From an uncultured bacterium (lineage in GTDB: Bacteria; Zixibacteria; MSB-5A5; CAIYYT01), in assembly GCA_963698225.1 (NCBI GenBank), contig CAVOPW010000004.1:386959-450958 (forward strand): a stretch of DNA of 64,000 bases, written 5' to 3'. The translations under genes were made by a program, and so were the position numbers. This document shows, in pieces, positions 1 through 64,000 of this stretch. Below the pieces are notes generated by a model, which saw nothing but the letters and a program-made list of their open reading frames with translations, did not search any database and had not been told where the DNA came from. Within the stretch, counting starts at the first letter, position 1; the number at the start of each line of letters is the position of its first letter.

Positions 1-941
1 AATTTGAAAAGCCAATCATAGAGTTGGAGAAAAAAATCCGGGAGATGAAGGAATTCTCCTCCGGCGGCGGCGTCGAGTTGAATTCTGAAATCATTTCCTT
101 GGAGCGAAAGCTTGAAAAGCTCCAATCGGAGATCTTCTCCAAGCTTTCACGCTGGCAGCGCGTGCAACTGGCGCGGCACCCCAAACGCCCCTATACGCTT
201 GATTATATCCAGCTAATATTCTCTGATTTCTTGGAAATACATGGTGATCGCGGTTACGCCGACGACAAGGCCGTCATCTGCGGTTTTGGTAAACTGGAAG
301 GTGAGAAGGTCCTGATTGTTGGCCAGCAGAAGGGCCGCGACACAAAACAGAAACTCGAGCGCAATTTCGGGATGATGCATCCCGAAGGTTACCGCAAAGC
401 CCTGCGTCTGATGCGTACCGCCGCCCGATTCGGTCGCCCCATTGTCATTTTCATCGACACACCCGGAGCATTCCCGGGTGTCGAAGCGGAAGAACGCGGA
501 CAGGCCGAAGCCATCGCTCGCAATATTCTGGAAATGTTCAAGCTGACGGTGCCGATTGTCATTGTCATCATCGGCGAGGGTGCTTCCGGCGGAGCCTTGG
601 GGATCGGGATTGGCGACCAGGTGATGATGCTTGAAAATTCCTGGTATTCCGTTATTTCCCCGGAGGGTTGCGCCGCAATTCTGTGGCGTGACAACGCAAA
701 AGCTCCAGATGCCGCCGAAGCCTTACGCCTGTCGGCAACCGACTTGATGCAGTTGAAAGTGATAGACAAGATTCTTCCGGAACCTACCGGTGGCGCTCAT
801 CGCAATCATCAGCTGGCGGCCCAGATCATTAAAGGCGAGTTACAGGTTTCGCTCGAGGAACTCAAACAGTTATCTACCGAGGAACTGTTAAGGCGGCGCC
901 TGGAGAAATTCCGGGCAATCGGAATCTATGATGAAATCTAA
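1..941 (+). CDS. accA: acetyl-CoA carboxylase carboxyltransferase subunit alpha (5' end cut by window edge)
   Basis: ORF 24..941. The same frame stays open back to nt 3 (FEKPIIELEKKI...), so the true start lies upstream of the window. Motifs RHPKRPYTLDY, FIDTPGAFPG and EERGQAEAIA are typical of AccA. Confidence 0.9.
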   Translation, partial: FEKPIIELEKKIREMKEFSSGGGVELNSEIISLERKLEKLQSEIFSKLSRWQRVQLARHPKRPYTLDYIQLIFSDFLEIHGDRGYADDKAVICGFGKLEGEKVLIVGQQKGRDTKQKLERNFGMMHPEGYRKALRLMRTAARFGRPIVIFIDTPGAFPGVEAEERGQAEAIARNILEMFKLTVPIVIVIIGEGASGGALGIGIGDQVMMLENSWYSVISPEGCAAILWRDNAKAPDAAEALRLSATDLMQLKVIDKILPEPTGGAHRNHQLAAQIIKGELQVSLEELKQLSTEELLRRRLEKFRAIGIYDEI

Positions 942-1125
942 TGCAATTATCAGCCGCGATTTTTCCCCGGAGCTTCTGTCGCTGTGCGCTTGCCCGAAGT
1001 GCAGGGGGAGTTTAATACATAACGGACCGGAAAATACGCTTGATTGCGCTGCTTGTCGCGCGCAGTATCCCATCAAGTCAGGCATTCCTGTCTTGCTGCA
1101 AGATCACAGCGGGGCTCGTGAATAA
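928..1125 (+). CDS. Trm112/UPF0434-family small zinc-ribbon protein
   Basis: 65 aa with CPKCRGSL...CAAC cysteine pairs and YPIKSGIPVLL. Overlaps the accA stop by 14 nt. Confidence 0.7.
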   Translation: MMKSNAIISRDFSPELLSLCACPKCRGSLIHNGPENTLDCAACRAQYPIKSGIPVLLQDHSGARE

Positions 1126-1152
1126 GTACATACCTAAGGAGACTACGATAAG

Positions 1153-1605
1153 ATGAAACTGTCAAAGTTCTGTGAGGAACAATTAATCTCTTTTGATCTG
1201 GCGGCTTCCACCAAAAGCGAGGTCATCGAAGAACTTGTCGAATTGGCGGGCAGTTCGAAGTTGGTCAAAGACAAGAATCTTCTCTTGAAGGACATCATTA
1301 CGCGCGAAAATCTGGTGACGACCGGCGTTGGCTATGGCGTAGCGTTTCCGCATGCCAAGACCAAGGCAACCAAAGGCATCGTAATCGCTTTCGGACGCTC
1401 GGACAAGGGCGTTGATTTCGAGGCAATGGACAAGCAACCGGTCCACCTGTTCTTCTTGATTGCGGCTCCCGAGGACGCAATTGGAGCCCACCTCAAGGTT
1501 ATGGCGCATTTGTCCTTCTTAATGAAGTCGGAAAAGAACCGCGAGAAACTGATGACAGTCAAGAGCCCCGGAGAATTGCTCCAGATTATCGATACGATTG
1601 AATAA
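1153..1605 (+). CDS. ptsN: PTS EIIA-type (EIIA-Ntr-like) regulatory protein
   Basis: 150 aa. Phosphorylatable His context GVAFPHAKT and the FLIAAPE block of the EIIA(Fru/Ntr) family. AAGGAG ribosome-binding site (RBS) upstream. Confidence 0.65.
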   Translation: MKLSKFCEEQLISFDLAASTKSEVIEELVELAGSSKLVKDKNLLLKDIITRENLVTTGVGYGVAFPHAKTKATKGIVIAFGRSDKGVDFEAMDKQPVHLFFLIAAPEDAIGAHLKVMAHLSFLMKSEKNREKLMTVKSPGELLQIIDTIE

Positions 1606-1610
1606 GCTCA

Positions 1611-2411
1611 ATGAAATGGACAACCGGTCGCCTATATCGCAATCGCAAGCTCCTGCTCACGGTATCAGGGCTGCTGATTCCGCTCCTGCTTTCAGCCTTC
1701 CTGATTGGTGAAAAGACTTTCGTTACTTCGATCATTCACGGCTTCTTCTATTCCCCCTTCTGGGCGCTCTCAAACAAGGTGACCTCGCTTCTCAATGTCT
1801 ATGACGCCAACGTCGATCTGCAGGCCGAGATTGTCAGGCTCAAGTTCGAGGAAAAACGCACCGAACTCGACCGGGTCGAGAATTCGCGTTTCCGGGAGAT
1901 GCTCTCAGTCCTTCCTCGCGACGGTTATCGCATCATACCGGCTGACGTTGTCGCGTTCGATCAGGGCCGCAGGCTCTCTACCGCCGTCATCAGGGCCGGC
2001 GAGGATTTACAGCGATTTCGCGCCGTTGTTGATGAACATGGGATCGTGGGAAAAACATCAAGTTCCTCCGGCCGAATTGCCACCGTCTCGCTGGTCGTCG
2101 GCCCCAATTGCCGCGTAGCAGCGCGCGATTCCCGCACGCAGGCGCTGGGCATCGTAAAGTGGTATTCCGGTCGCGGCCTCTATTTCGACGACGTATCTCT
2201 CGATGCCGATGTTGAGCAAGGAGACACTATTGTGTCGTCCGGCCTGGGCGGCGTCTTTCCCGAAGGGATCAACATCGGGGTAGTCGACACAATTGAGGTT
2301 TCGACTTCGGCGTTCTTCAAGCAGATTCGCGTAAATCCGTTCGTGGACTTTGGCGCTCTCGACGTGGTAATGATTATGGAACCGCTGGAGGCAACCACCG
2401 GTGGTTTTTAG
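1611..2411 (+). CDS. mreC: rod shape-determining protein MreC
   Basis: 266 aa with an N-terminal transmembrane (TM) segment, a coiled stretch, and the beta-domain motif VVSSGLGGVFPEGINIG. Sits upstream of mreD, mrdA and rodA. Confidence 0.85.
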   Translation: MKWTTGRLYRNRKLLLTVSGLLIPLLLSAFLIGEKTFVTSIIHGFFYSPFWALSNKVTSLLNVYDANVDLQAEIVRLKFEEKRTELDRVENSRFREMLSVLPRDGYRIIPADVVAFDQGRRLSTAVIRAGEDLQRFRAVVDEHGIVGKTSSSSGRIATVSLVVGPNCRVAARDSRTQALGIVKWYSGRGLYFDDVSLDADVEQGDTIVSSGLGGVFPEGINIGVVDTIEVSTSAFFKQIRVNPFVDFGALDVVMIMEPLEATTGGF

Positions 2412-2904
2412 AGTACTGCTATTTCTTCTTCTCGGTTTCTTGACCGCCTTCTGCCATACCATCATGGCCAATATCATGTCAATTCTCGGAATCGCTCCGG
2501 ATTTCGTGATGATTATCATCCTGCTGATCGTGCTGCGGAAGGACTTTCAGGTTGCCTTTCCGGCAGTTCTCATGGTATCACTTATTGTCGATGCCCTAAA
2601 CCCCGAGACTTTCGGGTTCGGAGCTTTCATTCGCTTCGGCTTGGCGTTAATCGTCTATGAGCTAAAACAGCAAATGAATCTTGAGATGTTGAGCAGCCGA
2701 TTTTACGTGCTGGTCGGCGCCGAAGTCGTTTTTCAGCTCTTGTATCAGTTAGTGGCGCATTCGTTCGATATATCTACTGTGATGCGGATTTATCTGGAAA
2801 GTTCATTGCCTACGCTGGTTTATACCTCCGCGGTAGGATTTCTGATCTTCTTCCTTCTCGATCTGGAATTCAAGATCGATATCAAGAGGAAACAAGTTGA
2901 TTGA
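2401..2904 (+). CDS. mreD: rod shape-determining protein MreD
   Basis: 167-aa polytopic membrane protein with a GTG start overlapping mreC by 11 nt. The position between mreC and mrdA is conserved. Confidence 0.7.
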   Translation: MVFRVLLFLLLGFLTAFCHTIMANIMSILGIAPDFVMIIILLIVLRKDFQVAFPAVLMVSLIVDALNPETFGFGAFIRFGLALIVYELKQQMNLEMLSSRFYVLVGAEVVFQLLYQLVAHSFDISTVMRIYLESSLPTLVYTSAVGFLIFFLLDLEFKIDIKRKQVD

Positions 2905-4705
2905 TCTTACCACAAAGTCAATTCGCGGTAAGATCGTCGCCGGAATCATGGCTGCCATCTTTCTGCTTCTGATTGGCAAGCTTGTTCAACTGCAGGTGGT
3001 CTCCTACGACTACTATTTCCAGATGTCGGAAGAGAATCGCATTCGACTTGTTCCCAGAACCGCGATGCGCGGGAAGATTGTCGACCGCGAAGGCCGGACT
3101 CTGGCCACCGACCGCCCGGCCTATACCGTGTCAGTGATTCCTTCGGAAATCCGGCAGTTGTCGCGCCTTTCCGAAGAGCTGGCGCCGTTGCTTAGCCTCG
3201 AGCGCAAAACAATCGAGCAAAAAGTCAAAGAGCGCCGTTCGCGCAAATATGAACCTGTGCCGATTCGAAGGGATATCGAGTTTGCCTCGGTCTGCATTAT
3301 CGAAGAGTCCAATGAGCTTTTCCCCGGAGTGATGTACCAGCTCGATCACGCGCGCACCTATCCCAACGGGAATATCGCCGCACACATCATCGGTTATACC
3401 GGCGAAGTCGATGAACGCGAGAGCAAAACCCAATATCGCATCGGATCGATGATCGGCCGCGCCGGTATCGAAAAACAATATGATCAGCCGATTCGCGGTA
3501 TCGATGGCGTCGACTACCAGGAAGTGTCCGCCACCGGCAGGATCCTTGGTTCCCTGGAGTCCAAACCGAATAAAGACCCCATTCCGGGGTCCGAACTTGG
3601 ACTGAGTCTCGATCTCGACTTGCAGGTCCTCTGCGATTCGCTCTTTGGCGATTCGCTCTCCGGTGCCGCGATCTTCATCAATCCCCAAAATGGCGAGATC
3701 CTCGCCATGGTTTCCAAGCCTAACTATGATGCCAATCTCTTCTCCGGATTCGTTCCCCGCGGAGCCTATCAGCAGCTTTCAACCGATGAACGCCGCCCGC
3801 TGCTTGACCGAGTGATTCGCGGAACTTATCCACCGGGCTCAACCTCCAAACTCTTGACGGCCGGCGCCGCTCTCGAGTTGGGTGTTATTGAACCCAATAC
3901 TCCTTTCAAACCTTGTTACGGCGGCTACCAGTTCGGCAACCGATATTTCAAGTGTCACAAGAAGTCCGGTCACGGCAGCCAGAATGTTTACGGTGCTCTT
4001 GAAGTGTCCTGCGACACCTATTTCTATCAGGTTGGATTGAAACTGGGACTCAAGAATTTTAGTGACTTTGCCAAGAAATGCGGATTTGATGTTCTGACTG
4101 GAATCGATATCCCCGCGGAGCGAGCCGGATTCGTCCCCACCGAAGAATGGTACAACAAAGCCTACGGCAAGAACGGCTGGACGAAAGCGGTACTGCTCAA
4201 CCTCGGTATCGGACAAGGGGAGCTGCTCGTCACTCCGCTCGGGCTCGCGCAGTTTTATTGCGGCATTGTCAATAACGGCAGCGTGATGAAACCCCATCTG
4301 ATGCGCTACATCAAATCCGCCAACGGGGAGTCGACACAGGCGGCCCCGGAGGTGACAAGGCAGCTTCCATTTTCTGCGTCTACACTGGCAATTCTGAAAG
4401 AAGGCTGCCGGCGTGTTGTGCAGGGCGGATCGGGCACAGCCGCCAGATCAAGAATCGAAGGAATCGAAATGGGCGGCAAGACGGGCACTGCTCAAAATCC
4501 GCACGGCAACGAACATGCCCTGTTCTGCGGATTTGCCCCGTTTGACAAACCGACAATCGTCGGTTGCGTGATTGTGGAAAACGCCGGACACGGCAGTGTA
4601 GCCGCCGCGCCCATCGTTCAACAGGTTTTCATTCGCTACTTCCAGAAGACCGGCTTGCTGGCGCCGCCGCCGCCGCCACCGCTGGAGGATATCGTGCAAC
4701 TATGA
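2897..4705 (+). CDS. mrdA: penicillin-binding protein 2 (elongasome transpeptidase)
   Basis: 602 aa with a TTG start overlapping the mreD stop. N-terminal TM segment, SxxK (STSK), SCD and KTGTA motifs. Ends in a Pro-rich tail. Confidence 0.9.
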   Translation: MIDLTTKSIRGKIVAGIMAAIFLLLIGKLVQLQVVSYDYYFQMSEENRIRLVPRTAMRGKIVDREGRTLATDRPAYTVSVIPSEIRQLSRLSEELAPLLSLERKTIEQKVKERRSRKYEPVPIRRDIEFASVCIIEESNELFPGVMYQLDHARTYPNGNIAAHIIGYTGEVDERESKTQYRIGSMIGRAGIEKQYDQPIRGIDGVDYQEVSATGRILGSLESKPNKDPIPGSELGLSLDLDLQVLCDSLFGDSLSGAAIFINPQNGEILAMVSKPNYDANLFSGFVPRGAYQQLSTDERRPLLDRVIRGTYPPGSTSKLLTAGAALELGVIEPNTPFKPCYGGYQFGNRYFKCHKKSGHGSQNVYGALEVSCDTYFYQVGLKLGLKNFSDFAKKCGFDVLTGIDIPAERAGFVPTEEWYNKAYGKNGWTKAVLLNLGIGQGELLVTPLGLAQFYCGIVNNGSVMKPHLMRYIKSANGESTQAAPEVTRQLPFSASTLAILKEGCRRVVQGGSGTAARSRIEGIEMGGKTGTAQNPHGNEHALFCGFAPFDKPTIVGCVIVENAGHGSVAAAPIVQQVFIRYFQKTGLLAPPPPPPLEDIVQL

Positions 4706-5938
4706 AGATCCTCACGAAAGACACTTTCAACTCCGGCAGCCTGACGATTTTCATCGCTGCCGCCTTGTTGACTATCATCTCGATCTTCTCTGGTGTACTC
4801 CGCCAATCATGATTCTCCCGATCCGCGACTGCGCGATGATTGGGCCAAGCAGATCGTTTGGTTTGTGATCGGCATGGGTATCTTCATTGCCATGTTGCGA
4901 ATTCCCATGCGCATTCACGAAATTTTCGCCTATGTCTACTATGCCGTCGGGTGTGCACTATTGCTGGGTCTCATTGCCTTCGGCGCATCCAAGTTTGGCG
5001 CTCAACGCTGGTACAGCCTGGGGTTCTTTTCCCTGCAGCCCTCGGAACTTGCCAAGGTGGCTCTCCTGTTCGCTCTTGCCCGCTACTTGAGCTACAGCCG
5101 CCGCCCCATTTCGAGCCTGCGCAAGATATTCACGGCCGCGGCCATGTGCGGATTCGTGACCTTCTTAGTTCTGCGTCAACCTGACCTTGGTTCCTCCATT
5201 ATCTTCACTGTGATCTTTTCGGCGATGATGTTCTGGGCGGGTCTTCCGGCTCGCTACTTACTGCTGTTCTATACACCCTTCATCAGCATGATAGCGTCGT
5301 CGAGCATGTATGCCTGGATCATCTTCTTTGTCCTCTTGATCGTGGCCGCGTTATTGATTGTCCGCAAGTCTCCGACTTTTACGATTCTGCTGGTAAGTCT
5401 GAATCTTTTTGTCGGTGCACTGAGTTCCATTGCCTGGAACCATCTGCACGACTACCAACAGATGCGTATCAAGATCTTCCTTGATCCCGGTCAGGACCCG
5501 CTCGGCGCCGGTTACCAGATTATTCAGTCTAAGGTCGCGATTGGATCGGGCGGATTGCTGGGCAAAGGGTATATGTCGGGAAGCCAAAACAAACTCGATT
5601 TCCTGCCATTGCGCCACACCGACTTCATCTTTTCCGTCGGTGCGGAAGAATTCGGCATGGTGGGCGCAATGATCGTCATCATATTGTTCGGTTTTCTATT
5701 TTTCCGCGGGCTACAAACCGCCTTGAAAGCCCGCAGCGAATTTATGGGCCTGGTAACGATCGGCGCCACTGCTGCATTGGCATTTCAGATGTTCGTCAAC
5801 ATCGGCATGGTGGTCGGACTCTTGCCGGTTGCCGGTGTGCCATTGCCATTTGTCAGCTATGGGGGTTCATCACTGCTTACCAGTTGGATTCTGCTTGGGA
5901 TCATCGCGAACGCCGAGCGCAATTGGCAAGAGTACTAG
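4702..5938 (+). CDS. rodA: SEDS-family peptidoglycan polymerase RodA, reading frame interrupted near 4786-4795
   Basis: ATG at 4702 overlaps the mrdA stop as ATGA and encodes TM1 (SLTIFIAAALLTIISIF), but that frame stops at 4810-4812. The rest of RodA (VYSANHDS... to the end) is ORF 4793..5938 in the +1 frame. The join matches the E. coli RodA pattern TM1 followed by WSASG. Confidence 0.85.
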
Positions 5939-5959
5939 ATTGAGAAACGAGGAATCATA

Positions 5960-6919
5960 ATGTCGCGTAATTTCGCTATGACCGGCGTGGCCGGATACAT
6001 CGCACCACGCCATCTCAAAGCCATCAAAGAAACCGGAAACACGCTCGTTGCGGCGGTCGACCCCAACGACTCCGTCGGCATTCTCGACTCATACTTTGAT
6101 GAAGCCAAATTCTTCACGGAGTTCGAGCGCTTCGACCGACATATCGAAAAACTGCGGCGCCAGGGAGATGACAAGCGCGTTCACTTTATCACGATTTGTT
6201 CGCCCAACTATCTTCACGACGCCCACGTTCGTTTTGCCCTGCGCGTTGGAGCCGACGCTATCTGCGAAAAACCGCTGGTGCTCAACCCTTGGAACATCGA
6301 CGCCTTGCAGGAACTGGAACAGGAAAGCGGCCGGCGGGTATTCACTATTCTGCAGTTGCGTGTCCATCCCGCGCTCGTTGAACTCAAGTCGAAAATCATG
6401 CAGGTAACATCCAGCCGGAAACGCGAAATCGAACTGACCTACGTCACTTCGCGCGGCGGCTGGTATCTGGTTTCATGGAAGGGACAGACCGATCGTTCCG
6501 GCGGACTGGTCACGAATATCGGTATTCATTTTTTCGACCTGCTGATCTGGCTTTTCGGCGATGTGCAGAAAAGCGAAGTCCACCTTAGCACTCCCACCAA
6601 AGCGTGCGGATTCATCGAACTCCAGAACGCGGTCGTGCGATGGTTTCTCTCAATTGACAAGAGCGATCTGCCGGCCGATGTCGTCGCGAAGAAGCAAACG
6701 ACTTTTCGTTCGATCACAATCGACGGCAGCGAGATTGAGTTCTCGGGCGGATTTACGGACTTGCACACGGTGGTCTATCGCGAAATTCTCGCCGGCGGCG
6801 GATTCGGACTGGCAGCAGCGCGTCCGTCGGTCACACTGGCGCATGACATTCGCAACGCCAGGCCGATTGGGCCGAACGATCGCGTCCATCCATTCGCATA
6901 CAAAGAATTCGGAAGGTAG
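5960..6919 (+). CDS. Gfo/Idh/MocA oxidoreductase, WbpB-like (UDP-sugar 3-dehydrogenase family)
   Basis: 319 aa. The N-terminus FAMTGVAGYIAPRHLKAIKETG...SPNYLH...ICEKPL...ILQLR closely follows the P. aeruginosa WbpB pattern as I recall it. Confidence 0.75.
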   Translation: MSRNFAMTGVAGYIAPRHLKAIKETGNTLVAAVDPNDSVGILDSYFDEAKFFTEFERFDRHIEKLRRQGDDKRVHFITICSPNYLHDAHVRFALRVGADAICEKPLVLNPWNIDALQELEQESGRRVFTILQLRVHPALVELKSKIMQVTSSRKREIELTYVTSRGGWYLVSWKGQTDRSGGLVTNIGIHFFDLLIWLFGDVQKSEVHLSTPTKACGFIELQNAVVRWFLSIDKSDLPADVVAKKQTTFRSITIDGSEIEFSGGFTDLHTVVYREILAGGGFGLAAARPSVTLAHDIRNARPIGPNDRVHPFAYKEFGR

Positions 6920-6929
6920 CGGGCGGTTA

Positions 6930-7343
6930 TCAGGAAATAATGATTTCGGTCGTGATGACGCATTTGTCGCTCAGCGTCGCGCGTACCGAGCAGTATTTCT
7001 CCTGCGACAGTGTAATAGCCTGCTCTACTTTGCTGCGTTCCAGATCAACCCCGGAGAGTACATATGTGATCTTGATGGCTCTGAAGTACTTGGGGTTTTC
7101 CTCCGCCTGTTCGCCAACAACATCAATGCGCAACGACTTCAGCTCTTGCCGCATCTTGTCGAGAATGGCAACAACATCAATTCCGCTACAGGCACCTACC
7201 GCCGCCAACAGATGATCCGTTGGCGATGCATACAGCCCCGCGCCGCCGCCTTTCTTCTTTACGTCCATCCTGAACTTGACGTCTTCACTGTTCGTAGCTT
7301 CAAATTGCTTTGCGCCGATCCACTCGAGAGTTACAGGAAGCAT
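6930..7343 (-). CDS. OsmC/Ohr-family peroxiredoxin-like protein
   Basis: 137 aa with the two conserved Cys contexts (GACSGIDV and EKYCSV) of the OsmC family. Confidence 0.8.
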   Translation of the reverse strand: MLPVTLEWIGAKQFEATNSEDVKFRMDVKKKGGGAGLYASPTDHLLAAVGACSGIDVVAILDKMRQELKSLRIDVVGEQAEENPKYFRAIKITYVLSGVDLERSKVEQAITLSQEKYCSVRATLSDKCVITTEIIIS

Positions 7344-7406
7344 ATTAATTCATCCGGAAAGAGGTTGTGTTTTGTGCGCCGCTTCCGCCGAAGCGGCGCC
7401 GCATGT

Positions 7407-7799
7407 TTATGCCAGATGTGCTATGACTTCGATTTCGACCGCAACATCAAGCGGCAGCTTGGCGACCTGGACCGTCGAGCGTGCCGGGAAGTTACCGTCA
7501 AAGTATGAGGCGTACACTTCATTCATCGCCTTGAAGTCGTCCATATTCTTTAGAAATACTGTTGTCTTGATCACATTCTTAAGGCTGGAACCGGCGGCGG
7601 TGAGAATTGCATTGAGATTCTTGAACACCTGATGCGTCTGAGCTACAACATCACCTTCAACCAATTTACCGGTTGCCGGGTCAATTGCCACCTGTCCGGA
7701 TGAAAACACCAGGTTCTTGCATTCCGTCAGAACGACACCTTGTGAATAAGGACCCAGTGCCTTGGGAGCATTATCAGTTGCGACTATTTTCTTGGACAT
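7407..7799 (-). CDS. ridA: RidA-family reactive enamine/imine deaminase
   Basis: The homologous part starts at the internal Met MSKKIVATDNAPKALGPYSQGV (ATG at 7799) and ends with PARSTVQVAKLP...VEIEVIA. The upstream 38 codons of ORF 7407..7913 overlap the SDR gene and show no homology. Confidence 0.85.
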   Translation of the reverse strand: MSKKIVATDNAPKALGPYSQGVVLTECKNLVFSSGQVAIDPATGKLVEGDVVAQTHQVFKNLNAILTAAGSSLKNVIKTTVFLKNMDDFKAMNEVYASYFDGNFPARSTVQVAKLPLDVAVEIEVIAHLA

Positions 7800-7816
7800 G
7801 GATACTCCGTAGATTT

Positions 7817-8570
7817 TTACTGTTTTCTGTGGACCACCATCGCTCCGGCTTGACTCTTCGGAAGGATGATGACTTGGGCTATTTGAATATGTTCCGGGCG
7901 CGTCGCAATCCATTCAATGGTCTCGGCAACATCGTCTCCGGTTAGAGGCTGCAATCCCTGATAAACTTTCTCTGCCCGTTCACTGTCGCCATAGAACCGC
8001 ACCATCGAGAATTCGGTCTCCACCAATCCCGGATCGACAGTTGACACGCGAATCGGCGTGTCAACCAGATCCATCATCATTCCCCGGGTGATGGCGTCAA
8101 CCGCAAACTTGCTCGCGCAATAGACATTGCCGTTCGGGTAGACTTCATGACCGGCTATTGAGCCTACATTAATCACGTGACCGCGACCGCGCGCCACCAT
8201 ACCCGGGACGACTGCACGGCTGACATAGAGCAGGCCCTTGACATTGGTGTCGATCATTTCATCCCAGGCGACAGGATCGCCTTCGTGAAGTTTCAGCAGG
8301 TGCCGGCTCAGTCCGGCGTTGTTCACAAGTAAGTCGATATTTCGCCAGCGTTCCGGCAGAGCGGCAATTGCCGCTTCAACCGCCGCCCGATCGCGCACAT
8401 CCAGCTGGAGCAGATGCGTTTCCACTTTGAGACTCTGCCGTCACTTTTTGCAGCCGTTCGAAACGGCGCGCCGCGAGAATCAAGTCCCAGCCGCTCGCGG
8501 CTAATTTGCGTGCAGTTGCTTCCCCAATGCCGGAGGAGGCACCCGTTATTAGTGCAATTCTACCCATCAA
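7817..8570 (-). CDS. YdfG-like NADP-dependent 3-hydroxy-acid / L-serine / L-allo-threonine dehydrogenase (SDR), single frame disruption near 8427-8440
   Basis: The N-terminal Rossmann part ([16 protein letters not shown]...[13 protein letters not shown]) is ORF 8376..8570. The rest ([15 protein letters not shown]...NNAG...YCASK...RVSTVDPG) is ORF 7817..8425 in another frame. The joined product aligns end to end with the E. coli YdfG pattern. Confidence 0.85.
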
Positions 8571-8579
8571 ATCTCTCCG

Positions 8580-9845
8580 TTACGAAATCACTCCGTGCTT
8601 TTTGCCGACCTTGGTGAAAGCCGCTAATGCCCGATCAATCTGCTCTTGCGTGTGTGCGGCGGACAATTGGACCCGAATGCGGGCAGAACCCTTGGGGACG
8701 ACGGGATAAAAGAAACCAACGACGTAGATGCCTTCATCATATAGGTCGCGAGCCATATTTTGTGAAATCTCGGCATCATTTTCAAACTTGCGGAACAGGA
8801 TTGGCACGATGGGATGAAGGCCCGGCACTATGTCGAAGCCGCGGGCTGTCATTTCGTTGCGGAAGTACTGCGTATTGGCCATCAGCCGTTCGCGTAAGTC
8901 ATCGCTGTTCGACAACAGGTCAAAGGCGGCGATACTTCCGGCGACCAGGGCCGGAGCCAGCGTATTGGAGAAGAGATAGGGCCGGGATTTCTGCCGCAAC
9001 AACTCGATGATCTCGCGCTTGCCGGTCGTAAATCCGCCGGAAGCGCCACCCATTGCCTTGCCGAGCGTCGAAGTAATGATCTCAACGTCGCCCAACACTC
9101 CATTGATTTCTAAAGATCCACGACCCGTCTTTCCCAGGAATCCGGTGGCATGACATTCATCAACCATGACCATCGCATCATACTTCTTCGCCAGTGCCAC
9201 GATTTCCTTCACCTTGGCGATATCGCCGTCCATCGAGAAAACGCCATCGGTGGCAATCAGGATATTGCGGGAGGGTTGCGGCCGGTCCGACAGTCCGGGA
9301 TGATCCCAGATGTCCATGCCTTCCCGGGCGCGGATGAGGTTGCGTTCCAACGAGGCCATATCGGAGTGCTCGTAAATATACCGCTTGGCTTTGCACAGCC
9401 GAATGCCATCGATAATGCTCGCGTGATTCAGGCTGTCGGTGATGATGCAGTCTTCAGCGCCAAGAAGGCTTTCAAACAGCCCGCCATTGGCGTCGAAGCA
9501 GGAGGAGTAGAGGATAGCCTCATCTGTCTGATAGAACTCGGTGATTCTCTTTTCCAGCTGGATATGGAGATCTTGCGTGCCGCAAATGAAACGAACTGAC
9601 GAGAGGCCGAATCCGTAATCATCCAGAGCTTTGTGGGCAGCCGCCAGAATCTGCGGATGATTAGCCAAGCCGAGATAGTTGTTCGCACAGAAGTTGAGAA
9701 CTTCGTCAACTTTTTGCTCCCGGGGCAATGAAACGCTAATGTGGGCGTCTTGCGCCGAGCGGATGATCCGCTCTTCCTTGAAAATCCCGGAGTTGCGGAT
9801 ATTGGACAGTTCTGAACTGAAGTCATATTTGGCACGCTGATACAT
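8580..9845 (-). CDS. kbl: glycine C-acetyltransferase (2-amino-3-ketobutyrate CoA ligase)
   Basis: Near-collinear with E. coli Kbl (GIFKEERII, SSCFDANGGLFESLLGAED, ATDGVFSMDGD, TLGKAMGGASGG with the PLP lysine). Start taken at ATG 9845, preceded by AAGGAG. Has a roughly 14-aa insertion (MDIWDHPGLSDRPQ) relative to E. coli. Confidence 0.88.
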   Translation of the reverse strand: MYQRAKYDFSSELSNIRNSGIFKEERIIRSAQDAHISVSLPREQKVDEVLNFCANNYLGLANHPQILAAAHKALDDYGFGLSSVRFICGTQDLHIQLEKRITEFYQTDEAILYSSCFDANGGLFESLLGAEDCIITDSLNHASIIDGIRLCKAKRYIYEHSDMASLERNLIRAREGMDIWDHPGLSDRPQPSRNILIATDGVFSMDGDIAKVKEIVALAKKYDAMVMVDECHATGFLGKTGRGSLEINGVLGDVEIITSTLGKAMGGASGGFTTGKREIIELLRQKSRPYLFSNTLAPALVAGSIAAFDLLSNSDDLRERLMANTQYFRNEMTARGFDIVPGLHPIVPILFRKFENDAEISQNMARDLYDEGIYVVGFFYPVVPKGSARIRVQLSAAHTQEQIDRALAAFTKVGKKHGVIS

Positions 9846-9866
9846 ACAGTCTCCTTGTTGGGCCAT

Positions 9867-9895
9867 ATTCTACAGCATTGCCCAACGTATGTAAA
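9867..9895 (-). promoter_or_regulatory. sigma-70-type promoter candidate for kbl
   Basis: On the minus strand: TTTACA, 17 nt, TAGAAT, ending about 20 nt upstream of the kbl RBS. Confidence 0.5.
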
Positions 9896-9940
9896 CAGCT
9901 TTTGTGGATCTGCCGGATTGGTAAGAACACCTGATTTTTC

Positions 9941-9990
9941 GCAGCAAAACGACCGGTACCGGAGTACTTTAGGATCCCCGGTACCGGTAC
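9941..9990 (-). terminator. intrinsic terminator after the kbl-like paralog
   Basis: Two copies of the palindrome CCGGTACCGG (9952-9962 and 9978-9988) form an 11-bp stem, followed on the minus strand by CGTTTTGC. Lies 20 nt downstream of the stop at 10008. Confidence 0.6.
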
Positions 9991-10007
9991 GGAAGAGTTA
10001 GTGGCGA

Positions 10008-11255
10008 CTAAAGCCCGTATTTCTCGATAATCTGCTCTTTGGTCTTGTGTAGAATATCGAATTTCTTGCCTACCTTAAGAAAGGCTGCCAAAGCTTTGTC
10101 AAGATGATGCTGATCATGAGCCGCAGACAGCTGTGTGCGAATGCGGGCCTGCCCCTTGGCTACGACGGGGAAGAAGAATCCGACCGCGTAAATGCCCTCT
10201 TGGTAAAGTTCGCGGGCGAAATCCTGCGACAGCTTGGCATTAAACAGCATTACCGGCACGATTGGTGTTTCACCTTCCTTGATGATCAGACCGCCTTCGC
10301 TTAAGCCTTTGCGCCAGAACATGGTGTTCCGTTCCAGCTTATCGCGCCGCTCCGTTGTCTGGCTGATCAGGTCCAAAACCCGACTGGCTCCGACGGCAAC
10401 TACCGGAGGAATCGTGTTCGAGAAAAGATACGGCCGCGCCTTCTGCCGGCACATTTCGACAATCTCACGCCGGCCCGAAACACATCCACCCGATGCACCA
10501 CCCAGGGCCTTGCCGAGTGTTGTCGTGATGATGTCGAGTTTGCCGACAACGCCAAAGTGCTCATGAGTGCCGCGACCGGTCTTGCCAATGAATCCCGACG
10601 CATGCGAGTCATCGAGAAATACCATGGCATTGTACTTCTCGGCCAATTCGACAATCTTGTCGAGCGGAGCCAGATCCCCATCCATGGAAAACGCCCCGTC
10701 GGTGATGATCAGGCGAAAGCGCTTATCCTGATGGAGTTGCAGTTTCTCTTCCAAATGCTCCATGTTGGAGTGCTTGTAGGTATCCTGATGTGCCTTGCAC
10801 AGGCGCATGCCGTCAACGATTGAGGCGTGCACCAATCGGTCGGCAATCATGACATCCTGCTCCGTCAAGACCGCCTCAAAGACGCCGGCGTTGGCGTCCA
10901 TGCACGACGGAAACAATATGGTGTCTTCGGTGCCGAGGAACTTGGTCAGTTTTTCCTCAAGCTGTTTATGGACATCTTGAGTTCCGCAAATGAAGCGGAC
11001 CGATGACATGCCATAGCCGCGTTCATCCAGGCCCTTGCGAGCTGCCGCAATCACTTCCGGATGCGAGGACAAGCCAAGATAGTTATTGGCACACATGTTT
11101 ATCACGCGCTTACGCTGGGAGCCGATTGGGAATTCAACCTCGATCTCCGACCCCTGCGGTGCGCAGATTATGCGTTCTTCTTTGAATATGCCCGCCGAGT
11201 GAATCTCACTTAACTGACTCTGGTAGGCGTCTCGAACTGCTGTAGAAAAAGCCAT
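10008..11255 (-). CDS. Kbl-like alpha-oxoamine synthase, second paralog
   Basis: Same family blocks as kbl (GIFKEERII, FICGTQD, TDGAFSMDGD, TLGKALGGASGG). Start at ATG 11255 (MAFSTAVRDAY...), 7 nt after the carrier-protein stop. Confidence 0.8.
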   Translation of the reverse strand: MAFSTAVRDAYQSQLSEIHSAGIFKEERIICAPQGSEIEVEFPIGSQRKRVINMCANNYLGLSSHPEVIAAARKGLDERGYGMSSVRFICGTQDVHKQLEEKLTKFLGTEDTILFPSCMDANAGVFEAVLTEQDVMIADRLVHASIVDGMRLCKAHQDTYKHSNMEHLEEKLQLHQDKRFRLIITDGAFSMDGDLAPLDKIVELAEKYNAMVFLDDSHASGFIGKTGRGTHEHFGVVGKLDIITTTLGKALGGASGGCVSGRREIVEMCRQKARPYLFSNTIPPVVAVGASRVLDLISQTTERRDKLERNTMFWRKGLSEGGLIIKEGETPIVPVMLFNAKLSQDFARELYQEGIYAVGFFFPVVAKGQARIRTQLSAAHDQHHLDKALAAFLKVGKKFDILHKTKEQIIEKYGL

Positions 11256-11262
11256 ATCACAC

Positions 11263-11511
11263 CTATTCCACGTTAAATTCCTTAAGCAAAGCAACAATCT
11301 TGTTCACCGAATCGAAGGCCTTCGGACTCGCTTTGGCGTCAGGAATCTGAATCTTGTATCTGGTCTCAAGAAACACCTTGAGAGAAACCATCGAGAATGA
11401 ATCGACGATACCGCCGGAAATAAGCGGCGTATCGAAGTCGATCACTTGGTCTTCGTCCTCGAGGTATTCACGTTTTACATAGTCGAGCACAATTTCTTTG
11501 ATGTTAGACAT
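11263..11511 (-). CDS. stand-alone acyl/peptidyl carrier protein (phosphopantetheine-binding)
   Basis: 82 aa with a helical-bundle-like sequence and the candidate attachment site GGIVDSFSMVSL. GAGGAG lies 6 nt upstream of ATG 11511. Sits 8-14 nt after the ligase stop. Confidence 0.6.
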   Translation of the reverse strand: MSNIKEIVLDYVKREYLEDEDQVIDFDTPLISGGIVDSFSMVSLKVFLETRYKIQIPDAKASPKAFDSVNKIVALLKEFNVE

Positions 11512-11525
11512 ACACATCTCCTCGC

Positions 11526-13232
11526 TTACATATCATCTTCCAAAGTTGACGTATCACCAATTTCCTGACCCCATTCTTTGGCACGCAAGAGCCGGCGCAT
11601 GATCTTCCCGCTGCGGGTTTTGGGGAGTGACGGGACGAATTCAATTTCCTGCGGCATTGCCAATGGGGAGAGCTTCTTGCGAATGAAATTCATAATCTCC
11701 AGTTCGAGTTCCTTGGAGGTTTCGAATCCCGGCTTGAGAGTGACGAACGCCTTCACCACTTCCATATTGACCGGATCCGGTTTACCGACGACGGCTGACT
11801 CCGCAACCGCCGCATGCTCCAGCAAGGCGGATTCGATTTCAAACGGACCGACCAGATGTCCCGCCGTGTTGATCACATCATCATCGCGGCCGACAAACCA
11901 GTAGTATCCGTCTTCATCAATGCTGGCCCGATCGCCGCAGATGTACCAGCCGTTAATGAACTTCTTGTCGTACGTTTCCTTATTATTCCAATAGCCGCGG
12001 ATCATCGCCGGCCAGCCGGGCTTGAGCGCGATTAATCCGACAGTGCCCGTGCGCGTGATCGGCTGATGCGTCTTCATATCCAACACAGTTGCGGTAATTC
12101 CCGGGAATGGTCGTCCCATTGAGCCTGGCTTAACCTTCATGCCCGGATAATTCGAGATTACGATGCTTCCGGTTTCGGTTTGCCAGTAAGTATCGTGGAA
12201 AGGCAGACCGAATGCCCGCTGTGACCACAGGACGGCTTCGGCGTTAAGTGGCTCTCCGACCGACGCGAGATGCCGTAAACTGGACATGTCATATTTGCGC
12301 ACGGCTTCTTCGCCCTCTTTCATCAGGGAGCGAATTGCGGTAGGGGCCGAATACCAAACGGTAACCCGGCAGTCTTGCATGAACTGATACCAATTGTCGG
12401 CGCTGAATCCCTCATCGAGCACGCATTGGGTTACACCGCAGGACCATGGACCAATGATACCGTACGACGTTCCGGTCACCCAGCCGGGATCCGCCGTGCA
12501 CCAGTAGATGTCGTCGTCCACCAGATCCAGTGCGTAACGGGTCGTTATGTACTGCGAAATCAGCGAGTAATGAACATGCTGGGCACCCTTCGGTTTTCCG
12601 GTTGTCCCGGAAGTATAATGCAGCACCGAAGGCGTCTCAGCGACCGAAGGATAAACCTCGAACTTGTCGAGCGCCATCGCATCGTTCATGTGCATAGCAA
12701 TCTCGTGTTCCTGCAGCGGCTTGGCACCATCGTCGTCGACAACTATTATCAGCCGCAGGTTCGGCAATTCCGGTAGAATCTTCCGAACTTTGAATACATG
12801 CTTGCGCTGGGTGATGATCGCTGCCGTCTGCGCATCCTCAAGTCTGGTGAAGAGCGACTCGGGACCGAATGCCGAAAACAGCGGCTGGGCAATCGCACCG
12901 AGTTTCAATACACCAAGAAACCCGAAATAGAGCTCGGGAATCTTATCCATGAATAAACAAACTCGCTCGCCGGGCTTGATCCCATGCTCACCGAGAAATG
13001 AGGCAATCCCGTTCGTGAGGCGCCGCATCTGTTCAAAGGAATACTCCCGCCGTTCTCCCGTGAATGACTTCCAGATTAAGGCCGTCTTTTGAGATTTGCC
13101 CAGGCTGCAGATTCGATCACTGCAGTACGCCCCGATGTTGATTAGATTTCCGGGTTGATAATCCAACTCGCGTTCGGCCTGATGCCAACCGAAGGATTTG
13201 TAGGTCTGTTCGAAGTTGCCGATATGAGTCAC
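11526..13232 (-). CDS. AcsA-type AMP-forming acyl/acetyl-CoA synthetase
   Basis: 568 aa, collinear with the B. subtilis AcsA pattern (YTSGTTGKPKG, YWCTADPGWVTGTSYG, WYSAPTAIRSLM, GEPLN, TETG, PKTRSGKIMRR). GTG start. Confidence 0.85.
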   Translation of the reverse strand: MTHIGNFEQTYKSFGWHQAERELDYQPGNLINIGAYCSDRICSLGKSQKTALIWKSFTGERREYSFEQMRRLTNGIASFLGEHGIKPGERVCLFMDKIPELYFGFLGVLKLGAIAQPLFSAFGPESLFTRLEDAQTAAIITQRKHVFKVRKILPELPNLRLIIVVDDDGAKPLQEHEIAMHMNDAMALDKFEVYPSVAETPSVLHYTSGTTGKPKGAQHVHYSLISQYITTRYALDLVDDDIYWCTADPGWVTGTSYGIIGPWSCGVTQCVLDEGFSADNWYQFMQDCRVTVWYSAPTAIRSLMKEGEEAVRKYDMSSLRHLASVGEPLNAEAVLWSQRAFGLPFHDTYWQTETGSIVISNYPGMKVKPGSMGRPFPGITATVLDMKTHQPITRTGTVGLIALKPGWPAMIRGYWNNKETYDKKFINGWYICGDRASIDEDGYYWFVGRDDDVINTAGHLVGPFEIESALLEHAAVAESAVVGKPDPVNMEVVKAFVTLKPGFETSKELELEIMNFIRKKLSPLAMPQEIEFVPSLPKTRSGKIMRRLLRAKEWGQEIGDTSTLEDDM

Positions 13233-13605
13233 GCCCTCGCCTCCAGCATATTAGGGGTAAGATCGCCTTCACATTTTCTTGGGGAATATATTAGCCACTT
13301 CTGATTCCGGCAAGCAAATAAGACGCTTTTATCCCTCTTTCTTGTGAAAAAATTCACTTTTAGGCTTTCTAACAGCCCAAGGATTACCGAATTAGTACTT
13401 ATTGCGGTCAGTAAAGGAACTAAGGCGCCAATTGGCCATCTTGACCACGGCCAGCTTCCGGATATTTCCTGCGTCTGCAGCGGTTCCCACCGGAGGCACC
13501 CTACGCCTTCGGCCCCGGGCTGAACTCATCGAGCGCTCTTGCCGTCAAGAATGCCCAGGCGCCAATATCCTCACAGTCAGCATTCAGCAGGAGAATCGAT
13601 GTCTC

Positions 13606-14259
13606 TCAAGAATCGTCCTCTTCGTCATCAGCCGCTGCTTCCACCGGCGGTAGCTCGCTGTAGCACTTCTCACAGTAGAAGTCGTCGTCGGTGAGAAACG
13701 TGTGTTCCGGCTCAAGCGCTGTTCCGCACTTGGCGCAGACAGTCTCCGGCAAGCCCTCTTCTAATAGCCTGACTTCTTCAACTTCCGGTCTGTCGCTCGG
13801 ACCGATCCTGGGAATGCTGTCACCCTGTCCCATAATTTTCGCTACGGGATCGTTCACCAGTTCCGTTGCCACGGGCTCTTCGGGATCATTTGTTAGGCTT
13901 GCGCTCACATCAAGTTGCCGTCCGGTCAGCGAATGAACTTCATCATCGATGGATATTTCCGGGTAAGGCACAGCTTGTGTCGTACCGCATTCCGGGCAGG
14001 TGAAAGTGCCTTCATTTAGTTCCTGCCGCTCAATCGTCAGCCTCTCGCCGCACTTTTCACAATCAACATCCATGGTAGGAAACGGAAACTTCGCCAGGCG
14101 ATAAGCCCGGATCTGCGCTTCATCAATTCCGCGTTCGAACAGAGCGGTTCGCAAGAGTCCTTGCGCTTCCTGCGAATATTCCTGCAACTCAAAAGCCGCC
14201 GAATGAATCAAATACGATGAATCGAGTTGACGAAATCGTTCCAATATTTCACTAGACAT
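13606..14259 (-). CDS. hypothetical protein with two zinc-ribbon motifs and an acidic tail
   Basis: 217 aa. CEKCG...CPECG and CAKCG...CEKC pairs, and a C-terminal AAADDEEDDS. No family recognised. Confidence 0.4.
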   Translation of the reverse strand: MSSEILERFRQLDSSYLIHSAAFELQEYSQEAQGLLRTALFERGIDEAQIRAYRLAKFPFPTMDVDCEKCGERLTIERQELNEGTFTCPECGTTQAVPYPEISIDDEVHSLTGRQLDVSASLTNDPEEPVATELVNDPVAKIMGQGDSIPRIGPSDRPEVEEVRLLEEGLPETVCAKCGTALEPEHTFLTDDDFYCEKCYSELPPVEAAADDEEDDS

Positions 14260-14297
14260 GCGAATCCCTCCTTAATGAAAATGCCTGTCTCGCCGAC

Positions 14298-14778
14298 TTA
14301 ATCAAACTCGTACTTCGTTTCGGCGGGAGTCTGTTCGTACCCGACTCGGCCAATCACGATGTTTGCCCGGATATAGCTCTCGCTTTTCATCGGCGAACCG
14401 TGCAGTCGCCGCAACATTGCCAGCTGCCCGGTGTGGGTCAGGGCATCGGCGATCGGACCTTGGATCAACTTTGTTAACTCAAAATTGGTCGGTAATTCGG
14501 AAGCAAGGTAGTCGTCGAATTTCTTCAGGCTGACGAAGAAGCGTTTGCATTCCTCCTGCCAATCCTGTGGCACCGCGGCGTTCCACTTGGGTTCGCCGAT
14601 CGAGATACTCAAAGCCCAATCGAACAGGTCGCCCATATGCGCGACAATCTGCACCGGCGTCTTAGCTCTTGGGGTCGGCTTTGAAACTGGCAAATGATCC
14701 CGGCGCGCCGCGAAGCGTCTTCGAAGCGCGATATGCCAGAGTCGCCAGCAAATGCCTGATAATTTCCAGATCGGTCAT
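14298..14778 (-). CDS. DinB/YfiT-like four-helix-bundle family protein, frame disruption near 14665-14680
   Basis: ATG at 14778 gives MTDLEIIRHLLATLAYRASKTLRGAPGSFASFKADPKS, then a stop at 14662-14664. The sequence continues as KTPVQIVAHMGDLFDW...THTGQLAMLRRLHG in ORF 14298..14693. Confidence 0.45.
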
Positions 14779-14987
14779 AGGTTGATTCTCCCGTTAGAAT
14801 TGAATAAATCAAACACGAGGAGAATAAAATTGCGCACTCGAAGCTGCAATCACAATTGAAATATTGGGATATTGTAGATTGAACTCTGTACCCCACTTAA
14901 GCAAAGCGCAAGGCAGGGATGGTTTTCGAAGCGACAAATGGTATGGAAACAGACCAGTCCGTTGGAGTCTATTAGAAAACTCAACCA

Positions 14988-15019
14988 TTGTCATCCTGAG
15001 CGAAGCGAAGGATCTGTTG
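14988..15019 (+). repeat. repeat arm R (TTGTCATCCTGAGCGAAGCGAAGGATCTGTTG), copy 1
   Basis: A 32-mer identical to 15413-15444. Lies 58 nt upstream of the GIY-YIG start. Confidence 0.8.
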
Positions 15020-15076
15020 CCATTCTTGATGAATTCTGCTATCATTGCCTTCTGTGTCGACTAATAGGGACACGCG

Positions 15077-15388
15077 ATGTCACATGACTACTACGTTTAC
15101 ATAATGATGAATCGTTCACGGACGCTCTACACCGGAATGACCAACAACCTCTTGCGACGCGTGTTTGAGCATCAGCATTTACTCGTTGAGGGCTTCACAA
15201 AGCGGTACAAAATCACGCAGTTGGCCTATTTCGAGCATACTACGGATGTTCGTGCAGCAATATTAAGGGAAAAGCAAATCAAAGGGTGGACGCGAGCCAA
15301 GAAGATTGCACTCATTGAATCGGTGAATCCACACTGGCTTGACCTGAGCGGGGGCTGGTATGACTCAACAGACCCTCCACCTGCGTAG
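15077..15388 (+). CDS. GIY-YIG nuclease family protein (small stand-alone URI-domain protein)
   Basis: 103 aa. YYVYIM...LYTGMTNNL..R..EH (the GIY-YIG core) and a REKQIKGW block. Confidence 0.8.
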   Translation: MSHDYYVYIMMNRSRTLYTGMTNNLLRRVFEHQHLLVEGFTKRYKITQLAYFEHTTDVRAAILREKQIKGWTRAKKIALIESVNPHWLDLSGGWYDSTDPPPA

Positions 15389-15441
15389 CGGTTCAGGGTG
15401 ACAGTCTCTCCGTTGTCATCCTGAGCGAAGCGAAGGATCTG
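15369..15441. repeat. imperfect inverted pair of R-family arms overlapping the GIY-YIG 3' end
   Basis: The reverse complement of the left arm (15369-15403) is TGTCACCCTGAACCGCTACGCAGG..GGTCTG. The right arm (15414-15441) is TGTCATCCTGAGCGAAGCGAAGGATCTG. A 10-nt spacer separates them. Confidence 0.65.
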
Positions 15442-15466
15442 TTGTTATGTTCAGAGTAGCGTGAAT

Positions 15467-15501
15467 TGTCATGCCGAGCCGCTACGCAGGCGAAACATCT
15501 G
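15467..15501 (+). repeat. R-family arm variant (TGTCATGCCGAGCCGCTACGCAGGCGAAACATCTG)
   Basis: Shares TGTCAT.C.GAGC...CGCAGG...TCTG with the other arms. Confidence 0.6.
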
Positions 15502-15516
15502 TTTCGACTCTCGACA

Positions 15517-15587
15517 AATCCACACTGGCAGACCTTGGGCGATGGTTGGTATAACTCAACAGACCCTTCACTGCGTTCAGGGTGACA
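15517..15587 (+). repeat. degenerate duplicate of the GIY-YIG gene 3' end, including its inverted arm
   Basis: AATCCACACTGGCAGACCTTGGGCGATGGTTGGTATAACTCAACAGACCC..CTGCGTTCAGGGTGACA parallels 15326-15403 (NPHW...W...STDP), but no upstream GIY-YIG body is present. Confidence 0.65.
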
Positions 15588-15631
15588 AGTGGTTTTTGAA
15601 GTATGTCGCTGGAAGCAGATAAGAGAACAAT

Positions 15632-15659
15632 AGTCATGCTGAGCGCAGCGAAGCATTTG
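15632..15659 (+). repeat. R-family arm variant (AGTCATGCTGAGCGCAGCGAAGCATTTG)
   Basis: Fourth direct-orientation arm within 0.7 kb. Confidence 0.55.
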
Positions 15660-15874
15660 TTCCCGTGTTATGTATGTGGTCGATGCCCTGATCGACCACG
15701 ACCTCTATGTCGAGAAAAATCTGAGCAGAGATTGCGATGCCTACAAATAGTTTTCCAAGCGCGTCGAGGAGTTGAGCCGATTCCGTGGCACACGAGGACG
15801 TGTGCCACGCACTGCCGTCGGATCGCCGATTCAATCTTGTACCTTCGTGGAATGAGTCGCGAAACTTATCCCCC

Positions 15875-16921
15875 CTACTCCATCATCAGCACGACCTTCG
15901 CCGAAGGCTGACTGCCGGTCGCAAACATGTCGACCGCCTCAAGGAATTTCTTGAACGGATAGCGATGCGTAATCACCGGGCGCGGATCAACCATGCCGCC
16001 GTCCAGAAGCGCCTGCATCTGATACCAGGTCTCGAACATCTTGCGGCCATTGATACCGATCACGGTCGCGCCTTTGAAGATGATCGCCTTGTTGACATCG
16101 ATCATCACCGCATCGGGCGGAATGCCGAACATCACCAGCGTGCCGGCTTTGCGCAGAATCTCAAATCCGGTCTCGACTGATTTCTGGTTGCCCGCCATAT
16201 CCAGCACGACATCGACGCCGCCGGAGGTTTCATCCCAGATGCGCGTTTTGAAATCCTTGTCGTTGGCGACATTGATCGAAACATGCGCGCCCATCTGCTT
16301 GCAGATATCGAGATTGAAATCCTGCATGCCGATATTGTAGATTCGCTCCGCACCGACGGCCTTGGCGATGCCGCACGAAAATGCCGCCGTCGGACCGTCG
16401 CCGATGATGGCGATTCGCTTGGTCGAAACATTGGCCGACATGGTGGTATAGACTGCGTTGCCGAAGGGTTCATGAATCGAGGCGATCGCCGGGTCCATCC
16501 CCTTGTCGATCTTCCAGCAGACGATTTCCGGCAAAGCGACATACTCCGCAAAAATGCCGTCAGTGTCGACGCCGAGAATCACCAGATTGTCGCAGATATG
16601 CATATTGCCCATGCGGCACTGTTTGCAGACGCCGCAGGGGATATGCGATTCGGCGGCGATGAAATCACCGAGCTTGAGACCGCGGATATTCTTGCCGACT
16701 TCGACAACTTCGCCGCAACATTCGTGGCCGAAGATCAACGGCGGCTTGAGGCGCCCCTGTGCCCACTTGTCCCAATTGTAGATGTGCTTGTCGGTACCGC
16801 AGATCGAAGACGCCTTTGTCTTGATCAGTACCTGGTTGTCGTTTATCTGGGGGATCTTGACTTCACGAAAATCGGCTCCCGCCGCCCGTTCCGGCTTTAC
16901 ACCGGCCCACATAGTCTCCAC
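15875..16921 (-). CDS. tdh: L-threonine 3-dehydrogenase (zinc-dependent MDR family)
   Basis: 348 aa. ICGTDKHIYNWDKWA, GHECCGEVVEVG and a CGVCKQCR structural zinc site. Rossmann motif AIIGDGP. Confidence 0.9.
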   Translation of the reverse strand: METMWAGVKPERAAGADFREVKIPQINDNQVLIKTKASSICGTDKHIYNWDKWAQGRLKPPLIFGHECCGEVVEVGKNIRGLKLGDFIAAESHIPCGVCKQCRMGNMHICDNLVILGVDTDGIFAEYVALPEIVCWKIDKGMDPAIASIHEPFGNAVYTTMSANVSTKRIAIIGDGPTAAFSCGIAKAVGAERIYNIGMQDFNLDICKQMGAHVSINVANDKDFKTRIWDETSGGVDVVLDMAGNQKSVETGFEILRKAGTLVMFGIPPDAVMIDVNKAIIFKGATVIGINGRKMFETWYQMQALLDGGMVDPRPVITHRYPFKKFLEAVDMFATGSQPSAKVVLMME

Positions 16922-17234
16922 GGTCGTTGTCCTTTCCCGGCGGTCAATTCTGTGCCGCCTGTAAGTATGCAGGGATGAACATACAATGTAGATGATTAGC
17001 TGTCAATCGGTATGGGCGGATCAGTCAGAAGCGCTGTAGAGGTCGAAAACTACGGATTGCGATCTCGATATTCGACCTAAGCAGTGCCCAAAACGGTCGC
17101 AATTGTCACCTATCAGCAAATCGCTTGATTTTCGGACGCTTTTGTCTATTTTATCGTCAAATCGAATAATCCATAGTTAGCACCTGCAATTCTGTCATTT
17201 GCATTCGTGCTTCAACTGCTTCCGGAGGAATTTC

Positions 17235-19058
17235 ATGTCTCCCTCACTATCCTTGCTCAACCTTTTAAAGTGCCTCGCATCTCTGATTATCTTTCTAACA
17301 TCAGTGGCACAAGCCGGTGTCCCCAGTTCGTTCGCGTATCAAGGACGGCTGACCGAAGCTGACGGCACTCCGCTTAACGAAGTTGTCGCTCTCACCTTTA
17401 ACATCTATTCGGATTCGCTCGGCACAGCTTCAATCTGGAGTGAATCACACGCAACCGTTACGATCGCGAACGGGCTGTTCACTATTGTGCTTGGTAACAC
17501 AAATCCGTTGACCGTCGGGGTATTCAATGGCAGTATCCGCTGGCTGGGTATCAGTATCGATGCCGGAGCAGAACTGCGTCCCTTGCGCCCATTGCTAAGT
17601 GTGCCGGGGGCCTTTCAGGCAATCCAATCCGACACCGCACTGCATGCCAAAACAATCGCCGACAATTCGGTCACCACGAGTAAGATAGTTAATGGCACAA
17701 TCCAATTTGGAGATATCGGTCAAAACGCCGCCACCAACGGACAGGTCATAAAATGGAACGGCTCGAACTGGGCAGCTGCAGCCGATGCTGTCAGCAGTAA
17801 CACTTCCGGCTGGACTGACAATGGCACAGTGGTGAGCTTAACAAATCCGACTGATACTGTTGCACTCAATACAAGTTCACGACTGGGCAAACTGAATATC
17901 AATGGTGACCTCGGACTAACAGGGGAATCTGGAATTTTCTTCGGTTCCGCCAACGCACGGTTGGAGGCGACGGCCGGTAACAACATGAAGTGGGTCGGCA
18001 CCGATTTGAGCCTCTTGGCCACCGAAAGCGTTTACTTTACGGAGAACGGCGTTGCGACTTGGGCGGAGTTTGACAACGTCAACCGGAGAGTCGGCATCGG
18101 TACGGTAAACCCCGATGACCGGCTGCACATTGAGAACAGCGATGCCGGTACCTGCTGGCTGAAGATTCAGGGCTCGCATGCGACACAGTGGGGACAGACG
18201 GGGTTGCGGATTCAGACACCGGCCAATACCTGGCATTTGCGCCAGGACCTTTACACTCACGTCAACTTCCCGGCAGGCGCATTATCACTGTACAACAGCG
18301 GCGGCGCTATCGAAACGATGACCTGGCTGGAAAATGGCAATGTCGGAATCGGCAGGACTAATCCGACGCGGAAACTCCATGTGAATGGCAGCATCCAGGT
18401 GGATGATACGCTCTATGGCGGGGCGATAAATCCCGCTTTGATGTCGGCCGCCAGACTGCCGGATGAAGCAGGAATTGCTTCGGCGAAAGCACATTGACCC
18501 CGGGGGCATCGCTGTCTCTGACGCATGACTTTCAGTCATTCTTTCACGCCAAATCACGGTTCCGGCGGCCTGGTTATGTGTTGGCATTGGGACATTCGTG
18601 GATAACGTATGATCACACTTACAATGACTATGATGCGGTCGCACTTCAATCTCCGACATTACCACTAATGCCGACTACGAAAGACTCGCATTCTTTGGCA
18701 CGTCAGGCAACGTTGGTACAGGGCGCTATTCCTGTACGCTCACTCCGCATGGAGTATTTCGTGTTACCGAAGCCGGGAGCTATACATATTACTTGCTGGG
18801 GAAAAAATACGATGCGGTCAGTGCTCAAGTGCTTAATGCCGACTTGACGCTTGTGTATGTTCCGACCGCGTATGGAACGGTGGAAACAACTCCCGTTTAT
18901 TATCCGACGCCGCCGCTCAAAGGGATTTTCGGCCAGCCATCAACTGTTGGTCCGAAGTCCCGATGCAACCGGCTTCAGCAGGCGTGAGCGAAGAGCTTCG
19001 ACTGCTGCGGTCGGAGATCGAGCTGTTGAAGAAACGTATCGACGAAACGAAGCAATGA
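17235..19058 (+). pseudogene. secreted tail-fibre-like / adhesin-like protein with C-terminal coiled coil, at least 3 frame disruptions in the last 600 nt
   Basis: GGAGGA RBS and ATG 17235, then a signal peptide and the N-domain FAYQGRLTEADGTPLN...TF.IY...NGLF.IVLG. Frame 0 stops at 18497. Homologous sequence continues in frame 2 (18467-18640: SLSLTHDFQS...GYVLALG...YDAVALQ), then frame 1 (18634-18987: ISDITTNADYERLAFFG...LTLVYVPTAYG), and returns to frame 0 (..SEELRLLRSEIELLKKRIDETKQ, stop at 19058). Paralogous to 37312-38560. Confidence 0.5.
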
Positions 19059-19104
19059 GACGCGACAGCTTGAGTCGCGGAAACCACAAAATGTGAAGGA
19101 ACTA

Positions 19105-19142
19105 AGGCGCTGGTCCTTGGGCGACCGAACCAGCGCCGATTT
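19105..19142 (+). terminator. intrinsic terminator between convergent genes
   Basis: Stem GGCGCTGGT (19105-19113) pairs with ACCAGCGCC (19128-19136), followed by GATTTT. Confidence 0.6.
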
Positions 19143-19146
19143 TGAT

Positions 19147-19669
19147 CTACACCACCGGCGCCGGCATCCCATAATTGCCCCATTCCTCAAGCGATGGACC
19201 GTAAATCCCCGGTATCTTCAATCCGGCCTGGCGCATCAATACGGTCATCTGCCCGCGATGATGAACTTCATGGCCGATCAGCACAAACAGCGTAAAACTG
19301 CGCGTCCACATCGAGCCGTACATGTCGTCTTCCTGTAGCAGCGTCTCATCTTTCCAGTTCTTCTTAATCGTTGCCAATAACGAAGTCGCGGCTTTGTCGT
19401 ACGCCTGCTGAATGGCGGCGGCGCTGGAGGGCACGGGGGCGTGTTCATCCGGAGCTTCGATCTTCAATCCCAAACGCGTCGGCATCTCGCCCATCGTCTG
19501 GATGATGTGCCAGGCCATTCGTCCCAAAGTCCGGTGGTCTTTGGCAACCGACTGACCTAGCGATGCGTCTGTCAATGCTCCGAAGTATCTTCCGCGTTGC
19601 CTTGGTCTCGTTGTTCCACCAATTCTCGAAATCCGCGATTGTGCGAATCAGTACAAAGCCTTCTGCCAT
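19147..19669 (-). CDS. DinB-family protein, frame disruption near 19571-19585
   Basis: ATG 19669 gives MAEGFVLIRTIADFENWWNNETKATRKILRS, continued in another frame by (L)TDASLGQSVAKDHRTLGRMAWHI...GHEVHHRGQMTVLMRQAG (ORF 19147..19575). Confidence 0.6.
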
Positions 19670-19819
19670 AATGTCTCCTTGGCGACTCTTAGTCGCAACG
19701 GTCTGTAGGTTCAGCAAATATCTATGGGTAAAATCGACGTTTGGTGGCTCGTCGTCAATCACATTTCCGGCAGTCGCTTTTCGGTTGCGCGGAAGCTGTT
19801 CGGGGAATATATTCCGTCC

Positions 19820-19904
19820 GGAGAGTTGGCAGAGCGGTCGATTGCGGCGGTCTTGAAAACCGTTGTCCTGCAAGGGACCGGGGGTTCGAATCCCTCACTC
19901 TCCG
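19820..19904 (+). tRNA. tRNA-Ser (anticodon UGA), class II with a long variable arm
   Basis: Acceptor GGAGAGT pairs with ACTCTCC. Anticodon stem GCGGT/ACCGT with loop CTTGAAA. 15-nt variable arm. T-arm GGGGG-TTCGAAT-CCCTC. Discriminator G. No encoded CCA. Confidence 0.9.
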
Positions 19905-19936
19905 AATTAATTATTCCTCATAGTCCGCATTGCCGA

Positions 19937-20422
19937 TTAGTGACCCTTATGTTCTTCCTTCATCGGTTCAGCCTTCTTGTCTGCGGCGGCATCCATCTTC
20001 TTCAAAAACTTCTGAGGGTCAGCTTTGAACGACTTCTCGCATTTACTGCAACAGAAGTAAATTCTCCGGCCTTCGAAGTCGGTAAATACTGCTGAATCCT
20101 CCAACGCCTCACCCGAAACGGGGCACTTGCTCTGGATGTTTTCGAAAAGCACGCCGTCGGCTGCAGCTTTCTTGAAGTATGTATCAGGATCAGCTTTGAG
20201 CTTCTTTGAACACATCGGGCAGCAGTAATAGACGCGTTGGCCTTGAATATCAGTATATGCTGTCGAGTCGATCGGCTTGCCCATGACGGGACAAAGTGTT
20301 TGCGGTTTCAACTCCTTCGAAGTCTTTGTGGCTGGCGTCTTGTCCTCGGCGTGAAGTGACGCAGCGGATGCAACGATAAATGCGGCAACCAGGGTCGTCG
20401 CGATTCTTCTCATCATGGTCAT
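19937..20422 (-). CDS. secreted protein with two YHS (TRASH-like) metal-binding domains
   Basis: 161 aa with a signal peptide. Two copies of CPV.G....(R.YYCC..C..K...DP..F). Divergent from the cusCBA-like operon. Confidence 0.7.
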   Translation of the reverse strand: MTMMRRIATTLVAAFIVASAASLHAEDKTPATKTSKELKPQTLCPVMGKPIDSTAYTDIQGQRVYYCCPMCSKKLKADPDTYFKKAAADGVLFENIQSKCPVSGEALEDSAVFTDFEGRRIYFCCSKCEKSFKADPQKFLKKMDAAADKKAEPMKEEHKGH

Positions 20423-20587
20423 CTGATTCTCCTAAATAGATGTTATTTTTTGCTCGAACTTCGAGTTTTCGTTCATCAGGCATACCATCAAATACCGTGC
20501 CGCGATCTCCCTAATGTGTAAGTTATTCAATGACAATATCTTTTGCCGCCATCAATGGAAGCATCGTCTGACTTGGCGACCTATGAT

Positions 20588-20603
20588 TGGAGAATATTCT
20601 CCA
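20588..20603. promoter_or_regulatory. perfect 16-bp palindrome TGGAGAATATTCTCCA in the divergent YHS / cusC intergenic region (candidate operator)
   Basis: Read directly from the sequence. Lies 166 nt upstream of the YHS start and 205 nt upstream of the cusC-like ATG 20809. Confidence 0.35.
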
Positions 20604-20808
20604 GCACTGAAGACTATTCTCCGTTCTTCTACAGCCGGCACCGCGGAACGGCCAAGTTTGCAATTGGTGAAACTGGCAGTAATCGATTCATCCACAGCAT
20701 CTTCCGAGAGTTCGGATTGATAGTCTTGCCAATATCCCGTTCTTGGCACGGTTTTCTCTACTACAGATCCAGGTGAATACTAAAGAGCGAATGGAAACAG
20801 GTAGGAAA

Positions 20809-22257
20809 ATGAAACCGGTTTCCCTCATCGCGGCCACGGCAGCCGCGACTATGACAATCATAAATCATAAGCTTGTGTTACCGGGAGGATATAGCGTGCG
20901 AAGTTGGGCAGTAACAATTCTAGCCGCAATGATATCAGCAATGGTCATGCCTGGCCTGTCGACACTCCACGCTCAGGGAACCGCCGGGGACTTATCAAGC
21001 GTTGGAACTACCGCTGCAAGGGTACTAAGTTTAAATCAGATCGTTGAGGAAGTTGTGAAAAACAACGATCGCGTCGCGGCCGCGCGCTTCATGGCCGATG
21101 CCGCTGAACGCAAGATCGGTCCGGCCGGGGCGTGGAAAGACCCTATGCTCATGCTCGGTATTCAAAGTGTGCCGACCAATTTTGATTTCCAGATGGACGA
21201 CATGACAATGAAGATGATCGGACTGAGCCAGGAGATTCCCTATGCCGGCTTCAAGGGCTATGCAAAGAAAGCCGCGCGGGCTGATGCCGCAGTTGCTCGG
21301 GCTGAAGCACACTCGATCACTATCGATCTTGTAACCGTTGCGAAGTCAGCCTACATCGATCTCTACTATCGGCGGCTCAACCTTGCCGAATTAGTTCGAC
21401 AGAGTCATCTGCTCGAGCAAGTAGTTTCTGCGAGTACGGCAAGACTGAGAACGAGTGAGGCCGGACAGGAGGAGGTCCTGGCCGCGCAAGCCGATCTCTG
21501 GCGCACTGAATCGATGATTTTGTCCGCGGAGCAAGAAGTTATCGAGGCTACTCAAAATCTGAATAGCCTGAGGGGAGCTGACGCCGTCGACACGGCATTC
21601 CAGATGACTCCGCCTGACCCTCCCTTTGTGCCCGATTCACCTGCCCAATGGCTGGCAGGCGCTGAAGAGAATTACCCTGATTTCCAAAAACTACGGCACC
21701 AGTCAGAGAGCTACAGCTTATCCGCAGCCGCGATGAAAAGAATGCAGTGGCCGATGCTTGATGTCAGCGGCAGCTACGGAATTCGTTCGGGATACAAAAT
21801 GGGCGGCGACGGCATGCCGGAAAAGCGCGACAATATGGTCAGCTTTGGCGTTACCCTGTCGCTGCCGTTATTCGAGGGACATCAACAAGGACAAGCTGCC
21901 CGCTCAATGGTTGCGATGAAAATGGCCTCACTTGGAGAGGCTCGACAGCTCCAGCGCGACGTCAACGCCAAGCTCGTTACACTTCATGAACGCGCCAAAC
22001 GTCTCAGCCTGAGCCTGGCGCTTTATCGTGACCGAATCCTGCCGACCACCGAGGACGCCTATCGCACTGCCTTGAGTGGCTACGCCAGCAACCGCACCGA
22101 TTTCATTGCGCTGTTGACGTATGCAACTGCCGTCTATCGTGACCGAGTTACGGTCAATGAACTGGCGAACGCTCTTGCTCAAACTCTGATTGAAGCAGAA
22201 CGATATACAACAAACACCGGCGAGCTTCCAATGAAGTCGTCTTCACCAACAAAGTAA
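20809..22257 (+). CDS. TolC-family outer-membrane efflux protein (CusC-like)
   Basis: ORF 20743..22257. Start chosen at MKPVSLIAATAAA (ATG 20809), after AGGTAGGAAA. Two-repeat TolC/OEP architecture. First gene of the efflux operon. Confidence 0.75.
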   Translation: MKPVSLIAATAAATMTIINHKLVLPGGYSVRSWAVTILAAMISAMVMPGLSTLHAQGTAGDLSSVGTTAARVLSLNQIVEEVVKNNDRVAAARFMADAAERKIGPAGAWKDPMLMLGIQSVPTNFDFQMDDMTMKMIGLSQEIPYAGFKGYAKKAARADAAVARAEAHSITIDLVTVAKSAYIDLYYRRLNLAELVRQSHLLEQVVSASTARLRTSEAGQEEVLAAQADLWRTESMILSAEQEVIEATQNLNSLRGADAVDTAFQMTPPDPPFVPDSPAQWLAGAEENYPDFQKLRHQSESYSLSAAAMKRMQWPMLDVSGSYGIRSGYKMGGDGMPEKRDNMVSFGVTLSLPLFEGHQQGQAARSMVAMKMASLGEARQLQRDVNAKLVTLHERAKRLSLSLALYRDRILPTTEDAYRTALSGYASNRTDFIALLTYATAVYRDRVTVNELANALAQTLIEAERYTTNTGELPMKSSSPTK

Positions 22258-22281
22258 CAAAGAAGACTGGGGATATAATTC

Positions 22282-23958
22282 ATGACTGATCAATCAGAAC
22301 GCTATGAACCCAACGAGCACGAGCCGTTGCCCGAAGGGGAAGAAGCGCCGCCTCCATTCGTCCGCACAATGGCGATCGTTCGCTGGATACTGCTCGGCGG
22401 GATGACGATCTTCGCCTTCATAATGGTGCTGCACTATTTTGAACTGACTCCGTGGGCAAATGCCGATACGGGTTCCAAGCAATACCACTGCCCGATGCAT
22501 CCGACTTATGTAAGCAGCCAGCCGGGCGAATGTCCGATATGCGGGATGAACCTGGTGGTAATCGACGCCAGCGGCCACGAGACGGCGGCAAGTGCTGACA
22601 CAACTCAAATGACTATGGACCAAGCCGGTCATTCGACCGCCGCAAAACCGGGGCAGTATACTTGTCCTATGGATCCGGAGGTCATATCGGATACTCCCGG
22701 AAGGTGTCCCACATGTGGGATGTATCTGGAACAACTTCCTCCTGCCGCGGCGGGAAAATACACTTGCCCGATGGACCCGGAAATTGTCCAAGATGGTCCC
22801 GGCGAATGCTCAATGTGTGGTATGGACCTCGTTCCGATGACAATGGCAACTGACGCACCGGTTGAACAAGCTGATCACGGAGTCGGCGGTGCCGGTGGAC
22901 TCGGTTCAGCGCCGGTGCCCGGACTCGTGCCCGTGACCATTGAACCGCAACGACTGCAACTGATCGGGATCCGGACCGAGAAAGTCGCGACGCGGCAAAT
23001 TGACGACGAGCTGCGGCTGGTCGGCTATATAACTCCCGATGAATCCAGGGTGTCCAATGTGCACGTCCGCATTAGCGGATGGGTGCAGCAGTTGTTTGTT
23101 AATGAGACAGGACAGGCGGTCCGAAAAGGCCAGCCGTTGATGTCCATCTATAGTCAAGAAGTATACGAAGCGGAACAGAATCTCATCCAGGCGGCAGCGA
23201 GATCGACACAGCCATCAAATGACTCGTTGTTGACGGCAACACGCCTTGAGCTCTTGAATGCAGCGCGGGAGCGACTCGAACTGCTGGGAGTTCCGGCTGA
23301 AGAAATCGCCGAAACGTTGAAACGAGGCGTAGCAGTACCCAGTCTTTCACTCAGAAGCCCGTTCGCCGGAGTGGTCTTGGAGAAGACCGCGTACCAAGGC
23401 GGCTTTGTTGCGCCCGATCAGAATCTGTTTACCATTGCCGACCTCTCGACTGTCTGGATTCTCGCAGATGTTTATGAACAAGACTTGAGTAAGGTAAAGG
23501 TCGGTGCTGATGCAGCAGTCAGCGTGGACGCATTCCCCGGTAGATCCTTTACCGGGACTATTCAGTTTATTTATCCCACTGTGTCGGGGAAAACACGCAC
23601 TGGAAAGGTGAGAATAGTACTGCGCAACCCCGATCTTGAATTGCATCCGGGAATGTACGGGTCAGTTCGGGTGACTAATCTGCAAGGTGCAACGCTGGCG
23701 ATATCCAGTGAGGCATTGATGGATGGCGGCGACTTGAAATACGCCTTTGTCGTACATGAGGGTAAGCACTTCGAACCACGGTTGCTTACAGTCGGCCGGC
23801 GCACTGACAATTGGGTGGAAGTCCTTTCGGGCCTGCGCGAGGGCGAAATGGTCGTTACCAGCGCCAATTTTCTTATCGACTCCGAGAGTCGCCTCAAGGC
23901 CGCAATTGCCGGAATGGGAAGCACAAGTGCTGACGCGCACGCCGGGCACGGAAAATAG
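22282..23958 (+). CDS. RND efflux periplasmic adaptor (CusB-like) with three N-terminal CxxC heavy-metal-binding modules
   Basis: 558 aa. Three modules: YHCPMHP..PGECPICGMNL, YTCPMDP..PGRCPTCGMYL and YTCPMDP..PGECSMCGMDL. These are followed by an HlyD/MFP barrel-sandwich body. Confidence 0.8.
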   Translation: MTDQSERYEPNEHEPLPEGEEAPPPFVRTMAIVRWILLGGMTIFAFIMVLHYFELTPWANADTGSKQYHCPMHPTYVSSQPGECPICGMNLVVIDASGHETAASADTTQMTMDQAGHSTAAKPGQYTCPMDPEVISDTPGRCPTCGMYLEQLPPAAAGKYTCPMDPEIVQDGPGECSMCGMDLVPMTMATDAPVEQADHGVGGAGGLGSAPVPGLVPVTIEPQRLQLIGIRTEKVATRQIDDELRLVGYITPDESRVSNVHVRISGWVQQLFVNETGQAVRKGQPLMSIYSQEVYEAEQNLIQAAARSTQPSNDSLLTATRLELLNAARERLELLGVPAEEIAETLKRGVAVPSLSLRSPFAGVVLEKTAYQGGFVAPDQNLFTIADLSTVWILADVYEQDLSKVKVGADAAVSVDAFPGRSFTGTIQFIYPTVSGKTRTGKVRIVLRNPDLELHPGMYGSVRVTNLQGATLAISSEALMDGGDLKYAFVVHEGKHFEPRLLTVGRRTDNWVEVLSGLREGEMVVTSANFLIDSESRLKAAIAGMGSTSADAHAGHGK

Positions 23959-23970
23959 GAATACAAGATT

Positions 23971-26900
23971 ATGATATCAGCCATCATCGACTACTGTGCG
24001 CGGAACAAAACCGTTGTCTTCATTGCCACTGTCTTTGCATTGTTGGGCGCCTGGTACTCAATCAAGAATATCCCTCTCGACGCTATTCCCGACCTCTCCG
24101 ACACGCAGGTAATTCTCTGGTCGGAATGGATGGGACGCAGCCCTGATCTTGTCGAAGACCAGGTCACCTACCCGATTGTCACGGCGCTCTTGGCCGCTCC
24201 GCATGTTACGGCCGTGCGCGGTTTTTCGATGTTCGGGATGTCATTTGTCTACGTCATCTTTGAGGACGGGACCGACATCTACTGGGCGCGCAGTCGCGTC
24301 ATGGAATACATGAAGCAATTCGAAGGCAAACTGCCGCCCGGAGTGTCTCCGGTTATCGGCCCTGACGCCACGTCCGTAGGATGGGTTTTCCAATACGCGC
24401 TGATTGATTCCTCGGGCAAACATGATCTCGCTGAAATGCGCACTTTTCAGGATTTCAATCTGCGTTACGCCCTCGCCGCAGTTCCGGGAGTCGCCGAAGT
24501 AGCGTCGATTGGCGGTTATCAGAAACAATACCAGGTCGAGATTGAGCCCGAGCGGCTGAAAGCTTATGGTCTTTCGATCTCGGATGTTGCCCGCGCGATT
24601 CGCGCCAGTAACAATGATGTCGGTGGGCGAGCGATCGAATTAACCGGCAGAGAGTACTACGTCCGCGGCCGGGGCTACATCAAGGATCTCGATGCTCTCC
24701 GCGATATCAGTCTCGGCAACAGCGCGACCGGTACTCCGATTCTGCTCGGCAATATTTCGCGTATTAGCTTCGGTCCCGACATCCGCCGTGGCGTCGGCGA
24801 TTTCGACGGCATCGGGGAAGCGGTCGGCGGTGTCGTGGTCATGCGCTTCGGTGAAAATGCACTCGACGTTATCGAACGAATCAAGGCGAAATTGGACGAA
24901 CTCAAGGCAACGTTCCCTCCGGGGATTGAGGTCAAGATCGTTTATGATCGCAGCAACCTGATTGACCGGGCTATCGGTACGCTGAAAAGGAGCCTGCTTG
25001 AAGAGGGAATTGTCGTAGCGCTTGTCATCATCATTTTCCTGCTCCACTTCGGCAGTTCGCTGGTCCCCATCCTCGTGATGCCGATAGCCGTCGCGCTCGC
25101 GTTCATTCCTATGCACATTCTCGGAATCAACTCCAATATTATGAGCCTCGGCGGAATCGCCATTGCGATCGGCGCCATGGTCGATTCGACAATTGTGCTT
25201 GTGGAAAACGCTCACAAACGGCTGGAAATGGCCTCGGGAACCGCGAGCAAGAAGGAAATAATCATCGCGGCCTGCAAGGAAGTCGGACCGTCGATATTTT
25301 TCGCGCAGTTGATTATCACAATTGGCTTCTTGCCCATCTTCGCGTTGACGGGGCAAGGCGGGAAACTCTTCGCACCATTGGCCTTCACCAAAACTTTCGC
25401 GATGTTTTTCTCGGCCATTGCCGCCATTACCATCGCGCCGGCCTTGATGATGATATTCTTGCGCGGCAAGATTCATCGGGAATCAAAGCACCCGGTCTCA
25501 AAACTCCTGATCGCAATTTACAAGCCGTTTGTGTTCGTCGCCCTGAGAAATCCCAAGACGACCATTGCCATCGGTATAATGGCGATCCTCTCTGCCCTTC
25601 CCATGCTCCCGAAAATTGGCTCGGAATTCATGCCTCCCCTCAACGAGGGGGACATCCTCTATATGCCGACGACATTTCCCAACATCTCCATCGAAGAGGC
25701 GAAGCAGAGCATGCAATTTCAGGATCGTGTGATCCGTTCATTCCCGGAGGTCGTGTCTGTCTACGGCAAAGCGGGTCGAGCAGAGACTCCGACCGACCCG
25801 GCTCCTTTGAGCATGCTGGAAACGATCATACAGCTGAAACCCCGTGAGGAGTGGCGCAAAGTTCGCGCAAGAACGCTGGTATTCAAGTTGGGCTCCGGAA
25901 TTCGCCAAGAAGGCTCTGCGGCCGATTTGGCCGGAGGAGCGCACGATTGACTGGCAAGAGTTAATCGCCGAGTTTGATAAGGCCATGCAGATGCCGGGCT
26001 GGACCAATGCTTGGACGATGCCGATCAAGACCCGCATCGATATGCTCTCAACGGGCATTCGCACTCCCATCGGAGTCAAGATCTTCGGAAATGATCTTGA
26101 CGAGATCGAACGCATCGGTCAAGACTTGGAGAGGTCGCTGTCAAAGATAGATGGAACGCGCTCCGTTTATTCTGATCGTAACACCGGCGGATTCTTCATC
26201 GACATCGTTCCTGACCGTGCTGAGATCGCTCGATACGGTCTCACGATGCAGGAGGTCCAAGACGTTATCGAGGCTGCGATCGGCGGCATGCCGCTTACAG
26301 TCACTGTCGAGGGACGCAACCGTTTCTCAATCAACCTTCGTTATCCGCGAGACCTGAGACAAGACGTCGAACGTCTGAAGAGTATCGAGATTCCGCTTCC
26401 CGCCGCATCGGACGCTCCGGCTTCCGGAGGAGGAATGGGGATGAGCACTGTGGACGACGCCGATGAGCCGCCAATGTTGGCCAGTTTAGATCCTTTCATG
26501 GATTATCAGGCATTGGGGAAGTCAATTGAGCTTGCACAGATGGACAATATGGGGGGATCGGGTGGCAGTGGTAAAGGGGCCTTCCCCGGCAGTGCAAGCA
26601 GTTCTATGTCCGGGGGACAAACGGGAATGAACTCAAGTCCAAGAATGCCAACGTCACAATCCGGTGCTGGAACGCCGTTTCCGTCGGGTCGTCCACATAT
26701 ACCATTGGGGCAAATTGCGGAAGTCAAGATCGTGGGCGGACCGCCGATGATTCGCGATGAAAACGGCATGCTGGTAGGCTATGTCTACATCGATATGGAT
26801 CAGAACAAGCGAGACATCGGCGGCTATGTCAACGAGGCCAAAGAAGTCGTGAAAAAGGAACTCAACATACCAGCCGGGTACTATCTCAAATGGACCGGGC

Positions 26901-27472
26901 AGTACGAGTTGCTCGAAGTTATGGCCAAGCGGATGAAGATCGTAATCCCGGTCACACTGATCTTGGTCATTCTCCTGCTTTACATGAATTTCCGCAATAT
27001 CACGGAGACGCTGATTGTGCTCGCTTCGGTGCCATTTGCCCTCGTCGGTAGTATCTGGCTCATGTACTTCCTCGGTTACAATTACTCGACCGCTACGCTC
27101 GTCGGTATTATTGCTCTGGTGGGGCTGGCAACTCAGACGGGCATTGTGATGGTCTTGTACCTTGATCATGCTTACGAAAAGCGTAAGAAAGCCGGCATGA
27201 TCCGTGACCTCAATGATATCATCTGGGCGCACATGGAAGGAACTGTCTTGCGAGTGCGACCCAAGTTAATGACAGTAACAACGACGGTGATCGGCTTGGT
27301 TCCGCTCCTCTGGGCGACCGGCACGGGTGCGGATGTGATGAAGCGAATTGCAGCTCCCATGGTCGGCGGCTTGATCAGCTCGACGTTTCTGACCTTGGAA
27401 ATAATTCCCGTGGTTTACACCTATTGGCGACTTTGGCAGATCAAGCACGAGAAAACCGACGGACCTCCTTAG
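23971..27472 (+). CDS. CusA/CzcA-family heavy-metal RND transporter, frame disruption near 25855-25875
   Basis: ORF 23971..25950 (..ETIIQLKPREEWRKV) continues as ERWYSSWAPEF...MPGWTNAWTMPIKTRIDMLSTGIRTPIGVKIFG in ORF 25844..27472. The joined length is about 1165 aa. Confidence 0.9.
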
Positions 27473-27758
27473 ATCCGAAACGGTTTTCAGGAGCGCACCG
27501 CCAAACACCGAGGCATCACTCCAGCTTTCGGGCGTTCCTCTTAGCCGACATGCACTTATAGATCGACGAGACCTCGTCCGGGTGCCAACAGTCTATTCTG
27601 GGGGCAAGAGAGCACAAATGCCGATTCCCCTTGACTAACGTCGATATTTCTATAGATTTACAGAGGCTTCCAGTAATCTGAACACGCCAATACTGTCCAA
27701 TCTGATATGGACAAGTTCGGCCGTTGATTGATATGGATCTGACAGGGAGAGAGGCCTC

Positions 27759-29014
27759 TTGAGAATCGCTATTGTCATGTTGTTCATCCCGGCGCTGTCA
27801 CTTCAGGTGAGTGCAGCGACCATCCGCATCCCTTTAGATCAGCCGACGATACAGGCGGGGATCAACGCGGCGTTCAATAATGACACCGTTCTGGTCGTAG
27901 CCGGTACCTATCTGGGGGACGGCAACCGCGACCTCGACTACGGAGGTAAACTCATTGTCGTCAAGTCCGAGAGTGGCCCGGAACTGACGATTATCGACTG
28001 CCAGGCCGACTCGTCAGCCAAGCACAATGCGTTTTATTTCCAGAAGCGGCGAGGATTCCACCGCCGTGCTTGACGGCTTCACTATTATGCACGCTTTTTC
28101 AGACAAACTTGGTGCAGTGAATTGTGAACTGTCGGCACCGACTATCCGCAATTGCATCATTACCGAAAACCTGCGCAGCGGAATCTATCTCTATAACGGG
28201 TTCGGCATGGTGCTGCAAAACTGCATCATCTCCAAGAACGCCATCGATGGTGTGGAGTTCAGCTATTGTCGTGTCTGGGTGACAGAGTGCACAGTTGACA
28301 GTAACCAGATGGGAGGTATCATCGCCTACAACAACACTGCCCTCAACCTCACCAATAGTCAGATGATTGGCAACGGCTCCATCGGCCTCGTTCACGTAGC
28401 ATTTACCACCAAGGCGTATATCGCCAATTGCACCTTCGTCCGGAATCGAGTCGGTTTTTTTCTCGACGGTGATTTCCCGAAAAACCAGACGTCTGATCTC
28501 GCTCAGCCTCGAAAGAACGACCGTAACGAATTCGATTTTCGCTTTTAACACCGAATACGGATTCGAGGTCGGGTAGTTTGCCTGCGGCTTTAACGCCTAC
28601 TGCAACGACTGGTATGGCAATTCCAATGGCAACTTCCACACGCAAAGTACTGGCTGTCCTTTCGATACCAGCAGCAATATTTCCGCTAATCCGCTTTTCT
28701 GCGGAACGACGGGCAACGAATACAGTATTGCCGCGCAATCGCCCTGTGCACCGGCCGGTAACTCCTGCGAAGCCCTGATGGGAAGATACCAGCCCGCCTG
28801 CACGGTTGTTCCGATTCATGGCGATGCCAATGGCGATGGCTCGGTGAATATTTCCGACGCGGTATATCTGATCAGTTACATCTTCTCGGGAGGGCCGGCA
28901 CCGAATCCACTTCTATCTGGCGATGCCGACTGCAGTGGAGCTATCAGCATATCGGATGCGGTGTATTTGATCAATTACATCTTTGCCGGAGGACCGCCGC
29001 CGTGCGAAGGGTAG
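27759..29014 (+). pseudogene. secreted right-handed beta-helix repeat protein with C-terminal dockerin-like module; 2 frameshifts and 1 in-frame TAG
   Basis: TTG start and signal peptide. Frame changes near 28045-28060 (AFYFQ to SGEDSTAVLDGFTI) and near 28480-28500 (..DGDFP.. to LISLSLERTTVTNSIFAFN). In-frame TAG at 28574-28576. Tail: [59 protein letters not shown]. Confidence 0.6.
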
Positions 29015-29161
29015 GTGGCGTTTAACAGTTGAATTCCGAAATGGTTTGACGGAATAAGCTAACCGACTTGGCTACTCATAACCGGTTAGACGTTCCAAGG
29101 ATTGAGCAGTTGGCAAAACGAACTTATGGGCATGATGAATGGAATCATAGATCGGAGGCGG

Positions 29162-29839
29162 ATGTTGAGATGGATGGTAGTCCTTCTCATGGCACTGGGT
29201 TTTACCGGTGACGTGTCGGCACAGCAAAAGAGTATCTCCTGGAAAGCCCAACAAATCAACGAGTCAAAGTTCTTTCTGATGACTGACTTCGGATTTGATT
29301 TCCCCCTCCAGGGCAATGATACTCCCGGGTATGTTAGTAATTCGAATTTTGATCTGGTCTGGTCGCTGGGGATCATGCGCAATATCACTAGGGGTGTGGC
29401 TATCGGATTGGCCATTGAGGGTACGACCGAAAAGATCGACTTTCCCATCGCGCTAAAGGGCCGCATTAAGACGTGGCTCAATCGAGACATCTGTCTCGAT
29501 ATCGGCTTCGGTCGCACCATCACGGCATTTGACAATGAGGACATAGGAAGGCGCACGCCAGTTTTTTTTGGAATTCCCCCGTCGCGATTGGACGGTTCCG
29601 GGACCACTGTTGATATGGCGGTCTCACTCAACAATTGGGCCGGGCTCTATCTTCGTCATGTTTCACTTCCGTATTGGACTATTGAGTACGATTACAATTC
29701 CACCGAACCGATCGGAAGAACGCACAAGATCAAGAACCTTCACGGCGGAGTCCGTTTTCAACATCGACTGGGTCTGGCGACGGGCTTGATCGTGCCAATC
29801 AGCTATCTGGTCCACGCCTTAGTCGAAGCGCGGAAGTAA
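29162..29839 (+). CDS. hypothetical secreted / outer-membrane protein
   Basis: ORF 29102..29839. Signal peptide MLRWMVVLLMALGFTGDVSAQQ, then alternating beta-strand-like sequence. No family recognised. Confidence 0.35.
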   Translation: MLRWMVVLLMALGFTGDVSAQQKSISWKAQQINESKFFLMTDFGFDFPLQGNDTPGYVSNSNFDLVWSLGIMRNITRGVAIGLAIEGTTEKIDFPIALKGRIKTWLNRDICLDIGFGRTITAFDNEDIGRRTPVFFGIPPSRLDGSGTTVDMAVSLNNWAGLYLRHVSLPYWTIEYDYNSTEPIGRTHKIKNLHGGVRFQHRLGLATGLIVPISYLVHALVEARK

Positions 29840-30008
29840 GCGCCGGAGTCATGGAGAGGAGTCTGCAATTGCCGCGCGATGGGAGTCACAGCCGGATTTG
29901 GACGACCGCGTTGCTAAGCTTCAACTGAAAAACGGCTGGTGCCCACACAAAAGGCAGACTAACATGCATTGTTTTCATGAAATACACATATTACGGAGTA
30001 ACTAAAAA

Positions 30009-30461
30009 ATGGAAATTTCTCTGAAAGCCGACTACGCCTTGCGCGCAGTTCAGTACATCGTACAATCGAAAAGCCCGCGGCCGACGATCAATGAAATCGC
30101 CGAGAAAGAGCAGATGCCGCGTGAATTCCTGGCCAAGGTCCTGCTTGACCTGACCGAAGCCGGAATCCTGAAATCGTTTCGGGGTATCAACGGCGGATAT
30201 CAACTGGCGCGACGTCCAGCTCAAATCACGATGCTGGAGGTGATCGAAGCGATCGGTGGCCCCGTGAAGCTTAACCGGCACCAGCCCAACCAGAAACTGA
30301 AGGACGGCACTTTGTCAGCCGCATCGCTGATGCATCCCTACTTTGCGGCTCTGGAGAAACAGCTGATCGATACACTCAAGAAGCAGACATTTGCTAAGTT
30401 TCCGGCAAGGGCGGAAAGTAAGAGCCGCGTGATTCTAAAGACTGTGTCGATGCTTCTATGA
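30009..30461 (+). CDS. Rrf2-family transcriptional regulator
   Basis: 150 aa. Winged-helix N-terminus SLKADYALRAVQYIV...TINEIAEKEQMPREFLAKVLLDLTEAGILKSFRGINGGYQLAR. Confidence 0.8.
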   Translation: MEISLKADYALRAVQYIVQSKSPRPTINEIAEKEQMPREFLAKVLLDLTEAGILKSFRGINGGYQLARRPAQITMLEVIEAIGGPVKLNRHQPNQKLKDGTLSAASLMHPYFAALEKQLIDTLKKQTFAKFPARAESKSRVILKTVSMLL

Positions 30462-31653
30462 ACTGTCTTTCGGCAATTTAGAGCATATGTTGATTTGTGG
30501 ACACACAAACATCGGAGAATTGTATGGGTAAGGCTCATTCCACCAAAATTTCTCAAGCTCCGCTTGGCAATTGACATGTCAGGCTTGTTGACCTTTTCGT
30601 TATTGAGCTTGCAGGAAAGCGCGTTGGCATGTGGCAAAATCCCGATTCTGATTCGAGCCCGACTTAAGTCGGCGAGATCGTCCTCGGCGGACTAGGATCA
30701 TCCATAGGCAACGAGCCGGATTGCGTCATAGGCTTCGATAATCGTGCACGGTTGCCGCCTTGCCTGGGCGAAGACGGTGTTTGAAACAAGGGCTTACGGA
30801 ACTGATTCGTGCACCAGTTCGAAATAACGGACGGCCGAGTCGCTCTGCCGGCCGTTCGTTGCGCACGCTGGAGTCGCTATTGGGATCTTTCCATAGTAAT
30901 CGGGTTTTAGAAGTTCACTTGATTCGTGCGGCTCTGGGTGCTTCGACAGCAATCAGGCTTGGCGATTTTTGGTACGGATTTGTGAGAACGGGAGGAAGTG
31001 AAGACATGTCACTACGAAAGTCCAAGTCAACAATGGGGTCAGAATAGAGCACGAAAGATGGACTATCCATTTGGCAGTGTACAGCGCTGCGACGGGGCGG
31101 TTGATGTGGAACGGTGGCATGTCGGACAAGAGAACACAAAGCGTTGATCACACCGCTGGAAACACCATTAGTTCTGTGGGAGACTTTATCGGCGGACATG
31201 GTGGCGGATCTGCTCTTGCCGTAGCCGACTGGAGCTCCAGCGAGCACGGCCGGAGAAGCAGTCGCTCAAGATACTTTAGGGAGAGATGTTCTGGCTCAGT
31301 GTGGAAGCATCGCTGGAAGCAATAGTCGCGGTACTCTGGAGTCTCCAGGAACTTGTGACACAATAAATGGTTGCAGTTGTTCGCGAACGGCGAGTTTTGG
31401 ACACAAGCCCCCGAACTCACTCCGCTTGCCTTGACTGGCGCGGACGGCAAAGACTGGTCGTCTTGCTGGACATTCGTGTTTCTCTCCGGGCAACGTTGAT
31501 GCTCACCTTTAGCGCACGGTCTACTTGCACATCTCAAATGATTTCATAATATCAAGCACGCCCTGCGTGCGAGGTCCGGATGCCGATGGCATTCCTCACT
31601 TGACTCCCACTTTCCTCTGCGTACATTCGTTCAATCATTGAGAGGAGCGATTC

Positions 31654-32148
31654 GTGTCCTTACGTTACATCCTTGATGGATACAACATCATCAAGCGCAC
31701 CGAATTCTTGGCCAAGATGAAACTGGAAGACGCGCGCGGTGAGTTGGTGCGATTCATCATCAACAAACGGCCGCACGGCAGTCAGCGCAACAAAGTCACC
31801 GTGGTGTTCGATGGCAAGGCCGGCTTCTATATGCCGTCGCACGAAAACAGAAGCGTGGAGGTTATCTTCGCGACCAAGACCAACGCCGATCAAGAGATCA
31901 AGAACATCGTCGGTCGCAGCCGCACGCCCCGACATTTGACTATTGTCACCGACGATCGCGAAATTCAATCGTATGTCAAAGCCTGCCACGCAGAGGTCAT
32001 GAGCTGCGCCGAATTCATCGGTCGGGGATCATCGCCACGTAACACCGACGACGCCGCTTCCAAAGGCGGCCTCACGCAGCAACAACAAATCGAAATCAAC
32101 AAGGAACTGGAAATCGAATTCGGCTTGCCCGACGGCGACGACGAGTGA
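31654..32148 (+). CDS. NYN-domain (YacP/Rae1-like) putative ribonuclease
   Basis: 164 aa with a GTG start after GAGAGGAG. YILDGYNIIK...VTVVFDG...VIFA...ADQEIKN...IVTDDREIQ matches the YacP-like NYN pattern. Confidence 0.6.
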   Translation: MSLRYILDGYNIIKRTEFLAKMKLEDARGELVRFIINKRPHGSQRNKVTVVFDGKAGFYMPSHENRSVEVIFATKTNADQEIKNIVGRSRTPRHLTIVTDDREIQSYVKACHAEVMSCAEFIGRGSSPRNTDDAASKGGLTQQQQIEINKELEIEFGLPDGDDE

Positions 32149-32555
32149 TTTTATGCGCTGCAAGAGCACCGAGAGTCAACATTTGAGATGAGCTGCGGCA
32201 TTCATGTGCCGGCAGGTGTTACACCGAAGATCATAATGGCAGGGAAGAGGACTACTCTATCGTGACCCTCTTCTTGATTCGTGTCCAGATTGATACAAGC
32301 TGAAGGACTTCTTCCTAAGGGTGAGTCCGTGTGAAGCGCCTGCCAGCCGGATCGGTATTTTCATCAAACGGCGAGGAAGGGCCTCTCGACTGTTTCTTCC
32401 CACATCCGTATAAACAAATGAAAATCGTCAGCAATAAGCCAAGAACTGTCTTCCCTTTGCTGATGCGCTGCTTTCGCAGAATTGCAGACGGAGATTTCAT
32501 AACTGCTGAATGTATCGGCAGGATGAAGTCGGAATCTACGCCCCGATGAGCTGGC

Positions 32556-33506
32556 TTAGTAGGCGCTGGCCGTGTCCAGAGAGGCGACTTGATCGGCGTT
32601 CAGCTTGATCGTAGTCGCCGCTATCAAGTCATTTAGCTGTTCGATACTTGTAGCACTGGCGATAGGTGCTGTGATGCTCTCTCTCGCCATCAGCCAGGCA
32701 ATCGACAATTTACCCGGTGTCGAGTCAAGCTGCTCCGCCAACTCGTCGAGCGCTGCCAGAATTCGAAACCCTCTTTCGTCCAGGAATTTCTTCACGCCCT
32801 GTCCGCGCGGGCTCTTTGTCAGGTCGGCTTCCGAGCGGTACTTGCCGGTGAGAAATCCCCGCGCCAATGAGAAATACGGAATGACACCCAAACCGCATTT
32901 CAAACAAAGCTGTTCAAGATTGGATTCGTAGTCCGCCCGCTCGTAGAGATTGTAGCAGGGTTGAAGACACTGGTACAAAGGCCAGCCCTTCGCTTCACTG
33001 GCCATCAGCGACTCTGACAGTCGCTCGGCGGTGAAATTTGAAGCGCCAATGACGCGAACCTTGCCCTGCTCGACGAGCTGTGAAAACGCTTCCAAGGTTT
33101 CTTCGACAGGCGTGTCCTTGTCATCCGTGTGCGACTGGTACAAATCAATATAGTCCGTCTGAAGACGCTGCAGGGATTCTTCCACGGAGCGAACAATGTG
33201 TGCCTTTGTGAGCCCCTTCCTGTCCGCATCCATCTCCATTCCGACCTTGGTAGCAATCAAAACCTTGGCGCGATTCCCTCTCGCTTTCTGCCACTTGCCG
33301 ATGATCGTCTCCGATTCGCCGCCCACATGTCCCGGTTTCCAGCGTGAATAGACATCAGCCGTATCAATCAAGTTGAATCCGGCATCGACAAATCGGTCGA
33401 GGATCTCAAACGACGCTGCCTCATCAATCGTCCAGCCGAAAACGTTGCCGCCCAATGCCAGCGGGGCGACTTCGAGCCCGGAATTTCCTATCTTGCGTGT
33501 CTGCAT
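32556..33506 (-). CDS. aldo/keto reductase
   Basis: Start at MQTRKIGNSGLEVAPLALGGNVFGW (ATG 33506). IDTADVY, LIATK and GASNF blocks are present. Confidence 0.85.
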   Translation of the reverse strand: MQTRKIGNSGLEVAPLALGGNVFGWTIDEAASFEILDRFVDAGFNLIDTADVYSRWKPGHVGGESETIIGKWQKARGNRAKVLIATKVGMEMDADRKGLTKAHIVRSVEESLQRLQTDYIDLYQSHTDDKDTPVEETLEAFSQLVEQGKVRVIGASNFTAERLSESLMASEAKGWPLYQCLQPCYNLYERADYESNLEQLCLKCGLGVIPYFSLARGFLTGKYRSEADLTKSPRGQGVKKFLDERGFRILAALDELAEQLDSTPGKLSIAWLMARESITAPIASATSIEQLNDLIAATTIKLNADQVASLDTASAY

Positions 33507-33526
33507 CAGTTCTCCGTGAAAGATCG

Positions 33527-33961
33527 TCAAACGCGGTAGAGATCCGCTCGCCAATTCTTGACGGCCCGCTTGATGTCATCGCTCGAAAGACCTTCATCGG
33601 CAGCGCGCTTTGACAAGGCTACGAATTCTTCATCCGAGGCGAATCGCAATGCGATCACTTGCCGCATCGTCAGCCTTGAGTCGAGCATCCGCCCGGTCAT
33701 GACGAAATGGCGGAGATTCTCTTCAGCCCGAATGGCGCGGTCCTGCGCCTTAAGCGGAAATGATCTTGCATAGTAAAACAACATCAGCAGGCACACGAAG
33801 ACAACAACCAGCAGGGACGCCGAGTAGAGCCGCGTATGATCGCCGAAGGAATTGTAGAGGTTTACACACGCGCCAATCAGTGAAAGAACCAGTACTCCGA
33901 ACAAGATAAAGTGATAACCCGGCACGAGGCGGGCGTGTTTAGCATGACTCTGCTCCTGCAT
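33527..33961 (-). CDS. hypothetical two-TM membrane protein
   Basis: Start at MQEQSHAKHARLVPGYHFILFG. Two hydrophobic helices followed by a soluble helical tail. No function recognised. Confidence 0.4.
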   Translation of the reverse strand: MQEQSHAKHARLVPGYHFILFGVLVLSLIGACVNLYNSFGDHTRLYSASLLVVVFVCLLMLFYYARSFPLKAQDRAIRAEENLRHFVMTGRMLDSRLTMRQVIALRFASDEEFVALSKRAADEGLSSDDIKRAVKNWRADLYRV

Positions 33962-34115
33962 TTCTTCTTCCTTTCCGAAAACGTGTTTCACATCAATTCA
34001 ATCTGCGGCAAGATGCCTGATAACGCAAGCCCGCAAAATAGGCTGCGAATATCTCAAGATCGAACTCTCGAAAACCATTGAATCGGGGAAACTTGATGCA
34101 CAGACGGCGCTGTCT

Positions 34116-36714
34116 TTATCCAATCAGCAGCTTCTGGAATCCCGGCAGCCCGCGCAATGGCGCAAAGTGCTCCGATACCATCAACAGCGGCCGGGAGATA
34201 TAGGAGGGAACTCCCAGCAAGAATTTCAACTGTTCAATCGCTTGATCATGGCGCCCGAGCGTCGTAAGCGTCAGCGCAAAAGTCTCCATATAGACAATAC
34301 TGAACACGTGGTCGCGGTCATGCGGGAACAGGGCAATGGCCTTTTCTCCACAGCTGATCGCCTGCTCGGCCTGGCCGAGACCGGCATAGGCGAATCCGAG
34401 GTTCGCAAGATAACGGGCATCGTCGGGATTTGTCTTGAGCTTGGTTTCGAGCATCACCCGCGCAGATTCAAAATATGATCTTGCTTCAGAGTCGCGTCCC
34501 AACCGTTGGGCCAGCCGTCCCTTGTTGATGAAGTACAGCTCCATCTCAACTTCGTCGATGGCCAGTTTGTCCATCGCTTTCTGAACATCACCGTCACAGT
34601 ACTCGACAAACACATCCAGCAGCGTGAACTCCATCACCATTTCGGCCGGGACGACGCGCGATTCGCCATCCCGGAATATTCTCGCCGCGGCAGTCACATT
34701 GCCGTCCCGCAGTAAGACGGTCTGGGCCTTCCTCGGCATAGATATCGATCCAGTCCGGCACAAGCCAGATGGCCCGGTCAAACTGAATCAACGCCGCATC
34801 GTATTGGCGAAGAAGCATTAGCGTATTACCTAATTCCGACGCCAGAAGCGATGACTTGGGATCCAGTTCGGCGGCTTTACGGATGTTACGCAGCGCTTCA
34901 TTCCAGAAACCGAGACGCCTCTGGATAAATCCGGTGGCAGCCAGAAGATTACTGTCATTCGGGCGGCTCTTGCCGGCCAACACGAATTGCTCAAGCGCCG
35001 GCATGTACTCCTTACAGCCATAATAATAATAGTAACCCAAGGCCAGACTTGTCTCCGGCAACTGGGGCGCAACCCGGACGGCAGCATCAACCGACACCTT
35101 CGCTCTGGCGACGCGCGCCTGGGTTCGGTCATGGAAAAACCAATACATACTAAGATTGGCCTGACTCAACTTGACGTGAGCCAGCGCAAACTCCGGATCA
35201 AGTTCAACCGCCTTCTCATACAACTCGATCGCCTTGCTGATGTCCGCCGGCTGCGTGCTGCGCGGATAGAATTCGTTCCCGCGCAAGTAGTAGTCGTAGG
35301 CTTCAAGACTGGTCGTTGGAATTCGCGACAAACTATCCAGTTCGGGAGTCGCCAGCGCGACGCCCAGCGCCTTGGTAATTTCCGACGCCAACTCCGACTG
35401 GAGAACAAATATCTGGGCGAGAACGCGATCGTAGGATTCCGCCCAGATATACGATTCATCCTTGGTATCGACCAGCTTGCAGCTCAAGCGAAACGTTGAT
35501 GGTGTTTGACTATTGTCCCAGCGGATAGTTGCTGTCAGAAGAAACTCCACTCCCAATTCGGTCGCGATCTGCTGCACGCTTCGGCTCTTGTCTTTGAATT
35601 GACGCGCACTGTTGTTGGAAATAACCTTGAGAAGTTTGATCTTGGCCAGACTCGTCGTGATTTCGTCGGTAATACCGTCGGCAAAATACTCTTGTTCCGT
35701 CGGTCCGAGATTTTCAAAGGGCAGTATGGCAATAGCCTTCTTGAGACCAACGGAGGTCCTGGTAACTGTGCTTGCCTCCATGCCTTGGGGCCGCGCCAAC
35801 GGCGCTACGGTGGCTGCACCGGGAAATTGCGACGACGATTGTTCTTCACGCCGTGCTGCTTGTCGGAGGTCTCGTGCAAGGTCTTCAATCTTCTGATAGC
35901 GCTGTGTCGGATCCTTCTGCAGCGCCCGATCGACGATGGCGCTAATTTTCTCGCCGACTTCGGGATTGACGTGCTGCAGCGGTACGTGAACTTGTTGCAG
36001 GATCGCCAGCAAAGTCGCGATCTCCGAGTCCTTCTTAAACGGTGTCTGTCCGGAAAGCATCTCGTAGATGACAACGCCGAGCGAGAATATATCCGAGCGC
36101 TGGTCGACCTCGACGCCCTGCGCTTGTTCCGGCGACATATAGGTGATCGTACCCAGTCGTACACCGGTACTGGTGAGCCCGGACACGCTCTGCAGCTTGG
36201 CGAGTCCGAAGTCGAGTATCTTGATGCGGCCTTTGCCGCTGACCAGGATGTTGGCCGGTTTAATATCGCGGTGGACAATGTTGCGTTCATGGGCGGCCGC
36301 CAATCCATCGCACACCTGCAGAATCAGGTCGATGCAGTTCTCCATCGGCAATCGTTGCGCCTTGATCAGATCCTTGAGAGGAACACCCTCCACAAGTTCC
36401 ATCGCGATGAATTGCCTCCCCTCGCTCTCATCGACCTCGTAAATCGTGACAATGTTGTTATGATTGAGGGCGGCGGCGGTTTGCGCCTCGCGAATGAATC
36501 TGGCCTTCGTTTCCGGGTCGTCTGCCAGTGTCGGCGGGAGAAGCTTGATTGCGACATTGCGCTGCAGTTTGGGATCGAAGGCAAGATAGACCTCGCCCAT
36601 GCCGCCGGCGCCGATTTTCTCGATGACGCGATACCGGCCGACGCTTGCGACTCGACCGTCGTTGCGACTTACCTTCGTCTGTTCGAGATGATTTTGCTCT
36701 TCGGAATCACTCAT
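34116..36714 (-). CDS. Ser/Thr protein kinase with TolB-N-like and TPR domains, frame disruption near 34734-34742
   Basis: Kinase motifs GAGGMGEVY, VAIK, HRDIKPANIL, DFGLA and SPEQ. This is followed by a LPFENLG...ADGITDEI module and TPR repeats. The TPR region continues from ..PDWIDIYAEE into AQTVLLRDGNVTAAARIF.. (ORF 34116..34781). Confidence 0.85.
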
Positions 36715-36868
36715 AGCATTCTCTTAGGACTACCCGCTTCAATGGGCACATTTCGCCCGGATAACGGGTTGAGGATAGCTAATCTGCGGGCCACAGACAA
36801 TCAAAATGCAAAAGAGCCGGTTGGTTTTACGCAACCGGCTCCGCGGGCAATTGTTTATACAACGCGAA

Positions 36869-37288
36869 CTACGGAGACTGGAAAATGTACTTAATCAGCC
36901 AGACCGCGTCAGAAATGTTAGTTATCCCGTTGCCGTCAGCATCTCCCCCACAGGCAGTGATCGGCTCGGGGCCGCCCAGGAAGATGAAATTGATAATATA
37001 AACGGCATCAGAAATGTTGGCGTTGCCGCTCCCATCAGCATCACCGGAACGACAGACTGTGAACTCCTGCCAGAATCCCTGGTTGACTCGATAGTTGGGA
37101 GAAACCACGCCGCCAATTGCCGTCTGCACGACGGTACCCTTAATATTCTTCCCGTCGGCAAAATTGCTGTTGGTTCCACCGGTAGCCACAACCTGCCACT
37201 TGATATGGTACGTGTCTGCCGCCAGAGCGGAACACAACACCATCATGAAGCATATGGCTGCGCGAACAATCATTCGGACCTTCGTCAT
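36869..37288 (-). CDS. small secreted protein with dockerin-like C-terminal module
   Basis: 139 aa with a signal peptide. Y.IKWQVVATGG...SPNYRVNQGFWQ motif, then GDADGSGNANISDAVYIINFIFLGGPEP..GDADGNGITNISDAVWLIKYIF. Confidence 0.65.
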   Translation of the reverse strand: MTKVRMIVRAAICFMMVLCSALAADTYHIKWQVVATGGTNSNFADGKNIKGTVVQTAIGGVVSPNYRVNQGFWQEFTVCRSGDADGSGNANISDAVYIINFIFLGGPEPITACGGDADGNGITNISDAVWLIKYIFQSP

Positions 37289-37311
37289 AAGTTTCCTCCG
37301 ATTTCGGCCCG

Positions 37312-38560
37312 TTATTGTTTGTTCTTATCCGCGGCAACTTGCTGCAGAAGTGATCTCAAGTCATCCATTTCGGCTTTCAGTTTCGCGATTTCCGCTTCCG
37401 TGCTGCTCACCGAATTCGAGCGCAGAGACTGTGGCGCTGCCTGGCCATTTCCGACAGTATTCGAAACGGTAGTCGTCGGTGCGGCTGTGGCGGAAGACGA
37501 ACTTATTGCGCCGTAAGCTTTCGGTATGAAAACCAGAGTCAAAGTCTTGTCTGAGGCTGAAAATTCCGCTTCACCGGCAACCTTTTCGGCCACCAGGTAG
37601 AACGTGGAAGATCCCGCCTCGACGGCAAACACTTTCTGAAGGCTAATGACGTTTCGCGCCTTGAGGAATGGATTATTCGATTTAAACAACCAGCTCTTAC
37701 GCTGATCATCTGGCTGTTCAGTCTCACTCGCAACAAGGCCAAACTCGGCCTCGTATGTTGGGATCGTTTCCGGTGCTACCGAAGGGTTGCTGTAGTCAGA
37801 TCGATCAAAAGCGGCCTCACACGAGCCTAACACAAGAACATACCCGTCGCTGGGGCAATCAATTGATTGCTGCGGCGAGTATCACTCGGGAGTTGCCGAT
37901 CGTAGTTGTTACATCGTTGATTTCGGTTTGTGCAGCGCCGGAACTCATGGCAGCGGTGCATTGCCGGCTGTCGTCTCCGGAAAACTGCAGACAGGGAGTA
38001 AATACTTCCGTCTCACTTGCCCAGAACCTGACACTATCTAGATCGTCAAACAGTTCGTAGCGCAACTGGTCGACCTCGCCGTCCTTGGCACCCGATGATG
38101 GCTGCAAACCAATCGTACCAGAAATTACACCACCGCGGGCGCCATCAAGCGTCTCCACTCGCGTCGAGTATCCGACCGATACCAGTCGAGTGCGCGGCTC
38201 CCCTTCGGGATCGCTGCCAATCTGGATACCAAGATAACTCGCGGACGAGTCAAAAACTTCCGGCTCGATCTGGATGTTATCGCCAAGAATCACGTTAAAT
38301 AGTCCGTTCGTCACATCAACCAGCAAAGTTTCTTCCCACTTCAGATTTGCGGGTTCGGTCAAAAAAGGATGATTCCAGATACGAAAGGTCATTTGCACGC
38401 CCGTAGCGTTCAACGGCTGGCCGTTGACATCAGTCAACAGTCCCTGATAATTGAGTCGCGATGGTGTCACGCCGCCAAAAACACTCGTCGCGAATAGTAG
38501 GATGAATGCGGCAAGCAGCATCAACGAACCGAATCGAATGGTCATACTCTTTCCTCTCAT
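37312..38560 (-). CDS. secreted tail-fibre-like protein with C-terminal coiled coil (paralog of 17235-19058), frame disruption within 37862-37881
   Basis: ORF 37859..38560 has a signal peptide and LNYQGLLTDVNGQPLN...TF.IW...NGLFNVILG. ORF 37312..37833 stays open upstream to 37881 (YSPQQSIDCPSDGYVLVLG...TLTLVFIPKAYG...EAEIAKLKAEMDDLRSLLQQV). The two halves match the single gene at 17.2-19.1 kb. Confidence 0.55.
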
Positions 38561-38804
38561 TAGAATGTCACGTACCTTGGGCCAAGCTTCGCTACTGCAA
38601 TCAACACACCGAAATCAGCGTGCTGCGATTTCCACATCGGCTCCGAGAGCGGCTTGGGTTTAGGGATTACTTTAAGCAATGAAAGGAAAAACAACAGAAA
38701 AGCAAGAAAAAATGTTATTTATGGATACATGATAGACCATTTTTGGAGCCACTTCGCTTCTGACGGGTGCAGCAACCAAGCGAACACGGCCACAACCCGC
38801 CGTT

Positions 38805-41361
38805 CTATCGAAACTCGATCTGCCCCTTCACACAATCGACTACCACGGTAGCTCCGCTTTGAATCTTCCCTTCGATGATCCTAAACGACAATTCGTCCAG
38901 TATCTTGTTCTGAATCAATCGCTTAAGCGGGCGGGCGCCGTAAACTTCGTCAAACCCGGCGCGGGCGAGATAATCTATAGCCTCCGCAGTGATGGTCAGG
39001 TCGACGCCTTTCTTCTTCAGTCGTTCCGCCACTTGCCTCATCTGTAGGTCGACGATTCGGGCGATCTCCGTCTGCGACAGGGGCTGGAATATGACAATGT
39101 CGTCAAGACGGTTCAAAAACTCCGGCTTAAAAGTCTGTTTCAATACTTCGGTTACGGCCCGTTCTCGGGCTGAAACATCCTTGGCAAACAGCGCAATCTG
39201 TTGAGAGGCCAGGTTCGAAGTCATGATGATGACTGTGTTCTTGAAATCCACAGTCCGTCCTTTGTTGTCGGTCAGCCGCCCTTCATCAAGCACCTGCAAC
39301 AGGATGTTGAAGACATCGGTATGTGCTTTCTCGATTTCATCGAATAGCACGACCGCATAGGGATGCCGTCTTACCGCTTCCGTCAGTTGTCCGCCTTCTT
39401 CATATCCGACATATCCCGGCGGCGAGCCAACAAGCCGGGCGACTGAATGCTTTTCCATGTATTCGCTCATGTCGATTCGAACCAGCATCTTTTCGTCGTT
39501 GAAGAGGAATTGTGCCAGCGCCTTGGTCAGTTCCGTCTTCCCGACACCGGTGGGTCCAAGGAACATGAAAGATCCAATTGGCCGGCCCTCTTCCTGAATC
39601 CCGGCCCGGCTGCGACGAACCGCGTTGGCAACGACTCTGATTGCCTCTCTTTGACCCACCACTCGCTTTCCGAGTTCCTCCTCCATATGCGCCAGCTTCT
39701 CCGACTCCTCGGTCAGCATGCGTGCCACCGGGATACCGGTCCAGCGCGAAACTACCTGCGCAATGTCCTCCTCATCAACCTCTTCTTTGAGGATCGCGCG
39801 ATCCTGCTGCAGACGCGCCAACTCCTCTTTGACCAGCTTTATCTGCTTCTCCAAATCGGGAATCTTCCCGTAGGTTATCTCGGCTACTTTCTGCAGTTCG
39901 CCGCGCCTGTCTGCCTGGACGGAGTCTTCCCGCAAACGCTCGATTTGAGCAGAGTGGTCTTTGATCTGGTCGATCAGTCTGCGCTCGTTCTGCCAGTGGA
40001 GTTCGAGGACGGCATTTTCTTCGCGTGTTTCGGCAAGTTCCTTCTCAATCTCCAAGAGTCGCCGCTTTGATTCTTCATCCTTCTCTTTCTTGAGCGCTTC
40101 CTTCTCAATCTCAAGCTGGCGAATCCGGCGATGCAGTCGGTCGATCTCGGTCGGCTTGGAGTCGATCTCAATGCGGAGCACTGAAGCCGCCTCATCCATT
40201 AAGTCGATCGCCTTGTCCGGCAGAAAACGGTCAGTGATATATCTGGCGCTTAAGGTCACTGCGGCGACAATGGCATTGTCGCGGATACGCACGCCGTGGT
40301 GGACCTCGTACTTTTCTTTGATGCCGCGAAGAATCGAAATGGTATCCTTGATCGAGGGCTCCTCAACCATCACCGGCTGAAAACGGCGCTCCAGCGCTGC
40401 ATCTTTCTCCACATATTTGCGATACTCTTTGAGCGTAGTGGCGCCGATCGTGCGCAACCGCCCCCGCGCCAATGCCGGTTTGAGCAGGTTGCCCGCATCC
40501 ATCGCCCCTTCGGCGGCGCCCGCGCCCACGATCGTGTGAAGTTCATCAATGAAGAGAATGACTTGCCCGTCCGATTCTTCGACTTCCTTGATGACCGCTT
40601 TCAGTCGATCCTCAAACTCCCCGCGATACTTCGTCCCGGCAATCATCTGCCCCAGATCCAGTGACAGCAGCGTCTTGTTCTTGATCGTTTCCGGCACATC
40701 ACCATCGATGATTTTTTTGGCCAGGCCCTCAACAATGGCGGTCTTGCCGGTGCCCGGTTCGCCGACAAGAACCGGATTGTTCTTCGTCCGCCGCGAGAGA
40801 ATCTGCATGATGCGGCGAATCTCTTCATCGCGGCCGATCACCGGATCGATCTCGCCCCGTCTGGCCATGGCGGTAAAGTCGTGAGTGTATTTTTCCAGCG
40901 ACTGCATTTTCCCCTCGGGATCTGGATCGGTGACCCGCTGATTGCCGCGAATCGAAGCCAGCGCTTTGAGCGCGGTGTCGCGATCAGTATTTATCAACTG
41001 GCGGATGGCGCGACTGCTCAAGCAAAGCCAGGAAAAGGTGCTCGGTGGAAATGTAATCATCACGCAGTTTTCCGGCCTCACCTTCGGCCTGGTCAAATAC
41101 CTTGCGCAACTCGTCGGTTGCAAATGGTTCACCACCGGAAACCTGCGGCAGGTGCGTCAGTTCGCTCTTCACCAGCTCCGCAAGAAATCAGGCTCAATCT
41201 CCAATTTCTGCAGCAGTGACGGCACAATTCCGTCCCGCTGCTGAACAAGGACTATCAGCAGATGAAGTGGTGTTATCGCCCTGATGCCCCAATTGGCCGG
41301 CTAGCTGCATCGCTCCCTGCACAGCCTCGGATGCTTTTGTGGTGTACTTATTGAAATTCAT
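38805..41361 (-). CDS. clpB: ATP-dependent chaperone / disaggregase ClpB; N-terminal domain carries 3 frame disruptions
   Basis: The 776-aa ORF 38805..41135 contains both AAA+ modules ([17 protein letters not shown]), the M-domain coiled coil and the sensor motifs. The N-domain starts at ATG 41361 ([27 protein letters not shown]) and is readable only by switching frame near 41270-41284, 41180-41186 and 41010-41030. Confidence 0.92.
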
Positions 41362-41386
41362 GTTCAACCCCGGTTTCTCTCCTGTT

Positions 41387-41408
41387 GAGCGACTTTGTAA
41401 TGTCGCTC
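41387..41408. promoter_or_regulatory. inverted repeat GAGCGAC-N8-GTCGCTC in the clpB leader
   Basis: Lies 26-47 nt upstream of the clpB ATG and downstream of a TATAAA element on the minus strand. Confidence 0.3.
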
Positions 41409-41463
41409 TCTATCTCCTCTTTATACTATCGAAGTTCCCGCCTTATTTGAGCGGCAATGAAAC

Positions 41464-41490
41464 GGGCGCTCGACAATTAGTCGAGCGCCC
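41464..41490 (-). terminator. intrinsic terminator after the lipoprotein gene
   Basis: Perfect 11-bp stem GGGCGCTCGAC / GTCGAGCGCCC with loop AATTA. The minus strand continues GTTTCATT. Confidence 0.6.
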
Positions 41491-41534
41491 GATCTTCAGG
41501 AAGGCGTTCTCAAGAACGCCATTGCGGATGGGGG

Positions 41535-42597
41535 CTATTCGCAGATTTGCGACCACTGGCCGCGGAAGTAACCGTGGGTGGCGCCGCGACCATTGCCATT
41601 ACCTGGATGCTCTCTGGCTATCCAATTGGCGTCGAACTGGCCTACTGTAACTACTTCACGATTGTAGATTTCTCCGGCAAACCAACCCTTGTCGGTCACA
41701 TCTGGCTCGGCATCGGTGCCGTAACCCCATTCACCCTTGAGGAAGCCGCGGAACACGCCGGCCAGCGAAATCCACTTGCCGAAAAGAACTTGGGTCCCAT
41801 CGTCGCGATTGCCAAAGTGACCCCGAACATGTCCCAGCATCAGGCCGTCTTCCGAAATCCAGCGTCCTACGAACGTGCCGTGTCCGTTCTCCGAGGCCGG
41901 GCGCACCCACTTACCTTCCAGAAATCCTTCGCCACACGCGAGTTGCTCAACCTTAAATCCATTGATTGAGAATTGATTGCTGCCGACATCAATCAGTTCG
42001 CTGATCGAAGCTAACTCGGACATGCTGAAAGTCCGGGTGAAGGGACCGGACGCAAATGTGAGGGTGTTTTCGGTCGGCGATTCAGTCGGTTTCGGATCGT
42101 ATACGTAGACAAGCATTCCATCAAAACTGGGGCGGGTCTTGCTTTCGAACTCCAGAACTGTCCTTGAAACGCGCGGACGGACGATGAAGTCGCCGGCTTC
42201 GAAGCGAATCAAGCGCACAGCTATGATGGCACCGCGTTCGACGCGTCAACGAGCCGGACCAATCGGTAGTCACCGCTTCAGTCGAATCTGTTTCCAAGTG
42301 TCCCCAAAGGAACTCGACCGAGTACACATCGACATCCGGCAGATGCATGAGCGAATCAACATCTGAATGATGCCCCATCGGATCGTCGGCTTCGTCGCTG
42401 CCTTCAAGTCCGGCAATATCGGGATCTCCAAAAGCCGGTTGCTCGTTAGTAGCTTTGTAACCGCCGAAGTTGTCCGTTAGGTTGATGATTTCATCTTCAC
42501 CGGCATTAGACGCAACCTTGTCGTCGCTGCAGCTTGTGAGCCCGACAACCAACAAACCAAACATGCCCCAAAACAGAAACCTAAGTTGTGCTTTCAT
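41535..42597 (-). CDS. hypothetical lipoprotein with G-x-W/F repeat C-terminal domain, frame disruption near 42240
   Basis: ATG 42597 gives MKAQLRFLFWGMFGLLVVGLTSC (lipobox). ..TDWSGSLT continues as (R)VERGAIIAVRLIRFEAGDF.. in ORF 41535..42218. The C-terminal part repeats G.F.G.W and G.L.G...G.F motifs. Confidence 0.5.
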
Positions 42598-42998
42598 ACT
42601 TTTTCCTTCTCTAATATTTGAACGGCACGAGTCTTCTGTATAGTTGATAGTCAAACGGTGTGCCAAGTGGCGCTTTTCGAGACAATCCGGTGCAAAGATT
42701 TGAAGTGCATCAAGTTAGAATCATTGGGCATTCGCCTGGAAGCAACGAGATTGGTGTACAGAAGTAGACCTCGTGTACTTTACCGGTACAATAGTCGGAA
42801 ACGCCGCGCCTCGAGGAGTTGAGCTGCGCCGGCACACGCTGTCACAAATCGGCCTATCAGCTGGTGGGCGACGACTCGGTCTACAGTCTCTTGTTGATAG
42901 AATGCAATTTCGAGCTCTTCACCGATTTCGAAGATTTCAAGCACTACTTGCGCCCGGAATTAGTTGACGGCGAACCGTCGATGAGGCTGTGCTTCGCC

Positions 42999-45900
42999 CT
43001 ATTCTACTCCGTGACACTTCTTATACTTCTTGCCTGAACCGCAGGGACAGGGATCATTGCGGCCCACTTTGGGCATGTCACGCACTATCGGCTTATGCTT
43101 GGTCGGCATCGTTTCTTCCGGCTGCTCCGCTTGCGGCGCCACCGATTGCATTCCGGAAATACTCTCATGCACCGATGTCAATCGCGCCTGCTGCTGCTGC
43201 CGGCGCTGCTGCACCTGTGAGCGATCGACCGGCTGAAGCTTGAATACCAGGCTGATTGCGTTGCGGTCGATGCGGCCCAGCAACGCTTCGAACATCGAGA
43301 AAGCCTCTTTCTTGTATTCGATCAATGGATCGCGCTGGCCGTAGGCTCGCAGCCCGATGCCCGACTTGAGTTGATCCATCTCATAAAGATGCTCTTTCCA
43401 TTCGGTGTCAATCGTTGTCAAAAGCGCAAACCGTTCGAGTTGGCGCATCACTTCGCCGCCGAGGAATTCCTCTTTCCGGTGGTAATGCCCGATCGCCATC
43501 TCGGTCAGCTTCTCCGCCAATCCCCGGCGGGTCAGTTCCAGTAGTTCTTTCGATCTCGGGTCAAATGTAAGCAGAAACGCATTCTGGCAAGCCAGCAGAA
43601 TATTGTTCAGATCAATTGTATCCCCATCTTCGCCACTGACTGAATTTTCAATCACAATCGCTTCGGCAGTCTGCATGATCATGTCTTCGATCTCCGCCTT
43701 GTGATCGAGCTTGTCAATGATCGAATTGCGCCGGTCATAAACGGCCGTGCGCTGGCTGTTCATCACATCGTCATATTGCAGCGTGTGCTTGCGAATGGAG
43801 AAGTTCTGCGTCTCGATGCGTTTTTGCGCGCGTTCGATCGCCTTGGTGACCATGCCATGCGCAATGACTTCGCCTTCCTGGACACCCAGCTTATCCATGA
43901 TGGTGGCAATTCGATCGCTGCCGAACAGCCGCATCAGATCATCTTCCAGCGACAGGAAGAAACGCGAAGCGCCAAAATCACCCTGACGGCCGGCGCGGCC
44001 GCGCAGCTGGCGATCAATGCGCCGTGATTCGTGCCGCTCGGTGCCGATGATGTGCAAACCGAACGGCTCCTCGTCGGCGGCGAGATTCAATCCTTCGACT
44101 TCGTTGATCCGCTTAATGACGTCTTTGACTTCATCCGTGATGACTTCGCGTTTGACGGCATGCTTTTCCAGTTTGATGTCGGTACCACGTCCCGCCATGT
44201 TGGTGGCAATCGTCACCCCGCCGGCGCGGCCGGCGTCGCGGACAATTTCCGCTTCCTGCTGATGATACTTTGCGTTCAACACATTGTGCGGAATCTTCTC
44301 GCGTTTGAGCATCCGCGACAACTGCTCGGAGACTTCGACGGAAATTGTACCGACCAGCACCGGCATACCCTTCTCGTGCAAACGGCGGATCTCGTCGATG
44401 ATCGCGGCATATTTTTCCCGCCGGGTGCGATATATCTGATCCTCAAAATCAAGTCGACGAATCGGCTTGTTGGTCGGAATCACCATCACATCAAGCTTGT
44501 AAATTTCCCAGAATTCGCCCGCTTCAGTTTCTGCCGTACCAGTCATACCCGCCAGCTTAATGTACATGCGGAAATAGTTCTGCAGGGTTATCGTGGCGAC
44601 CGTCTGCGTTTCGCCTTCAACGCGCACACGCTCTTTCGCCTCGATTGCCTGATGCAAACCGTCGGAGTAGCGGCGTCCCGGCATGAGGCGCCCGGTAAAC
44701 TCGTCGACGATCAGAACCTTGTCTTCCTGCACGACGTACTCAACATCTTTTTCGTACAGCGCGTAAGCCTTGAGCAGTTGGTTTATCGCGTGATTCTTGT
44801 CGGCGCGTTCGGCGTGAAGCTTATACAACCGCTCCTTATCCGCCAATTTCTGCTCAAGCGAAAGCGACTCGTTCGAGTCAATTTCGTGAAGACCTTCCGT
44901 GATATCCGGCAGCACGAAGAGTTGCCGGTCTTCCGGCGACAGCAACTCGCGGCCCTTTTCGGTCAAATTGATCGTATGTTCTTTTTCATCGATGACGAAA
45001 TAGAGCTCCTCGTCGATCGTGTGCATCTTTTTCTCGCGCAGGATGTCGAGTTCCGCCCGCTGCGACAGCTTCTGTGCGCCCTGCTCCTTGTAGAGTTTGA
45101 GCAGCCGCTTGTTCTTCGGGGCGCCGCGCTGCACGACCAGCATCGCCGTGCCGGCTTCGTCGGCCTTACCTTCTTCAAACAGGCGCTCGGCGTCGATCAT
45201 CACTTTGTTGACGTATTCGGTCTGGCGCCTGACCAGTCGTTCAACCAACGGCTGCATTTCCATGAACCGCGGCGTCAGCGAACTGCTCTCCACCGGCCCG
45301 GAAATAATCAGCGGGGTTCGCGCCTCGTCAATGAGTGCGCTGTCAACTTCGTCAACAATGGAATAATAATGCCCGCGCTGCACGCGGAACTCGGCGGCCA
45401 CCGCCATGTTGTCGCGCAGGTAATCGAAGCCGAACTCGCTGTTCGTTCCGTAGGTAATATCACAATTGTACTCGGCGCGGCGCTCGTTGAAATCCATGTC
45501 GCGCTGCACGCAGCCCACGGTGAGCCCGAGGAACCGATAAACTTCCCCCATCCACTCCGAGTCGCGTTTGGCCAGGTAGTCGTTGACCGTGACCAGATGA
45601 ACACCCTCGCCGACCAGCGCGTTGAGGTACATCGGCATCGTCGCTACCAGGGTCTTGCCTTCACCCGTCGCCATTTCTGCGATCTTGCCCTGATGTAGCG
45701 CCAGTCCGCCAATGAGCTGGACATCAAACGGCACCATCTCCCACGACAAATCCATGCCGCAGACATCCCAGGACTTGCCGCACAAGCGCCGGCAGGCCTC
45801 CTTGACCATGGCGAAAGCTTCCGGAGCAATCTCGTTCAAGTATCCATCGATTTCCTCGCGGAAATTCTTCTTGAACTGATCCTTGTCCCAACTGCCGGCT

Positions 45901-46154
45901 TCGGCCTCTTTTCGGATCTCGGCCTTAAGTTCTTCCAACTCTTGTCTGAAATAGGCGGTCCGCTCGGGAAATCTCTCGTCGGGCCAGTCCGCCAATGTGG
46001 GGTAGATTTCATTGATGCGGGCCACAATCGGTCGAATCGACTTAATGTCGCGATCGAACTTGGTCCCGAATATCTTCTTGACGATCGAACTAAACACTCT
46101 GCGCTCTTGGTCTTCCTCGGTGATTATACTACAGAGCCGCCGGCTCTGTTTCAC
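42999..46154 (-). CDS. secA: preprotein translocase ATPase SecA
   Basis: 1051-aa ORF with DEAD-motor motifs ([14 protein letters not shown]), the preprotein cross-linking domain, the helical scaffold, and a C-terminal zinc finger [14 protein letters not shown]. The true start may be GTG at 46097 ([11 protein letters not shown]..), which fits the usual SecA N-terminus. Confidence 0.95.
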
Positions 46155-46204
46155 CGACGGCTGGATGTGTCAATGCTTTATACGCGGGCTGGGACAGAAT
46201 GTGA

Positions 46205-46634
46205 CTACTTTGTTGTATCTTGCGGCAACGCCTGATTCGTAAGCGAATCGACCTGACCGGTCGTCTTCGGCACTCCGCCCATCATCTGCAACATCGGTCT
46301 TGCCTGTCCTAACAACCTTAGATTACTGGAGTTCTTGGCTTCACTTAACAACGCCGTCGCCTCGGCTGCGAATTTGCCCGTTGGCGCCGCCTTGAGATAG
46401 GCTTCCAGATTCCGCTATGATCTTGACATCCCATTCTTCATTAAGAATCTTGCGCATCATATCGATTCGCTCCTGACCCTTCTCGAGTGAAAAGGCCTTA
46501 TTCAGGTCATCCCACATTTGTTTGGCATCAGTGAAGAGCTTCTGGGTCTCCGGCGCTTCCGAAGCACACGATACCAATGCACCGGCCATTGCGACAACAA
46601 CAAGAATCACTAGAGCTTTGTATAGCTTATTCAC
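46205..46634 (-). CDS. hypothetical lipoprotein, frame disruption near 46395-46410
   Basis: MNKLYKALVILVVVAMAGALVSC (lipobox). ..DVKIIAE continues as (L)EAYLKAAPTGKFAAEATALLSEAKN... in another frame, down to a TAG at 46205. Confidence 0.45.
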
Positions 46635-46809
46635 GGTTCCTCCGTAGTTTTATAGCCTAACCAAAAACGGCGCTAAAGTTACGGTTTTGACATCGTTTGT
46701 CAAATCCTTTATCTCGATCGAAATCGGGTGCGAATTCGAAAACTCTGTTGTACCAGTATATGTTACAGATTAGACTAACGCTTCACATCCGATCGTTCAG
46801 GAGGTACAG

Positions 46810-47373
46810 GTGCCATCAAAATTCGTTCGATTTGGGCCGATATTTGTCTTGGCCTTATTTACGCTTTGCCAACTCATCTATTCTGCTGCCATCCTTGCCG
46901 ACAATGATAAAGCCGAAGACGGAAACGATAGTCCCGTACCGCAGCAGGCAGGAGCAAATGTCGACTCTCTTTACGCCATTGTCCAGCAAGACTTTGTGAA
47001 GCTGGAACCTATTTGGAAGAAAGCCTGCTATGATTGCCATACCGACAAAACGGATTATCCCTGGTACTATAAACTGCCATTCGTAAAAGGGATGATTGAC
47101 AAGGACATTGAGGAGGCTCGCGCCGAACTCGACATGAGCAAAGGTTTTCCCTTTGTCAGCCAGCGCAAACCAGTCGATGACCTGCGAAAGCTCGCCGCTG
47201 AAGTTGAAGAAGGCGCCATGCCGCCGGGGAAATACACTTTAATCCATTGGAGCGCCTCGTTATCGCAGGCAGAAAAAGACTCGGTTGCCGCCTTTGTCGA
47301 CAGTTCGCTCAAAATGCTGGCAAGCCACGGCATCGCACCGACGCAGCGTCAGCCGCGCCCCGAAGGCAAATGA
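46810..47373 (+). CDS. haem-binding-domain protein (single CxxCH)
   Basis: GTG start after AGGAGG, then a signal/anchor segment. CYDCHTDKTDYPWYYKLPFV resembles the Haem_bd family pattern. Confidence 0.55.
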   Translation: MPSKFVRFGPIFVLALFTLCQLIYSAAILADNDKAEDGNDSPVPQQAGANVDSLYAIVQQDFVKLEPIWKKACYDCHTDKTDYPWYYKLPFVKGMIDKDIEEARAELDMSKGFPFVSQRKPVDDLRKLAAEVEEGAMPPGKYTLIHWSASLSQAEKDSVAAFVDSSLKMLASHGIAPTQRQPRPEGK

Positions 47374-47375
47374 AA

Positions 47376-47906
47376 TTATCGTGCCCGGTAGGATAGGACG
47401 AAATACCCTACTACGCTGGCAGTGATCAGTCCCAGGTAGAAAAGCAAACTTGTCGGCTGCATCTGATTCGATTGGCCGAGTGCCACCCGGACTGTTTCAC
47501 CGATAATTCCGGCAAACAGCCAGACGATCTCCGTCTTGAGCATCGTGATGAAGGTTCGCGCCAATCGGTACTGACGTGCGGCGTTTTCCTCGGTAATCTC
47601 CCACGGATAGTTGTACAAGTGAGGAATTCTGCTTACAAATGTCAAAATGCCGTAAAGCACAACGATACCAACTCCGAGGATTAAGATCGTCTCTTTGCCA
47701 CCCCACGAATCAACTTCGCCTTTGAAGTTGAAGTGCGTTGGTATCGACGCCGGCAAAGCCGCATAATTGGCTGCCAGGTCATAAAGCCCCAGAAACATTC
47801 CGATGGCCGCCAGAATTTCCAACGCATAGTCTAATCGCGTCCGCGGAACTTTCAGCCGCGGGCGATTGCTCTTGGAAGCACTGCTATTTGTCCGCAGATA
47901 TCCCAT
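47376..47906 (-). CDS. DUF1648-like membrane protein
   Basis: 176 aa with four hydrophobic helices. PASIPTHFNFKGEVDSWG motif after TM1. Confidence 0.45.
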   Translation of the reverse strand: MGYLRTNSSASKSNRPRLKVPRTRLDYALEILAAIGMFLGLYDLAANYAALPASIPTHFNFKGEVDSWGGKETILILGVGIVVLYGILTFVSRIPHLYNYPWEITEENAARQYRLARTFITMLKTEIVWLFAGIIGETVRVALGQSNQMQPTSLLFYLGLITASVVGYFVLSYRAR

Positions 47907-47914
47907 TGTCTTCT

Positions 47915-48628
47915 CTATAGTCCCAGGAACTGAATTGCCAAGCCGCTAAGTGCAATTGTCGAACCGGCAATCGCGTGCGAAAATCGATCGAGCTTCCCCA
48001 TCGGCAATATCTTGAATCCGTACGAAGTCACAAGTACGATTGCCATCATCGTTGTGATCGTCGTCAACCCAAAGACCGCAGTTACAACTGCAACTCCGCC
48101 CATGTTGTGTTGCGAAGCCGGATACATGAGAATCGGAATCAGAGGTTCGCAGGGTCCGAGAACGAACACCGTAAAGAGTACCCATGGTGTGATATTCGCT
48201 TTCTGTCCCTCCGGATGATCATGTAGCTCGCCCGGTTGGTGCGGATGGACGTGTGTCACTCCTGCCAGTTTACCCGCCAAGTGCGTATGGGTATGAGGAT
48301 GCTTGCGCAATGCACGACGGAATCCCCACACCGCGTAGACCAACCCGAAAGCGATTAGGGCCCAGGCCGCGAGATCGCCCCGGACAGCCTCAATTGCCTC
48401 TAATTCGCCGACCGCCACCCCAAGTGCAATTCCCAGAAACCCCAAAACGACGGAACTTAATACGTGCCCAATCCCGCATGCAAACGTTATCCACAACGTC
48501 TTGACGAGCGACCAGCCTCTCGCTTTCGACATCATGATAAAGGGTAAATAATGGTCTGGTCCAATCAGAGTGTGAATGAATCCGATCGAAGCGGCCGTGA
48601 CCATCAGAATGTTGATTTCAGCAGACAT
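47915..48628 (-). CDS. NicO/RcnA-like metal (Ni/Co-type) transporter with a His-rich loop
   Basis: Start at MSAEINILMV (ATG 48628). HTLIGPDHYLPF motif, central loop HPHTHTHLAGKLAGVTHVHPHQPGELHDHPEG, and six predicted TM helices. Confidence 0.5.
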   Translation of the reverse strand: MSAEINILMVTAASIGFIHTLIGPDHYLPFIMMSKARGWSLVKTLWITFACGIGHVLSSVVLGFLGIALGVAVGELEAIEAVRGDLAAWALIAFGLVYAVWGFRRALRKHPHTHTHLAGKLAGVTHVHPHQPGELHDHPEGQKANITPWVLFTVFVLGPCEPLIPILMYPASQHNMGGVAVVTAVFGLTTITTMMAIVLVTSYGFKILPMGKLDRFSHAIAGSTIALSGLAIQFLGL

Positions 48629-48699
48629 TGGGTTATCCTCCGGATGATAAAGCAACAGATCTTCGGAGAATATAGCGGAGGGAACGGGGAAACTCTACT

Positions 48700-49329
48700 C
48701 TAATATCCAAACCGCAGGCCGATATAGGCTGCCGACGTCCGCCGATTCGGTGGATAGTCCTGCAACCACGACTCTAATTGGAAGACAAAGTGCACAAATT
48801 TTGTGTGGCTTAGAGAGAGTCCGGCCACAAGCCATTGGCGCCGATCAAGATCCTTGGAGAAATCATCCGTAGCCAAATCCATCACCACACCACCTTCCAA
48901 ATCAATCGCCGTGCCAACCCACTCCCAGAATCGATATCGGAGTTTCAAACCCATCCGCGGGCGATGTTCTTCAACCACGCCAAAACCTACCACGCCAAGC
49001 GATGCCGTTCGGGAAACATTGATCATCAGCCCAAAATTTCCCTGCGCGCCGAGCCTCAAACCAAAGTCCTCTCCATAGCTGTGGGAGCCATTACGGTGGT
49101 ACAAGTCTGTTGTTCTTTGCGAACTGACGGCTCGTACCAGCAGCCCGGCTTCTGTGACCAGGTAAGCCGAGCAGGACGACTTAGGTTTGGCTCGAAGTGA
49201 AAAAGCGTGGTGTGGCGAAGACTGCGCAACCGCCTCTGCGCTGTTCGATCCCAGTGCCGGGCGCACTGGTGAGATTGGCAACAGACCGAGAATCAAGAGG
49301 ACGACTGGGACTTGGAATCGAAACCGCAT
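48700..49329 (-). CDS. hypothetical outer-membrane beta-barrel protein
   Basis: Signal peptide MRFRFQVPVVLLILGLLPISP, alternating strands, and a C-terminal ..YIGLRFGY typical of OM barrels. Confidence 0.4.
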   Translation of the reverse strand: MRFRFQVPVVLLILGLLPISPVRPALGSNSAEAVAQSSPHHAFSLRAKPKSSCSAYLVTEAGLLVRAVSSQRTTDLYHRNGSHSYGEDFGLRLGAQGNFGLMINVSRTASLGVVGFGVVEEHRPRMGLKLRYRFWEWVGTAIDLEGGVVMDLATDDFSKDLDRRQWLVAGLSLSHTKFVHFVFQLESWLQDYPPNRRTSAAYIGLRFGY

Positions 49330-49419
49330 TTCGCTATTCGCCTTTAGAAAGTTCGTTGAGGACCGGACACCCGCCAAGCTAAGGCGAAATCGGTCCTTGT
49401 CAATACGAATCTGACACGT

Positions 49420-50630
49420 CTACTTCTTCAGCGCATCGATTGTGCGCCGAATCATCTCCGTCGAACAGGCGTACGCGAAGCGAATCGACTTTTCATCGTC
49501 GGCAAATTCCTCGCCCGGCACCGAACCGAGCGAATATCGCTCGATCAGAAAATTCACCAGGTCCCATTCCGATCCCTGCCACTGGTCGGTGATGCGTGCA
49601 TACAAATAGACGGCTCCCTTGGGTTTCATATCGCAGTGCATGAACCCGTGGCATTGACGGCGTCGAACAGCAGGTCGCGGCGAAGCTTGTATTCGGCGAC
49701 CATCTTGCCGACAGCCTCCTGGGGACCTTCCAGCGCCGCCAATCCGGCATATTGGGTGGGGGTGGAAACGCCGTTGATCGTATAGAGAATCATCTTCTTG
49801 GCATTCTCGTTGAACTCCGCATTTGTACAAGTCAGATAGCCCAACCGCCATCCCGTCATAGCATAGCTTTTTGAAAAAGTGAAGCATGAGATCATCTTGT
49901 CCTGCACGCTGCGCGGATAATCGCCGGCCAGCGCGGCGATACAATGATGCTCGCCCTCGAAAATAATGTCCTCGTATGCCTCATCGCCGATGACGAAAAG
50001 GTCATGCGCTGCGGCAACATCCAGCAGATCAAGCAAATCCTGGCGCGACATCACCGCCCCGGTCGGATTCTGCGGCGAGTTGATCAGGACGGCCTTGGTG
50101 CGTTTGCTGATTTTCGATTTTAGTTCAGTGATGTCCCAGCGGTATTCGTGTTTGCAATGCAGACGAACTGCGACCGGTACACCGCCGGCAATGCGAATGA
50201 TCCACGCGGTCGAGGTCCAGTTCGGCTGGGGAATCAGAACTTCATCGCCCGGATTCAAGATTGTGCGAAACGCACAGTACAATCCATGCATCCCGCCGTT
50301 GGTCACCAGCACTTGGTCAGGATGAGTGATGTTTGTGATGTGGTTCTTCCGCGCAACCTTTTTCACGATCGCATCCCGCAGCGGTTTGATTCCTGTTGAC
50401 GGTGCATAGTGCGTGTGATTGTCCCTGATCGCCTTGATGGCTGCTTCCTTTATGTGATCCGGCGTGTCGAAATTCGGGTCGCCCGACTCGAGGCGGAGCG
50501 GATTTGGCAGCTGCAGCAATCGGTCGCGAACAGCGACAATTCCCGAAAAGACAACAGCGGGCAATTCAAAATTCAGCCCACTGCCTGTTGCGACATCCAA
50601 GCCGCCTGCACCGTGCTCTTGTCCTTGCAT
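49420..50630 (-). CDS. class I/II pyridoxal-phosphate aminotransferase (aspartate aminotransferase-like), frame disruption near 49640-49660
   Basis: ORF 49626..50630 carries GDPNFDTP, NPTGAV and SKSYAMTGWRLGY. ..LLFDAVNATG continues as FMHCDMKPKGAVYLYARI...IRFAYACS.. in ORF 49420..49944. Confidence 0.85.
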
Positions 50631-50847
50631 AGATCGTCTCTTTCCTTATTAATAGCTCATCTATTTGCGAAACTGTTGTGGAGTATATGAACCCGCATTG
50701 AAGATTCTTCCCGAGTCTAAGATAGCCGGACGGATATCGCTCCCGAGCAAGTCTTTTCCCATTGCCAATGATGAAAATAGCCGCCAAATTGTCCCGATAA
50801 TAGCCGAGGCACAGGCAAGTACAAATAGCGAACAGCGAGGTTAAACA

Positions 50848-51201
50848 ATGGGACGACTATGGACGGTGGCGCTACTCACAGCTTCCAATTTTTTCATGAC
50901 TTATGCCTGGTATGGACACTTGAAGGACTTCAAGAACCAACCGCTCTTGATGGTTATACTGATTAGCTGGGGCATTGCCCTCTTCGAGTACTGCCTGCAG
51001 GTTCCGGCCAACCGCATTGGCTATCAGTATTACTCATTGGGCCAACTCAAAGTCATGCAGGAAGTCATCACGATGTGTGTCTTCGCCCTATTTGCTGTAT
51101 TCTACATGAAAGAAGAACTCAAACTGGACTTTCTTTGGGCGGGATTGTGCCTTGTGGGCGCGGCGTATTTCATGTTTCGCGGGACTGCCGCAGTGCAGTA
51201 A
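50848..51201 (+). CDS. DMT-superfamily small membrane protein (DUF486-like)
   Basis: 117 aa with four TM helices. N-terminus TASNFFMTYAWYGHLK. Confidence 0.55.
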   Translation: MGRLWTVALLTASNFFMTYAWYGHLKDFKNQPLLMVILISWGIALFEYCLQVPANRIGYQYYSLGQLKVMQEVITMCVFALFAVFYMKEELKLDFLWAGLCLVGAAYFMFRGTAAVQ

Positions 51202-51319
51202 ATGCTTCCGGTTTTGGTATTTTGACATTGACAATTTCGTCCATTTCTCGTTACTTGAGAGGGTACAATACATTCAATCGGGCTGCAAGGGGCACCAAGC
51301 CCCCAAAACGGGAGGTTCT

Positions 51320-54184
51320 ATGAAAAAGATCTCTTCGATGTTGTCTGCATCGATCGTGATGCTGGTTGCTTTGCTCTTATTAGTTCAGCCAATCGAATCT
51401 GCGCCACCAAGAACACCGATTAAGGGTCCTCAGACAGCGCTCATTTTGGACCAGGACACCCGCCTCGACTGCAATACTCTCGAAATGTTTGTTTACAACG
51501 ACGGTAACTTTGCCTACGACCACGCGAATGTCTTGGGAAAGACCGACGGACTCTATTATCCACGGGGAACAACTAAGACCGTCATATACTCCGCTGGAAT
51601 CTGGGTCGGAGCAAAGGTCAGCGGTGACACTCGCCTTGCCATCGCCGAGTACAACTCTGAGTTTGGCTACGGGCCGATGGTAAATGGCAGTCCCCTGCCT
51701 GACGATTCTCGCTTTCGGGTCTACAAAGTACGCCACACTGACAATGATGCCACCAATCCGGACTACGCCAACTGGCCGGTAGATCAGGGAGCTCCAGTTG
51801 ATGAAAACGGCGATCCACTGATCCTCGGCGACCAAATGACTTGGTCGGTTTTCAATGATGCCGACCCTCCATTACATGACAATAATGCCGGCTCGACTGC
51901 GCCGCTTGGTATCGAGATTCAACACTCGACGTTTGGTTACACTCGCAGTGGCCCGCTTGGAAATGTCTATTTTCTCAAATTCAAGATCATTAACAAAGGC
52001 GGCAACAACCTCCAGGATGCCTATGTGTCTATCTGGGCAGATCCCGACCTTGGCGATCCAAGTGACGATCTTGTCGGGTGCGATACGATTCTCGGGCTTG
52101 GTTATTGCTACAATGAAGGTGAGGATGCAACGTATGGTGCGAATCCGCCCGCCGTCGGTTTTGACTTCTTGCAGGGGCCGATTGTTCCCGGACTTCCAAC
52201 TGACACTGCATTTGTCTCGGGCGAAGCCCGGCCCGGTTTTCGCAATCTGAAGATGGTTTCGTTCAACAAGTATATCAATGGCACTGATCCAACTGTCAGT
52301 TGGGAGACTTACGGTTATATGCGCGGGCTTGTCAAGGACCCATACACCGGTCAGATGGTGCCCATGATCAACCCAACCAACAGTCAAGTGACCAACTACG
52401 CGGTTTCCGGTAATCCAGTTATCCAAACTGGGTGGATTGATGAAGCCGCATCAGATCGACGGCTTATGCTCTCTTCCGGGCCGTTTAATATGGCGCCGGG
52501 TGATACGCAGGAGGTCGTGGCCGCAGTTCTTGTCGGTCAAGGAAGTGGCCCTATCAACTCAATCACCGTCCTGCAGCAAACTGATTCCCAGGTTCAAGCG
52601 GCTTACAACGGGAATTTCGACATTCCGGATCCGAATAAGGCAATTGAAGTTAATGCCCGTGGTCGCGACCAGGCAATCGACGTCTTTTGGACCAGCGAAA
52701 TGATCGGGGATATTATCTACTATCCCATACTTGGCGAGGCCTACGAATTTGAAGGTTTCAATGTTCTTCAGGGACAGACGCCCAATGGCCCGTGGAAGAA
52801 ACTGGCTACCTACGATATCAGCAATGAAGTTGCATTGATTTATGGGGACGTGCTAAATCCCGAAATTGGCGCCGTCGAGCGCATTGTCGTACAAAATGGC
52901 AGCAATTCGGGGCTGCAGTTTCACCAATTCATGACCACTGACGCGTTCACGCATCAACCTCTGCAAAACGGCGAGACATATTACTTCGGCGTTTCGGGTT
53001 ATTACTACGACGTGAACCACATGGTCGAATTCAGGGATCAATACGGAAACTTCCTCGGTTATCTCGCGCCAACGCTGGAGTCACGAGTTTTCGCAGTCGA
53101 TGCTACTCCTATTTCTGATCCCGGAATTCTCTCCGACACCGCATTACATAGTGCCGGCCAGAGTGACGGTCAGGTAATCATCGAATGGATCGATCCAGAA
53201 GCGCGTACCGGTCATGATTATCGTGTGAATTTCAATTCCGACCTGTCTTGGAACCTGCAAGACGTTACCCTCGGTACCGTCCTGTTGAATCACCAGGTGA
53301 ACCAGTCAGGCGATTTCAACTATCCCATTGTCGATGGATTTATGACCCGCGTCTTCGGTCAACAACTGGGGGTCAAGAAAATTGAAGAGGTCGTTAACGC
53401 TTACGGTCCCGTCTTCCCTCCCGACAATGTTCACATGTCAAGGAATTCGACTTCCGAATGGCATATGGATCCGCTCGGGGACCACTCATTGACGAGATAC
53501 AGATGGACCTGCCCGTCGGCCGATGACTACGAAATCCGCATCGTCGGCGGAGCGACGGAAAGTTGCTTTGACTGGTTCGGCCCCCAGGGTAACATGGATT
53601 ATGGTTTCGTGAATGCATTCAAAGTTCCCGTTGAACTGTGGAACATCGGTTCGGGAACACCGGAAGGTACTTTCGACGACTTTCGAGTTGCCTTCATGCT
53701 CCTTGACGATGGGCAAGAGTTTGGAGAATTTGACTGGGGTGATGGAATCTACATTCACGAAATTCCTTATGACAACGTGAATTGGGCTGACCCAAACGAT
53801 AACTCCGGAAACTACGACCCGGACTTGCTCCTTTGGACTTACCGTCGCTTTCGTTTCTTCCCACAAGATCCGGACAACACAATCGGCAGTAATATCCTGC
53901 GGAAGGAACCATAGTCCGGATTACAACGAATAAGCCCAACACGATTGCCGACATTATTTGCGTTCTCCAGCCGATTTGAGTGCGGCGACATCAATCAGTC
54001 AGGGGAAGTGGATATCACCGACGCTATCGCGCTCATCAACTACCTCTTTGCCATCACTCTCGACTCCGTCGACCCGACCGACGCCGACGTCAACTGCGAC
54101 GGCCGCATCCGTATCACCGATTGCGTTTATCTTATCAATTACATCTTCCTCGGCGGACCGGAACCATGTGCTGCATGCCCCTGA
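51320..54184 (+). CDS. large secreted protein of unknown function with dockerin-like C-terminus; compensating frameshift pair near 53885-53955
   Basis: GGGAGG RBS and ATG 51320, with signal peptide MKKISSMLSASIVMLVALLLLVQP. The ORF runs to 53914. Frame 1 reads YPAEGTIVRITTNKPNTIADI (53893-53950), then the original frame resumes as LFAFSSRFECGDINQSGEVDITDAIALINYLF...DCVYLINYIFLGGPEPCAACP. Confidence 0.6.
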
Positions 54185-54211
54185 TGAAGTAGCCCAAGTC
54201 CCATAAACGAA

Positions 54212-54239
54212 AATGGCAGGTATCACTACCTGCCATTTC
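54212..54239. terminator. bidirectional intrinsic terminator
   Basis: Perfect 12-bp stem AAATGGCAGGTA / TACCTGCCATTT with loop TCAC. T-rich flanks on both strands, between convergent genes. Confidence 0.7.
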
Positions 54240-54265
54240 TATTTGCCCGAATGCCATTATTGGAT

Positions 54266-54862
54266 TTACGGCTGTGTCGGTGCTCCTGCCGGCGGAATCG
54301 GACCCGGCACCAGATTCGGCACTGCCGGAAGCGATTTCAGGTAAGCAAAAATCGCCTTAAGATCGTCGTCCGTCGTCTTCGCCATAGCCTGCCACGGCAT
54401 CGGAGGAAGAATTTCTCTTCCGATTCCCAGATGCTGGCCGGTACGCATCGTCTTGATGAAATCCTCTTCATCCCAGTCGCCCAGACCGGTTTGCGGATCG
54501 GGGGTCAGGTTCGCAGCGAAACTAACACCCCAGGGACCTGCCCAGGCCGTCATGTGGGCGTTGCACATCGCCATCCAGCCCATCGGATTGGGCAGACCTG
54601 CCGGAATCTCCGGTACCGGAGCGCTTGCCGGATGACCGGAGAGCAGGATTGTCGGATCAGGTTCCGGGCCCTTGTCCGTAAACCTCTTGGGCGAATGACA
54701 GTCATTGCATCCGCCAAGCGTTACAAGGTATTCACCGCGCTTGACCAGTTGTTCATTGGTCATCGGCTTGTTGTCGCTGCTGTTTTGGGCACAGGTCGCG
54801 ATTAACATTGCTGCAAAGAATAGGGAAAGAAATAGGACGGTTTTGACTTTTGACTGTCGCAT
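54266..54862 (-). CDS. c-type cytochrome (lipoprotein-like signal)
   Basis: 198 aa. Signal ending LIATC, haem site CNDCH, and distal MPW / DDDLKAIFAYLKSL blocks. Confidence 0.7.
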   Translation of the reverse strand: MRQSKVKTVLFLSLFFAAMLIATCAQNSSDNKPMTNEQLVKRGEYLVTLGGCNDCHSPKRFTDKGPEPDPTILLSGHPASAPVPEIPAGLPNPMGWMAMCNAHMTAWAGPWGVSFAANLTPDPQTGLGDWDEEDFIKTMRTGQHLGIGREILPPMPWQAMAKTTDDDLKAIFAYLKSLPAVPNLVPGPIPPAGAPTQP

Positions 54863-55095
54863 CAGGTACTCCTTGTGAACGTTGTGAGCTCATAAATTAG
54901 GAACACCAATACCCATGTCAAGAAGATTATAGAGCTATAATATCCAATTTTACGACTGGTGTATTCAACCGCCCTATGGCGCAATCTCTTAAAGGCGGCT
55001 GGAAAACCGCCGCCAATCCCGCCATGACTCTCCGAGGTTGAGATTACGCTACGATTGAGCTGTCAGGAGGATTAATTCCGGGCCGCTATGAACAA

Positions 55096-56902
55096 CTACT
55101 CCCCGTCCCGGTCAATCTGCAGCACCGCCAAAAAAGCTTCCTGCGGTAATTCCACACTGCCGATTTGCTTCATCTTCTTCTTGCCCTCTTTTTGCCGCTC
55201 GATCAGCTTGCGCTTACGCGTAATGTCGCCGCCATAGCATTTCGCCGTGACGTTCTTGCGCATTGCGCGGACCGTTTCACGTGCCACGACTTTGGAACCG
55301 ATCGCCGCCTGGATGATCACCTCGAACATCTGGCGCGGAATCAACTCCGCCAGTTTTGCGCAGAGTTTGCGCCCCCACACCTGCGCGCGGTCCTGATGAA
55401 TCAGACACGACAGCGCATCGACCGGCTCGGCGTTAAGCAGGATATCGAGCTTCTGCAACTTGCTCGTACGCATTTCCAGGAAATCATAATCCAGCGAGGC
55501 ATATCCGCGCGAGATCGATTTGAGCTTGTCGTGGAAATCGAAGATAATTTCCGACAGCGGTAAATTGAATTCGAGCGTGGCACGCGCCGGATCGGGATAG
55601 TGTGTGGCTTTGAATTCGCCGCGTCGTTCGGCGATGATCTTCATGATGCCGCCGATGTATTCCACCGGCGTGATGATCTGTGCCGCGACAAACGGTTCTT
55701 CGATATGGTCGACCAGCATTGCCGATGGCATCTTCGCCGGGTTATCGACTTTGACGATTTCATTCTTCTTCGTGAAAACGTGATATTCCACGTTGGGGAC
55801 GGTGTTGACAATCGTGACTCCGTACTCGCGTTCGAGCCGTTCGTGTACGATTTCCAGATGCAACAGCCCGAGGAACCCGCACCGGAAACCGAACCCCAGC
55901 GCCAGAGATGATTCCGGCTCAAAAGTTAGTGATGCATCGTTGAGCTGCAGTTTCTCCAGACGCCTCGCGAAGCTGCTCATAACGCTCGGTCGTTGCCGGA
56001 TAAATACCGGAGTAGACCATCGACTTGATTTCCTTAAACCCCGGAAGCGGTACCGGTGCGCCATCCTTTGCGTAAGTAATCGTATCGCCGACTTTGGCAT
56101 CAGCCAGATGACGGATGTTGCAGACAATGTAGCCTACTTCCCCGGCAGTGAGCTTCTTGGCCGGCTTCCGGTCGATGATTAGGTGCCCGACTTCGTCGAC
56201 TTCGTATTCGATCCCGGTCGAAAAGAACTTGATGACATCACCCTTCTTGACCTCGCCGTCAACCACCCGCAAATACGGCACCGCACCGCGATAACTGTCA
56301 AACTTGGAGTCGAACACCATCGCCTTCAGGGTGCCGTTGGGGTCAGTGGTGGGCGGCGGAATTCGCTGCACGATGGCTTCCAGTATCTCATGAATCCCGA
56401 TTCCCATCTTCGCGGAGGTATGCAGGATATCTTCTTTCTTGCCGCCGATGAGATTGAGAATCGACTCAGCAACCCGTTCCGGTTCCGCATGCGGCAGGTC
56501 AATCTTGTTCAGAACCGGAATGATCTCCAGATTTTGGTCCAGCGCTTTATAAAGATTCGACAGCGTCTGCGCCTCTATCCCTTGCGAGGCATCGACCACC
56601 AACAGCGCCCCTTCACAGGCCGCGATCGAACGGGAAACCTCGTACGAAAAATCGACATGCCCGGGGGTATCAATGAGATTGAGAATGTACTTGTGCCCGT
56701 CATTGGCGCGATAGTGCATCCGGATCGCGTGCGCCTTGATCGTAATCCCGCGCTCCTGCTCGAGATCCATGTTGTCGAGCATCTGCTTATGCGTGACATT
56801 AATCGTGCGTGTCATTTCCAGCAGGCGATCGGCAATCGTCGACTTGCCGTGGTCGATATGCGCGATAATCGAGAAGTTGCGTATGTTCTTTACGAATTCC
56901 AT
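55096..56902 (-). CDS. lepA: translation elongation factor 4 (LepA), frame disruption near 55956-55963
   Basis: ATG 56902 gives [31 protein letters not shown]. ..YEQLREA continues as [37 protein letters not shown].. in ORF 55096..56127. Removing one base at GAGGCGTCTGGAG restores a continuous LepA. Confidence 0.92.
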
Positions 56903-56933
56903 CGGCCTATTTACGGTGCAAAACGGAGTAATG

Positions 56934-58109
56934 TCAAGAGTTCGTGCCGTCTGATTGCGGTTTTTCGGGAAGTATTTCGTTTGGCTCGGAGGCGCGATTT
57001 GTCGCATCTTCAGTCAATTTGATCCTGTCCTCGGAATAGACGACCAGCAAGAAGGCCAACAACTGCGAATTGGTGACGATATTGATACCGTACGACAGCA
57101 TCAAAATCAGGATACCCAGCACACCAACGGCGATAATTACTGCCGCCGCCTGCTCGGTTCCGGAAATTGAGGAGAGCCAGTCGAATTTGCTTAGGTTGTA
57201 TGCAATGGGCAGCATGGGGTCATAGCTGACGCACGATCCCGGATACAATGTCGTGAAGAAGCTAATCACATCATCGATTGGTTCAAGCATGAGGTAGGCA
57301 TTGACAAGAATGCTGTTCACCTTCTCTCCGCCAAACCAGGCGGCGAGAAAATTTGTTAGTTGCAGAGCCCGGGCAAAGAAATAGCCAATGACGAAAATTC
57401 CGATCTTGGCCAGCACCAGACCGGTTGCGGTCATTCCCAGCCAGCGTAAGGGCTGTGTCCAGATGACATTGTAAATGTAAAAGGTCGCTCCGAATGTCTC
57501 CTTCTCACGCGCAACAATGATGGCGGGCAATGTGAGGATTGACGTCGTCAAACCGAAAGCGAGGAACACCAGAAACAACGACCATAGAAAGAATGGCACG
57601 ACATAGAGAATCGCATATAAGATCCCGCCGATTCCCGGAACGAGTGCAACCAGGCTCACCACTCCTTGAACCGCCGCCAAAACGGCGATGAGCAGCAAGA
57701 CTAGCCCGCCCGAAACCCACAACGGCAATAAATTCGATCGTGCGTCTTTCGCAGCCTCACTGCTTGCATAGAAGTGATTTCCCCGAAGGCGCTCAAATCC
57801 CAGCTTCGCAACCACCAGGTTTCCGTAGTCGTAAAGACCAACGACAACAACGATTCCCAAAACCCAAATTGCCAGACTATACCAGTGCCTCAATTCCAAC
57901 CCGAGCAACGGAAACAGTCCATGTTGTTGCCAGGCCGAGGATAGCGGCTGCCCGTCAATCAATAAAGCAGAATAGGCTAACACGAAATAGGCGACATAGC
58001 CGTATGCCAGCGGACGCGCCTGCGCCAACAAGCACTTGCCGGACAACGCCATACGCGGAGCTTTGAGGATGTCCCAAAAATCGTAACGCAGTTCAGAATT
58101 CGTCGCCAT
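56934..58109 (-). CDS. hypothetical polytopic membrane protein
   Basis: 391 aa with about 8 hydrophobic helices. No family recognised. Lies 31 nt upstream of lepA on the same strand. Confidence 0.4.
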
Positions 58110-58279
58110 AGTGAATCGTAAAGGTTAGCGTCCCGGCCGTATTAAGTCAAGAGAAATAGGTACCATCTCGATTCGAATCCCCGGATCGACAACATTGATG
58201 TACCGGTATCCACAACAAGTTTCTCTCCCAGAATAACAACACATCCATGTAGTACACCACATTATGAGGAACCAGAAAT

Positions 58280-58580
58280 ATGCGTCCGACTTTCTCGCTC
58301 GCGGTTCTCCCGCTTGTCGGACTCGGTTGTTCGGCCGGCGTTGACGACAAGAACCACCTTGGCAACACTTGCGGTAGAGTGCAGCTTGGGAGACTTCGAA
58401 TTCACCATTCCTCAGGTTGCAGCTACTTTGGGTAAGCAGACCCTTGAGACAGTCACTAGCGGAACATTTGCTCCTACGGGAGCGACACCAACTTCTGCAT
58501 TTACGGAGGGCTACTCATTACAAACGATACTCTGGTCGCTTCTGGCACAACCATCTGCGACATTGGCCCTTTTCGGATAG
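58280..58580 (+). CDS. small hypothetical lipoprotein, probable frame disruption within 58340-58430
   Basis: GAGGAA RBS and ATG 58280 give MRPTFSLAVLPLVGLGCSAG. That frame stops near 58433, and ORF 58314..58580 carries the remaining 88 codons. Confidence 0.3.
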
Positions 58581-58738
58581 ATAGCGCGCGCTAACCGATA
58601 TCGCTCTCCCGCCCGAATCCTGCGTTCCACGCTTGGCACATCTCGTGCGTCTCAACTTTTGAGCTTTACTAATTCAGATTTGAGACTATATTATCTATGC
58701 TTGTTTGTATTTTATCTCTTACGTTGGAGTTACCTGCC

Positions 58739-60668
58739 ATGAGAACCTCGTTAAAACTAGTCACCTTTTTTATCCTTCTTCTTTGTTGCTCGGGATTTGC
58801 CGATGAACTTGTCAAAGTGACCATCGACAGCCGAAGTGACGCCGAACTGCTCAAGAGCATTGATCCCGATGCGGTTGTCAAGACCAACAATGGATACTTA
58901 TTGATCGCAAATCCGGCCGATCTTGCCGCTCTTACGGCCTCTGGGCTGAAATCTGAAATCGTTGTCTCCGGCATCGAACGCAACGAATTGGCGCTTGACC
59001 TGCGCCTCGACGACTACAATATGACTCGTTATCCTGTTGTTTTCTCTGAAGGCAATCTTCGCGTCTACCGTATATCCGGCGGCTTCGATCCTGCGCAAGA
59101 AGTCCAGCCAACTCTAATGGCATTACCGCAACAGTCGCTGCGAGTTGTTTTTGACGAGTTCGAGGTGACGCCATTCGGCGGCCTGACGGAATCGGCGACT
59201 TTAGAAAAACTCCTGGGCACGATCCAGCAAGACTCGTTGTATGCATACACTGCCAAACTTCAGTCTTACTACCGCCGTGTTGCCGGCTCACCCAGCATCT
59301 TCCTGGCACGCGACTGGATCAAGACGAAATTCGAGTCTTTCGGTTATGATTCTGTCTATCTGGACAGTTGGAGTCAATACTTCAATGGCAAGACTAATCA
59401 GTGCTACAACGTTGTCGCTGTTAAGACCGGCACGCTGTATCCCGAAGATTGAGATCATCGTCGGCGCACACTATGATGGCGTAGGTAACTCGCCAGCCGC
59501 AAACGATAATGGCTCGGGCACGGCCGGAGTCCTGGAGATCGCCCGTGCTCTTGCGGATACTCCCACTGATGTGACCATCAAGTTCATCACGTTCGATGCC
59601 GAAGAGTGGGGTCTTTATGGTTCTTATCACTACGCCAACGCCGCGGCCGCAAGAGGGGACCAGATCCTCTTCATGTTCAACATGGATATGATCGCAAACA
59701 TCACTAACACCAATCGCGCAACAGTCTATAGCGGCTCCAATACAACTTACGCCAGCATGTGGAACACCATCGCCCAGGCCAGCTACGGCATCACCGGCTA
59801 CCTTAGCGGCAACTCCAGTGGTTCGGATCACTACCCGTTCACGCAAAACGGGTACCCGGCAGTCTTCATCATCGAATACAATTTCTCCAGTGTCTATCAC
59901 TCGGCGCGCGATAGCACGACGTATATGAACTTTGAGTATATGACTCGTATGGTGCGGGCATCACTGGCAACTGTGGTTCAAGGGGCCAACTCCGGCGATT
60001 TTGATAATGACGGCGTCCTGAACAGCGTCGACAATTGCATCTACACGGCCAATCCCTCGCAAGCTGATCCGGATATCGACTCAATCGGCAGTGCCTGTGA
60101 CAACTGTCCCAGTGTTTATAACCCATTGCAGGAAGATGAAAACGGTGACGGTGTCGGCGACTACTGTGACGGCAATCTGCACATTATGAGCTACATTCTG
60201 CCGCCAGCTTACCGCTTGAAACCATACTTCTGTCAGATGCAGGCAATTGGTGGAGCCGCCCCCTACAGTTGGGCGTTTTTCGGCGGTGATCTCCCCTTCG
60301 GCTTGACCTTCAACAGTCCGCAAGGCACAATTACGGGAATACCGACTTTTAACGCAGAATACTATTTCACCGTAACGGCAACTGATGCCGGCAACCCGGC
60401 CAAAGCCGACACGATCAGCTTGAGCCTGACGGTTACTGATGCACCGCCGCCGCCCTATCTCTGCGGAGATGCCGATAACAGCGAATCTGTCAACATCTCC
60501 GATGTTGTCAATATCATCAATTACATTTTTGCCGGTGGCCCGGCGCCCGATCCGCTCGCATCTGCCGATGTTGATTGCAGCACCAACGTGACCATTTCTG
60601 ATGTGGTGTACTTGATCAATCACATTTTTGCCGGCGGACCGGTACCTTGTGCCGGCTGCCTGCCTTAG
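58739..60668 (+). CDS. secreted M28-family metallopeptidase with thrombospondin-type-3-like repeats and dockerin-like C-terminus, frame disruption near 59440-59450
   Basis: ATG 58739 with a signal peptide. ..[14 protein letters not shown] continues as [11 protein letters not shown]...[15 protein letters not shown]...[11 protein letters not shown] (M28 zinc ligands) in ORF 59241..60668. Also [12 protein letters not shown]...[14 protein letters not shown]...[12 protein letters not shown]. Tail: [58 protein letters not shown]. Confidence 0.8.
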
Positions 60669-60700
60669 CTATTCTTTGTCGAATACTCTTGAATCTCAAA

Positions 60701-60734
60701 GCACTAAGGGCGACCAATTGGTCGCCCTTAGTGC
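60701..60734. terminator. bidirectional intrinsic terminator
   Basis: Perfect 15-bp stem GCACTAAGGGCGACC / GGTCGCCCTTAGTGC with loop AATT, between the convergent M28 and nfi genes. Confidence 0.7.
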
Positions 60735-60780
60735 GTCAATGATTATTGCAGCGATTCTATTTCAAGTGGGGCAATCGGAA

Positions 60781-61530
60781 CTACTCGCGATCATCGTCAT
60801 CGTCATCATCACGCTGACGGCCGCGCGATGGACCCGTTCCTCCCGGAAGATTCATGTCGTAGTTGCGGCGTTGTTTGTTCACCATGATATGAGCCAGGCG
60901 CAACGGCTCGGGAAGCCGATATCCACGCAGCAGGTCGATTACGGTCTTGACTGCCGTTTCAACATCAATCTTGTGGCCGGGAGCAACGTACAGGGGCTTC
61001 ACGTTTTCTCGTGATCTAATCGCCCGTCCAACTTCGACATTGCCCAGATATATGGCCGCCGTATCACCAACTTCGTTGCCCAGCGGATCAACCTTGCCGA
61101 CAAGGACTTTCTTGGCGCACCCGATCGTCGGCATCTCCAGCATCACACCCATGTGGGAAGCCATGCCGATGCCCCGCGGATGATCAATCCCGTGTCCGTC
61201 AAAAATGAACACATCGGGAACGAACTTCAGCCGGCTCAGGGCCTTGGATATCACCGGACCTTCTCGAAAATAGAACAGGCCGGGAACAAACGGAAAAGTA
61301 ATCTCCGCTTGCGCGCGAACTTTTTCGAGCAATTCCATCTCCGGAACTTTCATTATCACCACCGTGCAAAACGCGGTGTTGTCTTTCTTTGAGTAGGCGA
61401 CATCAACTCCGCCTACAAGACGAAAAGAGGTCTTCTCCGGCTTAATGCTCACGAGCGGAGCATGCTTCTCCTGAAGACGTTCGGCCTCTGCTACATCGTC
61501 TGTCCAAGCATGTAGACGATTGAACTTCAT
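60781..61530 (-). CDS. nfi: endonuclease V (deoxyinosine 3' endonuclease)
   Basis: 249 aa. VGGVDVAY, FPFVPGLFYFREGP, FDGHGIDHPRGIGMASHMG, IGCAK and LYVAPGH blocks. Unusual basic-then-poly-Asp tail. Confidence 0.85.
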   Translation of the reverse strand: MKFNRLHAWTDDVAEAERLQEKHAPLVSIKPEKTSFRLVGGVDVAYSKKDNTAFCTVVIMKVPEMELLEKVRAQAEITFPFVPGLFYFREGPVISKALSRLKFVPDVFIFDGHGIDHPRGIGMASHMGVMLEMPTIGCAKKVLVGKVDPLGNEVGDTAAIYLGNVEVGRAIRSRENVKPLYVAPGHKIDVETAVKTVIDLLRGYRLPEPLRLAHIMVNKQRRNYDMNLPGGTGPSRGRQRDDDDDDDRE

Positions 61531-61840
61531 TCCAATTCCTTCTACTGTTCATTTGTTTTCACTGCTCTGCACGAGTACGGCGAAACTATGCTGTTGTGGG
61601 AAACAGGGGGCAGTCACCGTGGTACCACTTCATTCCATGTCGCCTTACCCGATCACATTATACATAAAAACGTTACAGGTGAATAATTCTTTCTGCATTC
61701 CTTCCTGCTCCAACACTCTACTTGCACATTCGGTTCCGAGTATAGTATACTCGTCACAAGCGACTGAACCACCGTCACCATTGAACTCGGCATAGTAGTC
61801 ACTAACCCGGCTGCCTGTGCATTCCTGAACGATTTCGTCT

Positions 61841-62533
61841 ATGGCCATATACAGCAGAGAACTTCTCAGAGACATCATCGTCTGGGACATCAGAAACTGG
61901 GGCGTTGCACTCAGCTCATGGGACAAAGCGCTCACACATGTACCGGCCGGTGCATCCGCTCTGGAAATTGGCGCCCGCGAAGGCGGATTGTCGCTCTATT
62001 TGGCGCTCAAAGGGCTTCGGGTCATCTGCAGCGACGTCGAAAATCCGCAAGCTGCCGCGCAGAATCGCCACAAGAATTACGGCATCCAGGACCATGTCAG
62101 CTACGTCGCCGCTGATGCCACAAGTCTGCCCTTTGCCAACCAAGAATTCGATGTCGTCGCGTACAAATCAATTCTCGGCACAATCGGGCGGAATGATCAA
62201 CAAAGCCGGCAGATGAAAGCAATCAGCGAAGTCTATCGGGTCCTTAAGCCGGGAGGAACACTCCTCTTTGCCGAAAACCTCGCGGGTACCGCGCTTCATC
62301 GTTTCTTTCGCCGGATGACAAAGTGGGGAGGTTACTGGCGCTATGTCAGAATCGACGAAATGCAGCGCTTTCATGATCAGTTCTCCCGGTTCAGCTATGG
62401 CACCTTCGGCTTTCTCGGAGCACTTGGACGTAATGAGTTCCAGCGACAGGCGCTTCACCATGTCGACAAGTTGATTGACCCGATACTCAAGGACCATCAG
62501 AAGTATATTATCTTTGGCCATGCCCGCAAGTGA
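61841..62533 (+). CDS. class I SAM-dependent methyltransferase
   Basis: 230 aa. Motif I ALEIGAREGGLSLYLA, acidic loop CSDV, post-I ADATSLPF, and motif LKPGGTLLF. Confidence 0.75.
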   Translation: MAIYSRELLRDIIVWDIRNWGVALSSWDKALTHVPAGASALEIGAREGGLSLYLALKGLRVICSDVENPQAAAQNRHKNYGIQDHVSYVAADATSLPFANQEFDVVAYKSILGTIGRNDQQSRQMKAISEVYRVLKPGGTLLFAENLAGTALHRFFRRMTKWGGYWRYVRIDEMQRFHDQFSRFSYGTFGFLGALGRNEFQRQALHHVDKLIDPILKDHQKYIIFGHARK

Positions 62534-62654
62534 ACACGGATCGCTATGGGAGGCACACGGTACATCTTCTGCCAAGGATTATTCTCTAATCAAGGTCGAA
62601 GACAATGCGTAACCGATGACGAACCTTATGGGACCAGGATCGTATAGCTAATAA

Positions 62655-64000
62655 ATGTTGGAAACCGCTGATCGAAATCGAACCGACTTCACCGAAGGCT
62701 CAGTAGCCGCCTCGGTCTTGAAAATGGGACTTCCTTCCATGATCGGCTTCCTCGCCCAGCATCTCTACTCCGTCGCCGACATGTTCTGGGTATCCCGTCT
62801 GCCGGAGGGCGAAAATGGCGTCGCCGGCGTGACCTTCTTCATGAATCTGATGTGGATGCTCTTCGCCTTCAACAGCCTCATCGGACCCGGCTCGGTAGCA
62901 ATTATCTCTCGACGCTATGGCGAAAAGGACTTCGACCGCACGGAAGCGGCAATCAAAGAGACCCTGATCCTGAAGCTCTTTTTCGGGGTACTGCTGAACC
63001 TGATTGGATTGCTTTACTTGCCGGATTTCCTCGGACTTCTCGGTGCCAAAGGTCAGGCATTGGAAATGGGGATTACCTATGGCAGGATCATGATCATGGG
63101 GCTTCCGATCATGTATTCCGTCTATACCGTATTTACCGCACTCCGCTGTGTTGCCAATCCGAATCTGGCAATGGCCCTGATGCTGGGCTCTAATATCCTC
63201 AATGTCATTCTGGCGCCGCTGCTGATGTTCGGCTGGATGGGTCTTCCGCAATGGGGCATTGCCGGCGCTGGTTGGGCGACTGTGATTAGTGTCACCGCTA
63301 CTCTGCTTGTCGGAGTCGGATTGTTCTTTTCCAACAAGGTGAATGTCCGCCTTCACCTTCGCGGCAAAGTCCCGGTATCAATTGCCTCGATGTGGACAAT
63401 GATCTGGCTCGGAGTACCGGCCTGGCTGGGAGAATTGTCCTTTTCATTGTCGCGGCTGCTGATAACGCCAATCGTCGCCGGCTTCGGCACGACAGTAGTC
63501 GCCGCTTACGGAGCCAGCATGCAGGTCATTGGTTTCGGAATGTCAATCATTGTCGGAATCGGGCTCGGGCTTTCCTCGCTTATCGGCCATAACATCGGCG
63601 CCCAGAAGTTCGATCGCGCCAAAGCCACGGCCGATCACGCCATCTTGCTCTCTTTCGGCATAATGGCCGCAATGGGTGTCTTGACCTTCACCTTCGCCGG
63701 GCCGTATATGCGCGTGTTCTTTGACAGCGAGGAAACCGTACGCCACGGCCTCGTGATTCTGCGCATTACAGCTGTGAGCTTCCCGTTTTTCGGAGCCTTC
63801 CTGATGCTCGAACAGATTCATCTCGGCGTGGGACTCAATGCGCCATACATGGTCTTCAGCATCATCCATTCCTGGCTGTTCCAGGTTCTACCGGCGGTAG
63901 TCTTGACTCAACTTCTCGGGTTCAATGAGATCGCAGTATGGTGGGTCCTCACTGGCTCGGGAATCCTGACCACGATTCTCTTCTACTTCTACTATCGCCG
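62655..64000 (+). CDS. MATE-family efflux transporter (3' end cut by window edge)
   Basis: Not in the ORF track because no stop falls inside the window. My own translation from ATG 62655 is open for 448 codons (MLETADRNRTDFTEGSVAASVLKMGLPSMIGFLAQHLYSVADMFWVSRL...). It has 12-TM MATE-like periodicity. The listed minus-strand ORFs here are its antisense shadows. Confidence 0.8.
   Translation, partial: MLETADRNRTDFTEGSVAASVLKMGLPSMIGFLAQHLYSVADMFWVSRLPEGENGVAGVTFFMNLMWMLFAFNSLIGPGSVAIISRRYGEKDFDRTEAAIKETLILKLFFGVLLNLIGLLYLPDFLGLLGAKGQALEMGITYGRIMIMGLPIMYSVYTVFTALRCVANPNLAMALMLGSNILNVILAPLLMFGWMGLPQWGIAGAGWATVISVTATLLVGVGLFFSNKVNVRLHLRGKVPVSIASMWTMIWLGVPAWLGELSFSLSRLLITPIVAGFGTTVVAAYGASMQVIGFGMSIIVGIGLGLSSLIGHNIGAQKFDRAKATADHAILLSFGIMAAMGVLTFTFAGPYMRVFFDSEETVRHGLVILRITAVSFPFFGAFLMLEQIHLGVGLNAPYMVFSIIHSWLFQVLPAVVLTQLLGFNEIAVWWVLTGSGILTTILFYFYYR

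Follow-up and report, generated by a model that had tools for sequence, protein, structure and literature searches.

Frame breaks in a draft metagenome-assembled Zixibacteria genome are very probably consensus errors

The frame breaks in a 64,000-nt stretch of a draft metagenome-assembled genome of Zixibacteria are very probably consensus errors of the assembly and not mutations in living cells. This assessment rests on comparative evidence and on evidence internal to the assembled genome (G000; 24 contigs, the largest of 838 kb). Relative to intact orthologs from the same genus, the analyzed stretch (hereafter, the window) contains at least 27 frame changes in 17 genes, which are present in the deposited sequence and agree well with an original prediction of about 25 disruptions in about 17 genes. 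Nearly all of the predicted sites were recovered at the same position or at most about 10 nt away; two were off by 20–95 nt. The events are nearly all single-base indels located outside homopolymers, with approximately 15 insertions versus 4 deletions, which matches the predicted predominance of +1 shifts.

The window was searched by tblastn, using 60 intact proteins of the relative G011 as queries, followed by pairwise DNA alignments. G011 is a syntenic member of the same genus that represents a different species (81–86% DNA identity to the window). A second relative, G004, is too distant (74–82% DNA identity) and partly non-syntenic, and its use was limited to ORF lengths and the small lipoprotein. 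Neither G011 nor G004 contains a region that is syntenic with 20–32.6 kb of the window. Close orthologs of the RND pump and the beta-helix gene were not found within the genus; their sites were placed with the help of distant homologs (34–57% identity) and Pfam. A Pfam search yielded no match for the "tail-fibre-like" genes, two lipoproteins, and the 159-aa gene. The frame changes are located as follows:

rodA (NCBIfam TIGR02210), 4789, + strand: extra T; frame 1 up to residue 29 of the 411-aa ortholog, frame 2 from residue 30 onwards
Short-chain dehydrogenase (adh_short), 8433, - strand: one-base insertion
159-aa DinB-like gene, 14664, - strand: one-base insertion
619-aa "tail-fibre-like" gene (no Pfam family), 18494–18968, + strand: three insertions (18494, 18510, 18567), two deletions (18535, 18647), and a complex event (net -1) at 18957–18968
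DinB-family gene, 19582, - strand: insertion (G in + strand coordinates); Pfam DinB positions 27–160 in the downstream fragment
cusA-like RND efflux pump (ACR_tran), 25860–25868, + strand: frame 1 to frame 2 (+1) relative to 1042-aa and 1111-aa homologs
Beta-helix/dockerin secreted protein, 28042–28576, + strand: two +1 shifts, near 28044 and near 28470; in-frame TAG at 28574–28576
Ser/Thr kinase with TPR repeats (Pkinase/TPR; 865-aa ortholog), 34734, - strand: one-base insertion
410-aa gene, paralog of the "tail-fibre-like" gene, 37874, - strand: one-base insertion
clpB, N-terminal part (identified by TIGR03346), 41010–41277, - strand: two insertions (41277, 41010) and one deletion (41186)
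353-aa gene (predicted as a lipoprotein), 42243, - strand: one-base insertion
142-aa gene (predicted as a lipoprotein), 46408–46411, - strand: one-base insertion, its placement ambiguous within this range
Class I/II aminotransferase, 49647, - strand: one-base deletion
950-aa secreted dockerin protein, 53885–53955, + strand: compensating pair of shifts; TAG of the main frame at 53912–53914 between them
lepA, 55959, - strand: one-base insertion, missing from seven same-genus relatives
108-aa small lipoprotein, 58390–58525, + strand: a +1 shift near 58390 and a -1 shift near 58525 relative to 108-aa orthologs
M28 peptidase with dockerin C-terminus, 59447, + strand: one-base insertion

In the cusA-like gene, Pfam ACR_tran positions 7–628 fall into one fragment and positions 787–1018 into the other, and the beta-helix/dockerin gene runs through frames 3, 1, and 2 when aligned with a 450-aa homolog. 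In the 950-aa secreted protein, the stretch at about 53885–53955 is read in another frame, and the shifts on either side account for the TAG at 53912. The small lipoprotein had been predicted to be disrupted at 58340–58430; the first of its shifts lies inside this range, but the second lies outside it.

The genes that are broken in the window have full-length ORFs in G011 and G004. The comparison with sister genomes, which had been proposed together with the original prediction, finds the orthologs intact in same-genus relatives; of the genomes compared, G000 alone carries the breaks. Across the window and the other contigs sampled, broken genes retain 93–99% protein identity to their orthologs on either side of the break. 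Also the prediction that secA is intact holds true; it aligns in a single frame with its ortholog from G011, as do about 27 other G011 orthologs. A stricter re-run classed too few genes as broken for a usable comparison of the identities of broken and intact genes.

Isolated single-base indels occur at the same rate in the other parts of the genome that were sampled. When the ORFs of 400 kb of G011 were mapped to four contigs other than that of the window (C10, C19, C21, and C22), 54 of the 273 orthologs (20%) showed a frame change. The 332 kb of aligned coding sequence contain 134 isolated 1-bp indels (approximately one per 2.5 kb), with insertions again outnumbering deletions (104 versus 30; 3.5 : 1). 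The inserted bases are evenly distributed among A, C, G, and T. Homopolymer slippage was rejected as a cause, because 77 of the 104 insertions (74%) have no adjoining base of the same kind.

The affected genes include central components of the cellular machinery; in the window, lepA and rodA likewise count among the indispensable genes. On C20, the rpoB gene is split into at least five frame pieces and rpoC into at least four, and fusA carries one shift, each of these genes being single-copy in the genome. The same is true of tyrS, which is also shifted, whereas recJ has two shifts and atpD is shifted despite 99% protein identity to its counterpart in G011. Because no cell would be viable with rpoB, rpoC, fusA, tyrS, atpD, and recJ in their deposited form, such breaks should not be biological. 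This genome-wide load favors sequence or consensus error, the explanation towards which the original prediction had leaned.

It also bears on the opposite explanation, that is, real decay of genes by the accumulation of frameshifts, as might happen in a mutator lineage or where selection is relaxed in a host-restricted one. The indels are truly present in the deposited sequence, several of the affected genes encode accessory secreted proteins, and one gene carries an in-frame TAG besides its indels, all of which would be compatible with decay. Nevertheless, such an origin is very unlikely, because essential genes are not spared and the sequences flanking the breaks show no drift. Almost all events are 1 bp in size, and in-frame stops are few (TAG 28574 in the window, a handful of the substitution type elsewhere). 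Moreover, the excess of insertions and the avoidance of homopolymers are the opposite of the known bias in pseudogenes; Mira, Ochman and Moran (2001) reportedly found that bacterial pseudogenes have a deletional, repeat-driven bias. Pseudogene-rich genomes, such as those of Mycobacterium leprae and recent host-restricted symbionts, likewise contain many frameshift-interrupted genes, but their essential machinery is spared, their frameshifts come together with nonsense mutations, with deletions of larger size, and with drift of the sequence, and deletions predominate. None of these traits holds in G000.

Additional evidence for consensus errors comes from sequences that are represented twice. 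One 6.4-kb locus was assembled at the ends of both C10 and C21, and the two copies differ in which of their genes are broken. The indels that differ between these copies lend further weight to sequence error; together with the broken core genes, they argue against the real pseudogenisation that the original prediction had also considered. In G000, three 1-bp indels distinguish the two copies of tuf, which are 100% identical in G011.

The density of the frame changes is patchy, with 0–2 shifts in most 5-kb bins and 13–27 in some. It is overdispersed (index 8.8) and has no relation to substitution divergence (r = 0.02). There are no frame changes in 23 kb of ribosomal-protein operons (C20:123–146 kb). 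Clean stretches of this kind count against the error verdict insofar as they would require an uneven quality of the consensus.

Programmed recoding, with reading frames restored by ribosomal frameshifting or by slippage during transcription, would be in agreement with the predominance of +1 shifts and with nothing further. With one gene in five affected, with relatives that have plain open frames at the same sites, and with no shared motif or slippery run around 103 sites (≤0.11 bit at every position up to 8 nt away), this explanation is practically negligible. Methylation motifs and slippery sites were likewise rejected. Hardly more credible, and still extremely improbable, is that the indels are real variants of a natural Zixibacteria population whose frames are corrected at the level of RNA or the ribosome. 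If this were true, one in five genes of the lineage, those of RNA polymerase among them, would contain tolerated single-base insertions.

Assembly-derived pseudogenes are documented (PMC11017572, PMC12007338), and indel errors in long-read genomes and metagenomes (PMC12007338, PMC8103633, PMC11017572) resemble those in G000 in several respects: single-base indels are spread across the genome, more genes are split, completeness is lowered, the errors depend on local consensus quality, and the affected genes are otherwise conserved. The estimated completeness of G000 is 89%, as compared to 96–100% in 11 of 12 same-genus genomes, which agrees with the decrease described for long-read genomes without correction (PMC8103633). 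By contrast, the dominance of insertions (3.5 to 1) and the avoidance of homopolymers set G000 apart from nanopore assemblies, in which errors are mostly homopolymer deletions. The profile of G000, rich in insertions outside homopolymers, is probably nearer to that of PacBio continuous long reads than to that of nanopore reads.

Given that the breaks are errors, it is rather likely, on statistical grounds, that many of the insertions reflect polymorphisms between strains, the consensus having retained both alleles. Overlaps between the ends of G000 contigs at 90–96% identity show that related strains are represented in the assembly data. If co-assembled strains differ by mostly silent single-base polymorphisms, each difference would appear in the alignment of noisy long reads as one inserted and one deleted base, and the consensus would retain both alleles next to each other, thereby adding one base. 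The remaining events would be ordinary residual read errors at low local coverage.

This mechanism is suggested by the identity of the inserted bases. Among 81 isolated insertions, 58 (72%) add a base that is a synonymous alternative to an adjacent one, as compared to 39.5% of simulated random insertions processed with the same aligner (n = 11,315; Fisher p = 7e-9). The difference persists when same-base cases are excluded (77% observed versus 51% simulated), and insertions that repeat the neighboring base are depleted (25% versus 39%). Among the insertions in the window, 10 of 14 have a silent-alternative base; in lepA, the inserted base yields T[C]TG, where relatives carry either TTG or CTG. 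This silent-allele signature favors a mixed-strain assembly, the second option of the original prediction. However, the "silent allele" pairs show no excess of transitions over the null expectation, so that the signal falls short of what natural polymorphisms should give.

The lacking transition excess would fit pure random read noise caused by thin coverage or missing polishing, with no role for a strain mixture. The insertion-rich profile, the even composition of the inserted bases, and the patchy density also fit a low-coverage consensus of noisy reads. Nonetheless, noise as the sole cause is possible but doubtful, as it accounts neither for the surplus of silent alternatives and the depletion of same-as-neighbor insertions relative to the simulation nor for the strain-level overlaps at contig ends.

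There is a parallel to strain collapse in the genome of Trypanosoma brucei, where allelic variants located near each other cause indel errors in collapsed assemblies (PMC8445201). In that case, variants between haplotypes lead to misaligned reads and to false indels that truncate ORFs; in G000, most insertions add a silent alternative to the neighboring base, and contig ends overlap with a strain-level difference. Unlike T. brucei, which is a diploid eukaryote with two defined haplotypes, G000 would represent a mixture of bacterial strains, and the link is statistical.

A combination of mostly errors with a few real pseudogenes is unlikely. It would concern the beta-helix/dockerin gene with its TAG, the "tail-fibre-like" gene, and the 950-aa gene, which carry clusters of events and stop codons (six or more events in the "tail-fibre-like" gene) and have either no close orthologs or orthologs that are only 69–88% identical. 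Clustering alone is no sign of real decay, because similarly dense clusters are present in rpoB, rpoC, and other patches, and the stop at 53912 is already accounted for by its flanking shifts. Since the compared relatives are different species, a minority of the events in these fast-evolving genes could be real. In-frame stops such as TAG 28574 are beyond the reach of indel errors alone, which speaks against the error verdict for such sites.

If the breaks are consensus errors, gene calls will wrongly present approximately one gene in five of G000 as split or pseudogenised. Protein sets, estimates of completeness, and findings of "pseudogenes" or "novel short ORFs" based on this assembly should be discounted, also in other windows. 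If confirmed by the reads, the silent-alternative nature of the inserted bases suggests that indels caused by strain collapse may be recognized from sequence only. In the organism itself, the genes are almost certainly intact, and the frame breaks are almost certainly without biological importance.

The reading-frame disruptions that the original prediction placed in about 17 genes of the window are present. Comparison with intact homologs, by tblastn searches with 60 intact proteins of the same-genus relative G011, DNA alignments around each junction, and other homolog comparisons, reveals 27 or more events, spread over 17 genes. The synteny with G011 extends over most of the window (DNA identity 81–86%); gene names were checked against NCBIfam and Pfam where possible. 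As predicted, most events are single-base insertions (about 15 insertions vs. 4 deletions among the uncompensated events). The breaks from rodA through the M28 peptidase are single-base events in the alignments with G011.

Reading-frame breaks in the window
rodA: insertion 4789
SDR: insertion 8433
159-aa DinB-like gene: insertion 14664
619-aa "tail-fibre-like" gene: insertions 18494, 18510, 18567; deletions 18535, 18647; complex net -1 at 18957–18968
DinB-family gene: insertion 19582
Pkinase/TPR gene: insertion 34734
410-aa paralog: insertion 37874
clpB: insertions 41277, 41010; deletion 41186
353-aa gene: insertion 42243
142-aa gene: insertion 46408
aminotransferase: deletion 49647
lepA: insertion 55959
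M28 peptidase: insertion 59447
RND pump: frame change 25860–25868 (against 1042-aa and 1111-aa homologs; Pfam ACR_tran divided between two fragments)
beta-helix/dockerin gene: three frames in succession and an in-frame TAG 28574–28576 (other homolog comparison)
950-aa protein: compensating pair around 53885–53955
small lipoprotein: pair at about 58390 and 58525

The TAG at 28574–28576, whose frame is open on either side, is the sole stop in the window without a nearby shift to explain it; it may reflect a substitution error, two closely spaced compensating shifts, or a genuine nonsense mutation. A one-base insertion at 41511, in the centre of the intergenic palindrome GGCGTTCT[C]AAGAACGC downstream of the 353-aa gene (41538–42597, minus strand), indicates that the same kind of indel occurs also outside genes.

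The RND efflux operon and the beta-helix/dockerin gene occupy a region (20000–32600) that has no syntenic counterpart in G011 or in G004, a more divergent relative. The closest match of the RND pump is in a genome of another family (57% identity), and the region has the appearance of an accessory island that may have been acquired. A C-terminal module of about 60 aa is shared by four or more secreted proteins of the window; for the beta-helix gene and the 950-aa ortholog, it matches the Pfam family Dockerin_1 with E values of 1e-9 to 1e-11. The module also occurs on further proteins of G011, and may serve this genus of Zixibacteria as a common domain for anchoring or sorting.

Dockerin_1-like modules
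28820–29008: beta-helix protein
53990–54178: 950-aa protein
60456–60659: M28 peptidase
36881–37228, minus strand: a minus-strand gene

The window is not special within the assembly under study (G000). Among the ORFs of another 400 kb of G011, which map to contigs C10, C19, C21, and C22 of G000, 54 of 273 orthologs (20%) carry at least one frame change. Isolated 1-bp indels amount to 134 (104 insertions and 30 deletions) per 332 kb of aligned coding sequence, or 1 per 2.5 kb, which equals the rate in the window. A, C, G, and T are inserted in even shares, in 77 of 104 cases without the same base alongside. On C20, rpoB is split into at least five and rpoC into at least four frame pieces, and fusA carries one shift; no second copy of these three genes exists anywhere in G000. 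The frame is also shifted in tyrS (single copy), recJ, pta, methylmalonyl-CoA mutase, and atpD, whose protein is 99% identical to that of G011. As written, genes such as rpoB, rpoC, fusA, tyrS, and atpD cannot be those of a living cell.

Real gene decay, the alternative left open by the original prediction, is contradicted not only by the breaks in essential genes but also by the high protein identity retained on both sides of the breaks and the scarcity of nonsense substitutions. Moreover, the known bias of bacterial gene decay is deletional, the reverse of the insertion bias outside homopolymers observed here. A 6.4-kb locus assembled at the ends of both C10 and C21 (96% identity) is broken differently in each copy, with genes that are whole in one copy frameshifted in the other, and vice versa. 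Nevertheless, among the events in fast-evolving secreted genes, a small number may be genuine; the best candidate is the beta-helix gene with its TAG.

Comparison with sister genomes shows that the extra base in lepA is missing from seven same-genus relatives. G004 has an intact lepA and, on a long contig (G004:C23:872655–873669), another lepA-like copy, which is divided among several frames with stops (64–89% identity); the G004 assembly may include a noisy or foreign contig.

A motif search around the sites found none (information content ≤0.11 bit throughout the flanking 8 nt), which rules out both slippery sites and miscalls at methylation motifs. The missing motif, together with the intact orthologs, also excludes programmed recoding. 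Shift density is 0–2 in most 5-kb bins and 13–27 in some (dispersion index 8.8), and shows no correlation with substitution divergence (r = 0.02); the ribosomal-protein operons (23 kb) are clean, and the adjoining rpoBC stretch is full of shifts. The choice of the inserted base is non-random: it is a synonymous alternative to a neighbouring base in 58 of 81 isolated insertions, compared with 39.5% of 11,315 simulated random insertions aligned in the same way (Fisher p = 7e-9), and in 77% vs. 51% when same-base cases are omitted (p = 5e-5). The pattern fits 10 of 14 insertions in the window, such as T/C in a Leu codon of rodA, GAA/GAG in the M28 peptidase gene, and T[C]TG in lepA, where relatives have TTG or CTG.

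Several contig ends match other contigs at 90–96% identity, which shows that related strains were co-assembled.

Overlapping contig ends
C8:1–7500 and C15:135231–142733
C10:105526–111942 and C21:204592–211015
C8:38950–43783 and C19:1–4844
C15:1–2413 and C16:1–2412

These overlaps are unresolved strain bubbles, which makes the bin a composite of related strains with part of the sequence present twice. Three single-base indels and 25 mostly third-position-spaced mismatches separate the two tuf copies (C20:144892–146103 and C20:160566–161782), whereas those of G011 are 100% identical; the tuf2–rpoBC patch may stem from a different strain than the remainder of the contig. Many insertions are probably strain polymorphisms of which the consensus step retained both alleles, and the rest would be ordinary residual errors at thin coverage. 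Nearby allelic variants have been described as a cause of indel errors in collapsed assemblies (PMC8445201), and there is ample documentation of pseudogenes created by assembly and of how they affect completeness (PMC11017572, PMC12007338, PMC8103633). The G000 assembly (3.55 Mb, 24 contigs, the largest 838 kb) has an estimated completeness of 89%, compared with 96–100% in 11 of 12 same-genus genomes. The window occupies C4:386959–450958 of this metagenome-assembled genome, which is assigned to Zixibacteria through SecA homologs, about 60% identical, from Candidatus Zixiibacteriota.

The comparative and internal evidence from the assembled genomes, namely the genome-wide load, the broken essential genes, and the differently broken locus copies, bears out the original leaning towards sequence error: the breaks almost certainly stem from errors made in assembling a long-read consensus from mixed strains, and do not represent real biology of the organism.

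Follow-up and report, generated by a model that had tools for sequence, protein, structure and literature searches.

On the minus strand of the window, i.e., the whole 64,000-nucleotide stretch of DNA from an uncultured Zixibacteria member that was analyzed, the gene of a small carrier protein lies between those of an AcsA-type adenylate-forming ligase and of a Kbl-type alpha-oxoamine synthase (AOS2), which raises the question of which acyl group, on which thioester, is condensed by this synthase and with which amino acid. Our answer is that the triad represents an undescribed gene module, tightly conserved in hundreds of mostly uncultured bacterial species, which probably interconverts threonine, glycine and acetate on protein-bound acetyl. 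In particular, we assign a probability of roughly 0.6 to the reading, built on sequence, structure prediction and analogy, that the triad carries out a self-contained, carrier-protein-dependent Kbl reaction, in which acetyl-ACP would take the place of acetyl-CoA and the aminoketone would be 2-amino-3-ketobutyrate.

Organization of the locus

The genes of the ligase (11526 to 13232; 568 aa, GTG start; a proposed acetate:carrier-protein ligase), of the dedicated carrier protein (11263 to 11511; 82 aa) and of AOS2 (10008 to 11255; 415 aa; a proposed acetyl-ACP-dependent glycine C-acetyltransferase) follow each other on the minus strand, with 14 nt between the ligase stop codon and the carrier gene and 7 nt between the latter and the AOS2 start. 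A previous reading of this DNA, made from the sequence only, had described three packed open reading frames at exactly these positions and had seen the unit closed by a hairpin. The hairpin, followed by UUUU, was indeed found 3' of AOS2 (9944 to 9991, minus strand; stem at about 9950 to 9991), with a folding energy of -27.6 kcal/mol (z = -3.2) that was not reached by any of 200 shuffled sequences. It could act as a terminator or attenuator, and the terminator scan of the region does not list it because its T-run is short (four U only).

Downstream of the triad, a second operon on the same strand contains kbl (KBL1), a YdfG-like SDR gene, ridA and osmC. The TTTACA-17-TAGAAT element already noticed ahead of KBL1 (9895 to 9867) represents the top promoter-like match in the region (10 of 12 consensus positions), where the number of promoter-like sites is not above shuffle expectation; a weaker promoter-like element, TTGCCG-17-TATATT (13285 to 13313, minus strand; 9 of 12, a consensus match only), lies upstream of the ligase. 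KBL1 (8580 to 9845; 421 aa) is a canonical-type glycine C-acetyltransferase, with 620 bits on TIGR01822, 57% identity to E. coli Kbl and an insertion of about 20 residues. The SDR gene that the sequence-only reading had placed behind it is present (7817 to 8570), but in the window it is split by one additional base, compared to loci L091 and L007, into an N-terminal part (8376 to 8570) and a C-terminal part (7817 to 8425; 215 bits on PRK10538); it is intact (249 aa) in the sister contigs L091 and L092. The operon continues with a RidA family deaminase (7407 to 7799; 174 bits on TIGR00004, with a cutoff of 106) and OsmC (6930 to 7343). On the other side, 2.6 kb upstream of the ligase, an L-threonine 3-dehydrogenase-like Zn-ADH (Tdh; 15875 to 16921, minus strand) finds its best families in the Tdh models, with 383 bits on TIGR00692 and 376.5 bits on PRK05396, the latter under the cutoff of 380.

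Conservation of the module

Proteins related to the carrier are encoded in at least 579 species genomes from many lineages, and the module is found in Ignavibacteria, Zixibacteria, Aminicenantes, Chrysiogenales, Calditrichia, KSB1, Delongbacteria and others. A search anchored on the carrier protein returned 82 nonredundant genome loci, where the carrier gene is adjoined by an AOS gene in 72 and by the ligase gene in 64; a first round of ORF clustering of these loci gave no further recurrent family. In a second search, covering metagenome loci and anchored on an AOS2-specific motif, independently of the carrier gene, the latter lies directly upstream of AOS2 in 96 of 98 loci, while 39 of 43 loci contain the ligase. 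Thus, the ligase/carrier/Kbl-like synteny on which the earlier reading had made its proposal depend is strongly conserved in relatives. Furthermore, a gene for an AcpS-type phosphopantetheinyl transferase (TIGR00516, above the cutoff) directly precedes the ligase gene in 29 of 93 loci, and in a few loci AcpS is found directly ahead of the carrier-AOS2 pair. Some loci have no ligase within 7 to 10 kb, and one complete genome has the ligase and the carrier protein without AOS2 nearby. Since the arrangement recurs in hundreds of genomes, it is far beyond chance; no description of a ligase/carrier/AOS2 module was found in the literature.

The triad had also been described as attached to a 2-amino-3-ketobutyrate hub made of kbl, SDR and ridA, but this hub turned out to be lineage specific: KBL1 follows AOS2 in about 35 of the 82 genome loci and in only 4 of 48 metagenome loci, and SDR and RidA stand behind the module in the closest relatives only. 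A tdh gene occurs directly upstream of the module, on the same strand, at four loci (L044, L113, L161 and L205), all without a second kbl nearby, and three of these tdh genes exceed the curated Tdh cutoffs; in L113, the order is tdh-acpS-ligase-carrier-AOS2. Ignavibacteria loci have tdh near the module as well, the linkage not being universal. The presence of tdh in the operon of lineages without another kbl nearby suggests that the shared intermediate is 2-amino-3-ketobutyrate.

Carrier protein

When compared with profile models, the 82-aa protein, which features the GGIVDSFS motif, matches the ACP, DltC and PP-binding models only weakly, in each case under the respective cutoff. In particular, it scores 21.5 bits on the AcpP model TIGR00517 (cutoff of 70) and, judged by its sequence, is distinct from the housekeeping AcpP. 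The AF2 model (pLDDT of 83.7) has a carrier fold with Ser38 at the N terminus of helix 2, and Foldseek aligned it with PigG (TM of 0.80 to 0.82) and with DltC, PltL and Gly-carrier proteins (0.7 to 0.74), so that its predicted fold comes closest to those of stand-alone carrier proteins that are charged by adenylating enzymes. The predicted structure supports the identity as a carrier protein put forward by the sequence-only reading, with Ser38 as the proposed phosphopantetheine site.

Ligase

The ligase presents the Pfam AMP-binding and AMP-binding_C domains and scores 769.1 bits on the NCBIfam acetate--CoA ligase model PRK04319 (curated cutoff of 729), with the propionate--CoA ligase and MbcS models far below; its top PDB match is 9g79, an AcsA-type enzyme of 572 aa. 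The residues V252, T253, V325 and W350 correspond to V310, T311, V386 and W414 of the acetate pocket of E. coli Acs and are identical in 9g79 too; the pocket is acetate-sized and closed by the Trp, and the catalytic Lys609 of Acs is retained as K543. At one locus, a tandem ligase paralogue features the replacement of Trp414 with Leu, implying a larger pocket.

Concerning the acceptor side, the conserved Arg526 of Acs, which stabilizes the thioester-forming state (PMC10455477), corresponds to Leu460 in the ligase and to Leu in all 56 aligned members of the clade. This replacement tells little about the acceptor, because it is not clade specific, the same Leu occurring in 25 of 72 representatives of related clusters. 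Moreover, Arg580 of Acs is replaced with Met, a conserved basic stretch (QKKH..KVR) occupies the Acs site that binds the CoA phosphates, and Arg584 of the Acs CoA site is retained. At the sequence level, we infer that the acyl acceptor of the ligase would be the carrier protein and not CoA.

AOS2 and its product

AOS2 scores 569.8 bits on the glycine C-acetyltransferase model TIGR01822 (curated cutoff of 493), compared to 358 bits on the BioF model, under its cutoff of 426, and to still lower scores on the SPT (223 to 306 bits, with cutoffs of 500 to 670), ALAS and CqsA models; it shares 51% identity with E. coli Kbl. All 65 sequences of the AOS2 clade keep His136, Ser185, Asp210, His213, Thr241, Lys244, Arg368 and Val79 (E. 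coli Kbl numbering), the last being Val in all Kbl enzymes, where it limits the amino acid site, and replaced in SPT, AONS and ALAS (PMC11906848). Different from E. coli Kbl and the KBL1 clade, which feature an LNHAS motif, AOS2 has DRL(V/I)HAS: all 65 sequences of the clade carry A133R and N135V/I right by the PLP-stacking His. KBL1 and E. coli Kbl lack both of these changes, as well as Y253C, S109P and a conserved C-terminal tail, which the 65 sequences also share. The two replacements next to the PLP-stacking His could alter the substrate choice of AOS2.

Such clade-wide changes would fit the earlier proposal of an aminoketone product other than 2-amino-3-ketobutyrate, as would be formed if Ala, Ser or Thr took the place of glycine or if the short acyl group on the carrier protein were one other than acetyl. 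The ADRL-HAS motif of AOS2, which matches that of E. coli BioF, an alanine-using enzyme, goes in the same direction, as do the tandem ligase paralogue with Leu in place of Trp414 and the Thermus Kbl/BioF-type enzyme that takes Gly, Ala and Ser (PMC11906848). However, we consider this product unlikely: the acetate pocket of Acs is unchanged in the ligase, the Kbl hallmark Val79 is kept throughout the clade (65 of 65; PMC11906848), the Kbl HMM score far exceeds those of BioF, SPT, ALAS and CqsA, and a true tdh has joined the operon in lineages lacking a further kbl in the vicinity. The product that we favor is 2-amino-3-ketobutyrate, and, since the gene context argues for it, we infer that the thioester partner of AOS2 would be carrier-bound acetyl.

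Carrier protein or CoA

Less likely still, in our view, is that the locus encodes an ordinary acetyl-CoA synthetase and a CoA-dependent Kbl paralogue, the carrier protein being a conserved neighbor that serves an unrelated process. Both enzymes pass the NCBI curated cutoffs, which class them as an ordinary acetate--CoA ligase and a glycine C-acetyltransferase, and the public records carry the same names; an acs gene beside a kbl gene is metabolically sensible on its own, and the ligase retains Arg584 of the Acs CoA site. Given the curated HMM classes, the ligase and AOS2 may still use CoA, and a further counterpoint to the carrier-dependent reading is that a C2 unit offers no clear physiological reason for a carrier protein. 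Against this stand the position of the carrier gene between the two enzyme genes, at gaps of 7 to 14 nt, its occurrence ahead of AOS2 in 96 of the 98 independently found loci, the attachment of AcpS in about a third of the loci (29 of 93) and the finding of no other recurrent carrier partner among the loci clustered. Furthermore, the carrier protein is 65 to 80% identical between lineages, as expected if it docks with several partners, and the canonical KBL1 is often right beside AOS2.

It appears improbable that the ligase loads propionate, glycolate or glycine, which would lead to another C-C product or to an aminoacyl-carrier intermediate. Acs enzymes take propionate weakly, and the nearest structural neighbors of the carrier protein (PigG, DltC, PltL and Gly-carrier proteins) are aminoacyl carrier proteins, but all four acetate-pocket residues are identical to those of Acs, and the acetate model by far outscores those for propionate--CoA ligase and MbcS. 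Finally, a lipid pathway, with AOS2 as an Spt- or cysteate-acyltransferase-like enzyme using long-chain acyl-ACP, would share the ligase, ACP and AOS architecture of bacterial sphingolipid synthesis (PMC9386255), but is hardly credible given the SPT model scores far under their cutoffs, the Trp-closed, acetate-sized pocket of the ligase and the finding of no recurrent reductase or N-acyltransferase genes near the loci.

Proposed reaction and its significance

In the carrier-dependent Kbl reaction that we favor, the ligase would adenylate acetate and load the resulting acetyl onto the phosphopantetheine arm of the 82-aa carrier protein, made holo by the AcpS-type transferase that is encoded just upstream in many relatives. 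AOS2, as a Kbl-family PLP enzyme, would interconvert acetyl-S-carrier and glycine with 2-amino-3-ketobutyrate and holo-carrier, and threonine dehydrogenase would connect 2-amino-3-ketobutyrate with threonine. In the catabolic direction, threonine would yield glycine and acetyl-carrier, the latter being converted to acetate, possibly with formation of ATP from AMP and PPi via reversal of the ligase. In the anabolic direction, acetate, ATP and glycine would give 2-amino-3-ketobutyrate and then threonine, with a private thioester pool kept far from equilibrium. We advance only tentatively, as a possibility, that the benefit of carrier-bound acetyl in threonine cleavage lies in letting the ligase reverse (acetyl-carrier + AMP + PPi to acetate + ATP) or, as the mirror image, in an ATP-driven acetyl pool that pushes glycine and acetate to threonine.

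If true, ligase reversal would provide energy-limited, mostly uncultured sediment bacteria with a dedicated substrate-level phosphorylation, from threonine to glycine, acetate and ATP, and, in either direction, the Kbl would be the first to depend on a carrier protein and the ligase the first of the AcsA type to join acetate to one. Because both enzymes are annotated automatically as an ordinary acetate--CoA ligase and glycine C-acetyltransferase, the module escapes metabolic reconstructions; if CoA is indeed replaced by the carrier protein, the threonine, glycine and acetate metabolism and the energy yield modeled for these abundant lineages of sediment and wastewater would be wrong at this step. 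Biocatalysis would then also gain a natural alpha-oxoamine synthase that works with acetyl-ACP.

Comparison with known systems

The ligase resembles the short AcsA-type acetyl-CoA synthetases (PRK04319; 9g79) in its score above the cutoff and in its identical acetate pocket and catalytic Lys. Different from AcsA, its gene stands beside that of a carrier protein, which is the proposed acceptor, and it features the changes of Arg526 to Leu and Arg580 to Met and the basic QKKH..KVR stretch. Similarly, AOS2 recalls the kbl-tdh pair of E. coli, with 51% identity to Kbl, conservation of the catalytic residues and Val79, and linkage to tdh in several lineages, whereas the canonical Tdh-Kbl system works with free CoA and acetyl-CoA, without carrier protein, ligase or AcpS, and AOS2 differs from E. 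coli Kbl in the clade-specific changes by the PLP-stacking His and in the C-terminal tail.

An acyl group coming from a carrier-protein thioester, as proposed for AOS2, is also used by SxtA and BioF. The former, multidomain and PKS-like, belongs to saxitoxin synthesis and comprises an alpha-oxoamine synthase that acts on a very short (C2/C3) acyl-ACP and condenses it with arginine; BioF accepts pimeloyl-ACP (C7 diacid) and alanine. To our knowledge, neither of them is partnered with an acetate ligase or linked to tdh.

The closest characterized analogue is the AasR/AcpR/SPT system, which likewise combines an ANL-family ligase, a small specialized ACP and an alpha-oxoamine synthase, the first two co-occurring with the synthase. 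The analogy with an ACP-served bacterial Spt, drawn in the sequence-only reading, is apt (PMC9386255). In Caulobacter crescentus, AasR carries the annotation of an acyl-CoA synthetase but is unable to use CoA as the acceptor, and it acylates its own ACP, AcpR, exclusively; the SPT of this system, which is present in C. crescentus and other Rhodobacteria, prefers acyl-ACP (PMC9386255). That system features a long-chain fatty acyl group, serine and a decarboxylative condensation leading to a sphingolipid precursor; different from it, the module described here has an AcsA-type acetate pocket, a Kbl-type synthase and a Tdh partner, which point to central metabolism and not to lipids. If the carrier-dependent reading is true, the AasR/AcpR principle, by which an "acyl-CoA synthetase" is an acyl-ACP synthetase for an alpha-oxoamine synthase, would reach central C2 and amino acid metabolism.

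Organization of the Module in the Window

The open reading frames of the sequence-only reading are present on the minus strand as described. The AcsA-type ligase (11526-13232; 568 aa) carries AMP-binding and AMP-binding_C domains and matches the NCBIfam model PRK04319, "acetate--CoA ligase," with 769 bits (cutoff, 729); it is followed by a carrier protein of 82 aa (11263-11511), with matches to carrier protein models below cutoff, and by the Kbl-type alpha-oxoamine synthase AOS2 (10008-11255; 415 aa), which scores 570 bits against TIGR01822, glycine C-acetyltransferase (cutoff, 493). The two intergenic gaps within this triad measure 14 and 7 nt. Farther downstream on the same strand lie the genes of a second, canonical-type Kbl, here KBL1 (8580-9845; 421 aa; TIGR01822, 620 bits, cutoff 493), and of a YdfG-like SDR (7817-8570). 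The identities of RidA, OsmC, and the Tdh-like Zn-dependent alcohol dehydrogenase (Zn-ADH) were borne out by a family model scan.

The SDR gene is where it had been placed, but in the window its reading frame is split into two by an extra base within 8380-8480 (minus), relative to the loci L091 and L007. The SDR is intact in the sister contigs, which have frameshifts elsewhere (within RidA of L091 and within AOS2 of L092), so that an error in long-read assembly is more probable than a pseudogene. The hairpin proposed to close the unit 3' of AOS2 is significant (z = -3.2), but the U-run after its stem comprises just four residues. The sequence TTTACA-17-TAGAAT is the top promoter-like match of the region. 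An Rfam scan of the whole window, in which a riboswitch or leader was sought 5' of the ligase gene, returned a tRNA (19820-19904, plus strand) as its sole match.

Two further features of the region were noticed. A 103-aa open reading frame between tdh and the module (15077-15388, plus strand) appears GIY-YIG-like by eye, and the clade of KBL1, including the window protein, shows an insertion of about 20 residues after position 171 of E. coli Kbl; Trp, Gly, Leu, and Pro are conserved within this insertion, which is absent from both E. coli Kbl and AOS2.

Conservation of the Ligase-Carrier-AOS2 Triad

Relatives of the carrier number in the thousands; among the best 120, identity ranges from 73 to 100%, and those with names carry the labels Zixibacteria, Ignavibacteria, or Chrysiogenales. 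When a single genome per species was scanned, at least 579 carrier loci were confirmed, and the 80 loci retained include Ignavibacteria, Zixibacteria, Aminicenantes/Acidobacteriota, Chrysiogenales, Calditrichaceae, KSB1, Delongbacteria, and Bacteroidota. OY969762.1 is one of the complete genomes with the module, and locus L064 comes from a MAG labelled Ignavibacterium album. The order ligase-carrier-AOS2 is near-universal in 82 nonredundant carrier-anchored loci, whose proteins are about 75% (ligase) and 75 to 84% (AOS2 type) identical to those of the window, and a KBL1-type gene comes next in about 35 of them. Between lineages, AOS2 is better conserved than the adjoining KBL1 (about 70% identical).

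To avoid circularity, metagenome contigs were also scanned with the back-translated AOS2 motif MIADRLVHASI. The carrier gene lies directly 5' of AOS2 in 96 of the 98 loci with room upstream, and the ligase is present in 39 of the 43 with enough upstream room, whereas KBL1 follows AOS2 in only 4/48 metagenome loci. These counts identify the triad as the core, with the synteny anticipated by the sequence-only reading conserved in relatives; the 2-amino-3-ketobutyrate "hub" of the window (kbl, SDR, and ridA), to which that reading saw the unit attached, is a lineage-specific addition.

Some loci depart from this arrangement. An AOS2-like paralogue that is not of the KBL1 type follows AOS2 at L076 (11565-12824), L085 (2666-3919), and L168 (8626-9831); it is 58% identical, has the C-terminal tail, and keeps Asn135 (E. 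coli Kbl numbering). The complete genome CP070707.1 (L004/L010, 6006-10320) contains ligase and carrier with no AOS2 within 10 kb, the next genes encoding a thioredoxin-like protein and a GNAT acetyltransferase. At L052 and L056, carrier-AOS2-KBL1 is directly preceded by reading frames whose N-terminal sequences, on visual inspection, resemble the flavoprotein and Fe-S subunits of succinate dehydrogenase/fumarate reductase, with no ligase within 7 kb.

The Carrier Protein

The 82-aa protein has no Pfam match at an E value of ≤0.001; with relaxed thresholds, PP-binding reaches 17 bits (cutoff, 20.8), and ten NCBIfam carrier protein models match, each below its own cutoff. The ACP fold proposed for it is nevertheless predicted by an AlphaFold2 model built with 20 homologues (mean pLDDT, 83.7), in which three long helices are present and Asp37-Ser38, including the proposed phosphopantetheine site, lies at the N terminus of the second. 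Moreover, a Foldseek search of the PDB with this model returned carrier proteins exclusively, with PigG at the top (TM score, 0.80 to 0.82) and DltC, PltL, and glycyl-carrier proteins next (about 0.7), all of which are stand-alone carriers charged by separate adenylating enzymes.

Two other identities were rejected: a fatty-acid AcpP, for which the match reaches 21.5 bits (cutoff, 70), and the ACP of the ornithine-lipid OlsHI pathway, the best NCBIfam match (54 bits; cutoff, 130), which belongs to a long-chain N-acylation system unrelated to the module.

Predicted Determinants of Substrate Specificity in the Ligase and AOS2

The ligase was aligned with E. coli Acs, whose numbering is used here, and with the AcsA-type enzyme in PDB entry 9g79 (572 aa). 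All three proteins share the acetate-pocket residues V310, T311, V386, and W414 as well as the catalytic Lys609; acetate is therefore the most likely acid substrate. Furthermore, in the ligase clade Leu replaces Arg526, Met replaces Arg580, and a basic stretch, QKKH..KVR, is conserved at the CoA phosphate-binding position of Acs. In AcsMt, mutation of the residue equivalent to Arg526 cripples the CoA step (PMC10455477). We dropped the Arg526 replacement as proof of lost CoA use and do not count it in favour of a new acceptor, as Leu is also found in 25 of 72 related AcsA-like cluster representatives. An Arg at this position is conserved in carrier-loading adenylation enzymes as well.

Variation was also seen around the ligase. 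A tandem paralogue of the same clade at L039 (6430-8154; Leu526, Met580, and the basic stretch) has Leu in place of the pocket Trp414, suggesting adaptation to a larger acid. In about one-third of the AcsA-like cluster representatives, the A8 motif, conserved elsewhere as GxR(L/V)G, reads GHL(V/I)(G/S), and a V/T/V/F pocket is frequent among them; they form a sizeable subgroup, apparently undescribed, which may use a different acceptor. The AcsA relative P0153 (949 aa) contains an intein, bearing a LAGLIDADG domain, that splits its AcsA-like ligase sequence.

AOS2 shows 51% identity with E. coli Kbl and 52% with KBL1 and keeps all catalytic residues of Kbl; on both window proteins, the BioF, SPT, ALAS, and CqsA models score far below TIGR01822. 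Val79 is invariant in 65 sequences of the AOS2 clade; this residue, which gates the amino-acid site, is Val in all Kbl enzymes and is replaced in SPT, AONS, and ALAS (PMC11906848). A lipid (Spt-like) reading was rejected on the basis of the HMM scores and the ligase pocket. The clade also shows distinctive features: A133R and N135V/I flank the PLP-stacking His, resulting in an ADRL-HAS motif in common with E. coli BioF, and the substitutions Y253C, S109P, and L298R occur along with a C-terminal tail of conserved sequence (ILHKTKQEIIDxYG). It is possible to hypothesize that these changes and the tail could form a carrier docking site or tune specificity.

AcpS and Tdh Partners

The first clustering of reading frames from the 82 loci (≥70 aa, 30% identity, 60% coverage) revealed no recurrent neighbour beyond tdh and missed short, divergent acpS genes. 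These were sought after the protein record P0243 surfaced, a frameshifted chimeric call in which the N terminus of AcpS is joined to a ligase of the module clade. Of the 93 loci with room, 29 have a same-strand gene for an AcpS-type phosphopantetheinyl transferase immediately 5' of the ligase, and in a few loci such a gene immediately precedes carrier-AOS2 or AOS2; three examples score above the cutoff of TIGR00516, the acpS model. The 64-kb window holds no AcpS homologue.

In four loci without a second kbl (L044, L113, L161, and L205), a Zn-ADH gene is directly 5' of the module. The proteins of L161 and L205 score above both of the curated Tdh cutoffs and that of L044 above one, while Tdh is the best family for that of L113, where the order is tdh-acpS-ligase-carrier-AOS2.

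Proposed Pathway and Comparison with Known Systems

The simplest model using every conserved part is one in which AcpS would convert the carrier to its holo form, the ligase would make acetyl-carrier out of acetate and ATP, AOS2 would interconvert acetyl-carrier plus glycine with 2-amino-3-ketobutyrate, and Tdh would link the latter with threonine. The product suggested by the sequence-only reading, an aminoketone other than 2-amino-3-ketobutyrate, is less likely in view of the ligase's acetate pocket, Val79 of AOS2, and the recruitment of tdh genes. As to the role of the carrier and the direction of flux, we can offer only hypotheses, namely that ATP is conserved by running the ligase in reverse or that condensation is driven by a private pool of thioester.

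Literature searches found no paper on a Kbl or alpha-oxoamine synthase with acetyl-ACP, ACP, an AcsA-type ligase or acetyl-CoA synthetase, or tdh, nor one tying such a module to Ignavibacterium or the other module lineages. In public records, the three proteins are named acetate--CoA ligase, acyl carrier protein, and glycine C-acetyltransferase. The module is widespread and masked by routine annotation but mechanistically near a known principle. In Caulobacter, AasR, annotated as an acyl-CoA synthetase, cannot use CoA and loads its own ACP alone, and SPT prefers acyl-ACP (PMC9386255). The proposed architecture and its analogy to an ACP-served Spt are supported, and the proposed pathway parallels the AasR/AcpR/SPT system as its C2/Kbl counterpart.
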